Part shown: in pieces, positions 1-64,000 of the stretch
Layout of the letters: each line of letters begins with the position of its first letter
How positions within the stretch are numbered: the first letter of the stretch is position 1
Virus record (IMG/VR): IMGVR_UViG_3300008954_000022
Location: 31,673 to 95,672 of that record
DNA from: a virus
Length of the DNA stretch: 64,000 bases
Strand: one strand, 5' to 3'
Program-made: the position numbers and the translations under genes
The notes under the pieces: model-generated
The model's database searches: none
What the model saw: the letters and a program-made list of their open reading frames with translations, nothing else
What the model was told of the DNA's origin: nothing

Positions 1-2
1 CG

Positions 3-428
3 CTGCAGGGAACATCAGGACTCACCGGAAACACAGTGGCATTTAATACAAGCACCAACTCTTCTCGTGAGGTGGTGTTTGAGCAGACAATTGAGGGTGA
101 GACTAGAATTCCTGAGGGGGTCTCCGACACCTCTTTCATTGTCATGGCACCCGATAGGTTTTTGGCTGTAGAGGGGCGATCGCCTTTCAATACTGAATCA
201 ACAACACGGATTTCATCTTACCTTGTTGAGCAGACGGGGGTTAACAACAAAAACGGGGCCCAGGTGCGGTTCAATCTAGTCCTCCAACCGGGATTGGATG
301 ACACAATTTTCACAATTTATGGAAATCTCGGGGACAAGAATACAATCACAAGCACGTGTGCTGTGATTGGTAATCAGTCCGGATATCGAAAGGACTTCAC
401 TGTGACCATCACGAGACCCACAGCGTAG
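3..428 (+). CDS. Hypothetical virion structural protein, 5'-truncated by the window edge
   Basis: The frame is open from base 3 (LQGTSGLTGNTVAF...) to TAG at 426-428. The product is Thr/Ser/Gly-rich and lies directly upstream of baseplate-type genes. Confidence 0.55.
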   Translation: MQGTSGLTGNTVAFNTSTNSSREVVFEQTIEGETRIPEGVSDTSFIVMAPDRFLAVEGRSPFNTESTTRISSYLVEQTGVNNKNGAQVRFNLVLQPGLDDTIFTIYGNLGDKNTITSTCAVIGNQSGYRKDFTVTITRPTA

Positions 429-446
429 GTAGAGGTAAAATAGACA

Positions 447-1727
447 ATGCCACAATTAACCGGTGGAAGCTTTAAGAGAATACAACCTGAGGACATTAAA
501 GTCCGTCGATCGACACTAAATCAGTTGGTCGATATTATTCAGGAGGACATCTCCGGATCACAGACACGCCGTGCATATCAGGTCTTTGTTACGGGTGGTG
601 TTGGTCCGGGTGTAACTTCGTCCCTGTTCCAGACAGTAAATGATCAGGACTTCTCTCTACAGACTGCCAATCCAATCTTCGACCTAACTGTGGGACTCCA
701 TGCATCGGGAACCACAGTGACGGTTGCGTCCACCGGCCTAGACTCCGCCGGAAAACTTCTGTTCGCATCAAGTTCAGTGATGATGAGAGAGAAGGTGGAC
801 ATCTATAAGCAGTACGCTCAGGCGCTTCTAGGTAATTCAGACTCGGCATTCTACTCGCCAATTGGTTCCACAGACGTGTCTGATCGAATCGATGAGGCCA
901 TGTTTGTCTCCTTTAAACGTCTGTTCGCAAGGGACAAGATCAAGAAAGAGACCTTTGCGATGCGTTTCTATCAAACAGGAACGATGACTGCTACTGAGAC
1001 AGGCGACCATCCGCCACGGCCCACGCTGAACATTACGAGTGAGTCAGGTTCCGTGATCTTCACCGATATTGGCGCAGCGACCAACACCCGACGAATATTT
1101 GGGGGTGACGTCGCAAACGTCGTTGCAGCGTCCAATACAGCTCGACGCGTCGGCCTTATCTTCTATGATCACGGAACAGTACTCCTCGACCTCGCGAAGG
1201 TGATATCAGGGACTCAGCATGTCTCCGGTGTTATTAGGGCGATGAATCAGTACTCACCTGACGGACTCCTAGCGACGGGAACAATGGTCATTGGGCACGG
1301 TTTTGAGAGCGTTGCTGATCCTACGAGACAGATATTCTCAGGCAATCCGAATGCGAAGTACATTCCCGACCTAATGGTGTCGGCATCGATCGATGATATT
1401 GTCAACCATCTAGCAACTACTCGATTCTCCTCAGGAACACTAACAGCGATGACATTCCAGAATGTCACAATGATTAACTCGACGTTGGTCTTCTGCCGGG
1501 CTACTGCGGATGAATTCAATTTCTCCACGAATCCAACATACACAAATAATTCTGGGCGAATTCGAGTGATTGATCAGGGGCAGGAAACACAGAGATCGTT
1601 CTCCTTCCCAACAACAATTGGCCTCCACGATGATTTTGGGAACTTGCTGGCAGTTGCAAAGCTCTCCAGGCCTATTGAGAAAAACGATGAGCGGGATCTC
1701 ACCTTCCGTGTTCGTTTGGACTTCTAG
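447..1727 (+). CDS. Virion structural protein (baseplate/tail associated)
   Basis: 426 aa, GAGG upstream. The C-terminal motif TTIGLHDDFGNLLAVAKLSRPIEK..LTFRVRLDF resembles those of large-phage baseplate/tail-collar-type proteins and is shared with the next gene. Confidence 0.6.
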   Translation: MPQLTGGSFKRIQPEDIKVRRSTLNQLVDIIQEDISGSQTRRAYQVFVTGGVGPGVTSSLFQTVNDQDFSLQTANPIFDLTVGLHASGTTVTVASTGLDSAGKLLFASSSVMMREKVDIYKQYAQALLGNSDSAFYSPIGSTDVSDRIDEAMFVSFKRLFARDKIKKETFAMRFYQTGTMTATETGDHPPRPTLNITSESGSVIFTDIGAATNTRRIFGGDVANVVAASNTARRVGLIFYDHGTVLLDLAKVISGTQHVSGVIRAMNQYSPDGLLATGTMVIGHGFESVADPTRQIFSGNPNAKYIPDLMVSASIDDIVNHLATTRFSSGTLTAMTFQNVTMINSTLVFCRATADEFNFSTNPTYTNNSGRIRVIDQGQETQRSFSFPTTIGLHDDFGNLLAVAKLSRPIEKNDERDLTFRVRLDF

Positions 1728-1765
1728 TGGATCGGTTAATTGAAGTTTCAAGATGACGGCGTTAA

Positions 1766-4700
1766 ATGGCAATTATACCAATACCAATAGAGAATCTTGA
1801 ACGATTTACCCTCACAGCCAATCCCCGCCGGACATTCACATCATCATCCTCAGGACTAACAGGGTCAGTTAAAGTCTTCTCTCGTGCTTCAACCATTGAG
1901 AAGGAGGCACAACCCCTCGAGGATTATGGTGGAGACAGCTGGGGAACAGCTGATGTTGAGGAGCTAAGGGTCCAGACTGTCAGGGACTCTAGGGGTTCAA
2001 GTGATATTTCTGGCAACATCAGTCAGTATTTAGAGACTGTTAACTCCTCTTCAGCATCACCTGCACGTCAGAAGAAGGTGGAGGTCATTCGATTCGAGCC
2101 CTCCTTCAAGCTGACCAGTGACTCCCTTCGAAAGAATGTGGTGAGAAAGGTGCTCTTTCCCACATATCGAAGCACCTACCCCACATTGCAGTGGGCGTAT
2201 CCCAACTACCACACCCTACACTTCTTTACGTCCGACACGACTCCCACGGGATCTGTCCTCATATATCCAGCTGCTACTTCTTCCGGGGAGACCAATGAGG
2301 TCGACAACTTCATGTACTCACCCCACAAGGAGTTTACGTTCGATTTCTACATCAATCCGAAGTATTCGTCTGAACCGAACGACTCGAAATTCACTTCTAC
2401 TGCAACATTCACGTTCTCAGATAAGCCTCCTGAAGAGTCCGCTATCACCCTGTTAGATAGCGATGGGACTTCGGTTGCTTTCGAAATAGATAACGAGAAT
2501 AATGGTCTTAAACCACCAGCAGCCACCTTTACGCTAACCGACAAACCTAACGAAGGCAGTACAATCAATTTGATTGATGGTGATGGAACCTCAGTTACGT
2601 TTGAAGTTGATAACGAGAACAACGGTGTCTCTGCAGGCAATGTTGCTCTCAACGGAATCTATGCTGCAGGTGGCGGCGCCACAGGAACCGCTGCAGATCT
2701 TGCTGCAAAGATTAATGCTCAGTCTGCGTTAGATATGACAGCATCAGCGTCAGGAATTGGAGTAATAACCGTAACCCAGGGTTCAACTGTCGGCCGAAGC
2801 GGCAATACTACAATCACAGTAAATGACGCCGCTCACTGGAACAGCGTGTGCAGTGTAAATGTCCCCTCAGCTTTCACTGGTGGGCGTGGAGATGTCGCTG
2901 TAAGTGGAATTGCTGCCGCCGGCGGCGGCGCCACGGGAACTGCTGCAGATCTTACTGCAAAGATTAATGCACAATCATCCCTGGATATAGTAGCTACAAA
3001 TCCCTCTGCGGGAGTAGTCTTACTCACGCAAGGTGCTGTCGAAACAAGCGCGGGTAATACTGCAATTACCCTAGACAATGCCGCTGCATGGAACGCAAGC
3101 ACTAGTGTTAACGTTCCATCTACATTTACAGGCGGCACTGAGCCTGGAAGAACAGTGTACCATCCGGGCACGGTCATTCACATGTCTTCCTCGTACGCAG
3201 TGAGCCTAATCTCGGGCTCATCGAAGGATCACAACGGCAAGACGGATGGCTTCAGGATAATGTTGCAGCTGAGCAACAGTGCTGAGACATCGCCCAGGAA
3301 TACTGTAGTAACAGCTAATAGTGCGAATCAGCCCTTCCCGCAACGAGCGGTCGGTACAGGAGAACAGATCAGTGACATGGTATTCTTCTCGAAGGACAAC
3401 GCGCTCAAGAGAAATCACTGGCATCATGTCGCTATTAGGTGGGGTTCCTCGATTAACAACGGCACAGGATCGTTCGTGATCGACGGAAAGGAGGACGCGA
3501 CATTTGTGGTAACAGCCTCCTCAGTGATGCCCCAGGCCTTTGAACCACCGTACGGTGATCCCGACGCCGTTTTTGTGGGCAACTTCTATGACGGTCCCAA
3601 CAATGGTACACTGGATGGCTCAGGTGTTGTAGCACAGTTCTTCAATGCCAATGCTGCCCACCGTGAGGGTGTTACCAGCATGTTCACGAATGACTCGTAC
3701 GACATGTCTAATGTAGATGCCACACACAATGATATAGCAGAACACAAGATAAGATTCTCACACCCATTAAGGGCGGAGATCCACGATCTCAAGATATTCA
3801 ACACTTACCACTCACTGCAACAGATAGCCTCATCCTCTCAGAAGGGACCTGATCCCCTTCCAGCTGACCTGATCTTCTATGTGCCACCTTTCTTTGTGAA
3901 GGAGACTAAGGAGCGGGAGGTGATGCAGACACCGTTCCAGACAGTTCGATCGACCACAGATGATCCCTTTAACGTTGCCCTGTCGTTCGGCGTCGGTGGC
4001 CACATGTTGAACCTTCCAAACTTTACCCGAGAGTTCGTTAACGGCCTCTATCCTCGCCTCTTCAATCTGACGGGATCGACAATTGATGTGACCACGAACA
4101 CGGCAGAGCTGTGTAACCTGTGGCTCTACCGAAATGCGTCACTGAGAAAGAGAAACCTCACAGTGCTACCGTGTGATAACGGGAGGTTCAGTCCGTCATT
4201 CAACCTCCTCAAGTCAGGAACCCGAGTCGAAGTCCCTGCATCCGGATCACTGATCGATAGGTTTGTTAATGACTCTGGAAATATTGACTACGGCCTTATC
4301 AACCTCTCGAACATGGTCAGCACCGCATCCCTACCGGAGGGGCTGATCGATATAACCAGTGAGAACCGCGGAAGGCAAGGAGTAGGAACTCAGGCTGCCT
4401 CTGCAGAGATTGTCTACACAGCAACCAAGACTGCGGATCAGACAACTATAAGCCTAACAGGATTACGCAAGAACTCGGTGACAAACTCTTATGACAGAGT
4501 GACGAAGGTCTACCGATTCGTATTCACAGGCGGTGTCAACGGAGATGTTCAGGGGGGCAAGGTTATAGTTGATGCCAGCAGCGCCGATGCCGATACTGTC
4601 TACGACAATTTTGTGTCTGCTGTCAATGGCTCCACCGGGCACGCAGGTCTAATTCTGGCCAGCAGAGATGCCAACGACACCGATGACTACGCCGGAGTGG

Positions 4701-5449
4701 TGACCCTCAATCAGCGCGCAGTGGGAACTATAGGGAACACTAATATAGGGCACAACCTCACGAACCTGTACAGGACATTGACCTCATTCACAGGCGGGAA
4801 GGACAATTCTGACTCCTCTATTTCCAACTCTCTAGAGGGCGCGCCGCCCGAGGATCCGGGTGTGGCCAAGTCCGGTATTCTGACGATTCTGAATAGGACG
4901 AAGGACCCCTCCTCGAACCAGGTTGCATTCTTTGACGTGTCGAACCTCTTCTATGGGAATCAGATTAGGCGTGGATCGTTCCAGGTGACAGACACTAGTG
5001 TAACTGGATCTGGTGGCGTTTTATCAGTTACACTCAGGGATGATGGACACGGAGGCCTCTACCGTGCCGATGCCCTATCGAAGCACGCCACGTGGAACGC
5101 TGTGGGCAATATCATCTATGAAGAGGGTATTGCTGTTGTTAAGACACCGAACATTCCTATTTTTGGGGCCGACGAGTGGACAACCAGCTTCGAGGGTGAG
5201 CACAATGTGCACGTCCTGGAGATAAACGTGCCCTGCCCCAAGGGAACCGTCAACTCCTCCTCCAATCCGACCTTCAAGGCGCTTAAGCCCACAGACTACG
5301 CCAATGAGACAGCGTCTCAATTTAGTTACATTACAAGTGTAAATCTCCACGATGAGAGTTTTAATGTAATAGGAAGGGCCAACTTGGCCCAACCCATTGT
5401 GAAGAGGGACTCCGATGGATACCTCTTCAGGTTGAGGATCGATTATTGA
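1766..5449 (+). CDS. Large baseplate/tail-associated protein with LamG/concanavalin-like domain and inserted repeat modules
   Basis: 1227 aa. LamG-like segments FTFDFYINP...HWHHVAIRW...FVIDG...IHDLKIFN; internal repeats ending in FTGG; C-terminus YITSVNLHDESFNVIGRANLAQPIVK..LFRLRIDY is paralogous to 447..1727. Confidence 0.6.
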   Translation: MAIIPIPIENLERFTLTANPRRTFTSSSSGLTGSVKVFSRASTIEKEAQPLEDYGGDSWGTADVEELRVQTVRDSRGSSDISGNISQYLETVNSSSASPARQKKVEVIRFEPSFKLTSDSLRKNVVRKVLFPTYRSTYPTLQWAYPNYHTLHFFTSDTTPTGSVLIYPAATSSGETNEVDNFMYSPHKEFTFDFYINPKYSSEPNDSKFTSTATFTFSDKPPEESAITLLDSDGTSVAFEIDNENNGLKPPAATFTLTDKPNEGSTINLIDGDGTSVTFEVDNENNGVSAGNVALNGIYAAGGGATGTAADLAAKINAQSALDMTASASGIGVITVTQGSTVGRSGNTTITVNDAAHWNSVCSVNVPSAFTGGRGDVAVSGIAAAGGGATGTAADLTAKINAQSSLDIVATNPSAGVVLLTQGAVETSAGNTAITLDNAAAWNASTSVNVPSTFTGGTEPGRTVYHPGTVIHMSSSYAVSLISGSSKDHNGKTDGFRIMLQLSNSAETSPRNTVVTANSANQPFPQRAVGTGEQISDMVFFSKDNALKRNHWHHVAIRWGSSINNGTGSFVIDGKEDATFVVTASSVMPQAFEPPYGDPDAVFVGNFYDGPNNGTLDGSGVVAQFFNANAAHREGVTSMFTNDSYDMSNVDATHNDIAEHKIRFSHPLRAEIHDLKIFNTYHSLQQIASSSQKGPDPLPADLIFYVPPFFVKETKEREVMQTPFQTVRSTTDDPFNVALSFGVGGHMLNLPNFTREFVNGLYPRLFNLTGSTIDVTTNTAELCNLWLYRNASLRKRNLTVLPCDNGRFSPSFNLLKSGTRVEVPASGSLIDRFVNDSGNIDYGLINLSNMVSTASLPEGLIDITSENRGRQGVGTQAASAEIVYTATKTADQTTISLTGLRKNSVTNSYDRVTKVYRFVFTGGVNGDVQGGKVIVDASSADADTVYDNFVSAVNGSTGHAGLILASRDANDTDDYAGVVTLNQRAVGTIGNTNIGHNLTNLYRTLTSFTGGKDNSDSSISNSLEGAPPEDPGVAKSGILTILNRTKDPSSNQVAFFDVSNLFYGNQIRRGSFQVTDTSVTGSGGVLSVTLRDDGHGGLYRADALSKHATWNAVGNIIYEEGIAVVKTPNIPIFGADEWTTSFEGEHNVHVLEINVPCPKGTVNSSSNPTFKALKPTDYANETASQFSYITSVNLHDESFNVIGRANLAQPIVKRDSDGYLFRLRIDY
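2399..3136 (+). repeat. Nested duplicated ~120-aa module (copy B inserted inside copy A) within 1766..5449
   Basis: TATFTFSDKP..DSDGTSVAFEIDNENNG and AATFTLTDKP..DGDGTSVTFEVDNENNG, followed by two copies of ..AAGGGATGTAADL.AKINAQS.LD..VNVPS.FTGG. Confidence 0.85.
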
Positions 5450-6021
5450 TGTCATGCTGTTTGGGACTGGACATATCCACCTCTAAGACAGGTTGGTGTG
5501 TGATGTACACAGATGAACACCAGAGCTTATCCAAGGTGGAAATGGGGTGTATACACCTAAGTGACTGGAAGGATAGCTTCAGTAAAGCCCAGAGGGTCTT
5601 GGATGTTCTTCAGGAGCTGCAACGTCAGCATCCCATTGAACGGGTGTTCGTTGAGGAGAACCTACAGCGTTTTCGAAGGGGTTTTTCATCTGCCAAAACG
5701 CTGGCAGCTCTGGCCAGATTTAACGGTGTGGTCTCGTATTTGAGTGAGGCTACATTCAAGATCGGTCCCGAGTTCCTAAATGTGAACTCCGCGAGAAAGA
5801 GCGTTGGTCTTCGCCTGCAGAAGGAGGCAGTTTGTGGGAAGACGACCAAGCAGCAGGTTCTGGATTGGGTCTCCAATCGCCTCGATGATGACTATCAATG
5901 GCCAGTTAAGGTTCTCAAGAGCGGTCCGCGCCGCGGCCAGGAGATTTTAGAGCCTGGATGTTATGATATGGCAGACGCGTATGTTGTGGCTCTTGCTGGT
6001 GTGTTGAACAACAATACATAG
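5449..6021 (+). CDS. RuvC-like Holliday junction resolvase
   Basis: GLDISTSKTGW, VFVEE and DMADAYVVA give the RNase H-fold acidic residues. The ATG overlaps the upstream stop (TGATG at 5447-5451). Confidence 0.8.
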   Translation: MSCCLGLDISTSKTGWCVMYTDEHQSLSKVEMGCIHLSDWKDSFSKAQRVLDVLQELQRQHPIERVFVEENLQRFRRGFSSAKTLAALARFNGVVSYLSEATFKIGPEFLNVNSARKSVGLRLQKEAVCGKTTKQQVLDWVSNRLDDDYQWPVKVLKSGPRRGQEILEPGCYDMADAYVVALAGVLNNNT

Positions 6022-6033
6022 ACACAGTATACT
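6004..6033 (+). promoter_or_regulatory. Putative sigma70-type promoter for primase (probably leaderless transcript)
   Basis: TTGAAC-N18-TATACT. The ATG is 7 nt after the -10 box and has no SD sequence. Confidence 0.5.
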
Positions 6034-6040
6034 TCTACTG

Positions 6041-7009
6041 ATGAATTTGTTCTCGAGTAAGGCCGCGCTCCTGCGGCGCGCCTTTGGTAGTGTAGAGATT
6101 AGCAGGGATCAGGTCAATGTGGCCATCAAGTGTCCCAAGTGTGCTGATGCCCGCTCCAGCAAGAGAAAACTCGTTGTGAGGTTGGATGATGGACGCTATC
6201 ACTGTTGGGTCTGTGGTCTTAAGGGTCGAAAAGTTGTCAATCTCTTTCGAAAGTATGCACCTAGTCATGTTGAGGAACTCAAGGATTTTGGTTGGGCTAA
6301 CGGAGATCACTCAAATGATTCTCCAGTTGAGCTGGAAGAGCCTGATATCGAAATACCACAGGGCTTTGTTCTCCTGGCCGATTCCCTGAAAAGCCGGGAT
6401 CCGGATGTGAAGGAGACAGTTCGATACGTTCGAGAGCGTGGTCTGAGTATTCGGGACTTGTGGTACTATAAGATGGGGACAACAACAAAAGGAAGATTCA
6501 GACGCAGGGCTATTATACCATCTTTCGATGCAGAAGGGAATCTAAATTATTTCGCAGCACGATCAATTGACAGCACCACTCACATGAAATATCTCAATGC
6601 GAAGGTCCCAAAGAAGCAGGTGATATTCAATGAGCTCAATATCAGGTGGGATGAAGAGCTCACAATTGTTGAGGGTCCACTTGATCTGGTGAAGTGCGAC
6701 GACAATGCGACGTGTCTCCTGGGATCACACCTCGCGGAGGACTCCATCCTTTTTCGAAAGATTATTAGAAATCAGACACCCATTGTGCTAGCCCTCGACA
6801 CTGATGCGAGACTCAAGGCTCACAATTTAGCGAGATCCCTATCGTCATATGGGATTAGGGTTCGCATGGCCTCTCTTCCTTCTGAGTTGGACGTGGGAGA
6901 TCTCTCCCGTCGACAGTTCAGCAAGATGAAGCAGGAGGCGACATTGTGGCAGTCGACACACCGCTTGTGTGAAATCATTGGTGGAATCAAGACTGGCTCA
7001 ATTATTTAG
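6041..7009 (+). CDS. DNA primase (Zn finger + TOPRIM)
   Basis: CPKC...YHCWVC zinc-binding domain; IIPSFD..GNLNYFAAR; KYLN; TOPRIM IVEGPLD and LALDTD. Confidence 0.85.
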   Translation: MNLFSSKAALLRRAFGSVEISRDQVNVAIKCPKCADARSSKRKLVVRLDDGRYHCWVCGLKGRKVVNLFRKYAPSHVEELKDFGWANGDHSNDSPVELEEPDIEIPQGFVLLADSLKSRDPDVKETVRYVRERGLSIRDLWYYKMGTTTKGRFRRRAIIPSFDAEGNLNYFAARSIDSTTHMKYLNAKVPKKQVIFNELNIRWDEELTIVEGPLDLVKCDDNATCLLGSHLAEDSILFRKIIRNQTPIVLALDTDARLKAHNLARSLSSYGIRVRMASLPSELDVGDLSRRQFSKMKQEATLWQSTHRLCEIIGGIKTGSII

Positions 7010-7017
7010 GAGTTGCG

Positions 7018-10000
7018 GTGACATTTAGGTGTGCCCATTTAAGCGATGTGCACTGGCGGGGACTCACGAGACATGATGAGTATCGTGAAGCTTTCAGCCA
7101 GATGTTCGAGACATTCAGGGATCTGAATCTAGACGCCATTTTTGTGGGAGGGGACATTGTTCACTCCAAGACACAAGGTATATCACCGGAGCTGATAGAC
7201 TGTCTCTCATGGTGGTTTTCAGAGATGGCGGATATTGCCCCGACTCATATCATCTTGGGAAATCATGATGGTCTGATAATGAATAAGCACCGTCAGGATG
7301 CGATAACCCCCATTGTCAATGCCCTGGGTCATTCCAATCTCCACCTCTACAAGAGTTCCGGAACTTATCCTATCGGGGTGCCAGGCTATAACTGGTGTGT
7401 CTTCTCGTGCTTTGATGAGGAGTCCTGGCCAGATGTGAAACCGGTGCAGGGTGAGATTAATATAGCAACCTTCCATGGGGGTGTTCAGGGATCGACAACC
7501 GACATCAACTGGGATATTGAGGGTGACGTCGACCTGGATTTCTTTGATGACTTTGATTTTACCTTCCTGGGTGATATTCACAAGTTGCAGTATCTGGATG
7601 ATGAGAAAAGAGTAGCTTATCCCGGGTCGACAATACAACAGAATTACGGTGAGGATCCCGGGAAGGGTTTCCTCTTCTGGGAGATAGAGGATAGGGATAC
7701 GTTCACCAGCACTTTCTACGAGATTCCCCACTCTTGTCCATTTGTTACAATCGACTGGGCTGGGAATGTCAAGGACACAGTCTCTTTAGCCGCAGCCCAT
7801 CCCAATCTATCGAGGTTTAGGGTACGCACTGACAGCCCAATCTCCCAGGCTGAGATAAAGCACCTCCACAGTGCACTCAAGAATCAGAAACGCGCCACAG
7901 AAATAGTCTTTAAGCATGATCACACGATCGATGTGTCAACGATTCAGACCAGCGCAGGGGATTTTTTCACAGAGGACCTCCGTGATGTCAACACCCATGT
8001 GCGTCTAATGAGGGAGTACTACTCAGAGATAGATATTTCTGATGAGCAGTGGGAAAGGTTGGAGGGGCTCATAGCCAAGTACGTGACACCTGCTTCTAAG
8101 ACAGATGTTGTACGAAATATCAAGTGGTCAGTGCAGCGGCTGGAGTTCGATAACACCTTCTCGTACGGTAAGGGAAACATCATTAACTTTGACGCCCTGG
8201 GTGGGATTCTCGGTCTCTTCGGCAAGAACCGTGCTGGGAAATCATCGATCCCAGGCACTATGATGTATTCACTTTTTAATACTACAGATCGCGGCCCTAT
8301 CAAGAACCTTCACATCATCAACATGCGAAAGGGGTACTGTCTAGGAAAAGTGTACCTGTCAGCGAATGGAAAGAGATACCTCGTTGAGAGACAGTCTGTT
8401 CGAAAGACCTCTCGGAGGGGAGTCGAGAATGCGGTAACACACCTCAATTTGAGCGAGATTGATGAGGTAGGAAATCAGATAATTGATATGAATGGCTCCC
8501 AGAGACGGGAGACTGAGAAGTCTCTTAGACAAATTGTGGGAACTGCTGACGACTTCCTAATGACATCCCTGGCCAGCCAGGGCCAGATGAATAACTTCAT
8601 CAGACATAAGGCAACCCAGCGCAAGGCCATTCTCACCAAGTTTCTTGACCTCAACATATTCGATGACATTCTAAACCTCGCCAAGGAGGATTCCTCCGAA
8701 TTAAAAAGCATCCTGGGAAATGCCTCGGACAGGGACTGGGACACTCTAATATCTGAAAAGAACACTCTCAAGAGAAAGAAGTCGAAGGAACGACGAGAGA
8801 TAGAGGCAAGCATAGCCAGGCATCGAAAGCAGCTTCAGGAGATAACAGTTGCGATTGCCACACACTCGAATAAGGATCTGGTCACTGAGAGCGATGTGAG
8901 TCAGAAGGAAGCAGGCATCGCAGATTCCAGGCTGCAGTTAACCGGGATGACAGAACAGTCTCAAGCATCTCTGGAAAAGATAAGGGAGATAGAGGCAACT
9001 CTAAAATCGATTGATTCAGTGAAGGATCAGTTCCCAATCGAGGATCTCCGACAACGTCGGGATGCCCAACAAGACCTTGAGCGAGCGCTGGTTGAACTGG
9101 GCCACACTCACGAGAGGGAAAAGACGCTTCTCAAGAGCCAGAAGAAGTCCATTAAGCTTCTAGAGGAGGTTCCGTGTGGGGATACATTCCCCACTTGCAA
9201 GTTCATCAAGACATCCCACGAGAATAAGAAGAAACTGGATGATCAGGAACGCCTGGTTACAGAGTCATTGGACAGGGTGAAGGCATCGAAAAAGTCACTG
9301 AAGGTTCTTACGAGGGAGAATCTCTCTGAGAAGATTGAGAAGTATGACAAGATCCTGACTCGCGAGAATAATCTCAAGATAAAGCTCTCTAATCAGAAAC
9401 TCGACTTGACGAGGGTGAACAATCGAAAGAAAGTGCTTCAGGATCTGATCGATAATGCAGACAGAGAGCTCCAGGGAATGCGCCTTCGGGTCTCTACTTC
9501 CACTGAGGCCCAAAAGGTAAGTGCTGCTCGTCAGGAAATGAATACGATCAATGACAAGATCAACAACTTCGACGCTCAGCGTATTAAGCTTACCGAGTCT
9601 ATCGGTCACCTCGATGCTGAGATAACTCTCCACAAGAAGGATAAAGAGAAGTACGGCGACCTAATTGAGCAGTGGAAGATGTATGAACTCCTCCTGGGCG
9701 CTGTCTCCAAGAAGGGTATTCCTCTCCAGATAATGGCATCCCAGCTACCTGCGATCAACAAGGAGATCTCACAGATTCTCCAAGGAGTTGTTGGTTTCAC
9801 TGTGGAACTCGAGGCAGATGCTGGAACGAATGACATGGATATCTACATCAACTACGGCGACTCGCGCAGGATTATTGAGTGTGCTAGTGGCATGGAGAAG
9901 ATGATGGCATCCCTCGCAATTCGGGTAGCCCTTATCAATGTCAGCTCTCTTCCCAAGACAGATCTTCTCATTATTGATGAGGGGTTCGGCGCGCTGGATG

Positions 10001-10158
10001 ATATGAACATTGAGGCGTGCACTCGCCTACTTGATTCCCTCCGACGGTGGTTCAAACACATTCTGGTAATATCACATGTTGATGCTGTGAAGGATGCAGT
10101 GGACAATGTAATCGAGATCTCCCAGAGAGAGAAGAACGCGGTGGTCATCTGTGAGTGA
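7018..10158 (+). CDS. Fused Mre11/SbcD nuclease - Rad50/SbcC ATPase (T4 gp47-gp46-like)
   Basis: N-terminal metallophosphoesterase motifs SDVH, GGDIVH, GNHD and LGDIH. These are followed by Walker A GKNRAGKSS, Q-loop, long coiled coil, signature SGMEK, Walker B IIDEGFGALD and H-loop ISH. Confidence 0.9.
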   Translation: MTFRCAHLSDVHWRGLTRHDEYREAFSQMFETFRDLNLDAIFVGGDIVHSKTQGISPELIDCLSWWFSEMADIAPTHIILGNHDGLIMNKHRQDAITPIVNALGHSNLHLYKSSGTYPIGVPGYNWCVFSCFDEESWPDVKPVQGEINIATFHGGVQGSTTDINWDIEGDVDLDFFDDFDFTFLGDIHKLQYLDDEKRVAYPGSTIQQNYGEDPGKGFLFWEIEDRDTFTSTFYEIPHSCPFVTIDWAGNVKDTVSLAAAHPNLSRFRVRTDSPISQAEIKHLHSALKNQKRATEIVFKHDHTIDVSTIQTSAGDFFTEDLRDVNTHVRLMREYYSEIDISDEQWERLEGLIAKYVTPASKTDVVRNIKWSVQRLEFDNTFSYGKGNIINFDALGGILGLFGKNRAGKSSIPGTMMYSLFNTTDRGPIKNLHIINMRKGYCLGKVYLSANGKRYLVERQSVRKTSRRGVENAVTHLNLSEIDEVGNQIIDMNGSQRRETEKSLRQIVGTADDFLMTSLASQGQMNNFIRHKATQRKAILTKFLDLNIFDDILNLAKEDSSELKSILGNASDRDWDTLISEKNTLKRKKSKERREIEASIARHRKQLQEITVAIATHSNKDLVTESDVSQKEAGIADSRLQLTGMTEQSQASLEKIREIEATLKSIDSVKDQFPIEDLRQRRDAQQDLERALVELGHTHEREKTLLKSQKKSIKLLEEVPCGDTFPTCKFIKTSHENKKKLDDQERLVTESLDRVKASKKSLKVLTRENLSEKIEKYDKILTRENNLKIKLSNQKLDLTRVNNRKKVLQDLIDNADRELQGMRLRVSTSTEAQKVSAARQEMNTINDKINNFDAQRIKLTESIGHLDAEITLHKKDKEKYGDLIEQWKMYELLLGAVSKKGIPLQIMASQLPAINKEISQILQGVVGFTVELEADAGTNDMDIYINYGDSRRIIECASGMEKMMASLAIRVALINVSSLPKTDLLIIDEGFGALDDMNIEACTRLLDSLRRWFKHILVISHVDAVKDAVDNVIEISQREKNAVVICE

Positions 10159-10432
10159 CGTCAGGACCAGAGTACACGAACAGGGTTTTCTCATTGTTGA
10201 GACTGATACAGGTGCTGATTGTGTGCCTTTAGACTGTCCCATATGTGAGCTAGCCCTACGAGACCGAGACGACATCAGGGCTTTTTACAGGGTTGAGTGC
10301 TGCCGGACCTGTGAGATGCACTTCGTCCAGCCTAACATGGGTAAGTGGGACAGTGGTTGGCGACCCTCTGAGGAAGAAATTATCAGCAGACGACGAGATC
10401 TCAGGGATCATCCGTCATATTTAGTAAAGTGA
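10151..10432 (+). CDS. Small zinc-finger protein
   Basis: CPIC...CCRTC; overlaps the stop of the upstream gene (translational coupling). Confidence 0.6.
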   Translation: MSDVRTRVHEQGFLIVETDTGADCVPLDCPICELALRDRDDIRAFYRVECCRTCEMHFVQPNMGKWDSGWRPSEEEIISRRRDLRDHPSYLVK

Positions 10433-10450
10433 CTAGCAACGGAGACAACT

Positions 10451-10831
10451 ATGTTAAGCGCGAAACACGTTGAAGCAATTGGAAGTGTTCTAACGAACAC
10501 ATTCGGACGCGAAGGAAGTCCATCAGGGGCTACCTCGATAACCCACAGTATGAACGGCGACGTCCTCGTCCTTAAGTTTGTGTCTGTTGTCCACTTCGCG
10601 GAGGAGCGAAGTTTGAGGCTACAGGTTGACAGAGTGACACAGGAATCTGTACAGCTTTTGGGTGACAAGCTAAAAGAGGTCAAGTCGGCCTTCAAGGATA
10701 TTACTGGAGAAGCTCTTAAGGTGAAAGAGATAAACAGTAGGGACGATGTTGAGATGGTGTCGGGAACAGCACACTCGGCCCGAAAGGTTGCCTACTACAG
10801 GCGTAATCACTGGCTACAGATTCTCAACTAG
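10451..10831 (+). CDS. Hypothetical protein, first gene of the packaging/head operon
   Basis: GGAG SD sequence; ATATTTA motif at 10417-10423; directly upstream of terminase. Confidence 0.6.
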   Translation: MLSAKHVEAIGSVLTNTFGREGSPSGATSITHSMNGDVLVLKFVSVVHFAEERSLRLQVDRVTQESVQLLGDKLKEVKSAFKDITGEALKVKEINSRDDVEMVSGTAHSARKVAYYRRNHWLQILN

Positions 10832-10841
10832 CTCTAGGACA

Positions 10842-12437
10842 ATGGCACCGATATCAAAGCAGCGCCAGATCAAGGAAATTATCAAGTGCGGCAAGGATCC
10901 CGTTTATTTTAGCAATCGCTACCTCAAGATCCAGCACCCAACCCGAGGTCTAATAAGTTTCGACACGTATCCCTTTCAGGATGAGTGCCTTCATGACTTT
11001 GTGAATCACAGGTTCAATGTAATTCTAAAGTCTAGACAGCTGGGTATCTCAACCCTGACCGCTGCGTACGCTGTCTGGCTGGCTGCCTTCTACAAGGACA
11101 AGAATGTCCTGATTATCGCCACAAAGCTCTCTGTGGCACAGAACTTCATTCGCAAGGTCAAGGTGGCACTTCGAAGTATGCCTAAGTGGCTTCTTCTCCC
11201 AGAGATCATCGGAAACAACAAGCAGGCAGTGGAGTTCAGCAACGGTTCCATCATCAAGGCAGTTCCAACCTCCGACGATGCTGGTCGTTCCGAGGCTCTC
11301 TCCCTGTTAATTGTGGATGAGGCAGCGTTCATTCGTAACTTTGATGAGCTGTTCACAGGTCTCTACCCCACGCTGTCTACTGGTGGGCGCGCAATAATTC
11401 TATCGACACCCAACGGTGTGGGTGGTCAGTACCACGACCTCTGGGTAAATGCTGCAGGGGGCGAGAATAAGTTTCACCCCATTAGGCTACCATGGGATGT
11501 GCACCCAGAGCGAGATGATGAGTGGTTCTCGAATGAGTGTCGAAATTTAAGTAAGAAACAGATAGCGCAGGAGCTCCTGTGCGATTTTGCAGCATCCGGT
11601 GATACTGTACTCAATAATGAAGACATTGAGTGGCTAGGGTCATCGGTGCGAACTCCTATGGAACGTTGGGGCCCCAATATGGGTGTCTGGGTCTGGAAGT
11701 ACAGTCTCAGCGATCACCAGTATATTATTTCTGCAGATGTCTCCCGAGGCGACTCCGGCGACTACAGTGCATTTCACGTGATTGACACAGGAGAGTCAGA
11801 GATCGTCGCGGAGTTCAAGGGGAAGATTCCACCTGACCAGTTCGCGTCTCTCCTCGCTGAGGCCGGCAAGAGATATAACAATGCTTTGCTCTGTCCGGAG
11901 AACAACACATACGGGTATGCTGTTGTTATGAAGCTTCGAGAGCTAGATTACAGCAATCTATATTTCAAGAACGAGAAGGACAAGTTTGCTGCGATGTATG
12001 GTTTGGAAGAGCCTGACCTTCACAAGATAGGGTTCACCACTTCCGGTCACACCAGGAATCAGATCCTGACTAAACTTGAGCAGGTGGTGAGAAACAGGGA
12101 GATTCGATCGTATTCATCCAGGCTTTACGAGGAGGCCAAGACATTCATCTGGAGGGGCAACAAAGCCCAGGCCCAGAAGGGAAGAAATGACGACCTTATA
12201 ATGTCACTGGCTATCGGGATCTGGTTGTATGACACCTCCCCCGTGCACAGTAAACACGCGTACGACCTGAACAAGGCCATGCTGGATGGGTTCGATGTGA
12301 ATTCTCGGGAGATGGAACGAGACACTCCCACACCCTGGCAGGATAAGTCATACAATCCGTTCAAACCGTTCCAGATTGGCGAGATGCCGGTCTCAGGAAG
12401 TAACCATCCCATGGGCGACCTGGGATGGCTTCTGTAG
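10842..12437 (+). CDS. Terminase large subunit (T4 gp17-like)
   Basis: YPFQ adenine motif, KSRQLGIST Walker A, LLIVDEAAF Walker B, STPNG motif III, nuclease ADVSRG..DYSAF, ENN, and NDDLIMSLA. Start reassigned to ATG 10842 after AGGA. Confidence 0.93.
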   Translation: MAPISKQRQIKEIIKCGKDPVYFSNRYLKIQHPTRGLISFDTYPFQDECLHDFVNHRFNVILKSRQLGISTLTAAYAVWLAAFYKDKNVLIIATKLSVAQNFIRKVKVALRSMPKWLLLPEIIGNNKQAVEFSNGSIIKAVPTSDDAGRSEALSLLIVDEAAFIRNFDELFTGLYPTLSTGGRAIILSTPNGVGGQYHDLWVNAAGGENKFHPIRLPWDVHPERDDEWFSNECRNLSKKQIAQELLCDFAASGDTVLNNEDIEWLGSSVRTPMERWGPNMGVWVWKYSLSDHQYIISADVSRGDSGDYSAFHVIDTGESEIVAEFKGKIPPDQFASLLAEAGKRYNNALLCPENNTYGYAVVMKLRELDYSNLYFKNEKDKFAAMYGLEEPDLHKIGFTTSGHTRNQILTKLEQVVRNREIRSYSSRLYEEAKTFIWRGNKAQAQKGRNDDLIMSLAIGIWLYDTSPVHSKHAYDLNKAMLDGFDVNSREMERDTPTPWQDKSYNPFKPFQIGEMPVSGSNHPMGDLGWLL

Positions 12438-12493
12438 TTTAAGGATTCTTCTCTATGAATACAATCCTACTTAGGGGACAAAGGTAATAGAAG

Positions 12494-14530
12494 ATGGCTG
12501 GCAAGAATACAAATCTCTTCGTTAGACTCACAAAGCTTTTTCGATCCGGCCCGATCATCAAGCGAAGGGTTAAGGGATTCAAGCAGACGACGCCCTACAC
12601 CTCCACAGCGTTGGAGGTCTTTAAGCGTGCACACAGTGATGTCTACAACAGTACAATATCATCGTACGGCGCATTCGATAGAATGTCGAGGTACGCAGAT
12701 TTCAGCGAGATGGAATCAACACCTGAGATTGCTGCAGCTCTCGACATCTACTCTGAGGAGTCAGTTTCTCCAGACGCTAAGGGCCAGGTTCTACACATCT
12801 ACTCTGAGAACAGAAAGATTCAGGGGATTCTCGACTCTCTCTTCTATGAGACACTGAACATTGAGTTCAATCTGTCAATGTGGGTTAGAAACCTCTGTAA
12901 GTACGGGGACTTCTTTCTCTTCAATGATGTCTCACCTGAGTTCGGAGTCATTAATGCCTTTCCCATATCAATCAATGAGATTGAGCGTGAGGAGGGTTAT
13001 GACCCCAATGATCCGGCTGCTGTGCGCTTTCGGTGGATAACACAGGGAAACCAGATTCTGGAGAACTGGCAGCTTACTCACTTTCGTCTGTTGGGCAATG
13101 ACACCTTCCTACCGTATGGATCGTCGGTTCTTGAGGCTGCGAGACGAATCTGGCGTCAGCTAATTCTCATCGAGGACGCGATGCTGGTGTACAGGGTGAT
13201 TCGTGCTCCGGAGAGACGTGTCTTCTACATTGACGTGGGAAATGTTCCTCCGGAGGACGTCGCGAACTACCTCGAGCAGGCAAAGTCTGCCCTCAAGAGG
13301 AACCAGATAATTGACAAGGACACAGGTAAGGTCGATCTGAGGTACAATCCCCTTAGTGTGGATGAGGATTATTTTCTTCCCGTACGCGGTGGAGAGTCAG
13401 GAACAAAGATTGACACCCTGGCCGGTGGCTCGAACACCGCTGCAATTGAGGATGTCGAGTATATTCAGAAGAAGCTCTTCGCTGCCCTCAAGATCCCTAG
13501 AGCGTATCTCGGGTACGATGAGGATGTTGGTGCCAAAGCAACCCTAGCTCAGGAGGATATGAGATTCTCTCGTACAATTCAGAGAATACAGAAGACGATT
13601 ATATCAGAGCTCAATAAGCTGGCAGTGATTCACCTGTATGCACACGGATATGAAGGAGACGATCTCGTCGACTTTCAGATAAAGCTATCCAACCCATCAT
13701 CAGTTGCTCAGCAGCAGAAGCTAGAGCTCATTCGATCAAAGTTTGAGATCGCAGGAGCCGCGCCAGAGGGGCTGGTCAGCCGAGCGTGGATTCGTAAGAA
13801 CATCTTGGAGCTGACCCCCACAGAGATTAAATCTCTCGTTGATGAGAAGATTGCTGATGCTAAGGAAGACGCGGATGTCGAATCTGGAGGAGCAGAGGCA
13901 GCAGCGGCCGCACCGGCAGGTGGTGACGACGCCGGAGGTGACGACGCCGGAGGCGACGAGGGCGGAGGACTTTTCGCAGCAGACCAGCCCGAGGGACAGC
14001 TACTGACAGCTCTTCCCGCCCTTGACGACGACGACGATGACGATGATGAGCAAGATGAGGATGATGAGATCGATCTGAGTTTCTCCATAAAGGACCTTGA
14101 GGCTCCAGCAAAGGCCCAGAATCAGATACGCAATATCTTTAATGAGCCCATCTCTAAGAGTCGAAAGGTGACGTCAGGCCCAGGAAGTACCCACATGCCT
14201 GACTTTGGGAAGATGACATCCACTGGACGTCCAGGTCGCAGACAGGATACATCCAACAAGCCATTTGACGATGACTTTCTCAGAAATCCGTTTGGAGAGG
14301 GCCTGCTTCCAAAGAATGAGTTCATCGATGATTTTCTCGACAAGAAAATCGAGCAGCGTACTAAAATGACCCGGGAGATGGAGGGGATGCTAGGTAAGTT
14401 TCAAAGCGCAATAGGTATTGACCGCGCGGGAATACTTACAGAAGCGGAGGGCATAATGCCACACGAGGATCCTGAAGAGACTGTTGAAGTTGATATAGAG
14501 GAGCTAAGGAGTCAAGGAGACAATGAGTAA
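12494..14530 (+). CDS. Portal protein (T4 gp20-like) with long acidic C-terminal extension
   Basis: EDAMLVYRVIRAPERRVFYIDVGN, EDYFLPVRG..GTKIDTLAGG and YIQKKLFAALKIP are gp20-family motifs. Confidence 0.93.
   Translation: MAGKNTNLFVRLTKLFRSGPIIKRRVKGFKQTTPYTSTALEVFKRAHSDVYNSTISSYGAFDRMSRYADFSEMESTPEIAAALDIYSEESVSPDAKGQVLHIYSENRKIQGILDSLFYETLNIEFNLSMWVRNLCKYGDFFLFNDVSPEFGVINAFPISINEIEREEGYDPNDPAAVRFRWITQGNQILENWQLTHFRLLGNDTFLPYGSSVLEAARRIWRQLILIEDAMLVYRVIRAPERRVFYIDVGNVPPEDVANYLEQAKSALKRNQIIDKDTGKVDLRYNPLSVDEDYFLPVRGGESGTKIDTLAGGSNTAAIEDVEYIQKKLFAALKIPRAYLGYDEDVGAKATLAQEDMRFSRTIQRIQKTIISELNKLAVIHLYAHGYEGDDLVDFQIKLSNPSSVAQQQKLELIRSKFEIAGAAPEGLVSRAWIRKNILELTPTEIKSLVDEKIADAKEDADVESGGAEAAAAAPAGGDDAGGDDAGGDEGGGLFAADQPEGQLLTALPALDDDDDDDDEQDEDDEIDLSFSIKDLEAPAKAQNQIRNIFNEPISKSRKVTSGPGSTHMPDFGKMTSTGRPGRRQDTSNKPFDDDFLRNPFGEGLLPKNEFIDDFLDKKIEQRTKMTREMEGMLGKFQSAIGIDRAGILTEAEGIMPHEDPEETVEVDIEELRSQGDNE
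13922..13966 (+). repeat. 15-bp tandem repeat encoding GDDAG in the portal C-terminal extension
   Basis: GGTGACGACGCCGGA x2 followed by the degenerate copy GGCGACGAGGGCGGA. Confidence 0.7.
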
Positions 14531-15371
14531 GACGCACAACAAAAAGAGAAATGTTGGCATCATATACGAGCAGTTGGTGCGACGTGTCTCCGAAGCGTTG
14601 GTTGAAGGAGACACCCAGACAGCTGACAAGGTGGTGGGAATTCTACGCCGACATTTCGATCGAGACAGTCAACTCTATCGTGAGTTTAGACTGTTCAACG
14701 CGCTAGTAAAGACCACTGTTCCATCTGAGTCACTGGCAACACGAATTCTCACTGAGGCGAAGGAGGCTGCTCAAGATCACAACGCAACGAAGCTTCGTCA
14801 GGAGAAGGCGGCTCTCATTCGGGATATTAATCACACACTGAATGATAGGAACTTCTACAAGACACGTGTTGAGGGGTACCGAACGTACGCAACAATCCAG
14901 ACACTTCTCAATGATTGGCGGGCTGGTAGTCGACTGGGTCGAGTGATTGATTATGAGCAAAAGATTCATGAGTGGCTACTATCAGATGCCCCCACAAGAT
15001 CAATTAATGAGCTTAAGACACCAGGGGTTAACCCCCTTACTGTGAAGATAATGACAGACAAGTTTAATCAAAAGTATGGAAGGTCATTGACCAGTGCTCA
15101 GAAGGAGATCGTCCAGGAGTATGCGTTTTCGAAGTCGCCCAAGAGGGACGATATCGTGAGGGGTATGCTAGCTCGTCAAAAGGATGAGCTTCTCAGGGGA
15201 CTCACCAGCTACGCGCGCGAGTGTAGTAATAAGATACTCCTTGAGAAGATTCCCGAGGTAAGGGAGAAGATAGACTCCCTGGATCTGAGCGAGATGTCTG
15301 ATATGGGCATCTCTCGATTTCTGGTCCTGTCCCAACTGGGGCACGAGATAATGGAGGGCGAAGATGAGTAA
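14523..15371 (+). CDS. Hypothetical head-morphogenesis protein (between portal and protease)
   Basis: 282 aa, predicted helical, AAGGAG SD sequence, overlaps both neighbouring genes. Confidence 0.55.
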   Translation: MSKTHNKKRNVGIIYEQLVRRVSEALVEGDTQTADKVVGILRRHFDRDSQLYREFRLFNALVKTTVPSESLATRILTEAKEAAQDHNATKLRQEKAALIRDINHTLNDRNFYKTRVEGYRTYATIQTLLNDWRAGSRLGRVIDYEQKIHEWLLSDAPTRSINELKTPGVNPLTVKIMTDKFNQKYGRSLTSAQKEIVQEYAFSKSPKRDDIVRGMLARQKDELLRGLTSYARECSNKILLEKIPEVREKIDSLDLSEMSDMGISRFLVLSQLGHEIMEGEDE

Positions 15372-15978
15372 TACGAAACTGAAACTGCTCACTGAGTGGG
15401 TACCGTTTGAGTACACCCAGGAGATGATAACAGAATCGAGGGATTCCAACGGTGGAAAGATTATCCTCAAGGGTGTGCTACAGAAGGCAGGAACTCTCAA
15501 TCAGAACGGCAGGGTTTATCCTTTGCCCATCCTAGAGCGTGAGGTTAGGAACTATCAGAAGTTCATCCAGGAAAATCGGGCCCTGGGAGAGTGCGATCAT
15601 CCAGAGTCAAGCGTTGTGGAGCTCAAGAACGCGTCCCACATCGTGCGTGAGGCCCACATGGAGGGAGATGTGGTGTTCGGAGCCGTTGAGCTCCTAGACA
15701 CCCCAAGCGGAAAAATTCTACAGAGCCTGGTGGAGTCAGGCATTACACTGGGTATCTCAAGTCGCGGCGTAGGTTCGACAAAGGCTGAGGGAGACCACGA
15801 TGTTGTTCAGGACGATTTTCAGCTAATATGCTGGGACTTTGTATCCGAGCCCTCCACGCCAGGCGCATTTATGATGAGAGAAGGACGTATCGTTAACGAG
15901 CACGATCTCAAGACTCACTTTACCAAGTCTGATAGAATTGATAGAATATTCAACGATATACTTCAGTGGGAGGAGTAG
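15364..15978 (+). CDS. Prohead core protease (T4 gp21-like)
   Basis: NQNGRVYP, ALGECDHP, ASH, LLDTPSG, LGISSRGVGS and DFVSEPSTPGA. Confidence 0.92.
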   Translation: MSNTKLKLLTEWVPFEYTQEMITESRDSNGGKIILKGVLQKAGTLNQNGRVYPLPILEREVRNYQKFIQENRALGECDHPESSVVELKNASHIVREAHMEGDVVFGAVELLDTPSGKILQSLVESGITLGISSRGVGSTKAEGDHDVVQDDFQLICWDFVSEPSTPGAFMMREGRIVNEHDLKTHFTKSDRIDRIFNDILQWEE

Positions 15979-15984
15979 GGGACA

Positions 15985-16419
15985 ATGGCAAACTATTATT
16001 CAGGTGATCGAACCAACGTCGGCGTCGGCGGATCCGGCTGGGCACCTACTCACCACGGTTCAGTCTCGGAGTACCAGGGTTCCTGTATTCCGTTTATAAC
16101 GTCGTCGTTGTGTGGCACAGGGGTGCAGCTAATCGAGTTCCCTAGGGTAACACGGTTTATTGTCCTTAGAAACAATCACGCATCAAATACTCTAAGCTTT
16201 GGCTTTACCGAGAACGGCCTAAATGGTGCAGAGACGGAGAACTTCTTCACACTCACAGGTAAGACTGAGACGGGTCGCTTGGAGATCAAGTGTGATAAGA
16301 TCTTCATTAAGGCGAGCGATGCATCAACTAATTTCTCGTTAATTGCGGGAATCACAAATATTGCGAAGGGATCGTTTCTGAACCTCACGGGTTCAGAGGG
16401 CTTCGACGGAGTTGGTTAA
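15985..16419 (+). CDS. Hypothetical small virion protein (possible decoration protein)
   Basis: 144 aa, alternating beta-strand pattern, located in the head operon. Confidence 0.45.
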   Translation: MANYYSGDRTNVGVGGSGWAPTHHGSVSEYQGSCIPFITSSLCGTGVQLIEFPRVTRFIVLRNNHASNTLSFGFTENGLNGAETENFFTLTGKTETGRLEIKCDKIFIKASDASTNFSLIAGITNIAKGSFLNLTGSEGFDGVG

Positions 16420-16424
16420 GATAA

Positions 16425-16895
16425 ATGGCAAAGCTTACGCGCACTAACCTAAAAATGTTAGTCAAAGAGTGCTTAGTGGAGTTACTCGCTGAAGGCCTCT
16501 CAGATAATTCTAGTGTGCTTCGTGAATCACTAGTGAGACACGAGCCTGTAGCACCACCCTCGGTTTCTGGTCGAAGTGGTCGATTCCAGTCACAGCAATC
16601 GCTTCATCCTCCGAAGAATCCTGCACTTGACGGTACGAGGTTCAATAGTGCAGTGGACACTGCGGTCCGTGAGTTAACAAGCAATCCAATGATGGCAGAT
16701 ATTTTTGCGGATACTGCCAGAACAACGCTCCAGGAGCAGAATGCAGCTGGATCACCTGGAGGTGTTGGTGGCGCCGCTGATATGACAGAAGTTTTTGATG
16801 CACCTGGTGGTGATATATCCAGCATGACAGAGTTTGCAGGCGCCTCGAAGAACTGGGAGGCTCTAGCATTCGGTGATGGCTCAAAAAAGCTCTAG
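16425..16895 (+). CDS. Hypothetical internal head protein carrying the N-terminal basic tag
   Basis: Starts MAKLTRTNLKMLVKECLVELLAE. Confidence 0.55.
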   Translation: MAKLTRTNLKMLVKECLVELLAEGLSDNSSVLRESLVRHEPVAPPSVSGRSGRFQSQQSLHPPKNPALDGTRFNSAVDTAVRELTSNPMMADIFADTARTTLQEQNAAGSPGGVGGAADMTEVFDAPGGDISSMTEFAGASKNWEALAFGDGSKKL

Positions 16896-16978
16896 GGTCA
16901 ATCTAGATCCAGAAGATTTTTTGCGAACTTGATATGTATGATATGCGAACACGCTTATCATTGTAGGAGATACAACAA

Positions 16979-17293
16979 ATGGCACGAAGAGTTAGAAGGT
17001 TGACACCCACACTCCTCCGGAGAATGGTCCTCGAGGAAAAGTCTAAATTCGAAAGATCACGACGTCGACGTCGAATTCGTGAGACATCTGATCCTGTAGA
17101 GGCAGGTATTGAAGATCCCGAAAAGGTCCAGGCCGACGAGGTCGAGCCCGGCGATGAGGCTGAGTCCATTGCCAAGGATATTGACTGGATGAGAGCTCTT
17201 AAGATTCAAGAGAGAAAGCTCAGTTCAAAGTTGCGTAGAATTCAAGAGACCAAGAGGCGCCTTAGAGCACGAGTCGTGCGGCGTCTCTCGTAG
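16979..17293 (+). CDS. Arg-rich hypothetical core protein carrying the basic tag
   Basis: AGGAG SD sequence; MARRVRRLTPTLLRRMVLEE; basic-acidic-basic blocks. Confidence 0.6.
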   Translation: MARRVRRLTPTLLRRMVLEEKSKFERSRRRRRIRETSDPVEAGIEDPEKVQADEVEPGDEAESIAKDIDWMRALKIQERKLSSKLRRIQETKRRLRARVVRRLS

Positions 17294-17313
17294 GATATTA
17301 AGGAGATCAAGAG

Positions 17314-17790
17314 ATGCCTACTCACAAGCAAATAACAGTTGAGTCCACACCCACTGAGAGGTTTATGGGACGCTCGGCCAGTAATGACCTGGGCACAGCC
17401 TATCCTGCTTCTCCCATGGTTCTGGGTGATATGACCGATGACGAGAGGCGTCAGTGGTTTCAAGACAATGTTCTGGACGCCGTTATCAATGACGGCGGTC
17501 ACACATTCGGAGAGATTGATACATCCTACACTAATGCTCCCGATCTAGCCGATGTTGAGACAGGCGGAGGTGGGCTGCCCGGAAGCGCACATGTGCCCAA
17601 CCCAGTATCTCCTGGGCCTGGAAGCCACAATCCCGCTGATATTGCTGATCCCCCCGACGGTTGGGGGCTCAAGCCTTCAGACACGTGGGGTTCAGGCGTT
17701 GGCTCTCAACTCCAGCCTAAGGCATCTTCTGAGAAGATCTCCGGACAAACCCTGGGGGCGTATATTCTGGGTAAGTCCTCGGCTGAGTAA
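17314..17790 (+). CDS. Pro/Gly-rich hypothetical virion protein (paralogue of 17796..18395)
   Basis: AAGGAG SD sequence; shares YPASPMVLG, APDLADVE and HVPNPVSP blocks with the next gene. Confidence 0.6.
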   Translation: MPTHKQITVESTPTERFMGRSASNDLGTAYPASPMVLGDMTDDERRQWFQDNVLDAVINDGGHTFGEIDTSYTNAPDLADVETGGGGLPGSAHVPNPVSPGPGSHNPADIADPPDGWGLKPSDTWGSGVGSQLQPKASSEKISGQTLGAYILGKSSAE

Positions 17791-17795
17791 TACTA

Positions 17796-18395
17796 ATGGC
17801 GCAGGAACCAGCCGGTGGACAGATGAACCACGGCACGGTGGTCTTTGAGGGCCCTGCGCCAACAGCCGCATCAACAAATGTTGAGGGTGCTGGTCTAGCA
17901 AAGTCAAATAAGGATCGACTAGGCAAGGGGTTTCCCAACTCCCCTATGTTGGGCGCTGCGCCAAGCTACACCCCGGACGTAGTAAGGGGACTCCATCACA
18001 AGCTAATTACTAATAGTGTAGATGATAAATCCCGAACAGACGCCGCAGGCTACTGGGGATTTTCAGCACCTGAGTCTGATGAGGTTAACCCCTCCAGTAC
18101 TGACATGGTATTTCCTGCCCCAGATGTTAGCGCTGTTGAGGTATCGGGCCCGGACGCTACTCCTCTGGCTAGCCCGTATATTCCCAATCTCCTTCCGCCC
18201 GCTCTAGGCGATGCTAATGACAATCCGGATGGGGAAGCGACTAAAAGCTTTGCAGAATCAAAGACTTCCAGGCCGCCGTTCTCAGGACCGGGGCTTGCGT
18301 CTCCGGATGAGGATGGAATCCTCGGCCGAAATCCGAGCGCTACTTCAGCAGAGATACAGAGCCGACCCTGGCGCACAAAGCCAAGTGACAGCTAA
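17796..18395 (+). CDS. Pro/Gly-rich hypothetical virion protein (paralogue of 17314..17790)
   Basis: FPNSPMLG, APDVSAVE, YIPNLLPP and NPSATSAEI blocks. Confidence 0.6.
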   Translation: MAQEPAGGQMNHGTVVFEGPAPTAASTNVEGAGLAKSNKDRLGKGFPNSPMLGAAPSYTPDVVRGLHHKLITNSVDDKSRTDAAGYWGFSAPESDEVNPSSTDMVFPAPDVSAVEVSGPDATPLASPYIPNLLPPALGDANDNPDGEATKSFAESKTSRPPFSGPGLASPDEDGILGRNPSATSAEIQSRPWRTKPSDS

Positions 18396-18412
18396 ATACT
18401 AATGGCTGATCC

Positions 18413-18961
18413 ATGAGAGAATCTATTGGAGCTCTTAATCAGCATGATGCGAATACAGACTCGGGGTACGGCAGATCCAGCGATCGACTATTCAAACCGA
18501 GGCAGACTGGAAGTCACTTCCCCTATAAGACACCTGATGCGTACGAAGATGACGACGATCTAGACCTGGGTGACTCAGAGGAAGTAATTAGCAAGAAGCA
18601 TAGACCCTACAATGCCAGCGACCCGCTGGCATTCAAAGGAACAACTCCATTTTACTTCGCCGCCGGAAATACCAAACTTTCAGATTGTTTCGAAAGACCG
18701 GATGATGTTCTTCGTGAGGTGGAGAGTACAGGGAAATCAATGTCACCCAAACATAAATCTCCCGGTGTAGGGCGAGGGGCTCACCCATACATGACTGTGG
18801 GCTCAGCCAAGAGAACTGGAACGACCCGAGGTTGGGCCTCTCCTCCACCGCCTGTTAAAACTGATCGTGGCCTTGAAGAGCTCGAGACCAGTGAGGAGCA
18901 GAATCCTCTAGACTGGGTCTTTGATGATCCTCATGAGTCCTGGATCTGGGACGCGAAGTAA
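18413..18961 (+). CDS. Hypothetical protein (head operon)
   Basis: 182 aa ORF packed between its neighbours; ATACTAA variant motif at 18396-18402. Confidence 0.55.
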   Translation: MRESIGALNQHDANTDSGYGRSSDRLFKPRQTGSHFPYKTPDAYEDDDDLDLGDSEEVISKKHRPYNASDPLAFKGTTPFYFAAGNTKLSDCFERPDDVLREVESTGKSMSPKHKSPGVGRGAHPYMTVGSAKRTGTTRGWASPPPPVKTDRGLEELETSEEQNPLDWVFDDPHESWIWDAK

Positions 18962-18965
18962 GAAA

Positions 18966-19208
18966 GTGTCGAAGCCAGTAAATGTCTCAGTTCGCCTCGG
19001 AGGAAAGATTCGAACATCTGAGCAGTTGATAAGACTATTCATAAGGAAGTGCAAGCGAGAAAGAATAGTACAGGAATACAGGGAATCTCTGGTATACGAG
19101 ACAAAAGGTCAGAAGCGCCGCCGAAAGAAGGCGCAGGGCAAAGCTCGGCGCAAGAGAGAAGAGGACAGCAACAAGAGTGATTCTACGAAAGATAAATTGA
19201 GGCGCTGA
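18966..19208 (+). CDS. rpsU: Phage-encoded 30S ribosomal protein bS21 homologue
   Basis: From GTG 18966, PVNVSVR..SEQLIRLFIRKCKRERIVQEYRESLVYETKGQKRRRKKAQGKARR aligns with the bS21 pattern V.VR..E.ALRRFKR.C.K.G.L.E.R.R.FYEKP..KR.RK..A..R. Confidence 0.75.
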   Translation: MSKPVNVSVRLGGKIRTSEQLIRLFIRKCKRERIVQEYRESLVYETKGQKRRRKKAQGKARRKREEDSNKSDSTKDKLRR

Positions 19209-19247
19209 ATCATATTTAGACACAACACACGTGTGAGAGAGAGGATT

Positions 19248-21017
19248 ATGAGTCAAAATCTTTATGACGACGCGATCGCCGAAGCACTCAGACTTGCCGA
19301 TATGGCTGAGGAGAATGCTCGGAACAAGATCATTGATGCAGTAACTCCTAGAATTAGGAGCCTCATTGAGCGTCAACTCCTGGGAGAGGACGATGGTCTG
19401 GATCCCTTGGACGACGAGCTCGAGGACGATGCCCCCGCAGGTGATGAAATACCTGGCGAGGGAGGACCTGAGGTTCTCGATCTAGACGCTGCATCTGATG
19501 ATTTAGCCGTCCCCGAAGCTCCGTCTGATGACCTCGGCATGCCGCCGGCGTCGCTAGAGCCGATGGGAGCACCTGTTGATCTAGCACTTCCAGGGGATGA
19601 TGATGCTGATGCAGCATCGGTCTCTGTAACACCTGACGGTGAAGTGGAGGTATCAGTAGGCGACATCAGTATTGAGGTCGACACTTCATCGGATGAGGGG
19701 GGCTTTGAGGATGAGGACGACCTCCTTCTCGGCCAAGAGGTCGCCGAGGCCCTGGCTCGTATGGTCTCACAAAGTACAACAGGACGACAGCGACTCCAGA
19801 AGAGAATTAAACTTCTTGAGTCTAGAATCAAAGTTTTAAGAAAAGCCCTGCCAATTGCCAAGAGGGCAGGTTCGACAAATAGACAGCGTCAACGAATAGC
19901 CCAGATTTTTGAATCCCTGGCACGTGAGGCAGTCATTTTGCGACGGCAGGTAATACTTACAGAGCAGGATACAGGAGGAACACTCCTAGAAAAAGCTCGC
20001 ATCAATTCTGTGATTAAGGAGATGAAGCAAATGTCAAGGCGTAGAAACAGGAACATCTTCGATTTTCTCTTCGAACAAGAAGAGGACCTCGAACTCGCAC
20101 CCGAGGAGGGGGAAGCCGTTGAAGGCGAAGAGGCACCGTTAGAGGAGCCAGATATCGACGCAGCGGAAGACGCCCTACTCGATCTAGGTGACGCACTCGG
20201 CCTTGAGGTCGAAGTACTGCCCCCAGAGGGCGAAGAGGGTGAAGAGGGTGAAGAGGCTCCTGAAGATGAGCTCGATCTCGAAGAAACCTATGAAATCGAT
20301 GAGGCAATGCTTCGTCGGGAGCTTCGTAGAATTCGTAAGCTTAATGAGAACGATCCAGTCGACGGCTCCGGAGACTCCTCGTTTGGCGGCGGTGACGCCG
20401 AAGACGAGCCCTTCGTAGAGGTAGATGAGGACGACCTTCTCAATGCCCTGGCCGACGAGCTTGGAGATGCTCCAGTTCCTGACGCCGGCGGTGGACAGCC
20501 TCCCGGACACGACGCGATGCCAGAGTCTTATAGAAGGAGACGCGCACGCGTGCGAAGGATGCGTGAGGCAGCACGACGACGTGCCAGCGCTCGAGGACGA
20601 CGACCAGTCGCCCGACGTAGCACCGGTGGAAGACGTAGTGCCGCTGGTGGTCGACAGATCGCCGAGTATCGCAAGGTGGTGAGTGCACTCAAGGGGCAAC
20701 TTACCGAAATGAATCTTTTCAATGCGAAGCTGCTTTATGCAAACAAGCTAATCCAGAATCGCAATCTAACAGCTAAGCAGCAAAGAGCAATAGTCGAGGC
20801 CCTGGATAATGCCAAGACGCTCCGCGAGGCAAAGCTTCTTTACAAGAGCTTGACTTCTTCGCTCAAGAAGGTCTCCAGGAAGAACCTTCAAGAGGGACGT
20901 AGCTCAAGATCGCTCGGATCATCCTCCAGATCAACCCGGTCGGCTTCGCCGTCCAACAGTGGGAATGAGGTGGATCGATGGGCAGTCCTCGCCGGTATTG
21001 ACAACGGTGGGAACTAA
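19248..21017 (+). CDS. Prohead scaffold/core protein (T4 gp22 position)
   Basis: Directly upstream of the major capsid gene. Very acidic segments with many (L/I)-x-E sites; coiled-coil C-terminus (LTEMNLFNAKLLYANKL...DRWAVLAGI); GAGGA SD before ATG 19248. Confidence 0.75.
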   Translation: MSQNLYDDAIAEALRLADMAEENARNKIIDAVTPRIRSLIERQLLGEDDGLDPLDDELEDDAPAGDEIPGEGGPEVLDLDAASDDLAVPEAPSDDLGMPPASLEPMGAPVDLALPGDDDADAASVSVTPDGEVEVSVGDISIEVDTSSDEGGFEDEDDLLLGQEVAEALARMVSQSTTGRQRLQKRIKLLESRIKVLRKALPIAKRAGSTNRQRQRIAQIFESLAREAVILRRQVILTEQDTGGTLLEKARINSVIKEMKQMSRRRNRNIFDFLFEQEEDLELAPEEGEAVEGEEAPLEEPDIDAAEDALLDLGDALGLEVEVLPPEGEEGEEGEEAPEDELDLEETYEIDEAMLRRELRRIRKLNENDPVDGSGDSSFGGGDAEDEPFVEVDEDDLLNALADELGDAPVPDAGGGQPPGHDAMPESYRRRRARVRRMREAARRRASARGRRPVARRSTGGRRSAAGGRQIAEYRKVVSALKGQLTEMNLFNAKLLYANKLIQNRNLTAKQQRAIVEALDNAKTLREAKLLYKSLTSSLKKVSRKNLQEGRSSRSLGSSSRSTRSASPSNSGNEVDRWAVLAGIDNGGN

Positions 21018-21053
21018 TCGAACTACTGAAATAGGACTTTTAAGGAGAAACAA

Positions 21054-22943
21054 ATGTCCAAGAATTTTACACTTGATCAACTAACAGAGGGCATCCGGCA
21101 GCGGCACCTCGGTTCTCAGAACCGTCGTCTCGTTGAGAAGTGGGCCCGCACCGGCCTCCTCCGTGGCCTTGAGGGTGTTCATCGAGAGAACATGTCCAGA
21201 ATGCTTGAAAACCAGGCTGGCCAGCTACTCCGTGAGCGTTCCACCCTGTCCACAGGAGCCAGCGCCCTAACCAACGCAAATGACATTGCGGGATTCACCA
21301 ACGTGGCATTCCCAATCGTCCGCCGCGTGTTCGGCGGCCTGGTAGCCAATGAGCTGGTTTCTATCCAGCCCATGAGCCTACCTTCCGGCCTGCTGTTCTA
21401 CCTCGACTACCAGTATGGCTCTGATGGCGGCGCTGATGCCTCCTCAACAGAGGCAGTCTACAGTCAGGGAGACTCCATCTATAACAGCCCAACCGGCAAG
21501 GGCGTACGCTCCGGTTCACTAGGAACCGGCGGCCAGTACGACCTCGCAGGCAGTGGCTTCTCGCGCGTACACAGCAATACAGACCTGGATGCTGATATTT
21601 TCCTCGCTTCCGGTTCGTATGTGGGTGCTGCTTCAGCCGGCGGAAACTGGTCTGATGGTGGCAAGCTTCACGCGACGGGATCTGATGGCAAGCTTCTCCA
21701 GTTCGATCCACAGATCGCTGCGCTGATTGAGGATGACCCCAATCGAGCGAACACTGGACAGTTCCAGGCAGTTGTCCTCAATCTGGGTAACGCCTGCTTC
21801 TCCAATGCGGACCTCACCCTGGTGAAGGACATTGCGCTTCACTTCGGTGCTGCATCACCCAGCTCTGCATCCGGTCTTCCCAAGACGGTTCAGGGCGGTG
21901 TCGGTATCGTCAATGTGCGACGCCTCAACCAGATTGGAACGTGGACGAACAACGTGTTCACTGCTGATCCTCTCGTTAATCGGGCATCCACCGGTGCAGC
22001 TCTGATGGCTGTTATCTCCGGATCGATGCTTGATGATGCAGATCGTCAGAAGCTTGAGGTCTCCGTCGTTCTGGATTCCGCATTGAACGCCTCGAACGGT
22101 GAGACCCTTGTGGTTCCCGCCTTTGAGTCGGACTTCGGTGCAACACCAACTCCGGCAATCCCAGAGATCGATATCAAGATCGAGTCGATCGCTGTGACAG
22201 CGGTAACCAGAAAGCTGCGTGCCAAGTGGTCACCAGAACTCGCTCAGGACCTGAACGCCTACCACAGCCTCGACGCTGAGGTGGAGCTAACCCAGATCCT
22301 CTCCGAGCAGATCGCCCTAGAGTTGGACCGAGAGATTCTCAACGACCTGCTCACCCAGGCGAATGGTGCAAACCTCTACTGGAGTCGTGCACCTGGTAAG
22401 TTCGTCAACAAGGAGTCTGGCGCTGAGATCAATCAGAGCTCCAGTCTCGCTCCTGGACCCTCCTTCACGGGAACCGTCCGCGAGTGGTATGAGACTCTCA
22501 TTGAGACCGTCATTGACGTGGCAAACACCATTCATCGCAAGACGCTGCGTGGTTCTGCTAACTTCGTCGTGGTCGGTCCCGATGTGGCGACTATCCTTGA
22601 GGCATCGGTCTTCTATCGTCCGTCCTACACCCTAGACGGTGAGGGACAGGTCAGTGGTCCGATCTCCCTGGGAGCCGAGAAGGTCGGTACCCTGAGCAAT
22701 CGTTTCACGGTCTACAAGGACCCCTACTTCCCACGCAACAAGATTCTTGTTGGTTACAAGGGTGGTAGCTACCTTGAGACGGGATACGTCTACGCTCCGT
22801 ACGTGCCGCTTATCGTCACCCCGACGATCTTCGCACCCGAGGACTTCACTCCTCGCAAGGGCGTGATGACCCGTTACGGCAAGAAGATGGTTCGTTCCGA
22901 TTTCTACGGAACAGTGACACTCATGGATATGAACGTCATCTAG
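21054..22943 (+). CDS. Major capsid protein (T4 gp23-like)
   Basis: KWARTGLLRGL, FPIVRRVF..LVANELVSIQPM..PSGLLFYL, TRKLRAKWSPELAQDLNAYH.LDAEVEL, GYKG, YAPYVPL and FTPRKGVMTRY. Confidence 0.95.
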   Translation: MSKNFTLDQLTEGIRQRHLGSQNRRLVEKWARTGLLRGLEGVHRENMSRMLENQAGQLLRERSTLSTGASALTNANDIAGFTNVAFPIVRRVFGGLVANELVSIQPMSLPSGLLFYLDYQYGSDGGADASSTEAVYSQGDSIYNSPTGKGVRSGSLGTGGQYDLAGSGFSRVHSNTDLDADIFLASGSYVGAASAGGNWSDGGKLHATGSDGKLLQFDPQIAALIEDDPNRANTGQFQAVVLNLGNACFSNADLTLVKDIALHFGAASPSSASGLPKTVQGGVGIVNVRRLNQIGTWTNNVFTADPLVNRASTGAALMAVISGSMLDDADRQKLEVSVVLDSALNASNGETLVVPAFESDFGATPTPAIPEIDIKIESIAVTAVTRKLRAKWSPELAQDLNAYHSLDAEVELTQILSEQIALELDREILNDLLTQANGANLYWSRAPGKFVNKESGAEINQSSSLAPGPSFTGTVREWYETLIETVIDVANTIHRKTLRGSANFVVVGPDVATILEASVFYRPSYTLDGEGQVSGPISLGAEKVGTLSNRFTVYKDPYFPRNKILVGYKGGSYLETGYVYAPYVPLIVTPTIFAPEDFTPRKGVMTRYGKKMVRSDFYGTVTLMDMNVI

Positions 22944-22974
22944 ACCAAGTCCAGTTGATCCTCGGATCATGATC

Positions 22975-23010
22975 AGGGGCGCTTCCTTTGGAAGCGTCCC
23001 TTTTCTTTTT
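22975..23010 (+). terminator. Rho-independent terminator after the major capsid gene
   Basis: Stem-loop AGGGGCGCTTCC-TTT-GGAAGCGTCCCT followed by TTTCTTTTT. Confidence 0.85.
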
Positions 23011-23036
23011 CCCTCCGAGGGCGATAGTTATGTGGT

Positions 23037-23288
23037 ATGGATAAGTGTGACTCCAAGAAAGGCCGCGCATCACTCAAGAAGCTGAGAGAGCTCACTAGCT
23101 CCCTCAACGATAGAGATAGCCAGCTAAAGAAGAACGCGAAAACCCTCTGGGTTGTTATAGAGTCACTCAGGGAAGTCCGAAATTTACTTTCCGACGAGAG
23201 CCCCGATATTCCGTGTGTTGTTGAACGTATTGAGTCAGTTCTAGGGTTAGTTGAAACACACGGATGTAAGAGGGTTTGTGATGAGTGA
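23037..23288 (+). CDS. Hypothetical small coiled-coil protein
   Basis: 83 aa; ATAGTTA motif ends 6 nt before the ATG. Confidence 0.5.
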   Translation: MDKCDSKKGRASLKKLRELTSSLNDRDSQLKKNAKTLWVVIESLREVRNLLSDESPDIPCVVERIESVLGLVETHGCKRVCDE

Positions 23289-23610
23289 TGATACGCAGAA
23301 TGGCTGGAATGAGTATTCGAGATTGGTGCTTAAGGAACTGGAGTCACTGGCAGAGAATATATCTGCTCTAAACAAGGAAATACAGGAGCTCAAGCAAGAG
23401 ATTGCCCAGATGAGAGCCAAGGAAGATCGCGTCGAAGATCTCAAAGCATGGAAAGAGAAGGTCGATGAGGTTGCATCGCCGACACAGCTCAAGGAGCTGA
23501 TGGACGAGGTACAATCTCTCAAGATATTCAAGACAAAGGCAATCACAGTGTTTGCAGTCATACAGTTTGGTATGGCGGCATCAATGTGGCTGCTTAAAAT
23601 AGTCTCTTAA
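23281..23610 (+). CDS. Coiled-coil protein with C-terminal transmembrane helix (holin-like candidate)
   Basis: From ATG 23281: heptad coiled coil, then the hydrophobic segment AITVFAVIQFGMAASMWLL. Confidence 0.5.
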   Translation: MSDDTQNGWNEYSRLVLKELESLAENISALNKEIQELKQEIAQMRAKEDRVEDLKAWKEKVDEVASPTQLKELMDEVQSLKIFKTKAITVFAVIQFGMAASMWLLKIVS

Positions 23611-23625
23611 GAGAGAGGAGAGAAA

Positions 23626-23868
23626 ATGCCCGCAAAGAGTTTAACACCAAAGAAGGCTGCCAAGACAAAGTCAACCCCGACTAAAAAGGCCGTCAAGACC
23701 ACTTCCGCATCGGAGGTGAAGGCACTACGCACAGAGGTTAATGATCTCAAAGCACGCCTAGATTCACTAACTCACGTGTTACACACAGAATTTAGAACCC
23801 AGATGCGACATGGCACTCGACATGTTGCTAAGCGTCTGGCCCAAGAGGGGCTGGTCGACAACGACTAG
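23626..23868 (+). CDS. Hypothetical protein with Lys/Ala/Thr-rich N-terminus and coiled coil
   Basis: GAGGAG SD sequence; PKKAAKTKSTPTKKAVKT (histone-tail-like composition). Confidence 0.55.
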   Translation: MPAKSLTPKKAAKTKSTPTKKAVKTTSASEVKALRTEVNDLKARLDSLTHVLHTEFRTQMRHGTRHVAKRLAQEGLVDND

Positions 23869-23952
23869 CGCGATAACCTTAACATCAGATATTTTGAGGC
23901 TAAAATCAATTGAAGAGGCTTTACCTCTTGTGTCTGATAGGATTTTAAGAAA

Positions 23953-24150
23953 ATGTCAACATTCGAAAACGATCAGGTAGCTGCTCTTAATACGCTTATT
24001 GCTGTCGCACAAAGGGCCCAATCCCGCGGCGTGCTTTCGCTCGATGAGGCAGCTGCTACCCTTGCTGCAATTCGTGTCTTTGTTCCTGCTGAGGCGCCTG
24101 CTGATGGCGCCGCCGCGGATGAGACCCAAGATAATTCTTCCGAAGAGTAG
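23953..24150 (+). CDS. Small hypothetical protein
   Basis: AGGA upstream; TTAACA-N16-TAAAAT at 23879-23906; followed by a hairpin and T-tract. Confidence 0.6.
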   Translation: MSTFENDQVAALNTLIAVAQRAQSRGVLSLDEAAATLAAIRVFVPAEAPADGAAADETQDNSSEE

Positions 24151-24185
24151 CAAGCTCTAGGGTTATCCCAACCATCGCCAGGCGG

Positions 24186-24214
24186 AGTGTCACTAAATTA
24201 CATGGCACTTTTTT
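24186..24214 (+). terminator. Possible weak intrinsic terminator
   Basis: AGTGTCA-N10-TGGCACT followed by TTTTT. Confidence 0.4.
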
Positions 24215-24287
24215 CTTAGGCCTCTGACGTCACCCTCTGACTCACATATTTAGTGATGTTAGATGAAGGACTACGTCGGAGACTTAC

Positions 24288-25460
24288 ATGGCAACATTTG
24301 CAGATACACTGAATCCAACGCCCTTTGGGCTCTTTGATTCTGACGGTAATTTTCAGCTTGAGGCTGACGCTATGGTGACCTTTGTAAAGAGGAAGCTGGG
24401 TGATGATATTCTCAGCGTCGAGCTGACCAAGAAGCAGGTGTGGGCGTGCTTTGAGGAGTCGTTCTGTGAGTACGGCTCAATAATCAATCAGTATCAAGCT
24501 CGTTCCCAGCTGGCAAATCTCCTCGGCGCGCCTACAGGATCGTTCCTATCAGGCACGGAACAGAAGTTTCCCAGGGAAAATCTGGAGTTTATGCTCCGCC
24601 GCGGCGAGCCGTATGCCATGGAGGCCGGTCTCGGAGGCTCCTACAATACGATATCAGGTAGTATCTCTCTGGAGAAGAATAGGCAGGACTACGATATCTA
24701 CACAGAGCTCAAGGATGAGGATGGTAATCTAATCACAGCTAATGCTGCCAACAGTCCACAGACTAAGATGAAGATAATGGAGGTGTTCCACTTCTCTCCT
24801 CATGCAGCTTACAGGTTCTTTGACACATCATCAGCTATCAACTATCTCAACAATGAATTCTCATTTGAGTCGTTCACTCCGGAGACTGTTTTCTACGTCC
24901 TTCCGGTCTTTGAGGATGTGCTGAGGGGAGGGATGTTAAGCATGTCGTCCAAGGTGCGTCGTTCGAACTATTCCTACAAGATCGTGGGAACCAAGATACG
25001 TCTCTTTCCAATGCCCACGTCCTCTGATCCAAAGAAGCTGTGGATTCGTATTGCGTTCTCACCAGATCCCCTGCACCCAGGTTACACAGATGATACGATA
25101 TATGGAGTCAGCAATCTCTCCAATGTTCCCTTTGGTGATCTGCTGTACGCTAGGGTCAATAGCATTGGGAGACAGTGGGTTAGACAGTACACACTCGCAC
25201 TCTGCAAGGAGCTTCTCGGTTTAGTGAGGTCTAAGTTCTCCAGCATTCCTATCCCTGGCTCCGATCTAACACTCAATGGCACAGACCTGGTAACACAGGG
25301 CAGGGAGGAGCAGGAGAATCTCAAGACAAAATTATCTGAGATGCTCACAGAGCTGACGTATGACAAGATGCTGGAATCGGAGGCCTCGGCCGCCGAGAAC
25401 CTGCAGAGAATTCTTAGACAGATACCCATACCCAATGGTAAAGCCATCATAATGGGCTAA
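24288..25460 (+). CDS. Neck/head-tail adaptor protein (T4 gp13-like)
   Basis: FVKRKLGDDILSVELT and QWVRQYTLALCKELLG.VRSKFSSIPIPG..LTLNG..L..QG.EE. Confidence 0.8.
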   Translation: MATFADTLNPTPFGLFDSDGNFQLEADAMVTFVKRKLGDDILSVELTKKQVWACFEESFCEYGSIINQYQARSQLANLLGAPTGSFLSGTEQKFPRENLEFMLRRGEPYAMEAGLGGSYNTISGSISLEKNRQDYDIYTELKDEDGNLITANAANSPQTKMKIMEVFHFSPHAAYRFFDTSSAINYLNNEFSFESFTPETVFYVLPVFEDVLRGGMLSMSSKVRRSNYSYKIVGTKIRLFPMPTSSDPKKLWIRIAFSPDPLHPGYTDDTIYGVSNLSNVPFGDLLYARVNSIGRQWVRQYTLALCKELLGLVRSKFSSIPIPGSDLTLNGTDLVTQGREEQENLKTKLSEMLTELTYDKMLESEASAAENLQRILRQIPIPNGKAIIMG

Positions 25461-25471
25461 GGAGCACTTAG

Positions 25472-26134
25472 GTGGCAAGACTTTTCATTACACCCCGAGA
25501 GATCGATTTTATCTCCGACATAACAAAGGAGATAACCAAGGATGTCATGGGACAGAAGATCTACTACTACCACGTGAGGGAGGACCTCACGGAGGTACAC
25601 GAGATCTACGAGGAGGCCATTGACAAGGTCTTTGATCCCCCGATTGAGATGGAGGGAATGGTAGAGTGGCAACCTGAGGAGTTCTCAACCACACGATACG
25701 GCAGTGAGGAGTCAACAAAGATAAGTGTCTACCTCCACGCGAGGGACCTTCTCGACAAGGACCTCGAGGCGAAGGAGGGAGATTATTTTAGCTATGGGAC
25801 AGTGTTCTTTGAGGTGACATCAGTGATTGCTGACAAGCAGATATTCGGTCAGGTGGAGCATCTCACAGGATTCAAGATAGCGGGTGTCCAGGCCCGTGAG
25901 GGACAGATAAATGTGAGGCCTCACGGCCCACTTTCAGAGTCACTCACTGACGAAGATGCTGTACAGACAACGTTCGCGCAGCAACGCGGGGCCCCGGAAA
26001 ACAGTCTGGGTGAGACAGGAGACGTGAGGCAGCTCCAGGCAAATGGCAAGCTAGATAAACCAATTACGGGACCAAAAGAGGTTGCAAGTAAGGGTGGAAT
26101 AGCAACCACAGATTCGTCATTCTACGGTGATTAG
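25472..26134 (+). CDS. Head closure/neck protein (T4 gp14-like)
   Basis: Position after the gp13-like gene; GQKIYYY..IYEEA..K.FD.PIE and EGDYF. Confidence 0.65.
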   Translation: MARLFITPREIDFISDITKEITKDVMGQKIYYYHVREDLTEVHEIYEEAIDKVFDPPIEMEGMVEWQPEEFSTTRYGSEESTKISVYLHARDLLDKDLEAKEGDYFSYGTVFFEVTSVIADKQIFGQVEHLTGFKIAGVQAREGQINVRPHGPLSESLTDEDAVQTTFAQQRGAPENSLGETGDVRQLQANGKLDKPITGPKEVASKGGIATTDSSFYGD

Positions 26135-26152
26135 TGAGAGAGGGAGGATATT

Positions 26153-27517
26153 ATGACGACTAGACACGATAAGGCCACGATGACAGGAGACTTCATCCGC
26201 AGTGGCTACGAGGGTTTTGACACTCCCGATGACTTCACCATTCCACCCTGCACAATAGAGGATGTGGATCGCGCTGTCTTTCATCTCTTCGACAAGAAAA
26301 TACCCTTTCAGTATAAACGTCGTGAGGAAGTAAAGAGTGTGCCTGTTATCTTCGCTACTGGAGAGCGTTTTGCTGTGCTCCGAAGAAAGAGGCCGCTTCG
26401 TGATAAGAATAATGCACTAATTCTCCCACTAGTGTCCATCTTAAGGTCAGGGGTGACCCAAGATTCTAACCCAGGAATGGGACCGGGCCAGGGTGGCCCG
26501 CAGATGATTAAGAAAAGAATCTCGAAAGAGTCAGATGTCTATCAGCGCCTAATGAACACACATGGTCTAGTCAATCAGGATAGTGTTGCTGCAGTAGGAC
26601 ACAGGGTCGCCACAGGTCCTGTGACAGGATCCCTACCTGGTACAGTGGCCAAGCGCGAGGGTAACACCCAGCAGTCACTGAGCAGCCGCCGTGGGCATCT
26701 TCTGACACCCTCCCTCGGGTCTGACGTCTACGAGATCTTGACGATGCCTCCTGTCAAGTACTACACTGTCACCTACGATGTGACCTTCTGGGCTCAGTAT
26801 ACCCAGGAGATGAACGACATGCTTATGACGATGATGAGTGTGTATCAGGACAATAGACGCAGAACGTTCAAACTAGTAACAGATAAAGGGTACTGGTTTG
26901 TGGCATACGTCGGTGCTGATCTCTCACCCGGCAATAACTATGATGACTTCACCGACTCAGAGCGTCTTGTGCGCTACAACTTTGAAGTTCGAGTGACAGC
27001 TTACTTGATAGCACCTGACTACTCTGGGGCCCCAGCGCCCATACGAAGGTTTATATCCGCACCATCCGTATCATTTGAGACGACGCAAGTAGCAGGACCA
27101 ACTGTGGGGATACCTATCAGCACACCTCCCTCTGGAGATCCGAGTGCTTATATTCTGGATGATCTGGCAACCACAGACGATCCCAACCCTGGCCAGGGAA
27201 TGGGAACAGACTCCAGTCAGGCAGCTGTCTCCCTTGCGGGAGGTAGATTGGCAGGATCTGCGCCATCAGCTCAGGAGGGATCTGTAGTTGGTAGCAAAGT
27301 ATCTGTTCAGCGAGGACTCACCGCTTCTGAGAAGGCTTCTGGCGCGAATCTTGGAGGCTTCAATTCCGGGCCCGCGGGAGTCAATCTCGTGAGGTCAGAG
27401 AAGGACCCATTTACGGGTAAACAGAGAAAGACAATCATTCGAATTAAGTCCCGAAATCAAAGAAAGGGAGAGACCGTTTATCGTGAAGGAATAAATATCG
27501 ATCTAGGAAAGCTCTAA
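26153..27517 (+). CDS. Tail terminator/completion protein (T4 gp15-like)
   Basis: IEDVDRAV, VPVIFATGERF, LILPLVSI.RS and YYTVTYDVTFWAQY..EMN; lies upstream of the sheath genes. Confidence 0.65.
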   Translation: MTTRHDKATMTGDFIRSGYEGFDTPDDFTIPPCTIEDVDRAVFHLFDKKIPFQYKRREEVKSVPVIFATGERFAVLRRKRPLRDKNNALILPLVSILRSGVTQDSNPGMGPGQGGPQMIKKRISKESDVYQRLMNTHGLVNQDSVAAVGHRVATGPVTGSLPGTVAKREGNTQQSLSSRRGHLLTPSLGSDVYEILTMPPVKYYTVTYDVTFWAQYTQEMNDMLMTMMSVYQDNRRRTFKLVTDKGYWFVAYVGADLSPGNNYDDFTDSERLVRYNFEVRVTAYLIAPDYSGAPAPIRRFISAPSVSFETTQVAGPTVGIPISTPPSGDPSAYILDDLATTDDPNPGQGMGTDSSQAAVSLAGGRLAGSAPSAQEGSVVGSKVSVQRGLTASEKASGANLGGFNSGPAGVNLVRSEKDPFTGKQRKTIIRIKSRNQRKGETVYREGINIDLGKL

Positions 27518-27596
27518 CTACCCCATACGAAGGGGAACTTTGGGCGCGCCCTCAATACTTATCCTACGATGACATGAGTCTAAGGAGATACATTCA

Positions 27597-30500
27597 ATGG
27601 CCGAGCAGACATTCAGATCACCTGGGTTTTTCGAACAGGAGATAGATCTTTCCGCAAGGCGTGCCACTCCTCTCGGAACACCAGCTGGTGTAATTGGCAC
27701 CGCTGAAAGGGGACCCGCTTTCGTCCCAGTAACGCTGGGATCTCTGGCAGACTTCGAGGCCAGATTTGGCTCACTGCACAGAAATCGATTCGGGCCGTAC
27801 GCCGTGCGCGAGTTTCTTAAGAACAAGACATCCTTAACCTATATTAGAGTTTTGGGTGCAGGTTCTAATGAGACAACCACAGATATAACAACTACAGACA
27901 ACGAGGGAACTGTAAAGCATGCAGGTTTTCGCCTGGTGTCGACAGCTTTGGGGGTAGACGACAAGATCGATGCCGGCCACAATGGTGTCGTCCAGTTCTT
28001 GTGTGCAACACATGCCCTTCGAACTCTAGACGGTGGGGAAGCCGCAGGCTATCCGATGTTCAGCGACAATGATAGCTTCGCTGAGCGAGGCGGCGACGAC
28101 AAGGTAAATCTTGTTCGTGCTGTGCTTTTCACCCCGACGGGATCTCGACTTGAGGTTTTCGACGGAGATCAGCAGTATTCGAATTACGCTGCTGATATTG
28201 ATGATGTAGCATCACCTGTTGACATTGGCTCCGGCGCAGGAGGTCACTTCAAGCTAGCAATATCCTCTTCAGTGGGCACATCTTTTGCCAATGATGAGGG
28301 GTATGCGGGTGTGAGAATCTACACAGCTTCTCTCGATCCTAACAACGGACAGTACATTGGAAAGATTCTCAACACAGACCCACACAAGTTCCAGGAGGAG
28401 CATCACCTTCTCTATCTTGATTTTGCTGTAGAGGATGAGATAGCCTCAGTTGGAACAGTGGCTAGCTCTGTTGCGATCCTGTCCGGATCTGGACATGCGA
28501 CCTCTGGAGGTGGTGATACCTCAACAGTCTTCCGCGACCTCTTTGGAAGGTTTGACACGAGGTACACAACACCGAGAACCCCATCAATAATCTCTCAGCC
28601 GTACGGATCGACTGAGTTCGATCTCTTTCACTTCGAGACAATTAGTGACGGCGCGTGGGGCAATAATAAGTTCAAGGTTTCGATTGCCAATCTCCGCGCA
28701 TCGGTAGATCCCAATAATGATTTCGGCATCTTCGAGGTCCAGGTTCGTAGTTTTGGAGACACAGATCACAACAAGGAGATCCTCGAGACATTCCCAGAGT
28801 GTAGCCTGGATCCCAATCACGAGAATTATGTCGCCCGAAAGGTTGGCGACAAGAAGGTCTACTGGAACTTCGACGCCGCGGACGAGGACGAGCAACGCTT
28901 GGTGATTAGGGGCAAGTATCCTAATCGATCATCAAGAATTCGAATCGTCATGAATTCTGCTGTTGAGGAAGAAAAGATTCCGGCTGACGCTCTGCCTTTC
29001 GGCTTCCGAGGCGTACCGGTTCTCAAGACTTCAGATTCAATGATGGATCTTCAAGAGAACATTCTAACAGATAACAAGGGCGCAAATCTTGGTGAGTCTC
29101 GAAATAGACTGGACGGTGAGTTCTCATCTCTGGCACACGAGATTCAGGCACTAAGTGGTTCAATTGTTCCACCGCTTCCCATGCGCTTTAAGTGCACTCG
29201 AGGCGCTGTGGATTCAACCCCGACAACCTACTTGGGAGAGGTGGGAACCAATGAGCGTTCTGATAGCCGCCTCTACTGGGGCGTCAAGTTTGAACGCCTC
29301 CCAGTGACGTCCTCAGCTCCGGGTGGATCTGTTACAAACTCGATCCTCAAGGCAAATCAGGGCGGTCTGGCGAACCCACTAGTATCTGCTTACGCCAAGT
29401 TCAACGGAATTCAGAAGCTAGACACTCTAGTTACTGGCTCTGGCGCAGACTACTTCAACAATAACAAGTTCACGCTCGCGCGCGTGGCCCTCTACAATCA
29501 GCTTAGCAGCGGTCACATCACGGACGTGTCAGGGACAGCTAAGGAGCACATGCTCGAGACAGTCTACGTCCGGAACGGTAACCCCAATCCCTCGACGTAC
29601 GTTGTTGATGATAGTGTGAGAAAGAATCGCATCTCTCTCGCTACGTTGGTTCACTCGTCCTCGACGGTGTTCAATCGCTTCACTGAGTATGCGAAGTTCA
29701 CGACGATGTTCTACGGTGGTTTCGACGGCCTTAACATTCTGGACAAGGACTCACACCTGATGAACGATCGGGCATCCTCCTCAGATGCCGGCGGAAAGGC
29801 ACAGGCCGCGGCCAGTGTCGACATCGGCCTCCCGGCTGTGGCAACACTCAACCAGATGGGCGAGGGTAAGAAGAACAACGTGGTGAACTCCTTCCGAGTC
29901 GCCACAAGAATTTTAACGGACCCGATGGCATCCAACATCAACATCCTGGCAATTCCAGGCATGCGGGATACGTTCATCACAGACTACGCCTTGGAGAGGG
30001 TCAAGGACTACTCTATGGCATTCTATCTGATGGATGTTCTCAAGTATGACTCTTCTGAGAATCGCCTCTTTGACGATGACAAGAATAAGGTCGACGTTCG
30101 AGAGGTTGCTGAGCAGCTAGATTCCAGAGCCTTGGATAACAACTACGCTGCAACGTACTTCCCAGATGTGTATGTGAAGGATCCCGTCAACGGTACAACG
30201 ATCAAGGTTCCGGCCTCTGTGGCAGCTTTTGGTGCCCTGGCCTTCAATGACAAGGTCTCATTCCCATGGTTCGCTCCTGCTGGTTTCAACCGAGGAGCAC
30301 TGGAAAATGTTGCTAACGTCGATGTGAGGCTAAACTCTGCGGATAGGGACACACTCTATGATGCTAGGATCAATCCTATCGCCGTGTTCCCCGCAGGAGG
30401 CTTCGTAATCTTTGGGCAGAAAACCCTGCAGATGGCCAAGTCGGCACTGGATCGAGTTAACGTCCGACGGATGCTTCTCGAGGTGAAACGCCTGGTGGTC

Positions 30501-30764
30501 CAGGTTGCCAATCGTCTGCTGTTCGAGCAGAACAACTCGTCAACCCGTTCACGATTTGTGAATCAGGTAACACCCCTGCTGGCACTGGTCCAGGCCCAAG
30601 CGGGCATCGAGAGTTTCAATGTTGTCTGTGATGACACCAACAACTCATCGGTGGACGTCGAGGCAAATAAGATGAATGGACGAATTGTTGTTGTTCCCAC
30701 ACGAGCTGTGGAGTTCATCGCGATAGACTTCATCATTACCAACAGCGGGGTTTCGTTTGAGTAA
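27597..30764 (+). CDS. Tail sheath protein 1
   Basis: SPGFFEQEIDLS, GTAERGPAFVP, PWFAPAGFNRG, LYDARINPI, FGQKTL, LDRVNVRRML and PTRAVEFIAIDF. Confidence 0.92.
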   Translation: MAEQTFRSPGFFEQEIDLSARRATPLGTPAGVIGTAERGPAFVPVTLGSLADFEARFGSLHRNRFGPYAVREFLKNKTSLTYIRVLGAGSNETTTDITTTDNEGTVKHAGFRLVSTALGVDDKIDAGHNGVVQFLCATHALRTLDGGEAAGYPMFSDNDSFAERGGDDKVNLVRAVLFTPTGSRLEVFDGDQQYSNYAADIDDVASPVDIGSGAGGHFKLAISSSVGTSFANDEGYAGVRIYTASLDPNNGQYIGKILNTDPHKFQEEHHLLYLDFAVEDEIASVGTVASSVAILSGSGHATSGGGDTSTVFRDLFGRFDTRYTTPRTPSIISQPYGSTEFDLFHFETISDGAWGNNKFKVSIANLRASVDPNNDFGIFEVQVRSFGDTDHNKEILETFPECSLDPNHENYVARKVGDKKVYWNFDAADEDEQRLVIRGKYPNRSSRIRIVMNSAVEEEKIPADALPFGFRGVPVLKTSDSMMDLQENILTDNKGANLGESRNRLDGEFSSLAHEIQALSGSIVPPLPMRFKCTRGAVDSTPTTYLGEVGTNERSDSRLYWGVKFERLPVTSSAPGGSVTNSILKANQGGLANPLVSAYAKFNGIQKLDTLVTGSGADYFNNNKFTLARVALYNQLSSGHITDVSGTAKEHMLETVYVRNGNPNPSTYVVDDSVRKNRISLATLVHSSSTVFNRFTEYAKFTTMFYGGFDGLNILDKDSHLMNDRASSSDAGGKAQAAASVDIGLPAVATLNQMGEGKKNNVVNSFRVATRILTDPMASNINILAIPGMRDTFITDYALERVKDYSMAFYLMDVLKYDSSENRLFDDDKNKVDVREVAEQLDSRALDNNYAATYFPDVYVKDPVNGTTIKVPASVAAFGALAFNDKVSFPWFAPAGFNRGALENVANVDVRLNSADRDTLYDARINPIAVFPAGGFVIFGQKTLQMAKSALDRVNVRRMLLEVKRLVVQVANRLLFEQNNSSTRSRFVNQVTPLLALVQAQAGIESFNVVCDDTNNSSVDVEANKMNGRIVVVPTRAVEFIAIDFIITNSGVSFE

Positions 30765-30812
30765 TGAATACGTATAGTAAGACTGACAGACGTACAGTTA
30801 GGAGCATAAAGA

Positions 30813-33800
30813 ATGGCTGAACTGACCTTTAAGAGCGCCGGCGTAAGCACGAGGGAAATAGACCTCAGTGGACCCACGGCGATAAGTCCTCAGGGTGTAC
30901 CTGCAGGTGTCATCGGAACTTCGCAGAAGGGACGGGCATTTGTCCCAATCACTGTTGCGACGTACCAAGACTTTGTAGCCGAATTCGGCGCAACCGATGG
31001 AGAAAAGTTCGGCCCGCTTGCCATGAATGAGTGGATGAGAAATGCCCGAGCAGGAACCTATGTGAAGGTTCTGGGTGTGGGAAATGGCACCCAGCGACAG
31101 TCTGGCGGTGACAACTCGGGACGCGTAGTTAATGCGGGATTCATTGTGGGTAACCGACAAGTTCAGGATAACGGACTCGTTGGTAACAACGCATATGCAG
31201 GCGCTAACTCTGCTACAAATGGCATCGAGGGAAGAACATACTTCTTGGCAGCACTCTGCTCACAGAACAATGGAACAATGCTAGCTGACGCAGGGATTCA
31301 GACAGATGTAGCACATCCTATTTTGAGAGGTGTGCTTATGGCACCCTCTGGTGTGCTCTTGGCCCTATCCTCATCCTACGCGGCCGCCGCAAATCAGAAC
31401 GACCCAGCAGCTAATCAGTCTGCCATGGGTGTCTTTGGATCTGCTGCCATTAACGACGGTGGCTCGTGCCACGGAACTGTTGATGTCTCTAACGGACAGC
31501 AGAACTTTGTGCTGATCCTCAACGGGCACAAGAAGCAGGACACGTATCCTAACGTGATCACAGCTTCTTTCGACCCAGCGGCTCCACAATATATCTCAAA
31601 GGTTCTGAACACAGATCCCACCAAGATCGAACAGGCTGGGCACCTCCTCTACTCGAGCTTTGACGTCTACCCATCACACCTAACTCTGACTGGAAGTGGA
31701 GTCAACGCGGGCACAGATGTTATTGATGAGTGTGCGCTCCTATTGACAGGAACACTAGGGAGAAATGTGGGATCGGCAACGTCTCCCAACTATGAAAACT
31801 GGGAGGACAGGTTCCAGACAGCGCGCTCCCCGTGGATAATCTCTCAGAAGTTTGGCGCTAGTAATAAGAACCTCTTCCGAGTTCACGCTCTTGATGACGG
31901 AGATCGTCCAAACAGTCTCATTAAGATAACCATTGAGAACATCCAGGCAAGCAATAATGAGAACACCACTTACGGTAAATTCGATCTTCTAGTACGAGAT
32001 TACACAGACACAGATGTGAACTCTGTTGTGCTAGAGAGTTTCCGAGGCCTCTCATTGGATCCCTCCTCTGAGCGCTATGTCTCGCGCGTTGTGGGTGACA
32101 CGAAAATGTACTACGACTTCGACCAGAAGTCTGGTGCTCAGAAGCTGAGAATTGAGGGATCACACCCGAATGCCTCTGCCTATATTCGCATCGAGGTTCA
32201 TTCTGATGTCGAGAACCTCGTGGTGGATGCAACCGCTCTGCCGTGTGGATTCCGCGGTCCCCGTCACCTGGTGACTAGTGGTTCCGAGGGCGCCAGCACC
32301 GGTGGCCACCTTGAGGGCTTTGTTGCTTCCGCAGCCGCTGCGACTCAAACAGGATTTACGCCTGATGTCATGTATCGAGTGGTTCAGCCTCCCCTTCCCA
32401 TGCGTGAGCACCTCACGATCGGCGACGCTCCTAAGAAGAGGGTAAAGGCCCACTTTACCTGGGGTATCCAGTGGGAGGTCAAGGACGACCAGGCACGACC
32501 CAATGCGAGATCGAAGATCGACTCATCGCTAGTGAATCACTTCAAGTACTATCCCGGATTTGCTGACACCTGGAGAAAGGTCCTGGTGGGAGATAATGAG
32601 GGAACTGTGGACTCTGGTGGTACCGTTCTCGATGCTGACCGATTCAACAACAATTTCTTCTCCCTTGAGCGTATTCAGGTGTCGACAGGATCGAACGATC
32701 GGCCCATCAATTCGAGGTGGGGTGCCGCAGTCTATCGGAGAACCGGAGTGAAGGCAGCAACCCTGACAGACTCTGATGGAACAGTCTATCAGCGTGATGT
32801 CACGCGATTCCTTGACCCCTCTAAGGACTTCAATCACCTTCCCTCTCGGAAGTACCTGAAGTTCACGCTCCCTGTGCAGGGAGGCTTCAATGGAGTCAAT
32901 CCCTTCGACGTGGCGAAATCCAAGATGACAGACACAGCTTGTCGTCGAGAGTTTGGTGATGCTGCTAATCAGGGTGGTGTTAAGGGACCAACAATTGCCG
33001 CCTACAGAAAGGCAATTGATGTAATGGAAGAGAAGGCAGATGTTGATATTCAGCTGCTCTCCATTCCTGGAATTCGACATGAGTCAGTTACAGACTATGC
33101 CATCGACGCTGTGGAGGGTAGATTTGATGCGCTCCTGCTGATGGACATTGAGGAGAAGGACACAGTTAATGAGTTCGTGACCTCCTCTGCTGATCAGATC
33201 ACTGACGTGAGTAACACTGTTGAGAGATTCGAGGCACGTAACCTCGATTCATCCTTCGCGGCTGCATACTTCCCAGACGTAGTGATCACAGATCCGGCAA
33301 CGAGAACCAACGTTCAATGTCCACCCTCGGTCGCTGTCCTCGGGGCCTTCGCCCTGAATGATGCAGTGGCCCACCCGTGGTTCGCTCCCGCAGGTTTCAC
33401 CCGTGGTGCTCTTACCTCTGTTGTGGAGTCACAGGTGAAGCTTAATCGATCCAACCTAGATGCTCTGTACGAGGGCGATGTGAATCCTATCACATCCTTC
33501 CCACATACACCAGGTGTTGTGGTCTTCGGTCAGAAGACGCTTCAAGCAGCTCAGTCCGCTCTGGACAGAGTCAATGTGCGACGTCTCCTAATTGAGATTC
33601 GACGCAGGGTCCGACGCATTGCTAACACCCTACTTTTCGAGCCAAATCGTGAGGAGACTCTGGCGAGGTTCGCTAACGCGGTGAATCCCGTTCTGCAGAG
33701 AATCCAGGCCCAGCAGGGACTTGATCGATTCAAGGTGCAGATCGACACAACAACGACAACGCAGTCTGATGTTGAGAACAACACAATTCGCGGAAAGATC

Positions 33801-33875
33801 TTTCTCCAGCCCACACGTGCTGTTGAATTCATCTCCCTCGACTTTGTTGTAACTAACCAGGGCGCGGAGATATAA
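30813..33875 (+). CDS. Tail sheath protein 2
   Basis: SAGVSTREIDLS, PWFAPAGFTRG, FGQKTL, LDRVNVRRLL, FEPN and PTRAVEFISLDF. Confidence 0.92.
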   Translation: MAELTFKSAGVSTREIDLSGPTAISPQGVPAGVIGTSQKGRAFVPITVATYQDFVAEFGATDGEKFGPLAMNEWMRNARAGTYVKVLGVGNGTQRQSGGDNSGRVVNAGFIVGNRQVQDNGLVGNNAYAGANSATNGIEGRTYFLAALCSQNNGTMLADAGIQTDVAHPILRGVLMAPSGVLLALSSSYAAAANQNDPAANQSAMGVFGSAAINDGGSCHGTVDVSNGQQNFVLILNGHKKQDTYPNVITASFDPAAPQYISKVLNTDPTKIEQAGHLLYSSFDVYPSHLTLTGSGVNAGTDVIDECALLLTGTLGRNVGSATSPNYENWEDRFQTARSPWIISQKFGASNKNLFRVHALDDGDRPNSLIKITIENIQASNNENTTYGKFDLLVRDYTDTDVNSVVLESFRGLSLDPSSERYVSRVVGDTKMYYDFDQKSGAQKLRIEGSHPNASAYIRIEVHSDVENLVVDATALPCGFRGPRHLVTSGSEGASTGGHLEGFVASAAAATQTGFTPDVMYRVVQPPLPMREHLTIGDAPKKRVKAHFTWGIQWEVKDDQARPNARSKIDSSLVNHFKYYPGFADTWRKVLVGDNEGTVDSGGTVLDADRFNNNFFSLERIQVSTGSNDRPINSRWGAAVYRRTGVKAATLTDSDGTVYQRDVTRFLDPSKDFNHLPSRKYLKFTLPVQGGFNGVNPFDVAKSKMTDTACRREFGDAANQGGVKGPTIAAYRKAIDVMEEKADVDIQLLSIPGIRHESVTDYAIDAVEGRFDALLLMDIEEKDTVNEFVTSSADQITDVSNTVERFEARNLDSSFAAAYFPDVVITDPATRTNVQCPPSVAVLGAFALNDAVAHPWFAPAGFTRGALTSVVESQVKLNRSNLDALYEGDVNPITSFPHTPGVVVFGQKTLQAAQSALDRVNVRRLLIEIRRRVRRIANTLLFEPNREETLARFANAVNPVLQRIQAQQGLDRFKVQIDTTTTTQSDVENNTIRGKIFLQPTRAVEFISLDFVVTNQGAEI

Positions 33876-33891
33876 AAACTTACTGACGTTG

Positions 33892-33898
33892 ATATTTA
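33892..33898 (+). promoter_or_regulatory. Putative late-promoter motif ATA[C/T/G]TTA (representative site; about 20 in the window including variants)
   Basis: Exact matches at 10417, 14432, 19212, 19953, 23024, 24246, 27555, 33892, 34511, 35470, 36624, 36935, 42702, 51152, 52400, 61483 and 63209; variants at 12467, 16932, 18396, 30768 and 60463. Almost all are just upstream of virion genes. Confidence 0.65.
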
Positions 33899-33930
33899 GA
33901 GACGTCACAGGACTTTAGGAGACTAGGAAA

Positions 33931-34419
33931 ATGGCAGAAACACTCTCAGTCACTGATATGCTACCCAATAAGTTTGAGCCCAAGCGCAAATTTAGATGGG
34001 TATTCGCTATCGAGGGACTCGATTCATTCTTGATGAAGACAGCCGCACGGCCAACCATCAACACCGCAGAGCAGGAGGTCGCCTTCATGAACTCCACACG
34101 GTACCTCGCAGGCAAGACTAAGTTCGATGCGATCACCGTGACACTTCACGACCCAATCGCCCCCTCTGGGGCGCAGCAGGTGATGGAGTGGGTCCGCACG
34201 CACTTCGAGTCTGTCTCAGGTCGAGCAGGTTACGCTGATTTCTACAAGCGTGACTGCCAGCTCAAGCTATTGGATCCAGTGGGAACAGTGGTTGAGCTTT
34301 GGGACCTCAAGGGTTGCTTCCTCACTGCCGCAGCCTTCGGTGAGTTGGACTACGCGGGAGAGGATCCCACAGAGGTTTCCATTACCCTTCGTTTCGACAA
34401 CGCAGTCCTCCAGTACTAA
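33931..34419 (+). CDS. Tail tube protein (T4 gp19-like)
   Basis: 162 aa directly after the sheaths; FEPKRKFRW, AGK..F..IT.TLHD, YKRD and LLDPVG.VVE.W.L.GCF. Confidence 0.88.
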   Translation: MAETLSVTDMLPNKFEPKRKFRWVFAIEGLDSFLMKTAARPTINTAEQEVAFMNSTRYLAGKTKFDAITVTLHDPIAPSGAQQVMEWVRTHFESVSGRAGYADFYKRDCQLKLLDPVGTVVELWDLKGCFLTAAAFGELDYAGEDPTEVSITLRFDNAVLQY

Positions 34420-34447
34420 TAAAATAGTTCTAGATTCTCAAGCCACG

Positions 34448-34480
34448 AAGACGCCTCCTAGATTACTAGGAGGCGTTTTT
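34448..34480 (+). terminator. Rho-independent terminator after the tail tube gene
   Basis: AAGACGCCTCCTAG-ATTA-CTAGGAGGCGTTTTT. Confidence 0.85.
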
Positions 34481-34538
34481 GTATCTGGGAGTTCTTTATC
34501 GTCACCTGCCATAGTTATAGTGTGATCAGGAGGCACTG

Positions 34539-34901
34539 GTGAGAGTTAGAAGAAATCGGCTGAGGGTAATCATTCGTGAGTGCATTCTCGTCGAGAAGGG
34601 TGAGGCGTACGCCTCCGACGTCACCAAGCTTAAACCAGAGATTGAGGAGTGGGTCGGTGTACTCATTGATGAGCTCGGAAAAACCTCACCTCGTGTCTTA
34701 GAGATGGATGATAGGCGTAGAGGTGCTGTGATCCGTCGATTAACAGACGCTGTTGCGTTGGAGATGATCGACGTGTTTGGACATCCCATTGATCCCAAAA
34801 AGATAAAGAAGCGCGAGCGGGATAAGTGGAAGAAGGAGGAGCAGGAAGAGTTATCTCAACGTGCTTCTAAAGTTAACTACTACGGCCGCGGCGGCTACTA
34901 A
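34539..34901 (+). CDS. Hypothetical protein carrying the N-terminal basic tag
   Basis: AGGAGG SD sequence; ATAGTTA at 34511-34517; begins MRVRRNRLRVIIRECILVE. Confidence 0.6.
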   Translation: MRVRRNRLRVIIRECILVEKGEAYASDVTKLKPEIEEWVGVLIDELGKTSPRVLEMDDRRRGAVIRRLTDAVALEMIDVFGHPIDPKKIKKRERDKWKKEEQEELSQRASKVNYYGRGGY

Positions 34902-34936
34902 TAGATCATGCAACAATCTCAACACTCGAGAAGTGA

Positions 34937-35440
34937 ATGACCGCCACCGGAACCTGGCGCCGCGGCGGCGGCCAGCAGGTGTCCTTTGAGTTCATTGTGG
35001 ACTCTGCGAGGCAGCATCAAAAAGTGGGGGGTAGGATATACGTGAGTACTGACTCCTTCCCTGGCGGCAGCGAGTGTGTGTTTGCCACTGTCATATGCCT
35101 CTACAATGAGACACTCCGCAAAGGTGGAACGTACTTTTACCAGAGGCACACAGTAAACCCTAGGGCTGTGTCTGATCTACGTGAGAGAATGCTTCTGGAA
35201 GCGCAGAAATCGATTGACCTATCTATGACACTCTTTGACTGCGGGGTGAGCGATCTGGAGGTGCACCTGGACATAAGTCCCAAAGGCACACCTCACGCGA
35301 CCTCGAGGTACGCGGATATGCTCTCAGGGTACGCGACCGGTGTAGGACTAGATTGTCGCGTCAAGCCCGACGCGTGGGCTGCCAGAGTGGCCGACAGGCA
35401 CTCCAAAGCTGTGTATGCTCAGGACAGCGACAGCAGCTAA
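34937..35440 (+). CDS. RNase H-like protein (YkuK/DUF458 family)
   Basis: IYVSTDS, FATVICLY, GGTYFY, LRERMLLEAQKS, LEVHLDI and VKPDAWAA.VADRH. Confidence 0.75.
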   Translation: MTATGTWRRGGGQQVSFEFIVDSARQHQKVGGRIYVSTDSFPGGSECVFATVICLYNETLRKGGTYFYQRHTVNPRAVSDLRERMLLEAQKSIDLSMTLFDCGVSDLEVHLDISPKGTPHATSRYADMLSGYATGVGLDCRVKPDAWAARVADRHSKAVYAQDSDSS

Positions 35441-35512
35441 TTGATTTTACAGGGCACTTCAGAGCTGTAATACTTACTAGAAGATGTTCACATCTGTTTA
35501 AGGGAGTTATAA

Positions 35513-36376
35513 GTGTCTGACGAACCAACTAGAGAATCTCGAAATGAGGTATTCACAGCTACACAGGCTGAGACCGCGGGATTCAAGACTCATAATGTAA
35601 TGAGAGACGACTTTGGGTTTGAAATCCCAGTCGAGACTGTCCCACTGCCGTCGCGCGGTGTGGTATACCCATCTGACTCAGCACTCTCCGGTCAGGAGAC
35701 TGTTGAGATTCGAGCTATGACAGCACGGGAGGAGGATATTCTGACCTCCCGGGCGCTGATTAAGAAGGGGACAGTTATTACACACCTTCTCCAATCGTGC
35801 TTAGTCAATAAGCAGATCAATGTGGATGAGATGCTCTCCGGTGATAGAAATGCTATCATGACTGCTCTTCGAATTACGGGCTATGGATCAAGCTACGATG
35901 TTGAGGTCGACTGTCCGGACTGCGGTGAGCGATCCAAACAGTCGTTCCAGCTGGCCGATCTTCCCATTGGCCGGCTCGAGATTGATCCTATTGCTCAGGG
36001 GTCGAACCTGTTTGAGTACACCCTTCCGGTGACCAAGAAGAAGGTTCGGTTTCGCTTTCTCACTGGAACCGATGAGACCAACATTACAGTCATGATGGAG
36101 AGAAAGAAGAAGCAAGGTGTTACAGCTGATACCCTGGTGACAACCAGGCTGCAGCATGCTATTGTCTCCATTGAGAATATCACAGACAAGTCCAAGATTA
36201 ACCATTTCATTCGAAACATGCCTGCTCGAGACTCTCTGGAGCTTCGCACGTTCATCGATAAGAGTGAGCCTGGCATTGAGATGAAGTCCTGGATGGACTG
36301 CCCATCCTGCCTGGAGCACTCGGAGGTACGGCTCCCGTTGGGAGCCTCGTTTTTTTGGCCTGACACCGACGGATAA
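35513..36376 (+). CDS. Baseplate hub/tail assembly chaperone (T4 gp26/gp51-like), with probable frameshift site at its end
   Basis: VPLPSRG..Y, IRAMTAREEDILT, GDRNAIM.ALRI.GYG, CPDC and CPSC; ends ...FFWP on a T7 run. Confidence 0.7.
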   Translation: MSDEPTRESRNEVFTATQAETAGFKTHNVMRDDFGFEIPVETVPLPSRGVVYPSDSALSGQETVEIRAMTAREEDILTSRALIKKGTVITHLLQSCLVNKQINVDEMLSGDRNAIMTALRITGYGSSYDVEVDCPDCGERSKQSFQLADLPIGRLEIDPIAQGSNLFEYTLPVTKKKVRFRFLTGTDETNITVMMERKKKQGVTADTLVTTRLQHAIVSIENITDKSKINHFIRNMPARDSLELRTFIDKSEPGIEMKSWMDCPSCLEHSEVRLPLGASFFWPDTDG

Positions 36377-36611
36377 GAGCTACTACCTCGAGCACATCTT
36401 CCTGCTAATGTACTACATGGGGTTCTCCTATGTAGAGGTCTATAATATACCCATCTGGCAGCGAACGTGGTTCATTAAGCGCATCAATGATGAGCTTAAG
36501 AAGTCCGGCGAGAACGGCAACCGCGCAGCACACACGAACCACCCAGAAGCTAGGGCAATGATGGGCCGAGCAAGGTCCCAGGTACCGGCAAAACTTCGTA
36601 GGTTCACATAG
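36351..36611 (+). CDS. Probable frameshift extension of the chaperone (gpGT-like); ORF track calls 36408..36611
   Basis: The +1 frame is open from the T7 run (FFGLTPTDKSYYLEHIFLLMYYMGFSYVEVYNIPIWQRTWF...). There is no SD sequence before ATG 36408. Confidence 0.6.
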   Translation, partial: FFGLTPTDKSYYLEHIFLLMYYMGFSYVEVYNIPIWQRTWFIKRINDELKKSGENGNRAAHTNHPEARAMMGRARSQVPAKLRRFT

Positions 36612-36650
36612 TCAGTCAGAATGATATTTATGTCCAGGAGGCATGTTTCT

Positions 36651-36911
36651 ATGAAGAGTAGCGAAAAGTTCCTGGACGATCTAACCAGGGCCTCAGCAAG
36701 ATACATTCTGGGTGAGACGACGGGAATCAAGATCCAGGGGTCAAAGGCCCGAATCAAGGCGACCCGATCAGTCCTTAATGCGAGTCGTAATCTCTATGTT
36801 GAACTCATCAAGGAAGATGCTGATCTTGACCTTGTTCTCAACCTCATGCGGGTCAAGAAAGAGGCAGCTAGAGAGTTCCACCAGGTTACCGGTCTACGCT
36901 GGCGTCTGTAG
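36651..36911 (+). CDS. Hypothetical protein upstream of tape measure
   Basis: AGGAGG SD before ATG 36651; ATATTTA at 36624-36630. Confidence 0.55.
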   Translation: MKSSEKFLDDLTRASARYILGETTGIKIQGSKARIKATRSVLNASRNLYVELIKEDADLDLVLNLMRVKKEAAREFHQVTGLRWRL

Positions 36912-36975
36912 AGGCCGCTAAGTGTTCCTCAGCAATACTTACAGTAGAACAGTTCTGTGGGTAGCGTTATAAATC

Positions 36976-39900
36976 ATGGCAGATCTCGGCAACCAGCTTA
37001 AGATACAGCAAGAGATAAATAAGACGCTCCAGGATCGTGAGAAGATCCTGAAGAAGCAGTCGAAGTATCTGGACAGCCAGGCTCGCATCGCGATGGAGCT
37101 CTGCAAAGCTCTCAAGTGCGATGAGCTGGATAACATGGAGGATCGCCTCAACAGCGTTCAGGCAGGACTCCAGCAGGCAGCGTCAGACGCGCAGCGGTTC
37201 GGTACCGATACCACAACAGCTATGAACAACGCCGAGGACTCCGCCGGAGGATTCCTCGATAAGGTAACAGCTGCCAAGGGTGCTGCAGTGGGCCTCGGTG
37301 TGGGTCTTATCTCGGGCTTCAAGGGAGGCCTGGGTCTCATATCTGCGATGGGCAAGGGCCTCTTCTCCATGACCAAGAGCATGGGACAGCTGGCAATGAC
37401 TGTTCTCATGACGCCCTGGAAGATCTTCTCCGGTCTGCTAGGCATGGCACAGTCAGGCGGCGGCGGCGGCTCACCCATTAGGGAAGCATTGGAGGAAATT
37501 AGGGGGGAGATGGGATCCCTCGCCACCAATGAGGGAAAAGCACTCAAAAGCACCCTGGGCGACATTAATGCTCAGTCGGGCAACCTCGCTGGCACCGGTC
37601 TATCTCTGGGCAAAGTGTTTGGCTACGGCCCTGAGGGCGTTGCAGCAATGCTCAAGGAGAACCTCGAGCTAGCCAAGGGGATGGGAAATGCCTTCTCCGG
37701 TCTTAAAGACGTGGTGGAGAAGAATTCAGTTGCGCTAGCAATGTATCGCAAGGGCTTGGGCATGACTGCTGAACAGCAGGGTGTCATGATGAAATTGGCC
37801 AAGGCCCACGGCAAGGATGTGATGGAGGAACAGACAAAGTTCGCCTCCATGGCTATCAATATGGGCAAGCAGTTCGGGGTCAATGCCAAGGTAGTTTCCA
37901 AGTCCATGTTGACAATGAAGACGGACGTGTCCAACTTTGGTTCTATGTCCCGAAAGGAGCTGGCAGCAACTGCGGTCTATGCCACCAAGCTGGGTATGGA
38001 TATCAAGGACATGATGGGAGTTATCGACAAGTTTGATAACTTCGAGGATGCCGCGCAGGGTGCAGCCCAGCTCTCTCAGGCCTTCGGTATGAACGTCGAT
38101 GCGATGAAGATGATGAATGCTCAGAGTCCTGCTGCGCGAATTGATATCCTGCGCAAGTCCTTCTTCGAGGCCGGTAAGTCCCTCGAGGGCATGACCCGAC
38201 AGGAGAGGAAACTTCTAGAACAGCAGACCGGCTTGACCGGTGCAGCTCTAGACGCAGCGTTTGCCAATGAGAGCATGGGAACTTCCTACGAGGACATCAC
38301 CGCCGGCGCAGAGGACGCTGAGGCCAAGCAGCTAACGCAGGCTGAGGCCATGAAGGAGCTATCTGATTCTATTAAGAAGATGACCCAGAGCGGTTCATCC
38401 AGCTTCACGGGATTCTTCGATGCCTTTGCCAAGGGCTTCGAGCGGGGTATCAAGCGGAGTAAACCGTTCCGGAAGATGATGCGTAACATTCGAAAGTCGC
38501 TGAGGATTGTGCACAGGGCAGGCATTCAGGTCGGCAAGATGTTCGTCAAAATGTTCCCCGGTGTCAAGAAGCTGATGACCGGATTGTCAGACATGTTCGA
38601 TCCAGCACGCTTCTCCAGACTGATGACTAAGGTCAAGCGAATCTTTAAGAACTTCTTCCGGGATCTCAAGAGTGACCCCAAAGCGGGAGTCGATAATTTC
38701 ATCAAGCATATGACCAAGGCCTTTCACGGCTTCTTCAAGAGTGGTGGAACTGCCGGCAAGAAGGTGATGGAGGGTGCCAAGACCATGGCTAAGACCATGT
38801 GGGCAGTCTTCAAGGTTGTGATGATTAAGGCCGCCGAGGGTCTGGCCATGCTCCTCGACATGATATCAGATAAGCTGAAGAACGGCTTCAAGGGAGGTGG
38901 AGCGGTCGCCTCCTCGATAGGTAAAGCGCTCAAGAGTCTGGCACAGTCCATTGGGCAGCTTCTGCTCACAATGTGGACTATAATCAAGCCCTCCCTAATC
39001 AAAATGTTCTTGACCCTCTTCGAAAAGGCCAAGCCGATTCTGATGAAGGTCGGCGGTGCCATTCTGGCCATTGTCATAGGCAAGATGATTCTCACTGCTG
39101 TTATCAATGCCCTGTCTGGCGCTGTCGTTGCCAAGGGCGCGCAGTTAATTGGTAAGGGTCTCAGTAAGATGATGGGCGGTGCGACACCTGATGTCCCAGG
39201 AGGGCCTGGCGGCCCATCGGCCCTGGGCGATACTCTCAAGGAGGGTTTCTCTGGTTTAGCGTCTGGTATGAAGGCCTTCATGGCGAAGATTGCCGAAATT
39301 CCGTTCAAGGACATTCTCATGGCCGGCGTGAAGATGACCTTGATAGCTATAGCATTCCTCCCGGCAATGGCAGTGCTTGCCCTGGGTGTGCTGATGGTGA
39401 CTGCAATTATCAGCAAGATGCCTATTAAGCAGGTGCTGGGAGCCATGGTGGCCTTCACACTGGCAGTTGTCGCTATGGCTGTTGTCGCACATGTGGGAAG
39501 CAAGATCCCAATGGGCGCGATCGGTATGGCTATGGTCGGCTTGATTGGTGCGGCTTTACTGATGGCGACCGCGGGTGTTGTCTTCGCAATGACACTCCGT
39601 GTGATATCCAAGGTTTTCAAGGGTGTTCCATGGAAGGACGTTGGCCTCGGTATGCTTGCACTGGCAGTTTCAATTGCTGCTGTTGCTGCAATGGCTTGGA
39701 CCGCGCTGCTTCTTAATCCAACAGTTGTTGCCGGCGGCCTGATGGGACTTGGGGGTGGAGTTCTCTTCACCCTGGCTCTTGTGGGCTTTGCAATTGTCAT
39801 GGCTGAACTTGGAAAATCATCGGCATTTAAGACAATAGTCACAGAGCTTCCGAACTTGATTAAGGGCTTCGCCGGCATAGCAGCTATCATGCTTCTCATT

Positions 39901-42696
39901 GCAGCTACAGCATGGGCAGCAATTGCCGCCGGCGCCCAGGGTTGGTTGGCCATTATTCCGCTAGTGGGGGTGGCTGCATTCACCGGCGCACTCATGGCTG
40001 TTGTCCTTCTGTTGTCGGGCTTCGAGGTTGTGTCCAAAAAAGTCACCAACTGGGCGAAGCTCGCCGGGACCTTCACCGCCCTTGCAGTAGTTATGGGTGC
40101 CATGATATTGATGGCACTGGCCTCAATCGAGGTGGGAACCCTGGCCTTTTACGCTACCCTGGGAACACTTGGAGTCGCTGCTTTTTCGGTGGCACTAGCA
40201 GAGATCGCTGTGCCAGCCTTCGCAATAATGTCAACAGCTTCAAAGAAGGTCGCGTGGGGTGACCTGGCCAAGACCTTCTTAAAGCTGGTGGGAATCTTTG
40301 GTGCGATCGCAATCATCGCTCCCATCGCAATCTTTGCCGGAGTCGCAGCAGGATATGCTGCACTAGCAATGGGAGGAATAGCCTTATTTGCAATGGCCAT
40401 GGCCATCCCCGGCGGCCTGATCTGGTCCCTGGGTGTTATGACTGAGACCCTCAAGGCCGCCAAGTTGGACTGGGGAGCGCTAGGCAAGACATTCCTACAG
40501 CTGGTGGTGATATTCGGAGCGGTTGCAATTCTGGCAGTCATTGCAGTCACCGCCGGAGTCATCGCAGCTATCGGTGCCTTTGGCCTTCCGCTAGTGGCAG
40601 GATTCATCTGGGGCGTGGGCAAGTTCCTGGGCCCGGCACTCGAATCCTTCAACAAAAACATGGGACCATCACTCAAGAAACTCGCCACTCTGGTGTCTGG
40701 ACTCGAGGCCCTTGCCCTACTCTTCGGCGTCCTGGTGATGGTGGGCGCCGCGTCGATCGCGCTGGGATCTGTATTTCTCGCCCCCCTCATAGGCGTCATA
40801 GCAGTTGCTGGATTCGCTGCTATTCTCCTGCTCGCCCAAGGCCTTAAGAAGTTTTTGGGACCTGCTATCACAGCAATTTCCGAGATAGAGATGGGGGACG
40901 CCGGCACGTTCAAGCAGAAGCTTGAGGCAATCGGCCCGCTGATGGATATGATATCAGGCCTGGGATCGATAGTGTCTGGGATGACCGATGTGGGGGGCGA
41001 CGCTGAGGGTGCCAAGGGTGTCCTGGACTCAGCAGCGGGTTTCATGGACTCCATGCTTGGAGGCCTCGAGGGACTCATAACAAAGATGACCTCAACATCC
41101 CTCACGCCAAAGCAGATTAAGGGTGCCATGATAATTGCTGAGATCATGGGTCCCGTCGCAGATCTGTTGAAGGCTATGAAGCCCGACCCGGAGATGTTAA
41201 AATCCCTGAGGAAAGAGGGAATGTTTAGCTCGAAGTTCGATCCCGAGGCCCTGGATGCCACATCGAAGTTCATGAGTACTATGATGAACTCAATGGCACG
41301 TGGAATATCGAGGATCATGACCACCGTCAAGAGAATTGCCAAGTCACTCAATAAGAAGACTGCCCTTAAGATAAAGGGAACCCTTCCTCTGATTGCAGAC
41401 TCTATAAAGCTGTTAGGCGACATGTCCAAGGCCTTTAAGGACGTCGGTCAGATTGTTCCCGGCAAGGGAGACCCCTCGAAACGCCTCTCATCGACGATCA
41501 AATTTATGTCTGGAGTTATGGACGCGATGCTGGGCAAGGGTACTGGAACCGGCCACATACAGAAGGTGTTCGACGCTGTGAAGAAGATGGCATCCGGAAT
41601 GAAAGACAAACACATAGGAGAAAAAATCAAGGTCATTGGCGACGCGATGGGTATCTTAGGAAAGTTTTCCAAGGTAATAGGGGACATGAGAAAGCTGCTG
41701 CCCAAGAAGTCGAAGACAATGTCTATGACTAGATCGATGGAACTTGTGTTTGGCAAAGACGGCCTCATTGCGAAGATAACAGAGTCCCTCGCCGGCACCA
41801 AGGATAATCCCGGAGCAATGGGTAAGGTCCTGACTTCGATCCTCGACATGGCCAAGGGTGTAGACCTGAAATCGGGGTTGGGCAAGAAGATTAAGATTAT
41901 CGCGGATGCCTTTGGTATCGTGGGCTCCTTCGCCGGCGCAATCGGCGAAATGGCAGGATTCATGCCCCCGGCCGGGAAAGTTCCCGGGAACTTCGACGAG
42001 AGGGTCAAAAGCGCTATGGATCTTATCACGAATCTCTCCAATACAGTATCCACACAGATGACCAAGGTTCTGAAGGGCATCATCGGTATGGTAAAGGGGA
42101 AGGGGGTCTCCGACGTCTACAAGTACCGGCACTCCCTCAAGGCCCTGCCTGACGCCTTCAAGGCCATGGGTGAGTTCACCACAGCCCTGGGCAAAGTCAA
42201 GGAGATTGGCGGCGGTGACTCAAGTAAAGCAGCCACCGAGATATCGACGCTAGCCAAGGTATTCACAGGCGACGCAAAGACCGATATCATCAACGCCGTC
42301 AAGGCGATGGGTGATATCGGAAAAGTTGTTGCCAAGCAAAGGGGCAACTTCCACATCAAGTCAATGACTAACCTCGGAAAGTTCATCGACACCACAGTGG
42401 GAACCATCGAAACGATGAAACCCAACCTGGCTGAGAAGGTGACAGCCATTAAGGACTCTTTCGCAGAGTTAGAGCAGGAGATGAGGAACCTGGGCCCAGG
42501 AGGAAATTCTCCCGATCTCCTCGCGGTCATCGATATTGGCAAGAGCCTCTCCAAGGGGAAGAAGCTCACAGTGACACATGAGAATGTCAACGTGAACCTC
42601 CATGTCAAGGTTGTCATGACAGCAGAGAATGTGGCCACTGCGCTGGTTAACGCCAATGTTGGACTCGTAACAGCTGGTAACAAGTCAGCTCCGTAA
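36976..42696 (+). CDS. Tape measure protein
   Basis: 1906 aa, Ala/Gly/Met/Lys-rich and predicted helical, with a long central hydrophobic repeat region. It follows the tube and chaperone genes. Confidence 0.85.
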   Translation: MADLGNQLKIQQEINKTLQDREKILKKQSKYLDSQARIAMELCKALKCDELDNMEDRLNSVQAGLQQAASDAQRFGTDTTTAMNNAEDSAGGFLDKVTAAKGAAVGLGVGLISGFKGGLGLISAMGKGLFSMTKSMGQLAMTVLMTPWKIFSGLLGMAQSGGGGGSPIREALEEIRGEMGSLATNEGKALKSTLGDINAQSGNLAGTGLSLGKVFGYGPEGVAAMLKENLELAKGMGNAFSGLKDVVEKNSVALAMYRKGLGMTAEQQGVMMKLAKAHGKDVMEEQTKFASMAINMGKQFGVNAKVVSKSMLTMKTDVSNFGSMSRKELAATAVYATKLGMDIKDMMGVIDKFDNFEDAAQGAAQLSQAFGMNVDAMKMMNAQSPAARIDILRKSFFEAGKSLEGMTRQERKLLEQQTGLTGAALDAAFANESMGTSYEDITAGAEDAEAKQLTQAEAMKELSDSIKKMTQSGSSSFTGFFDAFAKGFERGIKRSKPFRKMMRNIRKSLRIVHRAGIQVGKMFVKMFPGVKKLMTGLSDMFDPARFSRLMTKVKRIFKNFFRDLKSDPKAGVDNFIKHMTKAFHGFFKSGGTAGKKVMEGAKTMAKTMWAVFKVVMIKAAEGLAMLLDMISDKLKNGFKGGGAVASSIGKALKSLAQSIGQLLLTMWTIIKPSLIKMFLTLFEKAKPILMKVGGAILAIVIGKMILTAVINALSGAVVAKGAQLIGKGLSKMMGGATPDVPGGPGGPSALGDTLKEGFSGLASGMKAFMAKIAEIPFKDILMAGVKMTLIAIAFLPAMAVLALGVLMVTAIISKMPIKQVLGAMVAFTLAVVAMAVVAHVGSKIPMGAIGMAMVGLIGAALLMATAGVVFAMTLRVISKVFKGVPWKDVGLGMLALAVSIAAVAAMAWTALLLNPTVVAGGLMGLGGGVLFTLALVGFAIVMAELGKSSAFKTIVTELPNLIKGFAGIAAIMLLIAATAWAAIAAGAQGWLAIIPLVGVAAFTGALMAVVLLLSGFEVVSKKVTNWAKLAGTFTALAVVMGAMILMALASIEVGTLAFYATLGTLGVAAFSVALAEIAVPAFAIMSTASKKVAWGDLAKTFLKLVGIFGAIAIIAPIAIFAGVAAGYAALAMGGIALFAMAMAIPGGLIWSLGVMTETLKAAKLDWGALGKTFLQLVVIFGAVAILAVIAVTAGVIAAIGAFGLPLVAGFIWGVGKFLGPALESFNKNMGPSLKKLATLVSGLEALALLFGVLVMVGAASIALGSVFLAPLIGVIAVAGFAAILLLAQGLKKFLGPAITAISEIEMGDAGTFKQKLEAIGPLMDMISGLGSIVSGMTDVGGDAEGAKGVLDSAAGFMDSMLGGLEGLITKMTSTSLTPKQIKGAMIIAEIMGPVADLLKAMKPDPEMLKSLRKEGMFSSKFDPEALDATSKFMSTMMNSMARGISRIMTTVKRIAKSLNKKTALKIKGTLPLIADSIKLLGDMSKAFKDVGQIVPGKGDPSKRLSSTIKFMSGVMDAMLGKGTGTGHIQKVFDAVKKMASGMKDKHIGEKIKVIGDAMGILGKFSKVIGDMRKLLPKKSKTMSMTRSMELVFGKDGLIAKITESLAGTKDNPGAMGKVLTSILDMAKGVDLKSGLGKKIKIIADAFGIVGSFAGAIGEMAGFMPPAGKVPGNFDERVKSAMDLITNLSNTVSTQMTKVLKGIIGMVKGKGVSDVYKYRHSLKALPDAFKAMGEFTTALGKVKEIGGGDSSKAATEISTLAKVFTGDAKTDIINAVKAMGDIGKVVAKQRGNFHIKSMTNLGKFIDTTVGTIETMKPNLAEKVTAIKDSFAELEQEMRNLGPGGNSPDLLAVIDIGKSLSKGKKLTVTHENVNVNLHVKVVMTAENVATALVNANVGLVTAGNKSAP

Positions 42697-42727
42697 TGTC
42701 TATAGTTAGTAAGGTAGAGAGGAAATC

Positions 42728-43060
42728 ATGAGTGACCCTTCCAAGCTGAGAAAATTTCCCGACCCGGACATTCCTAACGCCGGAAAGACCCTCGATGATC
42801 TAAAAGCTAATACGGACACAGGGAGCTCCCCGGGGACAATCCTCGGTGCAGTCCTCGGTGAGGGGGTCGAGCCTGATGCACGTGCGTACATGGAGGCGCT
42901 GCTGCAGGACACGTGTGCTGTTGCTGACGCCCTTGAGCACTCGATCCAGGAGATAGCCAAGGAGACGGGTGGCCTCGAGAAGCTCCACTCAATGCTCTAC
43001 GATGCACTTGCAGGACGACCGAGCGCTGAGTCACTGAGAGGAGATGACGATGGCGAGTAG
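42728..43060 (+). CDS. Hypothetical protein
   Basis: GAGGA SD sequence; ATAGTTA at 42702-42708. Confidence 0.5.
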   Translation: MSDPSKLRKFPDPDIPNAGKTLDDLKANTDTGSSPGTILGAVLGEGVEPDARAYMEALLQDTCAVADALEHSIQEIAKETGGLEKLHSMLYDALAGRPSAESLRGDDDGE

Positions 43061-46000
43061 AGATGGAGGAGATGACGACAGAGGAGATCTCTCAGGAGTC
43101 AGATCAACCTGGAAGATGATACCGGATGAGGCCACCGGCGACGTAAGGGGAATGAAGCCCCGATCAAAAGGAAGGCCACCCACACTGTCAGACTATCTCG
43201 CTGACAGAACTGCCGGCGGCGCAGAGTACGGTGACAGACAGCGACCAGGCGGAAATAAGAATCGCTTTCAGGTGAAGCCTCCAGGGAGTGAGCAAGAGAC
43301 AATAAGTCATCAGAATGACGGCATGCCCTCAGAGCTCAAGCCCGCAAGTACCACCGATCCCGACAAGGCCGGTGAGGAATGGGCATCATCCGGGCACACG
43401 ATAGGCACCTACATGGACCTGGTTCGTGACGTTCAGGACCAGGGAGCAGACACTAACTTCGTTCTCTTGAGCACATCTGACTATGGTGGAGCAGAGAATC
43501 CCTTCACTGGGATTCTGGAGAAGAACTCACAGCAGCAGGGGCACACCCTCCTACCCTCCATCAAGCCTATCCTTGACGGAGGAAGACCTGGTGCACCCAA
43601 CGTGGACGGTGTGAGCCCACCTGATGATGCCCCGGAGATCCAAAAGAAGATATCGATGGTGCTCAAGAACAACAGGTTCTCGCCGGAGAAGGACACCCCG
43701 TTCATTGAGAATCACACCCAGACTCATATGGGATTCACCATACAGAACACGTTGGGCACATATACCCCGGGTCAAAGCTTTGTTAGTTCAGCGCATGGAA
43801 TCCTTGGCGGCGATGGTGAACGTGCTGAGCTTATGAATATTGGCCTGGCCCTGATGATCAATGCCACTGGTGAAGCGCCGTGGGGCGACGATGCCTTTGT
43901 TGGACACGACCCCGCAGATACGACATCAGACACAGTTCTGCTTCCAAGCTTCACACAGCTGGGAGCCAAGAAGGTGGCAACCGACAAGCTTCGGGCCCAG
44001 TACGCTTTCGGCGCCGGCGCTGTGGGAGGCGATCCGCCGGCTGACTATATCAGCTTAGACAATCAGCAGTCCTACGGACAGCTAAACTCCTACCTTGAGC
44101 CTTTCGACGGCCCCCTTCCGCTGGCAATGGTCGTGCAGTGCTTGGCGGGTGTCGCTGTGTTAGTAGGTTTTTCAGCACTGCTCTCCTTAGTCACCGGTGG
44201 ATTCAAGAACGGCGGTTCAATTGAACATGTTCCAGATCCTAAGGGCCTATCGATGGGGCACCACAAGACTCCTAATTTTGGCATGGATTTCTTGAGTCTC
44301 TTAGGAATCCCTAAGACGAACAATCACTTTATGGGTTGTATGTTTGAGGGAATTTGTGCGTTCTACGGCATCCCAATTCACCCGAAGAAGCTTGCAAATC
44401 CGGTGACTGCTATTGATATCGTGGTCAATCTCGCCATGGCACCGGGCTACTATGCCGGGGTCACGAGGGCAGTTGTCCGAGATGTGGAGCAGATAATTGA
44501 CGCCTTTAAGGGGTTCGCAAATCCGATGAGTGGTATATCAGGAGGCATAACCCAGGTGGTCAAGGTTATCGAGTCAATTGTTACCTCCACCACTTGGAAG
44601 TTTCTGATGACCATGGTGAAGCTGGGCGACATATCAATTGATGCTGTGACAGGTCACCCACGCATAGGTGGAGATATCGATTCGATCGCGGAGACGGCTG
44701 TGACTCGTGTGAGAAAGAGTAGAGTAACTGTTGGTAAGCGGTCGATGATGGCGTGGCGCCACTCCTCCAGCCCAGCTAGGTACCTCCTTCCTGCCAGCTT
44801 TTCGAAGGCAAGGCACCTCTTTGATGAAAAAATGATCCCAACATCGAACAACTCCAAGACAGTTGACATGTCTATGGGCCCGTCCACTAAGAGCTCCACG
44901 CCTGACGAGTCCGGAAACGAGACCGGCCTGGGATCGGGTAGAAAGAAGTATGATGGGGCGGCATCCGATGTAAAAGGTCGCTTGTCCGGGGAGTACGTGG
45001 AGTGGATTGAGAATCAGCTAGAGTCTGAGTACATGCCCTTTTACTTTCACGACCTCAGGACCAATGAGATTATATCGTTTCACGCTTTCATTGAGTCAAT
45101 GTCAGACGGATTCTCTGTGGATTATTCGTCCACAGCTGGCTATGGACGAGTGGACGAGGTGAAAGTGTACAACAAGACTTCCCGATCTATCTCAATGACC
45201 TTCTCCCTTATTGCGACGAGCAAGGATGATCTGAGCATAATGTACTACAACGTCAACAAGCTGGTCTCAATGTGCTACCCACAGTGGTCCCGCGGCCGGG
45301 CCCAACTAGGAAGCGATTCAGGGGGCAATGAGTTCAAGTTTATACAACCCTTCTCACAGATTCCCACCGCGTCGCCAATGATCAGGTTGAGGTTGGGTGA
45401 CTGGTTCAAGTCCAACTACTCAAAGTTTGGCCTGGCGCGCCTCTTCGGAGCCGGCGCAGATGGAATGCTCGAGACTGATCTCACAGCGGAGCAAGGAGCA
45501 GCAAACATCAAAAAGGCCAAGGAGGCCCAGGACGAGGCCGAGAAGTGGCAGGCGAAGAAGCTGATTGACCCCCTCGAGTCAGGAGACAACACTAATGGCT
45601 TCGTCAAGGGTGATAAGGTGGCGTGTCAGGTGTCAAGAGGCTACATGAATCCCAAGAATAAGGACGGCGAGCATCCCGACAAAAAGGACAAGGCACAGAA
45701 GAAGTGGCTTAGAAGAGTGAAGTGTCCGGACACTATTACTGGAGTGATCGAGGTCGGAGCCGATGGCAATCTGGAACCCCTCAAGAAGACGAGGAAAGAT
45801 AAAATTAAGGACGAGAACGGGAAGGAGGCGGACAAGGATACACCCATCGCAGTCTATCGGGTTAAGGTGGACGACGACTATTTTCCAGAGGGCTGGTCTG
45901 ATGAATTCAGGTTTGCTCACATCGATCACTCGATGAGCGGGGTACCCCACGCCGCTTTCGTAGAGTATAAGACCCAGAAGTATAATGATAAGAGCCCAGC

Positions 46001-46463
46001 TACACCGGGTGATGCGAAGCCCCTAGAAAATCGAAAGAAGTTTCTTATTGATAACCCACTGGCAAAGGCCTTTGAGTCTACTAGGGGAAGAGGCCTGGCG
46101 GGCTTTATAACACAGATGGACTTCGATCAGGCTGAGGCTCCGTGGGAAATTGAGATGGGCTTTAGGGCACCCCAGATGCTAAAGGTGTCAATTAGCTTTG
46201 CCCCGGTTCACGATCTCGCTCCAGGTCTGGATCATGACGGCATGATGACTGCTCCCGTGTACAACATTGGCACTGCTGTCGGTAGTATTGGGCGGGATCC
46301 CCACTATCATGATGGGTTCTTAGGTGATAGGGATAGCATAAATAATCCTGCTGTGAAGGACCAGGCTGAGGCCTTCGGTGCCGCTGGTGCCAGCGAGAAG
46401 GAACCCGGCTCTAATCCAAGTGACGACGACGGCAGTGGTGGTCTCCTCGGCGGCTTGATATAA
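43050..46463 (+). CDS. Large baseplate/tube-initiator-type protein
   Basis: The C-terminal half has a tube-initiator-like pattern (FHAFIESMSD.F...Y....GYGR.D.V..Y..TSRSISMTF ... GFITQMDF....PWEI..G.RAPQ...VSISF..VHD). GAGGAG SD favours ATG 43050. Confidence 0.55.
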   Translation: MASRDGGDDDRGDLSGVRSTWKMIPDEATGDVRGMKPRSKGRPPTLSDYLADRTAGGAEYGDRQRPGGNKNRFQVKPPGSEQETISHQNDGMPSELKPASTTDPDKAGEEWASSGHTIGTYMDLVRDVQDQGADTNFVLLSTSDYGGAENPFTGILEKNSQQQGHTLLPSIKPILDGGRPGAPNVDGVSPPDDAPEIQKKISMVLKNNRFSPEKDTPFIENHTQTHMGFTIQNTLGTYTPGQSFVSSAHGILGGDGERAELMNIGLALMINATGEAPWGDDAFVGHDPADTTSDTVLLPSFTQLGAKKVATDKLRAQYAFGAGAVGGDPPADYISLDNQQSYGQLNSYLEPFDGPLPLAMVVQCLAGVAVLVGFSALLSLVTGGFKNGGSIEHVPDPKGLSMGHHKTPNFGMDFLSLLGIPKTNNHFMGCMFEGICAFYGIPIHPKKLANPVTAIDIVVNLAMAPGYYAGVTRAVVRDVEQIIDAFKGFANPMSGISGGITQVVKVIESIVTSTTWKFLMTMVKLGDISIDAVTGHPRIGGDIDSIAETAVTRVRKSRVTVGKRSMMAWRHSSSPARYLLPASFSKARHLFDEKMIPTSNNSKTVDMSMGPSTKSSTPDESGNETGLGSGRKKYDGAASDVKGRLSGEYVEWIENQLESEYMPFYFHDLRTNEIISFHAFIESMSDGFSVDYSSTAGYGRVDEVKVYNKTSRSISMTFSLIATSKDDLSIMYYNVNKLVSMCYPQWSRGRAQLGSDSGGNEFKFIQPFSQIPTASPMIRLRLGDWFKSNYSKFGLARLFGAGADGMLETDLTAEQGAANIKKAKEAQDEAEKWQAKKLIDPLESGDNTNGFVKGDKVACQVSRGYMNPKNKDGEHPDKKDKAQKKWLRRVKCPDTITGVIEVGADGNLEPLKKTRKDKIKDENGKEADKDTPIAVYRVKVDDDYFPEGWSDEFRFAHIDHSMSGVPHAAFVEYKTQKYNDKSPATPGDAKPLENRKKFLIDNPLAKAFESTRGRGLAGFITQMDFDQAEAPWEIEMGFRAPQMLKVSISFAPVHDLAPGLDHDGMMTAPVYNIGTAVGSIGRDPHYHDGFLGDRDSINNPAVKDQAEAFGAAGASEKEPGSNPSDDDGSGGLLGGLI

Positions 46464-46478
46464 TGGGGTTACCAACTA

Positions 46479-46769
46479 ATGTCTAGATACAGCAGAACAG
46501 GACTCACAGCGGGAGGCAAGAAGCAGAGGACATCTAATGTCCACTGGATGATTCGTCGAGCTGCCCTTCGGGGGACGATCTCCTGCACACCCTGGATTGT
46601 CAAGGAGGGCGAGCGCCTGGACACCATAGCAGGAAGGGTCTACGGTGACGGCACACTGTGGTGGGCGATCGCTGCGGCCAGCGCTGTGGGCTGGGGCCCA
46701 CAGGTCCCGCCAGGAACCAGGCTTCTCGTGCCAGATGACATCGGAGCTGTAAGGGCTATTACCGGATGA
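46479..46769 (+). CDS. LysM-like baseplate wedge protein (gp53/gpX-like)
   Basis: IVKEGERLDTIAGRVYGDGTLWWAIAAAS..G...VPPGTRLLVP. Confidence 0.8.
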   Translation: MSRYSRTGLTAGGKKQRTSNVHWMIRRAALRGTISCTPWIVKEGERLDTIAGRVYGDGTLWWAIAAASAVGWGPQVPPGTRLLVPDDIGAVRAITG

Positions 46770-49700
46770 GCTCAAAATTAGACAACGCAATTGAGAAGCT
46801 GGGTGGCCTCTTTGGTGTGTGGTCCAAGGATAAGTTCATGCAGCTGTTGCTCTCCTCCGATGAGCAGCTGGCGTTGGGTGAGGCGGGATATTTTGAGATA
46901 CCCACTCCTACTGTTGACGCAAAGATTGCGACCCTCATTCTCAATGTGTCGGAGGGCGGTATGACGACATCCAAGATACTCAGCAGCATGAAGGAGTTGC
47001 TCAAGGATGCCGACGATGATACCAAGAAGCAGGTGGGCTCACTAATTGCCATTACCTACGAGCCTGACGCTGCCGGTGCGGAAGGTGGTGAGAAGCCAGG
47101 ATACAACTCCCACAAGTCGACCAAGGATTTCATGAACAATCCGATGACCCCACCCCAGGGTATCGGTCTGACCCACGAGGATATTAGCGAGGAGAAGTTC
47201 TCTATCAAAGCAGTCTTGGGTGAAGCTGCGGGAACGGAGGAGGGGTCACAGATTAATGCGAATCCGGATGCCCCTGAGAGGAACACCAATCCGTGCCTCA
47301 GTGTGATCCAGATGCTCCACCCGGCCGTTGGCCCCAGCACGCGTGACACAGGAGCCATCTCTCTTTTCCTGAACTGTATTCCCACCATTGAGATGAGTCG
47401 GTGTGTGCCCTTTCTCGACATGGTGTTTATGTTTCCCCAGCCCCCAATGGCAGCGGGAAAAGACGATGACCACTCTCGTGTGCAGGGAATGAGCTTGGGA
47501 AATTTCCTGCTGGGAGCAAAAGAGATTAAAAAAGACAGCGCTGCTCACGCGTATCTGGCTTCTGTCGATGCAGAGATCGCTGCCTCCCCGCCTGACTTCG
47601 GTGATTCCCAGCAGTCAGACTCCGGGGACAAGCCCGGATTGTCAACCTCCGGTCTCGAGATGTTCACAGCTCCGCAGACTATGGTGATGGCAGACGAGGT
47701 GTACAAGGAGTGGGGTGACCTCGGATCCGGAGGACAGGAGGATGACCCTGATGCAGGTGTACCTGCTCACCCCGGCGGCCCTCGCTCTGCCCCAGTGATC
47801 GATAGGTTCCGCCCCTTCATGTCCCTCGAGAGCTTCAGTGTGAGTGTGGTGCCCTCCGGTGGGATGATGACCTACAAGTCTGCTAAGATGAGCCTTGTCC
47901 TCCACGATAGGTCCCGTCTTGCCGAGGTCTCTCCTCTGGTTAAGCCTGACCTCTTCGGTCAGGGGCAGATTCTAATGAAGTACGGTTGGTCCCATCCGGA
48001 TAATGCCCCTCACGCTCCGTCCCGTCTGTCTAGTGAAAGCACAGCGCTCTTTGGTGTCTTCCTGGGAAGCCTTAAGTGTGAGGAGAAGTATCGGGTTGTT
48101 AACTCCTCTTTCTCCTTCGACGACGTGGGCCAGGTGAAGATTGATCTGACCCTCTCGATGATGGGAGCCACATCATTCACCACCCAAAAGATAGCGAACG
48201 GACCGGGTGTTGATGATTCTGCTAAGGAGATTCGGGCCCTCAACCAGGCAATGAGCAAAATTCGTAGAAAGATAATGAAGGACACCAAAGGCGCCGGAGA
48301 CCTCGGCGGATCGAATGTTCTCTCTGCAGCGACATCCACCAGCGCCGGCATGCGTGCGGACAAGAAGACCCTCGCGGCCATTCGAAAGTTTCTCAACGAG
48401 TCCAGACGCTCCTCGAACCCAGATGTGCAAAATCTCAGAGCAGGGCTCTCGGAGCTCTTTGGTAAGAACGCCAACGGCAAGGGGGGCAAAATTGCTGATC
48501 TCAGCAAGAGTATTGCCGCTGAAATTGCGAACAAGCTTAAGCTTCTGTCTACCGGTCCGGATCCGTGGCTGAGGCCCTTAAGTACAATAACCAGGGACAT
48601 AAAGATCGATGCAGAGAAACGAGCTTGGGTCTCGCTAGGAAAGATTGTGACGACATTCATAGGACCCTCCTTGGCAGCATCAGAGGACTTCGACGACATA
48701 CAGATAATCTTCTACACTTTTAATGATAAGGCCTCCTACATGAGAGGTCGAAACATAGCTCAGTTTCCAATAATGATCAGTGACTTTAATAGAATGTTCA
48801 CCGACCACGCGAAGATGAAGCTTAATATGACCTGTAAGAGTTTTATGAGTTTCATCAATCGATCCTTCCTAGCTGATCCAGGCCAGACTGCTTACGGCTT
48901 CAAGACGATATACGGTAAGAGGGACAAGGAGAATCTCAAGAAGCGTAAGGTCGCGAAGAAATTCAAGAAGGCCACAAAGCTCTTTGACGAAAAGCAGAGG
49001 ATTCTTAAGAATGCTTACGCGTCGGATCCTGGAGCTGACCTGTCATTTAAGCGTCCAGTGGTACAGCTTCACATTGAGTCCGTGCCTGATAAACCGGCAG
49101 ACCTGGGTGATGGGGACGACACTCTCCCCCCTGCAAAGAGCCAGACAATCCTGAGAATTCACGTGTATGACAGCCAGAACACCACATACGGCTGCGTTCA
49201 GAAGCTCCTCGAGGCCTCCAATGCTAGTCAGATGGGTCTCTTGACCAAGTCGGCCGCCGGCGGCGACGACGACTACCACAAGCGAGAGTTCAATAGAGCC
49301 CTCGAGGGAGCTGTCAGGGACGGCCTCCTGGAGAAGTACCCACCCGATCCAAGCAAGCCTAAGACTGAAGGAGGGGATCCCGTCTCAGACAGTCCCAAGC
49401 AGTACTACAGAATGAAGGGGGGCTTCGACTCCCTGAAGTCATACATCATGAAGACAGTCCCCTCTATACGATACGGATCGCAGTGCTCCGGAGTAATATC
49501 TGCAAATGTGTCCTCCCAGCAGAACGCCCAGCTAGCCTCGGTTAATATGATGAGACAGGGGTTCGGTGACGGCGCCGACGCCCAGGGCGCACGTGACAGT
49601 GGGCTGCCTCAGAAGATTACCCCGACCTCACTCTCCATCGAGACCTTCGGCTGTCCGTTGTTCAACTTTGGTCAGCAGATCTTCTTCGACTTCGGTACAG

Positions 49701-49867
49701 GCACCACCGCCGACAACATTTACGCGGTGGTAGGAATCGATCACACCATTAGCCCTGGGGAGTTCAAGACTAGCGTCAAGCTGGTTCAGCTGGACACCTG
49801 GGGTAAGTTCGAGTCCATGATTGATACAGTGGATAAAGCCCTCACAGCTACTTCACAGGATAGCTAG
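46766..49867 (+). CDS. Baseplate hub-like protein (gp27/gpD position)
   Basis: Follows the LysM-like gene; ILMKYGWSH; C-terminus LSIETFGCPL...GQ..F.DF....DNIY.V.GI.HTISPG.FKT..KL. Confidence 0.6.
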   Translation: MSSKLDNAIEKLGGLFGVWSKDKFMQLLLSSDEQLALGEAGYFEIPTPTVDAKIATLILNVSEGGMTTSKILSSMKELLKDADDDTKKQVGSLIAITYEPDAAGAEGGEKPGYNSHKSTKDFMNNPMTPPQGIGLTHEDISEEKFSIKAVLGEAAGTEEGSQINANPDAPERNTNPCLSVIQMLHPAVGPSTRDTGAISLFLNCIPTIEMSRCVPFLDMVFMFPQPPMAAGKDDDHSRVQGMSLGNFLLGAKEIKKDSAAHAYLASVDAEIAASPPDFGDSQQSDSGDKPGLSTSGLEMFTAPQTMVMADEVYKEWGDLGSGGQEDDPDAGVPAHPGGPRSAPVIDRFRPFMSLESFSVSVVPSGGMMTYKSAKMSLVLHDRSRLAEVSPLVKPDLFGQGQILMKYGWSHPDNAPHAPSRLSSESTALFGVFLGSLKCEEKYRVVNSSFSFDDVGQVKIDLTLSMMGATSFTTQKIANGPGVDDSAKEIRALNQAMSKIRRKIMKDTKGAGDLGGSNVLSAATSTSAGMRADKKTLAAIRKFLNESRRSSNPDVQNLRAGLSELFGKNANGKGGKIADLSKSIAAEIANKLKLLSTGPDPWLRPLSTITRDIKIDAEKRAWVSLGKIVTTFIGPSLAASEDFDDIQIIFYTFNDKASYMRGRNIAQFPIMISDFNRMFTDHAKMKLNMTCKSFMSFINRSFLADPGQTAYGFKTIYGKRDKENLKKRKVAKKFKKATKLFDEKQRILKNAYASDPGADLSFKRPVVQLHIESVPDKPADLGDGDDTLPPAKSQTILRIHVYDSQNTTYGCVQKLLEASNASQMGLLTKSAAGGDDDYHKREFNRALEGAVRDGLLEKYPPDPSKPKTEGGDPVSDSPKQYYRMKGGFDSLKSYIMKTVPSIRYGSQCSGVISANVSSQQNAQLASVNMMRQGFGDGADAQGARDSGLPQKITPTSLSIETFGCPLFNFGQQIFFDFGTGTTADNIYAVVGIDHTISPGEFKTSVKLVQLDTWGKFESMIDTVDKALTATSQDS

Positions 49868-49888
49868 AAAAGTAAGTTTGCTGACGTG

Positions 49889-49916
49889 TGTACACACATC
49901 GTCACTGTGGTAAAAT
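49889..49916 (+). promoter_or_regulatory. Putative sigma70-type (extended -10) promoter for the PolA-like gene
   Basis: TGTACA-N16-TAAAAT with TG at the extended position. The GTG start is 6 nt downstream with no SD sequence. Confidence 0.5.
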
Positions 49917-49922
49917 ACTGAT

Positions 49923-51146
49923 GTGGTAATCTGCATTCTCAGCTCTGTAACCGGCGCCGGCAAGCACCTCCTCGTCAGCCCGGAAACGGGTGAGTGCCAG
50001 TGGTCAGCCCGGGTACCCGACAACTCCTGGACTGTGGGCGATCCGAACAGCCTACAATCATTGGAGGCCTACGCAGATGTGCTAGGAACGAGAATCCCAG
50101 GTATCGCGCCCAGAGCTCAGACCCGTGCTTTTGAGGTCCTCCTTGGATCCGATCACGGTGTCCGAATCCCATGGCGGATGGTTATGACAGCTGAAGACTT
50201 TCAGGTTGCGCTCCAGAATGTGCTTCAAGCAGCTCAGAGTGTTCTCTGTAGCTTAGGTCAGGACAGATATGGGCAAACATACCTTCGCGCCCGAGGAATG
50301 CTTCTGGGATTAAATCCCGCTACTGTTGATCAGGCCAAGATTAACCGCTACATCCGCGAGACAGAGGGGGGTCCCTCCGTGGCCTCTGCTCTTCGATCGT
50401 TCCTTCCGAAAGAGGGGAGCACTGCTCCACCGATAACCTACAATCAGGCAGCCACTGTCACTGGCAGATTGACTGTTAGAACCGGGCCATCGATCCTCAC
50501 TCTCCCTGCTCGATATCGTGACATTCTCTCCAGCAGGTTCAGGGGAGGTAGTGTGGTCCAGGTGGACTTCGTCTCACTGGAGCCAAGGGTTGCTCGATAC
50601 GTGGCAGGGGATGAGGCACCGACTGACATCTACACACACATGTGTGAGGCACTGTTCAACGGGGAGATGACACGTGACAAGGTAAAGTTGGCAACCATCT
50701 CTGCACTGTATGGGATGTCCAGCCGTCGTCTGTCAGACCTTCTCAGTAGTGAGTCGAGCGCCAAGTCCGCGATTCGTCAGATTCGGAGGTATTTCTCGGT
50801 GGGGCGACTCGAGAGCCAGTTACAGAACGAGCTGTCCGCGCTGGGATCCATAACCAGCGCGCTAGGGAGATCCCTTCGACCTGACACTGCCACATCTCAT
50901 GTTCTGGTGAGTCACTACATTCAGTCGACTGCTGCCGATGTGGCCCTGTTGGGATTTGCGCAACTTACTGATCGCTTGGAGGAGATGAACATAAGCGCCG
51001 TTCCCCTCTACGTGATTCATGACGCTCTTTTGCTTGATGTCCCGGCCGAGAATCTGGGACAACTTCGGGACGAGGTTGAGAGGGGAGTTGATCTCCCACT
51101 GGGCCAGTTCCCTATCGAGATGACATCCGTGTCTTCTGCGGTGTGA
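49923..51146 (+). CDS. Family A DNA polymerase, polymerase domain only
   Basis: T.TGRLT, motif A VQVDFVSLEPR, motif B RDKVKLATISALYG, IQSTAAD and motif C VIHDALLLD. Confidence 0.8.
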   Translation: MVICILSSVTGAGKHLLVSPETGECQWSARVPDNSWTVGDPNSLQSLEAYADVLGTRIPGIAPRAQTRAFEVLLGSDHGVRIPWRMVMTAEDFQVALQNVLQAAQSVLCSLGQDRYGQTYLRARGMLLGLNPATVDQAKINRYIRETEGGPSVASALRSFLPKEGSTAPPITYNQAATVTGRLTVRTGPSILTLPARYRDILSSRFRGGSVVQVDFVSLEPRVARYVAGDEAPTDIYTHMCEALFNGEMTRDKVKLATISALYGMSSRRLSDLLSSESSAKSAIRQIRRYFSVGRLESQLQNELSALGSITSALGRSLRPDTATSHVLVSHYIQSTAADVALLGFAQLTDRLEEMNISAVPLYVIHDALLLDVPAENLGQLRDEVERGVDLPLGQFPIEMTSVSSAV

Positions 51147-51166
51147 GGGAGATATTTAGAACTATC

Positions 51167-51751
51167 ATGAGCAGAAATAAGTCAGAAGTATTTATTAGAA
51201 GGCAGGTCCGACGGGCCCTGAGACAGATCCTCCTTGAGCAGGATGACAAGCAGGATGACAAGCAGCAACGCGCCGCCGGCAAGTTCGAAGTTATCGCCCT
51301 CAAGGGTAGTGGTGGTGATATTTCTGGAGATCTCAAGAAGATTTTTGCCGGCGAGGGTGTGGATCCTAAAGATGTCAAGGCAGATGATCTACTATCACGA
51401 AAGAATCCTAGTCAGCTAATGAAGAACCTTGGCCTCTCTACTCCTGCAGGGACAGCCAGCATCGAGAAGCTCAAGAACTTTCTGAATCAGGCAGTCTCTG
51501 TGCGGGCGGAAATGTCTAGCGTCTATGACAAACCCACCATTAAGAAAGACAGCAAGGGACGAATCGCACTTCACGTAAGGTTTAGAGATCTCACAGATCA
51601 CCAGGGTCACTTCTTCATAAAGGAAACGCTCAAGGCTGCTGAAAAATCAGGCTATGTTCAACTTTCTGAGAAGATTCTTCGTGTGGCGAAAGAATCAGGA
51701 CATGTTGTTGTCTATCCCGCGAAGGACAGAAAAGACAAGTGGGGCCAGTGA
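51167..51751 (+). CDS. Hypothetical protein carrying the N-terminal basic tag
   Basis: ATATTTA at 51152-51158; MSRNKSEVFIRRQVRRALRQILLE; 12-bp tandem repeat CAGGATGACAAG x2. Confidence 0.6.
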   Translation: MSRNKSEVFIRRQVRRALRQILLEQDDKQDDKQQRAAGKFEVIALKGSGGDISGDLKKIFAGEGVDPKDVKADDLLSRKNPSQLMKNLGLSTPAGTASIEKLKNFLNQAVSVRAEMSSVYDKPTIKKDSKGRIALHVRFRDLTDHQGHFFIKETLKAAEKSGYVQLSEKILRVAKESGHVVVYPAKDRKDKWGQ

Positions 51752-51807
51752 GTCCCGAGTTATAAAGCTCCCCCTCCCGCTGTATACTAGATGTAGAGAG
51801 GTTACAC

Positions 51808-52407
51808 ATGAACACAGACTACGATTTTGACCGCGTGAGAAAGAACTGGGATCAGTATGAGAGCCTCTGTCGAAGGCTATCCGACGATGGTCTGAACACG
51901 CTGTTGGACGACCTTGGAGGTCGTCTGATCATGTGCCCGGCGTCAACCAGGACAGACCAGTACGGAGCGTATCCAGGTGGGATGGTCCAGCACGCGCTAG
52001 AAGTCACATCGACTCTCCGAACGCTGAACACCTCCCTGGAACTGGGACTCTCCACTGCTGCCATCATCAAGGTCGGCCTTCTCCACGATATTGGTAAGGT
52101 CGGAGGCCTTGAGGAGGACAACTTCTTGGAGCAGGACTCCGACTGGCACCGAGAGAAATTGGGTCAGCTCTACAAGTACAACGACGCGCTCAACAAGATG
52201 TCTACCTCTCACAGGACCCTGTTCCTCCTGCAGCACTACGGTGTGAGTCTCAGCCTCGATGAGTGGCTTGCGATTCAGCTGGCACAGGGATCCCACTTCG
52301 AGGAGAATCGATTCTACGTGGGACACGAGCCCACTCTGGCAGTTATCCTGCAGCAGGCGAAGTCCTTCACAATCCACAGGACAAAGGGCACTTCCGATAA
52401 TACTTAA
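51808..52407 (+). CDS. HD-domain protein (YhaM-like, degenerate)
   Basis: CPAST...GAYPGGMVQHALEV and LLHDIGKVG; TTATAA-N17-TATACT upstream (51760-51788). Confidence 0.75.
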   Translation: MNTDYDFDRVRKNWDQYESLCRRLSDDGLNTLLDDLGGRLIMCPASTRTDQYGAYPGGMVQHALEVTSTLRTLNTSLELGLSTAAIIKVGLLHDIGKVGGLEEDNFLEQDSDWHREKLGQLYKYNDALNKMSTSHRTLFLLQHYGVSLSLDEWLAIQLAQGSHFEENRFYVGHEPTLAVILQQAKSFTIHRTKGTSDNT

Positions 52408-52430
52408 AGAAGAGCAACGTGGGATAGATC

Positions 52431-52844
52431 GTGAGCCTTCTTCGTAAGTACATTCGACAAATTATTCTCGAGCATGAGGGGTCGCTCGACGGAAGATGGA
52501 CTTCTACCGGTGTCCCAAATTCCGCTGGTGGGACGAGGACCGTTAGTGATACAAACAGCGACAACATGTCATGGTCATCCGAGGACGACACCGACGACGG
52601 CCCACCCGATGATCTTCTGATAGAGCCTGACTTTGTCGAGGATCCGGATGAGGAGGGTAAGGACATCCGCAAGGAGATCTCAGCCATCAGCGGAGGGGGC
52701 GGAGCAATGACTTCCACCAACGCGATTGGCGGCGCCACAACTCCTCTGGGAACTGGTCCCACCTACCCATCGAAGAAGAAAAAGAAGAAGCGCAAGAAGA
52801 AGGGGAAGTACCCCACGTACGGTACCCTCTCTAGCGACGATTAA
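52431..52844 (+). CDS. Hypothetical low-complexity protein carrying the N-terminal basic tag
   Basis: ATACTTA at 52400-52406; MSLLRKYIRQIILE; acidic middle region and poly-Lys tail. Confidence 0.55.
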   Translation: MSLLRKYIRQIILEHEGSLDGRWTSTGVPNSAGGTRTVSDTNSDNMSWSSEDDTDDGPPDDLLIEPDFVEDPDEEGKDIRKEISAISGGGGAMTSTNAIGGATTPLGTGPTYPSKKKKKKRKKKGKYPTYGTLSSDD

Positions 52845-52855
52845 TCACTATTTAC

Positions 52856-52884
52856 TTGAACATTTGACCGCAGAGAATTAGACT
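52856..52884 (+). promoter_or_regulatory. Putative sigma70-type promoter for the SSB-RecA-exonuclease-helicase-RNR block
   Basis: TTGAAC-N17-TAGACT followed by an A/C-rich leader and TAAGGAG SD sequence. Confidence 0.55.
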
Positions 52885-52944
52885 TTACTTGAATCTACTA
52901 ACAGACATTTGCACATTGCACAATTAACAATAAGGAGTTAAAAA

Positions 52945-53736
52945 ATGGCAATTGATTTCGAAGCAATTCGCAGGAAGCTGGGACAACTCTCAGGAACCGG
53001 CAGCCGCCGCAACTCAATGTGGCGACCCCAGGAGGGCGAGGAGACGACCATTCGTATCCTGTCCTTTCCCGACAATGATGGCCAGCCCTTCAAGGAGCGC
53101 TGGTTCTACTACAACATTGGAAACAACCCGGGTCTTCTGGCCCCCTACCAGTTCGGCAATCCGGATCCCATCCAGGAGCTGATCAACAAGCTCCGGGACG
53201 ATGGCTCCAAGGAGTCGTACGAGCTGGCAAAGAAGCTCTACCCCAAGATGCGGTGCTACGCGCCTGTCATCGTTCGTGGTGAGGAGGACAAGGGCGTACG
53301 CCTCTGGGCCTTCGGAAAGACTGTGTACCAGTCGCTTCTGAACATCATGCTTGATGAGGACTACGGTGATATCACCGACCCCGCCGACGGACGAGATGTC
53401 AAGGTCATCTGCACCAAGACTCCCGGACGCATGTGGGCTACGACTGAGGTTCGACCCCGAGGAAAGAGCTCTGCTCTCTCCCCCTCGGCTGAGACTATCT
53501 CTGAGTGGAACGCCGGAATTCCGGATTTGGATGAGCTGTACACTGCCAAGACTTACGAGGACCTCGAGAAGGTTGTGAATGATTGGCTTAATGGTGATGA
53601 CACCTCCGATGACGACGGTACTACCCGAGGTGGCACCGATCAATCGTCGTCTAGTGATACTGGGTCTTCTGGCACTTCTACTGACGGAAAGTACAAGAGC
53701 CTCGACGAAGCCTTCGCAGATCTCGAAGACATCTAG
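52945..53736 (+). CDS. Single-stranded DNA-binding protein (T4 gp32-like)
   Basis: WRP..G..TIRIL, DPI, VIVRGEE..GV.LWAFGKTVY, DITDP..GRD and acidic tail ending DEAFADLEDI. Confidence 0.82.
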   Translation: MAIDFEAIRRKLGQLSGTGSRRNSMWRPQEGEETTIRILSFPDNDGQPFKERWFYYNIGNNPGLLAPYQFGNPDPIQELINKLRDDGSKESYELAKKLYPKMRCYAPVIVRGEEDKGVRLWAFGKTVYQSLLNIMLDEDYGDITDPADGRDVKVICTKTPGRMWATTEVRPRGKSSALSPSAETISEWNAGIPDLDELYTAKTYEDLEKVVNDWLNGDDTSDDDGTTRGGTDQSSSSDTGSSGTSTDGKYKSLDEAFADLEDI

Positions 53737-53787
53737 ACACCGGTCGAGAATGGTTTCGACACCTAGACACACCGGAGGAGCGTGGCA

Positions 53788-54963
53788 ATGCCCAAAAAGT
53801 CAGAAGATTTCACCTCTGAGCTGATTCATTCCCTGAATAAGGAGCACGGCTCACAGATTGCCTATAATCTGGCATTTGATGAGTCTCCAACCCATGTGAA
53901 GGGGTGGATAAGCACAGGATCCAGACAGCTGGACTACATCATCGCCAATCGCGAGGGCGGTGGTCTGCCTGCAGGAAGGATTGTGGAGATCTTTGGTCCT
54001 CCCTCCATCGGTAAGTCACACATTGCAATCCAGATTGCCAGGTCGACCCAGCAAATGGGCGGCATTGTTGTGTATATTGACACAGAGAACGCGACTTCAG
54101 TGGAGAACTTGGGTCTCCTCGGTGTGGACATCAGCAAGAGATTTGTCTATGTTGACACACACTGCACCGAGGAGGTTCTCTCTATCTCCGAGGCTACCAT
54201 TATGCGGGCCAAGGCGATGGACAAGGATGTGCCTATCACAATTATTTGGGACTCTGTTGCCGCATCGTCACCCAAGGCTGAGCTGTTGGGTGACTATGAT
54301 AAGGACTCCATCGGTCTGCAGGCCAGAGCAATCTCAAAGGGGATGAGAAAGATCACCGGAATCATTGCTAATCAGAACGTCTTGATGGTCTGTCTAAATC
54401 AGACACGGACGAAGATTGGTGTGATGTACGGTGATCCAACGACGACCCCGGGTGGAAAGGCAATTCCATTCCACTCCTCAGTTCGAATCAAGTTGGGCGC
54501 CGGTCAGAAGATTGAGAATAAGAGCAAGGAGGTCGTTGGAATCCATGTCTCCGCAAAGACGATTAAGAATAAGGTCGCCCCACCGTTTCGAACAGTGAAT
54601 TTTGAGATTCATTTCGGACATGGCATCAAGGAGCACGAGCAGACCTTCGACCTCCTCCGAAAGCACGGCACTGATACTGTTGATGGGTGTGAGGTGACAG
54701 TGGGTGGCTCCGGAACGTGGAAGAACCTCACAGTTGTCGATGAGAGTGGAAAGGAGCTTGTGAGCAAGAAGTTCTACAAGGCCGATTTCGACTCGATAAT
54801 GGAAGATCCCGAGTACGAACGATATGTTTCAGGTCTTTTGAAGAAGGCGCTAGTCCGAAAGCTGCACACCGAGAACGCCTTCGATCTCGACCCGGAGTCC
54901 TACGAGGAGATGCGAGCTGTCTCCATGGAAATCAGTGATGACATTCTAGATCCGGAGGCGTGA
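53788..54963 (+). CDS. recA: RecA/UvsX recombinase
   Basis: ISTGS..LD, GGLPAGRIVEIFGPPSIGKS, YIDTE, WDSVAA, QAR, NQTR.KIG, TPGGKA..FHSSVRI and KNKVAPPF. Confidence 0.92.
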   Translation: MPKKSEDFTSELIHSLNKEHGSQIAYNLAFDESPTHVKGWISTGSRQLDYIIANREGGGLPAGRIVEIFGPPSIGKSHIAIQIARSTQQMGGIVVYIDTENATSVENLGLLGVDISKRFVYVDTHCTEEVLSISEATIMRAKAMDKDVPITIIWDSVAASSPKAELLGDYDKDSIGLQARAISKGMRKITGIIANQNVLMVCLNQTRTKIGVMYGDPTTTPGGKAIPFHSSVRIKLGAGQKIENKSKEVVGIHVSAKTIKNKVAPPFRTVNFEIHFGHGIKEHEQTFDLLRKHGTDTVDGCEVTVGGSGTWKNLTVVDESGKELVSKKFYKADFDSIMEDPEYERYVSGLLKKALVRKLHTENAFDLDPESYEEMRAVSMEISDDILDPEA

Positions 54964-54964
54964 A

Positions 54965-55915
54965 GTGGCTGACCGGCCCGTACTCATAATTGATGGTCTT
55001 AATGTCTTTACCCGACATTTCGTAGCCAATCCAGCAATGAGTGATAAGGGATATCCAATTGGAGCCCTTGTTGGCTTCCTCAAGGGTCTGAGACTCCTGA
55101 GTGAGAAGGTCCTCCCCAGCCAGGTAATTGTCGTGTGGGAGGGAGGCGGCTCAGCCAGACGACGATCGATCTTCCCAGATTACAAGCAGGGACGTCGTCC
55201 AGCTCGTCTCAATCGATTCTATGATGATATACCCGACACCTACCAGAATAGGGATGATCAGTTGCAGCTGATTATTGAGTCACTCAAGCACGTTCCTGTT
55301 GTGCAGATGTACGTTGCGGATTGCGAGGCAGATGATGTCCTGGGTTATCTGGTGAGTCACAGGCTTCGGGACCAGAGGTGTGTGATGGTTTCTTCCGACA
55401 AGGATCTGTACCAGCTGGTCGACTCTCGAACAATTCAATGGTCGCCTGGACAGAAGATTTTCGTGACCCCTGCAGTAATCCTAGAGAAGTTTGGCATTCA
55501 TCCCAACAATTTTTGTACTGCACGTTGTTTTGTAGGCGACCCATCAGATGGTCTACCCGGTGTTAAGGGTGCGGGATTCAAGACCCTCGCCAAGAGATTC
55601 GAGGAGCTCCGTGGGAGTGATAGTGTCTCTGTAGAAGACATAATTCAGCGCGCTACAGAGCTCTCTAAAGATCACAATTTGAAGGTCTACAACAATATTG
55701 TGGAGTCAGCAGACATCGCCCGGAGGAACTGGAAACTAATGTTTCTCGGGGTGAACAACCTTTCTGGCACACAAATACAAAAAATAGACGGTGTTCTCAA
55801 TACGTTCGCCCCCTCTAGAAATAAGATTGCTCTAATGAGGTTGCTCTTACGTGAGGGCGTTCAGAACTTTGATGTTGACTCTTACTATATGGCTATGAAC
55901 ACAGTTCGCAGCTAG
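54965..55915 (+). CDS. 5'-3' exonuclease/flap nuclease (PolI N-terminal domain/T4 RNase H-like)
   Basis: LIIDGLN, RR..FPDYKQGR, EADDV, SSDKDLYQL and GDPSDGLPGVKGAG.KT. Confidence 0.9.
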   Translation: MADRPVLIIDGLNVFTRHFVANPAMSDKGYPIGALVGFLKGLRLLSEKVLPSQVIVVWEGGGSARRRSIFPDYKQGRRPARLNRFYDDIPDTYQNRDDQLQLIIESLKHVPVVQMYVADCEADDVLGYLVSHRLRDQRCVMVSSDKDLYQLVDSRTIQWSPGQKIFVTPAVILEKFGIHPNNFCTARCFVGDPSDGLPGVKGAGFKTLAKRFEELRGSDSVSVEDIIQRATELSKDHNLKVYNNIVESADIARRNWKLMFLGVNNLSGTQIQKIDGVLNTFAPSRNKIALMRLLLREGVQNFDVDSYYMAMNTVRS

Positions 55916-55927
55916 CAAGAAGGCAAG

Positions 55928-57325
55928 ATGGCTCAGGAAGATTACGCAGTAGACGCGAGATTCAGCCACTACGGTAAGGGTTTCCAGGAAAAGATCTTCC
56001 AGGGCCTTATGTCTGATCACACCTGGGCCAGCCAGATGTCAGAGGTGATGGAACCCCACTTCTTTGACCTCAAGTATCTCGTGTACTTGGCCGAGCGCTA
56101 CTTCAAATACTTTGCGAAGTATAAGTGCTTTCCCACTATGAGCCTCCTCATCTCAATCGTGAAGGATGATCTCACTGAGGGCAACGACGCTGTCCTTCGG
56201 GACCAGATTGTTGAGTTCCTCCACCGTGTAAAGACCAACCCGAATATGGGAGACCTGCAGTATGTCAAGGACAAGTCCCTGGACTTCTGTAAGCGCCAGG
56301 CCTTCAAGGAGGCGTTGGAGCAGGCGGTTGAACTAATTTCCACCGACAAGTTTGAGAGTGTTGTGGATCTCATGAAGACAGCTGTTGCAGTTGGCATGCC
56401 CAGCTCTATAGGACATGACTTTTTTGAGGATAAGGAGTCGAGATTTGTAAAGACTCTGCGACAGGTGTGCCCAACAGGCATAAAGCGGCTAGATGCGTCT
56501 GATATTCTCAGGGGAGGCCTCGGCCGCGGCGAGATTGGAGTTATAACTGCTAACACCGGTGTTGGAAAGAGTCACTTCCTGGTGCAGATGGGAGCCAACG
56601 CCATGAAAGCGGGTAAGAACGTGATTCACTACACGTTTGAGCTTTCAGAGCATGCCACCGGACTAAGGTATGATTCGAATCTGTGCAATATTCCAAGCAA
56701 TGATGTGCCAGATCATAGAGACATCGTCTTTAAGAGGTACGATAAAAAAGACCTGGGACGCCTAATCATCAAGGAGTATCCCACAGGATCTGCATCTGTG
56801 GTGACTATCAGGAATCACATCGAAAAATTGATGATGAAGGGATTCGCCCCCGGCCTCATTCTAGTTGATTATGCGGATGTTATGCGATCCACTCGAAGCT
56901 ACGACTCCCTGCGTCACGAGCTTAAGCTGATTTATGAGGAGCTGAGGAACCTTTCCATGGATATCCAGATTCCCATCTGGACTGCCAGTCAGGCGAACAG
57001 GGACTCAGCAAAATCGGACATTGTAGGCCTGGAGAATATGGCAGAGGCCTACTCGAAGGCCATGGTTGCGGATGTCGTCCTCTCGCTCTCCCGAAAGCCC
57101 CTGGAAAAATCAACGGGACAGGGACGTCTGTTCATTGCAAAGAATCGCGCGGGTCGGGATGGTCTGGTCTTTCCTATTCACATTGACACCGCACGTTCTA
57201 CAATCGAAATACTTGACGAGACACAGTTGACGCTAAATGAGGCAGTCAGGCAGGATGAGTCGACAATGAAGCAGCTGCTCAAGCAGAAGTGGACTGAAGT
57301 GAGTGAGAGATCCAGTGAAGGATAA
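55928..57325 (+). CDS. Replicative DnaB-like helicase (T4 gp41-like)
   Basis: PTG...LD, GGLGRGE, ANTGVGKS, IIKEYPT, VDYAD, WTASQANR and KNRAG. Confidence 0.9.
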   Translation: MAQEDYAVDARFSHYGKGFQEKIFQGLMSDHTWASQMSEVMEPHFFDLKYLVYLAERYFKYFAKYKCFPTMSLLISIVKDDLTEGNDAVLRDQIVEFLHRVKTNPNMGDLQYVKDKSLDFCKRQAFKEALEQAVELISTDKFESVVDLMKTAVAVGMPSSIGHDFFEDKESRFVKTLRQVCPTGIKRLDASDILRGGLGRGEIGVITANTGVGKSHFLVQMGANAMKAGKNVIHYTFELSEHATGLRYDSNLCNIPSNDVPDHRDIVFKRYDKKDLGRLIIKEYPTGSASVVTIRNHIEKLMMKGFAPGLILVDYADVMRSTRSYDSLRHELKLIYEELRNLSMDIQIPIWTASQANRDSAKSDIVGLENMAEAYSKAMVADVVLSLSRKPLEKSTGQGRLFIAKNRAGRDGLVFPIHIDTARSTIEILDETQLTLNEAVRQDESTMKQLLKQKWTEVSERSSEG

Positions 57326-57328
57326 GCG

Positions 57329-59839
57329 ATGACTCAGATCACGTACGATGCTGCTTATGCTGCCTGTCTGGAATATTTTGACGGAGACAACCTAGCTGCA
57401 AATGTCTTCTTGACCAAGTACGCCCTGACTGACAGGGAGGGGAACCTTCAGGAGAGCACCCCGGATGACATGCATCACCGCATGGCCAGGGAGTTCGCAA
57501 GGATTGAGAGAAAGTATCCGAATCCGATGTCTGAGGAGGAGATCTACCAACTCTTCAGAAAGTTCAAGTATGTGATACCCCAGGGCTCACCCATGTCAGG
57601 TATCGGGAATGATTATCAGGTACAGTCAATTTCTAACTGCTTTGTTATTGAGTCCCCTCATGACTCCTACGGAGGTATCTGCAAGACAGATCAGGAGCTT
57701 GTCCAGATTGCTAAGCGCCGCGGCGGGGTGGGATTTGATATTTCCACGATTCGACCCAAGGGCCAGGCGACCGGTAACTGTGCCAGAACGACTGACGGGA
57801 TTGAAGTCTTCATGGACAGATTCTCTAACTCCTGTCGGGAGGTAGCCCAGGGCGGCCGCAGAGGTGCTCTGATGATAACACTCTCTGTGCATCACCCACA
57901 GATAAGGGATTTTATCCGTATCAAGCGGGACCTCCGACGAGTGACAGGAGCGAACATCTCCGTCAGACTTACGGATGAGTTCTTGCAGGCTGTCTCTGAC
58001 GATGCCAATGTGGAGTTGAGATTTCCTATTGATGCTGCCTCTCCGGAGATTTCTAATCAGGTTAAAGCAAAGGAGCTCTGGGACGAGATTATTGAGAGCG
58101 CGCACGAGTGTGCAGAGCCAGGTCTTCTAATGTGGGACAATGCAAAGAGGCTCACTCCGTCGGATGTGTATGATGATGTGGGCTTCGGATCGACATCGAC
58201 GAACCCATGTGCGGAGATCGTGCTGTCCCCGTATGACAGCTGTCGTCTAATGATTGTCAATCTACTGAGCTTCGTTGAAGAGCCCTTTGCTGACTCCGCA
58301 AGGTTCAACTATGAGAGGTTCGATGAGGTGGTTCAGCAGGCACAGCGTCTAATGGATGACATGATCGACCTCGAGATTGAGCAGATTGAGAAGATTCTGG
58401 ACAAGATTCATAATGATCCGGAACCGGAGGCTGTGAAGGCCATTGAGCGAGAGCTCTGGCAGAACATAAGAACCCAAGCCGAGAGGGGACGACGCACCGG
58501 CCTGGGAGTTACCGCCGTCGGTGATGCTCTGGCAGCATTGAATATTCGGTACGGAAGTCGTGAGTCAATTGATACAGTCGAGAGGTTCTACCGAGCTTTG
58601 GCAACTGGAGCGTATCGCTCATCTTGTATAATGGCCCGAGACAGGGGCGCATTTCCTATTCACAGTCATCAGAAGGAGCAGGGACACGAGTTCCTGGAGC
58701 GAATCTGGGATACGGATGATGAGATTAGGCGCATGTCAGAGAAGTATGGCAGGAGAAATATTGCGCTGACGACTACTGCACCAGCAGGCTCTGTCTCTGT
58801 TCTAACACAGACGACCTCTGGTATTGAGCCGGCCTACCTTCTCAAGTACACCAGGCGAAAGAAGATCAACCAGGAAGCTGACCCACATGCTCAGGTGGAT
58901 TTTGTAGATGATGTGGGTGACTCGTGGCAGGAGTACGAAGTATATCACCATGGCTACAAGAAGTGGCTTGACAAATACAGCAATACAGTTGCCAAGGGTA
59001 TCGAAGCATCAGGGACTTCAGTGGATGAAGAGGGACTCATAGCAATGAGTCCATACTGGAAGTCGACCTCAGGAGACATTGATTGGATTGCGAAGGTCCG
59101 AATGCAGGCCGCAGCACAGAGGTGGATCTGTCACGCGATATCGAACACAACAAACGTACCTAAAGACACAGATAAGGCTACAGTCGCTGAGATTTACATG
59201 GAGGGCTGGCGCGCCGGATGCAAGGGTGTCACTGTCTACCGAGACGGCTCGAGGTCTGGTGTGCTAGTTGAGTCACGTGAAAACGAGGGGATCAGGTATC
59301 ACAGCTCTCCCAAGCGACCCTTGACGCTCCCCTGTGATATCCACCACGCCACTATCAAGGGTGAGAAGTGGACCATCCTTGTGGGTCTGCTCGACGGTCA
59401 ACCCTATGAGATTATAGGCGGATTGGCAGAGTTTGTTGAGATTCCAAAGAAGTATAACGTAGGCACAATTGCAAAGAGGCCTCGCAAGACGAGAAACTCC
59501 ATTTACGACCTCAGCTTTGGAGAGAACGGCAACGAGGTGACAATTAAGGATGTTGTGCGTGTCTTCGATAATCCCAACCACGCGGGATTCACGAGAATAA
59601 TGTCCCTAGCACTCAGGCACGGAGCTCCTCGTCAGTACATTGTCGAACAGCTCCAGAAGGACAAGGATGCTGACCTCTTCTCGTTTGCCAGAGTTACAGC
59701 GAGGGTCCTCAAGAAGTATATCAAGGATGGGACAGTCCCAGGAAAGACAACGTGTGAGAATTGTAGCTCTGAGGACACCCTAATCTATCAGGAGGGCTGT
59801 GTTACCTGCACGGCCTGTGGATTCGGAAAGTGCGGATGA
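57329..59839 (+). CDS. nrdJ: Class II (adenosylcobalamin-dependent) ribonucleotide reductase
   Basis: SNCFV, GGVG, QGGRRGA, TNPCAEI, RRTGLG, APAGSVS..TQTTSGIEP, ISNTTN and KGVTVYRDGSR. C-terminal TSCPD-like domain and CxxC...EGC..C..CG..KC tail; no adjacent beta subunit. Confidence 0.88.
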   Translation: MTQITYDAAYAACLEYFDGDNLAANVFLTKYALTDREGNLQESTPDDMHHRMAREFARIERKYPNPMSEEEIYQLFRKFKYVIPQGSPMSGIGNDYQVQSISNCFVIESPHDSYGGICKTDQELVQIAKRRGGVGFDISTIRPKGQATGNCARTTDGIEVFMDRFSNSCREVAQGGRRGALMITLSVHHPQIRDFIRIKRDLRRVTGANISVRLTDEFLQAVSDDANVELRFPIDAASPEISNQVKAKELWDEIIESAHECAEPGLLMWDNAKRLTPSDVYDDVGFGSTSTNPCAEIVLSPYDSCRLMIVNLLSFVEEPFADSARFNYERFDEVVQQAQRLMDDMIDLEIEQIEKILDKIHNDPEPEAVKAIERELWQNIRTQAERGRRTGLGVTAVGDALAALNIRYGSRESIDTVERFYRALATGAYRSSCIMARDRGAFPIHSHQKEQGHEFLERIWDTDDEIRRMSEKYGRRNIALTTTAPAGSVSVLTQTTSGIEPAYLLKYTRRKKINQEADPHAQVDFVDDVGDSWQEYEVYHHGYKKWLDKYSNTVAKGIEASGTSVDEEGLIAMSPYWKSTSGDIDWIAKVRMQAAAQRWICHAISNTTNVPKDTDKATVAEIYMEGWRAGCKGVTVYRDGSRSGVLVESRENEGIRYHSSPKRPLTLPCDIHHATIKGEKWTILVGLLDGQPYEIIGGLAEFVEIPKKYNVGTIAKRPRKTRNSIYDLSFGENGNEVTIKDVVRVFDNPNHAGFTRIMSLALRHGAPRQYIVEQLQKDKDADLFSFARVTARVLKKYIKDGTVPGKTTCENCSSEDTLIYQEGCVTCTACGFGKCG

Positions 59840-59843
59840 GATC

Positions 59844-60446
59844 ATGAAGTGGACAACAGAGATATCGCCACTCCTCAAGGAGTACGAGCTGAGGAAGAAC
59901 ATTGTGATTCCCCGGGTCAACAAGTTCGATGAGAACAGCGCGAAAAAATTTGTGGACGAGATGGCCAAGGCTCACAACTCCGGGCAGCCCGTCATTCCCG
60001 TGATAATTGACTCCTATGGAGGACAGGTCTATTCCCTGATGACGATGATAGCTGCGATTCAGGATGCTGAGATTCCTGTTGCAACAATTGTTGAGGGCAA
60101 GGCAATGTCCTGTGGAGCGATTCTCTTCTCCTTTGGAAGGGAGGATTATCGATTCATGGATCCAAACGCCACAGTGATGATTCACGATGTCTCCTCTATG
60201 GAGTACGGAAAGGTCGAGGAGATCAAGGCCTCGGCCGACGAGACAGAGAGACTGAATCAGATTGTGTATCGGATGATGGGTCGAAATTGTGGAAAGAAGG
60301 CAGATTACTTCTTAAAACTAGTTCACAAGCGCGGACACGCGGACTGGTTCCTAGATGCTGAAGAGGCGAAAAAGCACAATCTAGCCAACCACATCAGACT
60401 TCCCAAGCTGCATATTACGGTCAGTGTTGACATCGATTTTGAGTAG
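59844..60446 (+). CDS. ClpP-like serine protease
   Basis: IIDSYGGQV, GKAMSCG (Ser), VMIHD (His) and DWFL.AEEA (Asp). Confidence 0.82.
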   Translation: MKWTTEISPLLKEYELRKNIVIPRVNKFDENSAKKFVDEMAKAHNSGQPVIPVIIDSYGGQVYSLMTMIAAIQDAEIPVATIVEGKAMSCGAILFSFGREDYRFMDPNATVMIHDVSSMEYGKVEEIKASADETERLNQIVYRMMGRNCGKKADYFLKLVHKRGHADWFLDAEEAKKHNLANHIRLPKLHITVSVDIDFE

Positions 60447-60505
60447 CACTTAGTCTCCCCTCCTACTTACACTACAACAGTACTGTAAGTCCACGGGGGT
60501 GGAGC

Positions 60506-61441
60506 ATGTCATTTGATAAGGAATTCTATAATCAGGCCAGCGCTGAGAAGCTAGGCTGGGACCCTAAGTGGTTCGGTGTAACAGAGAACGATGATCGTCT
60601 CATCGAGGCTGTCAAGAAGTGGCAACGGGCCAGAAGCCTCAAGTCAGACGGACTAGTTGGTCCCATGACATTTCGACGTGTCTGGACAGAGCGTGAGGCA
60701 CAGATCTCAAGTGCGCGTGATGCTCCAGGTTTTGGATATGAGAGCTCACCTTCTGTCTGTCATGAGCCGACGATTGTGCATAATGGGACACACTACCCAA
60801 TCAAGTGGCCGCGTGTTATTCTCTGGGATGAGCCCGACGGTCTTAAGACTGCACCAGGAAGCTACTCCTCCTATGCGGGCAAGGAGCCACGAAAGATAAA
60901 CCACTTCGTGAATCACTGGGATGTGTGTCTCTCTTCTGAGAGCTGCGCCAAAGTGTTGGCCAAACGAGGCATCTCGGTCCACTTCTGCATTGATAACGAT
61001 GGAACGATCTACCAGCTTCTCGACACGCAGCATGCGGCGTGGCAAGCGGGGGGCCGACTCTGGAACCACACAGGGATCGGTGTTGAGATAGCGAACGCGT
61101 ACTACCTGAAGTATCAGGACTGGTATGTGTCGAGAGGCTTTGGACCACGCCCAATTCAAGAACAGGGGCAGGTACACGGCAAAACCCTAAAGCCTTTCTT
61201 AGATTTTTATCCAGTCCAGCTTGAGGCTCTAAAGGCGCTGTGGGCTGCTGTGTCAGAGGCGCACAACATTCCTCTAGAGTGCCCAACAGACAATCGAGGA
61301 AAACTAGTGACAACCATCGATAATCGGTGTGTTCGAGGAGAGTTTAGTGGGTTTATCAATCACTACAATCTCACTAAGAGAAAGATTGACTGCGCTGGAC
61401 TCGATCTTGTAGACCTCCTGGACCAGGCCAAAGATCTCTAG
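60506..61441 (+). CDS. Endolysin: peptidoglycan-binding domain + N-acetylmuramoyl-L-alanine amidase
   Basis: AVKKWQRAR.LKSDGLVGPMT (PG_binding_1); VNHWD, SVHFCIDNDG.IYQ, AWQAG, IGVEI, GFINH and KIDC (Amidase_2). Confidence 0.85.
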   Translation: MSFDKEFYNQASAEKLGWDPKWFGVTENDDRLIEAVKKWQRARSLKSDGLVGPMTFRRVWTEREAQISSARDAPGFGYESSPSVCHEPTIVHNGTHYPIKWPRVILWDEPDGLKTAPGSYSSYAGKEPRKINHFVNHWDVCLSSESCAKVLAKRGISVHFCIDNDGTIYQLLDTQHAAWQAGGRLWNHTGIGVEIANAYYLKYQDWYVSRGFGPRPIQEQGQVHGKTLKPFLDFYPVQLEALKALWAAVSEAHNIPLECPTDNRGKLVTTIDNRCVRGEFSGFINHYNLTKRKIDCAGLDLVDLLDQAKDL

Positions 61442-61524
61442 ACAACTGTGGCAGTGGGTAATACCTTTCAGTCGTTCGTGTAATATTTAGTCTTACATAC
61501 AACGCTGTGTTCGGGGTAAGAGTA

Positions 61525-63201
61525 TTGTCCAAGAGAATCAACGAGCTTTCTTTAGGTGAACCGACAAAGAGTGTTGAGTACACTGGATTCGTACTTGACG
61601 CTGCTTCTCACCAGAAATTAGCTGCCCTCGCCCCGGAAGGCTGGAAGGTGTTCGCGCACCACATGACAGTCATTAATCCCCCAAACATGAAGAGGAGACT
61701 TCCAGCTCGATGGCTGGGAGCAGAGTTCTGTGTAAGGGTGGTTGGGGTTGCCCAGGACAGTATGGTTATGACAGCTCTTGTGGACTTGGGAGGCACACCT
61801 ATTCCAATGAAGGGCCCTGAGTATCCTCATGTGACCATCGCCACAAATCCCTCAGCCGGCGGAAAACCGGCAATGTCTAACTGGAAGTTCAAGCCGAAAA
61901 TTGACGAGTTTAATTTTCAGGAGATCACGCCCATCACGATCTGTGGAACGATTGAGGAAGTCATGCGAGAGGGAAGAAGATCGACCACACTCCGGAGACT
62001 TATTCGGGAGACCCTTCTTCGTGAAGCCCCGTCTGAAGAGCCAGTCAGGATGCCCTTGAACCTTCCAGTTCCAGCAGACATTCGTGACCTGACCAAGGAG
62101 TTTCGCGCTGCAGGGCACGAGCTCTATATTGTCGGCGGCGCAGTTCGAGATGCCCTGCTGAATAAGACACCTAAGGATTACGATCTTGCGACTAGCGCAC
62201 CGCCTGATAGAGTGATAGAAATACTCTCAGGATCGCCAGAGTTCCAGACCAAGCCCGTTGGTGAGGCGTTCGGTGTGGTGTTGGTGAAAACTCCGGATGG
62301 CAGTGAGTACGAGGTGGCAACCTTTCGAAAGGATATTGGTAAGGGTCGTCGCCCGGACTCGGTGGAGTTCACTGATATCAAGTCTGATGTTCAGCGACGC
62401 GACCTCACCATCAATGCTCTTTTCTACGACTTGGACACAGGAGAGGTGGTTGACTATGTGGGAGGTATTGAGGATCTAACCAATGGAGTAGTCCGGACTG
62501 TCGGACAACCTGAGGACAGGTTCGGTGAGGATAAGCTTCGAGTGCTTCGTGCGATTCGGTTCGCGGCGAGGTTAGGCTCGGATCTAGATCCTGACACCGC
62601 GCGCGCGATAAAGGAGGATCCCATTCTGGAGCAGGTCTCCTCCGAGAGAATACGGGATGAGTTCCTTAAGGGTATAGAGTCAGCACAGCGGGTACCTCAC
62701 TTTCTGGAGATGTTTGAGGAACTAGACCTCTTCGAGGAGGTCTTTCCTGGGCTCGAGGTTAACGCAGAGTATCACCAAGAGCGAGATCCAATAATCCAAT
62801 TGGCTCTTCTTCTTCGGGACAACGTGCCAACTGCAGTGTCACAGACACTTAAGAGTTTGAAGTATACAAACGAGGAAGTCAAGAAGATTGCCTTTCTCTT
62901 GGCATTCCAGGAGCTCCAGGAAACATCTGCACCCCAGCTTAAGAAGAGGTACAACGCATCAGGATTGAGTCCCGATCAGTTGAGTGTTTTTGCCGAGGCT
63001 GTGCAGGTGCCATCCGAAAGGCACGTTAGTGCTTTCCTTGAGTTCGCCGGGGCCCCACCATCTGCTGACCCCCGAGAGTTGATGTCACAGGGGTTGACAG
63101 GACCTGATATCGGAAAGGCGATGGAGGACGCGGAGTACGATGCTTATCGACAATTGGTGGGAGAGTCAGTACTACGAGCCTATATCAGGCTTTTCGCGTA
63201 G
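61525..63201 (+). CDS. Fusion of 2H phosphoesterase (cyclic phosphodiesterase-like) and class II CCA-adding tRNA nucleotidyltransferase
   Basis: N-terminal HHMTV and PHVTIA..GGKPAMSN give the two HxT motifs. Then VGGAVRD..DYD, RRDLTINA, EDKLRVLRAIRF and SERIRDE. Start is TTG 61525 or GTG 61507. Confidence 0.85.
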   Translation: MSKRINELSLGEPTKSVEYTGFVLDAASHQKLAALAPEGWKVFAHHMTVINPPNMKRRLPARWLGAEFCVRVVGVAQDSMVMTALVDLGGTPIPMKGPEYPHVTIATNPSAGGKPAMSNWKFKPKIDEFNFQEITPITICGTIEEVMREGRRSTTLRRLIRETLLREAPSEEPVRMPLNLPVPADIRDLTKEFRAAGHELYIVGGAVRDALLNKTPKDYDLATSAPPDRVIEILSGSPEFQTKPVGEAFGVVLVKTPDGSEYEVATFRKDIGKGRRPDSVEFTDIKSDVQRRDLTINALFYDLDTGEVVDYVGGIEDLTNGVVRTVGQPEDRFGEDKLRVLRAIRFAARLGSDLDPDTARAIKEDPILEQVSSERIRDEFLKGIESAQRVPHFLEMFEELDLFEEVFPGLEVNAEYHQERDPIIQLALLLRDNVPTAVSQTLKSLKYTNEEVKKIAFLLAFQELQETSAPQLKKRYNASGLSPDQLSVFAEAVQVPSERHVSAFLEFAGAPPSADPRELMSQGLTGPDIGKAMEDAEYDAYRQLVGESVLRAYIRLFA

Positions 63202-63240
63202 GAGACAAATAGTTATGTTGTGTAGGAGTGGGAGACAAGT

Positions 63241-64000
63241 ATGAAACTTTCAATGAGGCAGCTGAGAAGATTGATTCTCACCGAGTCCAGAAGGACTCCA
63301 AGTCTAGTCGAACTATTGTTCGAAGAGGAGGAACTCAATTCGACCGAGCCTTCTGATTCTGGCGATGCCGGTGCAGATCTTGAGGCAGCATTCAAGGCAG
63401 GTCCCGAAGGGGTCCGGGCTTTTATGGATACCAACAAAGATGAGTCTGTAGTAGACATCTTAGCAAAAGCTGCTGAAGAATATGATGGATCCGCTGAGGA
63501 TGATGTGATTACTGTCGGTGGTGCAACGCCCACAGCTGTTAAGGATCTCGGACCTACACAACAATTCATTGATTTAATGCAGTCAGTTTCCTTTCCTCTT
63601 GGGAGTGCCAAGGTTTTGGACGGTGCAATCTCTAGCAAGACTACTGGGGCCCCAGGAGCAATTTCAGTTTCGGGTGGTGCAGTGTTAGATGGCCATCACA
63701 GGTGGTCAGGAGTTTTTGCCATCACCCCAGACGGCGCGATCAGTTCGAAGGATTTTGGGTTTCCCGGGGGTGTCACAGAGAAGCTAGCTGCGGCACAGAT
63801 GGCAGTTGCTGCTGTGAAAAAAGGAAAGGGTCAGCCCTCAAAGGGTGGCGGCGCTGCAACCGATATTATAGGTAAAGGAGCACCCGAGATTGTTGCTATG
63901 ATTGACGCAAACAAGGGTGAGCAGACAGATCCGGATGCTCCTGGACCCCTTCTCAACGACGAGATGATTCAGTCGATTGCTAATGGAGATTATCCTGGCA
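63241..64000 (+). CDS. ParB/sulfiredoxin-fold protein carrying the N-terminal basic tag, 3'-truncated (absent from the ORF track)
   Basis: Translated by hand: MKLSMRQLRRLILTE...VKDLGPTQQFID...ISVSGGAVLDGHHRWSG..., open to the window end. GGAG SD; ATAGTTA at 63209-63215. Confidence 0.7.
   Translation, partial: MKLSMRQLRRLILTESRRTPSLVELLFEEEELNSTEPSDSGDAGADLEAAFKAGPEGVRAFMDTNKDESVVDILAKAAEEYDGSAEDDVITVGGATPTAVKDLGPTQQFIDLMQSVSFPLGSAKVLDGAISSKTTGAPGAISVSGGAVLDGHHRWSGVFAITPDGAISSKDFGFPGGVTEKLAAAQMAVAAVKKGKGQPSKGGGAATDIIGKGAPEIVAMIDANKGEQTDPDAPGPLLNDEMIQSIANGDYPG

Follow-up and report, generated by a model that had tools for sequence, protein, structure and literature searches.

The window analysed here, a stretch of 64,000 nucleotides, is part of a 95.7-kb fragment from an uncultured marine T4-like phage, for which CheckV gives a completeness of 28%, and absences from it carry little weight. 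Judged by its genes, a T4-type head machine is present, with the following parts:

12494 to 14530, + strand: T4 gp20-type portal (phrog_213 portal, E 6.6e-71)
15364 to 15978, + strand: prohead protease of the T4 gp21 family, Peptidase_S77 (Pfam PF03420, 1.1e-23; phrog_207)
19233 to 21017, + strand: gp22-like scaffold, with a promoter-like motif at 19212
21054 to 22943, + strand: gp23-type major capsid protein (Pfam Gp23, 1e-75)

In an alignment to T4 gp21 (5jbl), the protease has both catalytic residues, His and Ser, in place, and its N-terminus contains KLLTE|W, like the LLIE|TW of T4. The scaffold itself matched no profile and was assigned by its position between the protease and capsid genes, its composition, its 18 [LI]xE sites and its N-terminal AIAEA, which may be compared with LIAEA in T4 gp22. 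Its most conserved part is the extreme C-terminus, RWAxLAG (RWAVLAG at 20976-20996), where R582, W583, A584, L586, A587 and G588 are invariant in 32 sequences. The capsid protein has the KW...LL.G and ENQ landmarks in common with T4 gp23, and its N-terminal delta domain is conserved in 22 relatives.

In this far-T4 phage fragment, seven otherwise unrelated proteins have in common a basic, amphipathic peptide, hereafter the tag, with the consensus h-[RK]-x-h-h-([RK]-[EQ]-x-h)-h-x0-1-E. It is 8-16 residues long and occurs in two lengths, one helical turn apart. The tagged genes, with any promoter-like motif before them, are:

16425 to 16895, + strand: head-module protein, N-terminal tag LKMLVKECLVE (16449-16481) followed by LLAE, the whole at 16449-16493
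16979 to 17293, + strand: head-module protein, N-terminal tag LTPTLLRRMVLEE of the short form, with LRRMVLEE at 17015-17038
34539 to 34901, + strand: 120-residue protein, N-terminal tag LRVIIRECILVE (34560-34595), ATAGTTA at 34511
51167 to 51751, + strand: 194-residue protein, tag helix FIRRQVRRALRQILLE with VRRALRQILLE at 51206-51238, ATATTTA at 51152, 15 nt upstream of the ATG
52431 to 52844, + strand: 137-residue acidic protein, tag LLRKYIRQIILE with LRKYIRQIILE at 52440-52472, ATACTTA at 52400
61507 to 63201, + strand: 2H phosphoesterase fused to a CCA-adding enzyme, ATATTTA at 61483
63241 to 64000, + strand: member of a cargo family, truncated where the contig ends, N-terminal tag MKLSMRQLRRLILTE with LRRLILTE at 63262-63285, ATAGTTA at 63209

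The first two lie between the protease and scaffold genes. For the gene called from 51143, alignment with orthologues places the true start at ATG 51167. All peptides quoted in the preliminary description were found where it had placed them, and six of the seven tags lie within the first 32 residues (residues 4-32), the seventh being internal.

The description had also named a motif no more frequent than in shuffled proteins as grounds for refutation; the long-form pattern has 5 matches in the proteome against 0.01 in shuffled proteomes. As that pattern was fitted after the fact, leave-one-family-out profiles were run as a check; four of the five left-out long tags ranked first and the fifth third among 30,301 proteome positions. 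A profile built from relatives only returned the six strongest tags at ranks 1-6 and that of 63241 at rank 9, and found no further tagged protein on the contig. Across 160 related loci, 105 of 156 pattern matches fall within residues 1-40; among the others, 31 are copies of a single motif conserved in the sheath, and several more reflect wrongly called starts. The tagged proteins of these loci form 15 unrelated clusters. Mobile regulatory cassettes are known to shuffle genes in T4-type phages (PMC2839356), and shared N-termini might accordingly be recombination cassettes at the DNA level, or else a product of chance composition. However, identity between tags at third codon positions is 0.2-0.6, close to random, and different synonymous codons are used for Arg and Leu, so that the tag is conserved at the protein and not the DNA level; the shuffled proteomes and the leave-one-out ranks speak against chance. 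We regard both explanations as refuted by these comparisons and scarcely credible. On this evidence the motif is genuine, sits at the N-terminus and is under selection as a protein sequence.

Conservation among orthologues is consistent with this, since the tag is kept even where identity elsewhere in the protein has fallen to 22-39%. Full-length members among 39 distinct orthologues of 16425 have LKxIVKECLVEILAEG, the 16979 family keeps LTPxLLRKIVLEE in 22 distinct orthologues, and homologues of 34539 (P0004 and P0005) start with MRISKRQL(E/R)RLIRES(I/L)LLEKGE; the tag is present in all 25 aligned orthologues of 51167 and all 19 distinct orthologues of 52431. Each tag in the window ends in h-x-E (LVE, LEE, LVE, LLE, ILE, LRE and LTE), as had been described in the form (L/I/V)-x-E, and this ending is kept in all full-length orthologues, although by itself it is common, 64% of control N-termini containing one. 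An AF2 model of 51167 (pLDDT 86) has the tag in a helix (residues 3-24), which a disordered linker (28-36) separates from a globular domain; no fold match was found in PDB.

The promoter-like motif ATA[CTG]TTA has 22 copies on the + strand and two on the - strand; the 3.1 kb of intergenic DNA contains 15 copies against 0.8 expected, and on these counts the motif is a real, strand-specific intergenic signal. As previously noted, it stands upstream of all five dispersed tagged genes (34539, 51167, 52431, 61507 and 63241); otherwise it precedes the scaffold, adaptor, sheath, tube and baseplate-hub genes. Copies in addition to those given above are:

27555 to 27561, + strand: ATA[CTG]TTA before the sheath gene
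23024, 24246, 33892, 35470, 36624, 36935 and 42702: further copies

Co-occurrence of tag and motif extends to the replication-block loci of relatives in part, ATA.TTA being upstream of 11 of 28 tagged genes compared with 60 of 800 untagged ones, that is, of only 39% of those tagged. The sigma70-like promoters that had been ascribed to neighbouring replication genes did not stand out, with 16 sites in 46-64 kb against 12.4 in shuffles.

Since the tags are basic and hydrophobic, they might be general amphipathic docking helices unrelated to the capsid, serving as a degron or adaptor site for a ClpP-like protease of the phage or for Clp machines of the host, or in membrane or nucleoid targeting; the phage encodes a ClpP-family protease at 59799-60446 (Pfam 6.7e-24), and the tagged proteins include metabolic-type enzymes that are not expected in a capsid. 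This leaves unexplained the Glu end in all tag families, the two head-module members, the link to a structural-gene promoter motif and a scaffold C-terminal peptide on the 63241 family, and we think it improbable. A recognition leader for a modifying enzyme, such as a radical-SAM protein, is very improbable: no radical-SAM gene was found on the contig, itself a fragment, where the best PF04055 match (13.6 bits) lies inside the ribonucleotide reductase gene, and the tags cluster beside no single enzyme gene except that of the head protease. Secretion signals were also considered and rejected. A Tat signal peptide has an RR motif, a hydrophobic region of 12-20 residues and an AxA site; in the tags the Arg pair is followed by 3-8 mixed residues, Glu and then acidic or disordered sequence, with no hydrophobic stretch of a Tat or Sec signal.

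The capsid targeting sequence (CTS) of T4 was reportedly described on internal proteins by Mullaney and Black in 1996. It is found on IPI, IPII, IPIII and Alt and removed by the gp21 prohead protease (PMC9026906, PMC9958956), which cuts after h-x-E sites and so takes off targeting propeptides of 10-20 residues (PMC9026906, PMC5694885); gp23 is likewise cut after FLTE65 (PMC9958956), and Alt has propeptides at both ends (PMC9026906). The tag resembles the CTS in being a short N-terminal peptide common to unrelated proteins and ending in hydrophobic-x-Glu, in a genome whose protease, scaffold and capsid protein are respectively of the gp21 family, gp22-like and gp23-like, and in its dispersed genes, which vary between relatives. 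The likely maturation site of the capsid protein, QLLRE| (21222-21236), resembles the tag ends TLLRE and QILLE. Unlike the CTS, the tag is basic (LRRLIRExLLxE as opposed to MKTYQEFIAE), somewhat longer and of two lengths one helical turn apart; it is also found on enzymes (CCA-adding and NUDIX) and at a fusion joint, and one tagged family, 63241, in addition carries the C-terminal peptide of the scaffold. Homology was rejected, as only the terminal h-x-E is common to the tag and T4 ipII and ipIII (NC_000866), and the tag is an analogue. We consider it probable that the tag is the lineage-specific counterpart of the CTS.

Under such a prohead-targeting propeptide, the tagged proteins would be made late, from the promoter type common to structural genes, and the helix would dock each into the core of the assembling prohead, probably at sites used by the gp22-like scaffold itself; the S77 protease would then cleave behind the hydrophobic-x-Glu that ends the tag and so release the mature protein within the head. 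We infer the steps of docking, cleavage, packaging and injection. Tag-like stretches had also been reported in the scaffold, and the peptides IRSLIERQLLGE (19353-19388) and MLRRELRRIRKLNE are indeed present, but the likeness of residues 41-52 is visual only and no profile ranks them highly.

Processing of many head proteins, including enzymes, by a gp21-type protease is also known from the giant phages phiKZ, 201phi2-1 and SPN3US, where long propeptides of head and ejection proteins are cut at (S/A/G)-x-E (PMC5694885, PMC10052503) and diverged paralogues conserve their N-termini. Those propeptides, unlike the tag, mostly exceed 100 residues, have another cleavage motif and contain no single portable motif. 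Cargo-loading peptides of encapsulins are likewise short, terminal (at either end), lineage-specific and borne by diverse cargo of an HK97-fold shell; their sequences are unrelated and they involve neither protease step nor scaffold, so the analogy is one of mechanism only.

It may be that the tagged proteins are all assembly components, either core or scaffold accessories or sources of internal peptides, which are degraded after loading so that nothing functional reaches the next host, much as T4 degrades gp22, gp67 and gp68 to small peptides (PMC9958956). The 16425 and 16979 proteins belong to the head module, and with 34539 (3.3 [LI]xE per 100 residues, no family match) and the scaffold they are among the most [LI]xE-rich proteins, the density being high in 16425 and the highest in the genome in 16979; members of the 52431 family are short, acidic proteins in which another L-T-E site (LLTEPD) is conserved. 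Against this, folded or conserved domains follow the tag in the CCA-adding enzyme, the NUDIX hydrolase, 51167 and 63241, and in [LI]xE density the CCA fusion exceeds the mean of the genome by no more than a factor of about two. As an account of every tagged protein we find it unlikely. By their sequences, 16425, 16979, 34539 and 52431 nevertheless look more like degradable core proteins than cargo, and under the targeting-propeptide reading they would probably be core proteins or internal-peptide sources. The earlier proposal of a portable packaging tag survives in the N-terminal position, portability, h-x-E end, S77 protease and structural-gene motif, and requires qualification for these core-like members.

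Tagged enzymes are the other part of the set. In the 61507 protein, which matches PolyA_pol (Pfam, 1.7e-34) over residues 206-330, the tag LRRLIRETLLRE (61990-62025) is internal, at residue 162, and marks the joint between a 2H phosphoesterase and a CCA-adding enzyme that are separate genes in other phages; an unfused CCA enzyme (L082) has the tag at its N-terminus, MKENIKQILREGLLRE. A truncated tag-like ESVLRAYIR closes the fusion (63163-63189), and tag-like motifs also occur at the C-termini of the orthologous L081 CCA enzyme, SLRAFVRTVLSERL, and of protein 13234 in G001. With one copy internal and tag-like ones C-terminal, the tag cannot be classed strictly as an N-terminal propeptide, and the C-terminal copies recall the two-ended propeptides of Alt. 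Within the 61507 gene, ATG 61964 has GAGGAAG upstream. In a 90%-identical relative the CCA enzyme gene is followed by a different tagged gene, for a NUDIX hydrolase. Packaging of NUDIX-type or CCA-type enzymes would be unusual; under the targeting-propeptide reading they, together with the 63241 family, would probably travel inside the head and exit together with the DNA.

Among the more than 430 homologues of the 63241 family, some lack an N-terminal tag and the others have one of at least four lineage-specific types, all of which end in a hydrophobic residue followed by one or two residues and Glu. Tags are thus portable, differing between lineages in this family and retained by orthologues that have otherwise diverged. 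Its full-length form (P0074, 368 residues) has the C-terminus ERWQRLAGLLRD, and ERWQKLAG(L/I)IK is the C-terminus of 68 of 120 members; ERWQ[KR]LAG matches the invariant RWAxLAG(I/L) of the scaffold in the same clade. Multiple lineage-specific tags on one cargo family, and a C-terminus that appears to copy that of the scaffold, are new here. The T4 CTS, YQEFIAE|A, resembles the N-terminus of T4 gp22, EQLIAE|A, a parallel to the likeness between 63241 and scaffold C-termini, and the coat-binding C-terminal segment of P22-type scaffolds may tentatively be set beside RWAxLAG on the scaffold and 63241 family. The tentative identification of 63241 as a ParB/Srx protein draws on an invariant DGHHRWS motif and one weak atlas lead (0.88); no match was found in Pfam, ParB_N included, or among PDB profiles, and the AF2 model has a pLDDT of 42.

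A bolder suggestion, which we offer tentatively and think rather less likely than not to be right in full, is that far-T4 phages use copies of the scaffold's own end peptides, a helix at the N-terminus and an RWxxLAG anchor at the C-terminus, as a lineage-specific address code, such that any protein gaining the right peptide would be loaded into the head and the clade would deliver ready-made enzymes with its DNA, including a tRNA 3'-end repair pair. If so, the 2H phosphoesterase and CCA-adding enzyme would act against tRNA-cleaving defences of the host ahead of all phage gene expression. The C-terminal peptide of 63241 is matched too by SRWQKLAGIIK of Flavobacterium phage immuto, and other T4-like contigs have distinct shared N-terminal tags of their own.

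Seven proteins of the window, named after the start positions of their genes (16425, 16979, 34539, 51167, 52431, 61507 and 63241), carry a short basic amphipathic tag of the form h-[RK]-x-h-h-([RK]-[EQ]-x-h)-h-x0-1-E. We think it fairly likely that this tag is a prohead-targeting propeptide resembling the capsid targeting sequence (CTS) of T4, which would direct the protein into the prohead and would then be removed there by the S77 prohead protease. The T4 CTS has been defined experimentally on a few T-even internal proteins. CTS-type loading may be general to T4-like phages, according to one review (PMC9026906).

The 64 kb of the window form the end of a viral contig of 95,672 bp, and its real-looking genes all lie on the plus strand; CheckV completeness is 28%, so that the contig comes from a larger phage of which it is only a part. 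Its principal features are as follows.

12494, plus strand: portal, T4 gp20-type
15364, plus strand: prohead protease, Peptidase_S77
21054, plus strand: major capsid protein, Gp23-type
plus strand: tail and neck genes (two sheath paralogues, tail tube, baseplate hub, head-tail adaptor)
plus strand: replication block (PolA fragment, HD protein, gp32-like protein, RecA, 5'-3' exonuclease, DnaB-like helicase, ribonucleotide reductase, ClpP-like protease, amidase)

The closest capsid match (49% identity) is LR756508, an unannotated uncultured-phage record, the closest cultured match is Flavobacterium phage immuto (47%), and more than 600 IMG/VR relatives fall at 61-70% identity by capsid protein. 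Judged by sequence, no cultured phage is close to this one; against cultured phages, neither a megablast search with the head module nor a tblastn search with the 63241-family protein gave a match, and a search for related loci with the protein P0123 found none.

It is very unlikely that shared N-termini of this kind reflect chance or a DNA cassette instead. Every peptide quoted in the preliminary description was found in the window sequence, and the long-form pattern has five matches compared with 0.01 in shuffled proteomes. Because this pattern had been fitted post hoc, leave-one-family-out profiles were built, and of the five left-out tags four came first, and one third, among 30,301 positions. 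In a profile made from relatives' sequences alone, ranks 1-6 went to the six strongest window tags and rank 9 to that of 63241, and no further tagged proteins were revealed on the contig. A profile restricted to the 16425 family picks up nothing but 34539 above the shuffle limit; the tags thus make up a loose class, not a single tight motif. They are conserved at the level of protein, not DNA: third-codon identity between tags is 0.2-0.6, with different codon families used for Arg and Leu, which rules out a recombination cassette. A literature search with the tag motif strings returned nothing relevant.

When 25 orthologues of the 51167 protein are aligned, the long form of the tag proves to be the short form plus four residues, or one helical turn. 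AlphaFold models the 51167 protein with a tag helix at residues 3-24, a disordered linker and then a confident globular domain, for which a fold search against the PDB gave no match at E <= 0.001. A rival reading takes the tag as a docking helix, for Clp or for another partner.

The tag persists wherever the N-terminus is present in orthologues of 16425 (39 distinct), 16979 (22), 51167 (30) and 52431 (19), while the remainder of these proteins diverges, and homologues of 34539 begin MRISKRQL(E/R)RLIRES(I/L)LLE. The small acidic family at 52431-52844 and its orthologues (for instance, L112:1145 in a related locus) have a second strongly conserved motif, LLTEPD, an L-x-E site some 30-60 residues in.

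Six of the seven tags begin at residues 4-22. The pattern has 156 matches in 160 related loci, 105 of them within the first 40 residues; the remainder include 31 instances of a single conserved sheath motif and several starts that were mis-called. Both sheath paralogues of the window share a C-terminal NVRR(M/L)L(L/I)E that mimics the tag pattern, and NVRRMLLE was rejected as a tag on the grounds that it is a conserved sheath feature. An apparent tag on the HD-domain orthologue L153:7244 was likewise dismissed, since it arose from a TTG start mis-called over the ribosome-binding site.

The seventh tag, at residue 162, falls precisely where the 2H-phosphoesterase of the 61507 protein is joined to its CCA-adding enzyme, two halves that other phages encode as separate genes. 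The unfused CCA-adding enzyme of the related locus L082 has the N-terminus MKENIKQILREGLLRE, and the 2H gene of G001, a related 102-kb contig, ends in EEVLR exactly where the window protein runs on into the tag. An ATG with a GAGGAAG box stands nine codons before the 61507 tag (in a 90%-identical relative, a TTG with GAGGAGG), so that an internal start is possible. Where the 61507 protein has its truncated C-terminal copy of the tag, that relative has a complete tag-like motif, SLRAFVRTVLSERL; there a tagged NUDIX hydrolase, not 63241, follows the CCA enzyme gene. In one relative, the 604-aa ORF L155:7203 has a complete N-terminal tag, MEKKMNINRKLLSDLIKEVMLSE, at residue 472, and is either a second fusion at the tag or a read-through call.

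The 63241 family, with more than 430 homologues, carries several kinds of tag, each of which closes with a hydrophobic residue, then one or two others, then Glu.

N-terminal tag types of the 63241 family, read from the best 120 of more than 430 homologues; all have the same conserved domain
Window type: (K/R)QLRRIIRE or IRRLVLEE, before the domain
Second type: MKLLMENWRKFVNE, before the domain
Third type: ARLQKLAGILKE, before the domain
Fourth type: MLKLKDLLTE, before the domain
Some members: domain without any tag

Other phages have tag types of their own. An ENWRKY-type tag is found on at least eight genes of G001 (loci L193-L198), which start MKLL(L/M)ENWRK(Y/F)LxE; one G001 protein (13234-14001) has the motif at both ends, as N-terminal MLMENWRKYLLE and C-terminal DNWRNFLLTEEKL. 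At least eight proteins of G002, a T4-like 48-kb contig (L199-L201), start F-x-x-[FW]-[LVM]-[NST]-E, such as MKHIQTFESFLNES, close to the T4 CTS MKTYQEFIAE. The cultured Flavobacterium phage vB_FspM_immuto, with the same head module, also has its own type, including MKKSQIVKAVQEVLEE and MxNF(N/D)L(R/K)xFLxENKL (L203). The contigs with other tag types yielded no capsid gene, or a 21.8-bit fragment only. Tag swapping within the 63241 family and the distinct types of G001, G002 and immuto show that the tag tracks phage lineage, not cargo, as would be expected of an address fitted to each phage's own machinery. The 63241-family protein itself gave only a chance-level match in a PDB profile search, and an AF2 model from four sequences was unusable (pLDDT 42).

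Every window tag ends h-x-E and is followed by acidic or disordered residues. In T4, changing the terminal Glu to Asp prevents cleavage yet leaves targeting intact. That the tag is a leader for a modifying enzyme is an unlikely alternative; no radical-SAM partner is present in this fragment of the genome. Features of the head module are consistent with a cleaved propeptide: the window protease has His and Ser at the positions of the catalytic pair when aligned with T4 gp21, and its N-terminus KLLTE|W parallels LLIE|TW of T4 gp21, which fits the gp21 cleavage logo and for which possible auto-cleavage has been proposed (PMC9026906). The N-terminal domain of the capsid protein has landmarks in common with T4 gp23 and terminates in QLLRE; in T4, cleavage occurs after FLTE65 and after ELLRE10 of gp24 (PMC9958956, PMC5694885). 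The density of [LI]xE is highest in head-module proteins, the scaffold and the tagged 34539 protein. The small [LI]xE-rich tagged proteins are probably core proteins; the stronger candidates for cargo delivery are the enzymes and the 63241 family. A rival view, less likely, would give the tagged proteins a role in assembly only.

A peptide at the other end of the 63241 family points to the scaffold. The most conserved part of the scaffold is its extreme C-terminus, (D/N/S/G)RWAxLAG(I/L), with six invariant residues in 32 sequences, and that of immuto reads SRWQKLAGIIK. ERWQKLAG(L/I)IK is the C-terminus of 68 of 120 members of the 63241 family, including P0074 (ERWQRLAGLLRD), which represents the window protein at full length. 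Across all related loci the C-terminal ERWQKLAG/RWAxLAG-type motif is confined to these two families, and an ERWQKLAG-type motif is the N-terminal tag of the 63241 family in other lineages. The N-terminal tag resembles scaffold residues 41-52 (IRSLIERQLLGE, kept in relatives) by eye and with no profile support; a complex predicted between the scaffold and residues 1-45 of the 51167 protein scored 0.00, which is evidence neither way. In T4, the CTS YQEFIAE|A resembles the N-terminus of the scaffold protein gp22, EQLIAE|A, and internal proteins co-purify with gp22 (PMC9026906).

The preliminary description had also assigned the dispersed tagged genes a late promoter motif, ATA[CTG]TTA. It occurs 22 times on the plus strand and twice on the minus strand, with 15 intergenic copies in 3.1 kb against 0.8 expected, and stands 13-43 nt upstream of the scaffold, adaptor, sheath, tube, baseplate-hub and large-tail-protein gene starts. 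As described, it precedes 34539, 51167, 52431, 61507 and 63241, and between 43 and 64 kb it is found on four genes only, all tagged. The association extends to relatives, in which an ATAATTA variant is also used: in their replication-block loci ATA.TTA lies upstream of 11 of 28 tagged and 60 of 800 untagged genes, counts that are not independent since the loci are related. We infer a 'late' class from the company the motif keeps; no late sigma factor was found in the 28% complete contig. The sigma70-like promoters attributed to neighbouring replication genes did not hold up (16 sites against 12.4 in shuffles). In three cases (window -9882, 23024 and 51152; genome coordinates are these +31672) ATAnTTA starts no more than 13-15 nt upstream of the start codon, and these would be leaderless or near-leaderless mRNAs if ATAnTTA is a -10-type element.

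The principle of such loading is already in print for T4; new here would be a different, basic tag across a large marine clade, the swapping of tags on one cargo family, a scaffold-derived C-terminal peptide on the 63241 family and the inclusion of a tRNA-repair fusion in the tagged set. If the reading as a CTS-like propeptide is true, the CTS principle reaches a large uncultured marine clade, with over 600 capsid-gene relatives in IMG/VR, in which the tag sequence differs and swaps by lineage on the same cargo family. The tag may then work by copying scaffold peptides, a clue to protein sorting into the T4-type core, which a 2023 review calls 'mysterious' (PMC9958956). Candidate injected proteins, among them a tRNA-repair enzyme, could be marked from sequence alone, and the tags would offer new means of packaging foreign proteins in phage heads.

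Several other genes merit description. The replication/metabolism block contains a ClpP-family protease gene (59799-60446; Pfam CLP_protease, 6.7e-24), besides which the phage has the S77 protease of the head. Of a family A DNA polymerase, no more than the C-terminal half can be recognised, in a 407-aa ORF (49923-51146); two ORFs 5' of it, of 1,033 aa (46766-49867) and 1,139 aa, have no family match and might contain the rest. An 80-aa ORF (18966-19208), with the head genes on one side and the scaffold gene on the other, scores 26.5 bits to Ribosomal_S21, just below the 27-bit cut-off. The two tail-sheath paralogues lie in tandem (27597-30764 and 30813-33875) and are each roughly 1,000 aa long, and an RNaseH_like gene (34937-35440; PF04308, 7.4e-22) lies between the tagged 34539 and the baseplate hub.

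Follow-up and report, generated by a model that had tools for sequence, protein, structure and literature searches.

We found that one protein of an uncultured marine T4-like giant phage probably joins, in a single chain of 564 amino acids, two RNA-end enzymes drawn from a recurrent toolkit with which phages and microbes heal RNA and tRNA ends. A 2H phosphoesterase domain comes first and a class II tRNA nucleotidyltransferase second, and in front of each module lies a short amphipathic leader of its own that ends (L/I)xE. Motifs, fold and comparison with relatives lend good support to a predicted role in healing RNA/tRNA ends. That tRNA is the substrate, and that the leaders are propeptides of a T4-type prohead protease, we infer. 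By analogy with T4, packaging of the protein in the virion and its injection are plausible, though they fall somewhat short of an even prospect. The gene was studied in a 64,000-nucleotide stretch (hereafter, the window) of a 95.7-kb contig that is 28% complete, the whole phage genome being put at roughly 340 kb. Table 1 lists the features discussed below.

Table 1. Features of the fusion gene and related loci, in window coordinates.
Feature	Coordinates	Strand	Basis
Candidate processing enzyme, T4-type prohead protease	15364..15978	+	Pfam Peptidase_S77
ATATTTAG, promoter-like motif upstream of the ORF	61483..61490	+	Recurs 6 times in the window
Fusion ORF, 564 aa: two leaders, each followed by one enzyme domain (2H phosphoesterase, then class II tRNA nucleotidyltransferase)	61507..63201	+	Intact frame
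Leader 1, aa 1-13, degenerate tag ending I-N-E	61507..61545	+	Alignment with relatives
2H phosphoesterase domain, aa about 20-155, CNPase/Trl1-CPD clade (predicted)	61564..61971	+	Motifs, Pfam, fold
First HxT motif, H52-M-T54	61660..61668	+	Invariant in 79 sequences
Second HxT motif, H108-V-T110	61828..61836	+	H108 invariant; T110 in at least 90%
Leader 2 (linker tag), aa 160-173	61984..62025	+	Alignment with relatives
Class II tRNA nucleotidyltransferase, aa 186-550: head, neck, body, tail	62062..63156	+	Pfam, PHROG, PDB sequence matches, fold, motifs
Flexible loop and basic/acidic motif region, aa 274-289	62326..62373	+	Alignment gap of 2 residues to 6ibp and 1miv
Tag-like C-terminus of the last helix, aa 553-564, without final Glu	63163..63198	+	Conserved in relatives
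Next gene, tag of the same type at its start, cut by the window end	63241..64000	+	ORF call

An initial reading made from the sequence only had begun the ORF at 61525, which is an in-frame TTG at codon 7. We prefer the GTG at 61507, because from this start alone does the ORF begin with a complete leader, alignable to those preceding the 2H domain in relatives, and because L003, whose collinear counterpart is 91% identical, uses the same GTG. Both domains are under purifying selection. Relative to L003, dN/dS was 0.067 overall, 0.077 in the 2H domain, 0.049 in the transferase and 0.18 in the linker region, the core of which is conserved. Synonymous divergence from L003 differed threefold between the halves of the ORF (0.28 versus 0.88), and nucleotide homology to L003 ended at 63165, exactly at a tag. 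Together, these two observations point to recombination at tags.

The gene is surrounded by replication and nucleotide-metabolism genes and lies outside the head module. No Pfam family was found in the gene that follows it. Upstream, the promoter-like motif occurs six times across the window and always on the + strand, compared with 0.81 expected, and none of 100 shuffles reached six. Every copy is 8-35 nt 5' of a start codon, including those of 33931 (the tail-tube gene) and ORF 19233 (directly upstream of the capsid gene), and the 7-mer of the motif was enriched 12-fold upstream of ORFs. The copy at 61483 had earlier been called a late motif. Its recurrence upstream of genes, the tail-tube gene among them, is now established, while its function as a late promoter, and with it late expression of the fusion ORF, is what we infer from that recurrence.

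The N-terminal module had been assigned to the 2H enzymes on account of its two HxT motifs, subject to its fold, and motif conservation and fold both bear out the assignment. In a 79-sequence alignment of the 2H family, the sole invariant columns were HxT motif positions (H52, T54 and H108), and T110 was conserved in at least 90% of sequences. Pfam tRNA_lig_CPD matched residues 35-125 with an E-value of 0.031 and 14.2 bits, under the 23-bit gathering cut-off. That cut-off was passed by the relatives P0010 (25.3 bits), P0080 (27.4 bits) and the L010 ORF (25.9 bits), and the same family was present in 24 of 47 multidomain relatives. Searching the 2H family profile against PDB sequences returned only noise, and a fold search was therefore needed. 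Since the 2H part of the full-length model had a pLDDT below 50, with the 2H sequences misaligned in its alignment, we used a separate AlphaFold model of the domain (pLDDT 86.9). It matched the CNPase catalytic domain (Z 13.2, rmsd 2.3-2.5 Å over 132-133 residues) and the CPD domain of fungal Trl1 (6u05, Z 10.9); Acb1 scored Z 7.4 (rmsd 3.7 Å, 113 residues) and LigT Z 6.5. The anti-CBASS nuclease Acb1, another phage 2H enzyme, is comparably small and likewise has two HxT motifs, but it is a weaker structural match than CNPase. A tblastn search with the 2H domain matched nothing among GenBank phages. On sequence and model, the domain is predicted to be a cyclic phosphodiesterase of the CNPase/Trl1-CPD clade. 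As is established for CNPase and Trl1-CPD, enzymes of this clade open the cyclic phosphate to a 2'-phosphate and leave a 3'-OH, so a phosphatase would still be required.

The C-terminal module is a class II nucleotidyltransferase, as had been recognized from its motifs. Pfam PolyA_pol matched residues 206-330 (E 1.7e-34) and PolyA_pol_RNAbd residues 360-417, and PHROG 2244 matched with an E-value of 2e-61. All of the expected motifs were present, namely GGxVRD (210-215) and DxD (224-226) of motif A, RRD (297-299) of motif B, EDxxR (341-345) of motif D, and ERxxxE at 380. No HD domain was matched by Pfam in the 564-residue protein, and regular-expression scans of the protein found neither the poly(A)-polymerase signature nor the downstream motif of A-adding enzymes. 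The flexible loop is kept; alignments to 1miv and 6ibp show it to have only 2 residues fewer than its counterparts in the Bacillus and Planococcus enzymes. Hence, the absence of a C-terminal HD domain and of the poly(A)-polymerase signature, and a catalytic loop about 2 residues short, all stood as first described.

We considered whether the transferase might do something other than add full CCA, such as A addition, CC addition or poly(A)-type tailing. It fell below the cut-off of every NCBIfam equivalog, CCA enzyme and PcnB alike, scoring 205 bits against 290 for NF009814, 184.5 against 305.65 for pcnB (the second-best match) and 97 against 451 for the multifunctional CCA enzyme model. The shortened loop could also be taken in this direction. 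The transferase model matched the Bacillus CCA enzyme 1miv with Z 26.8 (340 residues aligned, chain residues 1-380) and E. coli poly(A) polymerase with Z 26.1, a tie through which fold comparison cannot separate the two activities. Under published criteria for enzyme class (PMC2910056), however, the missing poly(A)-polymerase signature and A-adding downstream motif weigh against such activities, as does retention of a flexible loop that is deleted in CC-adding enzymes. Moreover, the best sequence and family matches were CCA enzymes. We regard a transferase that is not fully CCA-adding as quite unlikely. The module is best described as class II CCA-type by sequence and fold, a label that by itself cannot tell CCA addition from A addition or other tailing.

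The linker between the two domains had been interpreted as a cargo tag, and its recurrence as a tag is real. It contains (L/I)xE sites at residues 166-168 and 171-173 within a predicted helix (159-173), and its counterparts in the alignment are the leaders that open the transferase modules of P0007, P0017 and P0029. Leader 1 likewise aligns with the tag preceding the 2H domain in 13 relatives, having a predicted helix at residues 3-14 and (L/I)xE at 11-13. The tag-like helix at the C-terminus is kept at the end of transferase modules with or without a following domain, and here it forms the confidently modeled terminus of the final transferase helix (pLDDT 88-97). When an HMM was trained on the leaders of relatives alone, the window leader at 52437 scored 10.2 bits, compared with a shuffled maximum of 7.2, whereas neither the linker nor any other tag of the window rose above the shuffled background. 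Two regular expressions for the tags, which were written after the tags had been seen, gave 2 and 3 matches against 0.04 and 0.22 expected. These statistics are weak, so it is the positional alignment to relatives that carries the argument for the linker tag. Arrays of at least 8 consecutive genes in relatives place the same leader on unrelated enzymes. The cca gene of the cultured Aeromonas phage Ah1 is without a leader, making it unusable as a proteomic proxy.

Relatives combine the two modules in many ways. Among 159 retrieved proteins related to the 2H domain, the architecture check found 21 with the transferase, and the more distant of these fusions have a junction without a tag. P0080 has the order 2H-transferase-HAD_SAK_1, while P0075 consists of ART-PolyVal with the transferase and the 2H domain. 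Among the 47 multidomain relatives, Phage_Mu_F was present in one, ART-PolyVal in two and Pfam Acb1 in two; in P0119, the one Acb1-matching relative inspected, the match fell on a second, different 2H domain. Close homologues of the transferase module were fused to HD/HD_4, NUDIX, HAD_SAK_1, DUF192 or this 2H domain. Such interchangeable partners, along with the 21 of 159 carrying both domains, fit the earlier suggestion that a 2H module stands here in place of HD. In relatives, the tagged 2H and transferase modules also occur in the opposite order, in genes of their own or joined to other partners, and in the nearest relatives they are not always fused to each other. This implies that the unit is the tagged module rather than this particular fusion, which may be incidental, and that the fusion itself is weak evidence of coupling.

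Genomic context in the relatives repeatedly placed these modules near tRNA genes and phosphatases. In a 254-kb relative, 10 kb of sequence hold a HAD_SAK_1 protein together with three tagged genes, for the transferase, the 2H domain and a HAD-like protein, and tRNA genes are found 6 kb from this cluster. L004 has HAD_SAK_1 at 9112 and a further candidate HAD phosphatase at 8414, and in relatives a HAD phosphatase is fused to the modules or adjoins them. Sister proteins of about 310 aa fuse a P-loop kinase to the 2H domain; their genes are separated by 2-5 kb from clusters of 10-13 tRNA genes, most of which are without encoded CCA. In the 95.7-kb, 28%-complete contig, we found no phosphatase, kinase, ligase or tRNA genes and no match to NT5C or AAA_33. 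HAD_SAK_1 was detected neither in the 564-residue protein nor in the contig, using a contig search that also matched no control genome. With so incomplete a contig, and a HAD_SAK_1 search silent in every control, these negatives do not show that the genome lacks such genes. A clade product of 2'-phosphate and 3'-OH, with no tRNA gene and no phosphatase, kinase or ligase match in a contig of this completeness, counts against a healing role.

In the explanation we favor, the 2H domain would open a 2',3'-cyclic phosphate at an RNA 3' end, a separate phosphatase would presumably clear the resulting 2'-phosphate, and the complete class II CCA-type transferase would rebuild or complete the 3'-terminal CCA. 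The toolkit to which both would belong pairs a CCA-type transferase with interchangeable phosphoesterases (HD, NUDIX, HAD or 2H). Among the closest known arrangements is the E. coli-type multifunctional CCA enzyme, which similarly holds a class II transferase and a 3'-end-clearing enzyme in one chain and shares the head, neck, body and tail along with the same catalytic motifs. Its HD domain, for which cyclic phosphodiesterase, nucleotidase and phosphatase activities are reported, is C-terminal, whereas the phage chain is without HD and has a non-homologous 2H phosphoesterase at its N-terminus. The healing domains of Trl1 (kinase and CPD) are comparable in that the phage 2H belongs to the Trl1-CPD clade by fold, although it is much smaller (about 135 versus about 190 aligned-range residues). 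The 'Swiss-army-knife' RNA repair proteins, reportedly defined by Burroughs and Aravind in 2016, are a further parallel: in relatives of the phage protein, 2H is combined with HAD_SAK_1 as well as a P-loop kinase and the class II transferase, but the phage chain itself is without ligase, kinase or HAD. Polyvalent proteins also string unrelated effector domains, 2H among those listed, into one phage polypeptide thought to be delivered with DNA (Iyer et al. 2017, PMC5512222). The phage chain differs in having only two domains, in being without a MuF, portal or metallopeptidase module, and in having domain borders formed by leaders that fit a prohead protease rather than an in-chain peptidase.

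The leaders raise the question of whether the protein is capsid cargo. According to this proposal, T4-style targeting leaders would direct a polyprotein to the capsid, and the S77 protease would cut after each leader Glu to free an esterase and a transferase that are ejected with the DNA. On the T4 analogy we consider this plausible, if somewhat below an even chance, and it adds to the end-healing explanation without excluding it. The same genome encodes Portal_T4, Peptidase_S77 and a Gp23-type capsid protein by Pfam. The gene at 15364, previously named as the processing protease, is indeed a T4-type prohead protease (Peptidase_S77 E 1.1e-23; 31% identity to T4 gp21), and S77 is also encoded in two complete relatives and in one that is 75% complete. 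The capsid protein has L-R-E within a few residues of the T4 gp23 cut site, which follows L-T-E, and tagged small ORFs (16425 and 16979) lie between the protease and capsid genes. T4 Alt, an enzyme cargo, is cut at both ends and processed at I-T-E and L-T-E (PMC5694885). The putative leaders, short, amphipathic and ending (L/I)xE, resemble those of T4 IPI-III and Alt, which also sit on unrelated proteins, and similar endings occur in the propeptides of IPII, IPIII, gp24 and gp22. The same-leader arrays of relatives and the promoter-like motif common to the fusion and tail-tube genes point the same way. Against packaging, the 2H domain is without a match in GenBank phages, the window leaders have diverged such that the leader HMM recovers only 52437, and the regular expressions were chosen post hoc. 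Furthermore, the gene sits outside the head module, and tag-like helices at transferase C-termini, here without Glu, are not the pattern of T4 targeting sequences. Relative to T4 IPI-III and Alt, the phage leader also falls between two enzymes of one chain, tag-like helices end modules too, and the cargo would be RNA-repair enzymes.

The placement of tags at N-termini, C-termini and between domains could instead mean that they are neither protease nor packaging signals, but helices for docking or oligomerization in a cytoplasmic multi-enzyme complex, or junctions that favor recombination. The C-terminal tag being a confident part of the last transferase helix, and the synteny breaks at tags, are compatible with this view. 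We nevertheless judge it unlikely because the leaders end in Glu with Leu or Ile two residues earlier, as prohead protease sites do, and because the same motif occurs at the capsid protein maturation site; we know of no precedent for such docking helices in phages. Similarly improbable, in our assessment, is that the fusion is incidental, the transferase completing CCA on phage tRNAs while the 2H domain destroys signals (cyclic-nucleotide or 2'-5', Acb1-like) or acts as an RNase, with tagged cassettes being shuffled. Iyer et al. 2017 (PMC5512222) proposed that the phage 2H domains of polyvalent proteins are RNases or degraders of signaling nucleotides, not RNA repair enzymes. The closest relatives have the modules with other partners or as separate genes, the unequal synonymous divergence and the end of L003 homology at a tag are consistent with shuffling, and the tRNA arrays mostly without encoded CCA offer the transferase a use of its own. 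Conversely, many distant proteins fuse both domains without tags, fold and Pfam favor the CPD/CNPase clade over Acb1 or LigT, and the kinase-2H fusions beside tRNA arrays are built like the part of the fungal tRNA ligase that heals ends.

Returning to an end-healing pair carried as cargo, we tentatively propose, by analogy, that a leader-punctuated polyprotein would be loaded in the prohead core, cut by the protease into two enzymes and ejected, so that tRNA 3' ends are healed before translation. Virions are known to carry anti-restriction proteins, RNA polymerases and an ADP-ribosyltransferase. To our knowledge, RNA-repair enzymes are not among their cargo, and this would be the first virion-delivered tRNA repair. 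Defenses that cut or block tRNAs prevent synthesis of phage counter-measures, a trap that a ready-made repair enzyme, injected with the DNA, would evade. If the proposal is true, tRNA ends damaged by host defenses targeting translation would be healed before phage translation is needed, and cassettes of leader plus enzyme would let T4-like giant phages reshuffle their injected cargo by recombination at leaders. Even without injection, these results define a large clade of small Trl1/CNPase-type 2H enzymes in uncultured phages, lacking tblastn matches in GenBank phages and tied to tRNA arrays, kinases, HAD phosphatases and CCA-type transferases. They also show the CCA-type transferase combined with interchangeable phosphoesterases, and they provide, in the leaders, a concrete candidate for the cleavage and packaging code of marine T4-like giant phages.

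The plus-strand open reading frame of 564 residues carries two enzyme modules, each behind a leader, a short amphipathic peptide ending (L/I)xE. The sequence-only reading had placed its start at 61525, which is indeed an in-frame TTG (codon 7), but we prefer the GTG at 61507. One reason is that residues 1-13 then make up a leader of full length, aligning with those ahead of the 2H domain in 13 relatives; the other is that the closest related viral locus (L003, ORF 91% identical) begins at the identical GTG.

The C-terminal part is a class II tRNA nucleotidyltransferase, complete in motifs and fold. Pfam matched PolyA_pol (E = 1.7e-34) together with an RNA-binding neck, PHROG 2244 was matched at E = 2e-61, and all core motifs of the class were found. 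Its model (pLDDT > 90 for residue 181 onwards) aligned with a whole Bacillus CCA enzyme over 340 residues (Z = 26.8). Our best guess is a CCA-adding enzyme, because neither the poly(A)-polymerase signature nor the A-adding motif was found in the transferase when the Hoffmeier et al. criteria separating these enzymes (PMC2910056) were applied, and because the flexible loop is kept, with a gap of just 2 residues against two solved CCA enzymes. CCA addition remains a prediction since the protein scored under every NCBIfam equivalog cut-off and E. coli poly(A) polymerase tied with the CCA enzyme in the fold comparison. Pfam found no HD domain in the chain. The class, missing HD domain, missing signature and shortened loop had all been proposed from sequence, and each held.

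The N-terminal domain is assigned, by sequence and model, to the CNPase/Trl1-CPD clade of 2H phosphoesterases. Its Pfam match to tRNA_lig_CPD was sub-threshold (E = 0.031), and 270 relatives were recovered from 1.84 billion representatives. Across a 79-sequence alignment, H52, T54 and H108 were invariant and T110 was kept in at least 90%, giving two HxT motifs. The AlphaFold model (pLDDT 86.9) scored Z = 13.2 against the CNPase catalytic domain (rmsd 2.3-2.5 Å, 132-133 residues), 10.9 against the fungal tRNA ligase CPD domain (6u05), and 6.5-7.4 against Acb1, plant CPDase and LigT. Motif conservation and the CNPase score thus bear out the 2H fold suspected earlier.

A search for 2H + PolyA_pol fusions, which the sequence-only reading had called for, showed that they recur: 21 of 159 fetched proteins carried both domains in one chain. 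The usual order is transferase then 2H; among these fusions, 2H comes first in just three, the 564-aa protein, P0002 (closely related to it) and P0080 (2H-transferase-HAD_SAK_1). No tag was found at the junction in distant fusions, which are for that reason ordinary multidomain enzymes. The recurrent pairing appears to tie the two activities together. Among 47 multidomain relatives, Pfam partners of 2H were PolyA_pol (18), NT5C-type HAD (5), HAD_SAK_1 (3) and ART-PolyVal (2). Conversely, the closest homologues of the transferase carry fused HD/HD_4, NUDIX, HAD_SAK_1, DUF192 or 2H domains. This is the pattern expected if phosphoesterases were interchangeable partners of the transferase, and it supports the proposed replacement of HD by 2H. 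Another frequent form in viral contigs is a ~310-aa fusion of a P-loop kinase (AAA_33) with 2H, mimicking the end-healing portion of the fungal tRNA ligase. Arrays of 10-13 tRNA genes, the majority of which do not encode the CCA, stand at a distance of 2-5 kb from these fusions; in L010, L016, L017, L022 and L025 (IMG/VR), where the fusions adjoin such arrays, they begin with a short basic leader ending L-R-E.

The linker between the modules (aa 160-173), predicted to be helical, aligns position by position with the leader that opens the chain in P0007, P0017 and P0029, where the transferase module comes first, and is thus the tag it had been taken for. Likewise, the N-terminus aligns with the pre-2H peptide of all relatives, internal or N-terminal. 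Together with the ORF, motif and fold results, these alignments confirm the original observation of a 2H phosphoesterase joined to a CCA-type transferase via the tag. Because leaders align by module, wherever the module stands in the chain, the unit is "leader plus enzyme". P0007 and P0017 run leader-transferase-leader-2H, so units occur in either order; in relatives they also form separate genes or pair with partners of no assigned family. Some relatives have arrays of at least eight consecutive genes all starting with one leader. In the L004 and L007 arrays the leader has ~14 residues (one type in L004, an 'E-N-W' type in L007) and the tagged proteins are unrelated, among them a GNAT-like protein, HAD-like phosphatases, the 2H enzyme, and a transferase behind a domain without an assigned family.

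The window and L003 are homologous at the nucleotide level (85.5% over 9.6 kb) up to exactly the point where the transferase's C-terminal tag-like helix starts, L003 continues with a tagged NUDIX hydrolase gene but the window with a different tagged ORF, and synonymous divergence differs threefold between the 2H half (0.28) and the transferase half (0.88). For these reasons, leaders look like junctions at which cassettes are exchanged by recombination. In the window, the ORF that follows also opens with a leader of matching type; it has no Pfam family and, by eye, a D-G-H-H-R-like motif reminiscent of ParB/sulfiredoxin-fold domains.

Positions of features in the window and related loci
Feature	Position	Strand	Remark
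ATATTTAG copy	10417	+	
ATATTTAG copy	19212	+	
ATATTTAG copy	24246	+	
ATATTTAG copy	33892	+	
ATATTTAG copy	51152	+	
ATATTTAG copy	61483	+	
Prohead protease	15364		Peptidase_S77, gp21 homologue
Large ORF	19233		just before capsid gene
Capsid N-terminal region	21054-21240		several (L/I)xE sites
Tagged ORF start	51167		ATG rather than 51143, as implied by the copy at 51152
ClpP-family protease	59799-60446		CLP_protease, E = 6.7e-24; two genes upstream
564-aa ORF	61507-63201	+	GTG to stop
End of homology	63165		L003 9659
Next ORF	63241-64000		cut by window end
L004 array	116-9115		IMG/VR
L007 array	2273-9222		IMG/VR

The window, part of the genome of an uncultured marine phage, also encodes a T4-type portal, prohead protease and gp23-type capsid protein (Pfam). 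CheckV completeness of the 95.7-kb record was 28%, therefore the full genome is probably >300 kb. Sequencing runs containing the stretch were labelled marine or seawater metagenome. The six ATATTTAG copies (0.81 expected in the window) each lie 8-35 nt upstream of a start codon (6/6), making the motif a candidate late promoter element; the copy at 51152 implies that the tagged ORF there starts at the ATG at 51167.

Enzymes of the CNPase and Trl1-CPD clade open the cyclic phosphate to a 2'-phosphate and a free 3'-OH. A phosphatase would therefore be required after the 2H step, unless the transferase tolerates a 2'-phosphate. In relatives a HAD phosphatase is encoded, either fused within one chain or by an adjacent gene; none was found in the 95.7-kb, 28% complete contig. 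In a 254-kb relative, three tagged genes (for a transferase, a 2H and a HAD-like product) and one for a 707-aa HAD_SAK_1 protein are clustered within 10 kb, with three tRNA genes 6 kb downstream of this cluster. CdiA toxins cleave the tRNA acceptor end leaving a cyclic phosphate, at positions 70-73, upstream of the stretch that a CCA enzyme can rebuild (PMC9071432).

We asked whether the leaders could be capsid-targeting propeptides, with the protein packaged in the head, and put this somewhat below an even chance. The last residue of the leaders is Glu, and the second residue before it is Leu or Ile; the propeptides of T4 IPII/IPIII, gp24 and gp22 end likewise, as do the two sites, N- and C-terminal, at which the T4 cargo enzyme Alt is processed (PMC5694885). 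The 10-residue T4 targeting sequence suffices to load foreign proteins and is removed by gp21 (PMC10229621, PMC9026906), of which the phage encodes a homologue; S77 proteases also occur in the three best-covered relatives. An L-R-E in the capsid protein lies within a few residues of the T4 gp23 cut point (after L-T-E), predicting a propeptide of ~61 residues. Furthermore, the protease gene and the capsid gene have small tagged ORFs between them, and the strongly over-represented ATATTTAG precedes the 564-aa gene; others with it upstream include the tail-tube gene and the large ORF ahead of the capsid gene. Against packaging, the leaders in the window have diverged and carry little statistical weight taken alone, and tblastn of the 2H domain against GenBank phages found no cultured relative. 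Moreover, tag-like helices also close modules at the C-terminus, where that of the 564-aa protein lacks Glu and is part of a confidently modelled terminal helix. Such helices also fit a role of the leaders as docking helices or recombination junctions. Besides the S77 enzyme, the ClpP-family protease is another enzyme that might process tagged proteins, unless its role is unrelated.

In sequence and fold, the protein shows the features that define the 2H and class II transferase superfamilies, while scoring under curated family cut-offs. Jumbo-phage surveys include both CCA enzymes and 2H enzymes among RNA-repair components, as separate entries (PMC7824862), and Iyer et al. 2017 (PMC5512222) described 2H domains in delivered polyvalent proteins, favouring RNase or signal-degrading roles. 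In the literature searched, we found no description of a 2H-transferase fusion or of leader-tagged RNA-repair enzymes. In function the pair would resemble the HD-bearing CCA enzyme of the E. coli type and, equally, the end-healing modules of tRNA ligase and "Swiss-army-knife" repair proteins. Its membership in a recurrent RNA/tRNA end-healing architecture is well supported, and it is plausible that the phage carries a new, leader-delimited and possibly virion-delivered form of these enzymes.
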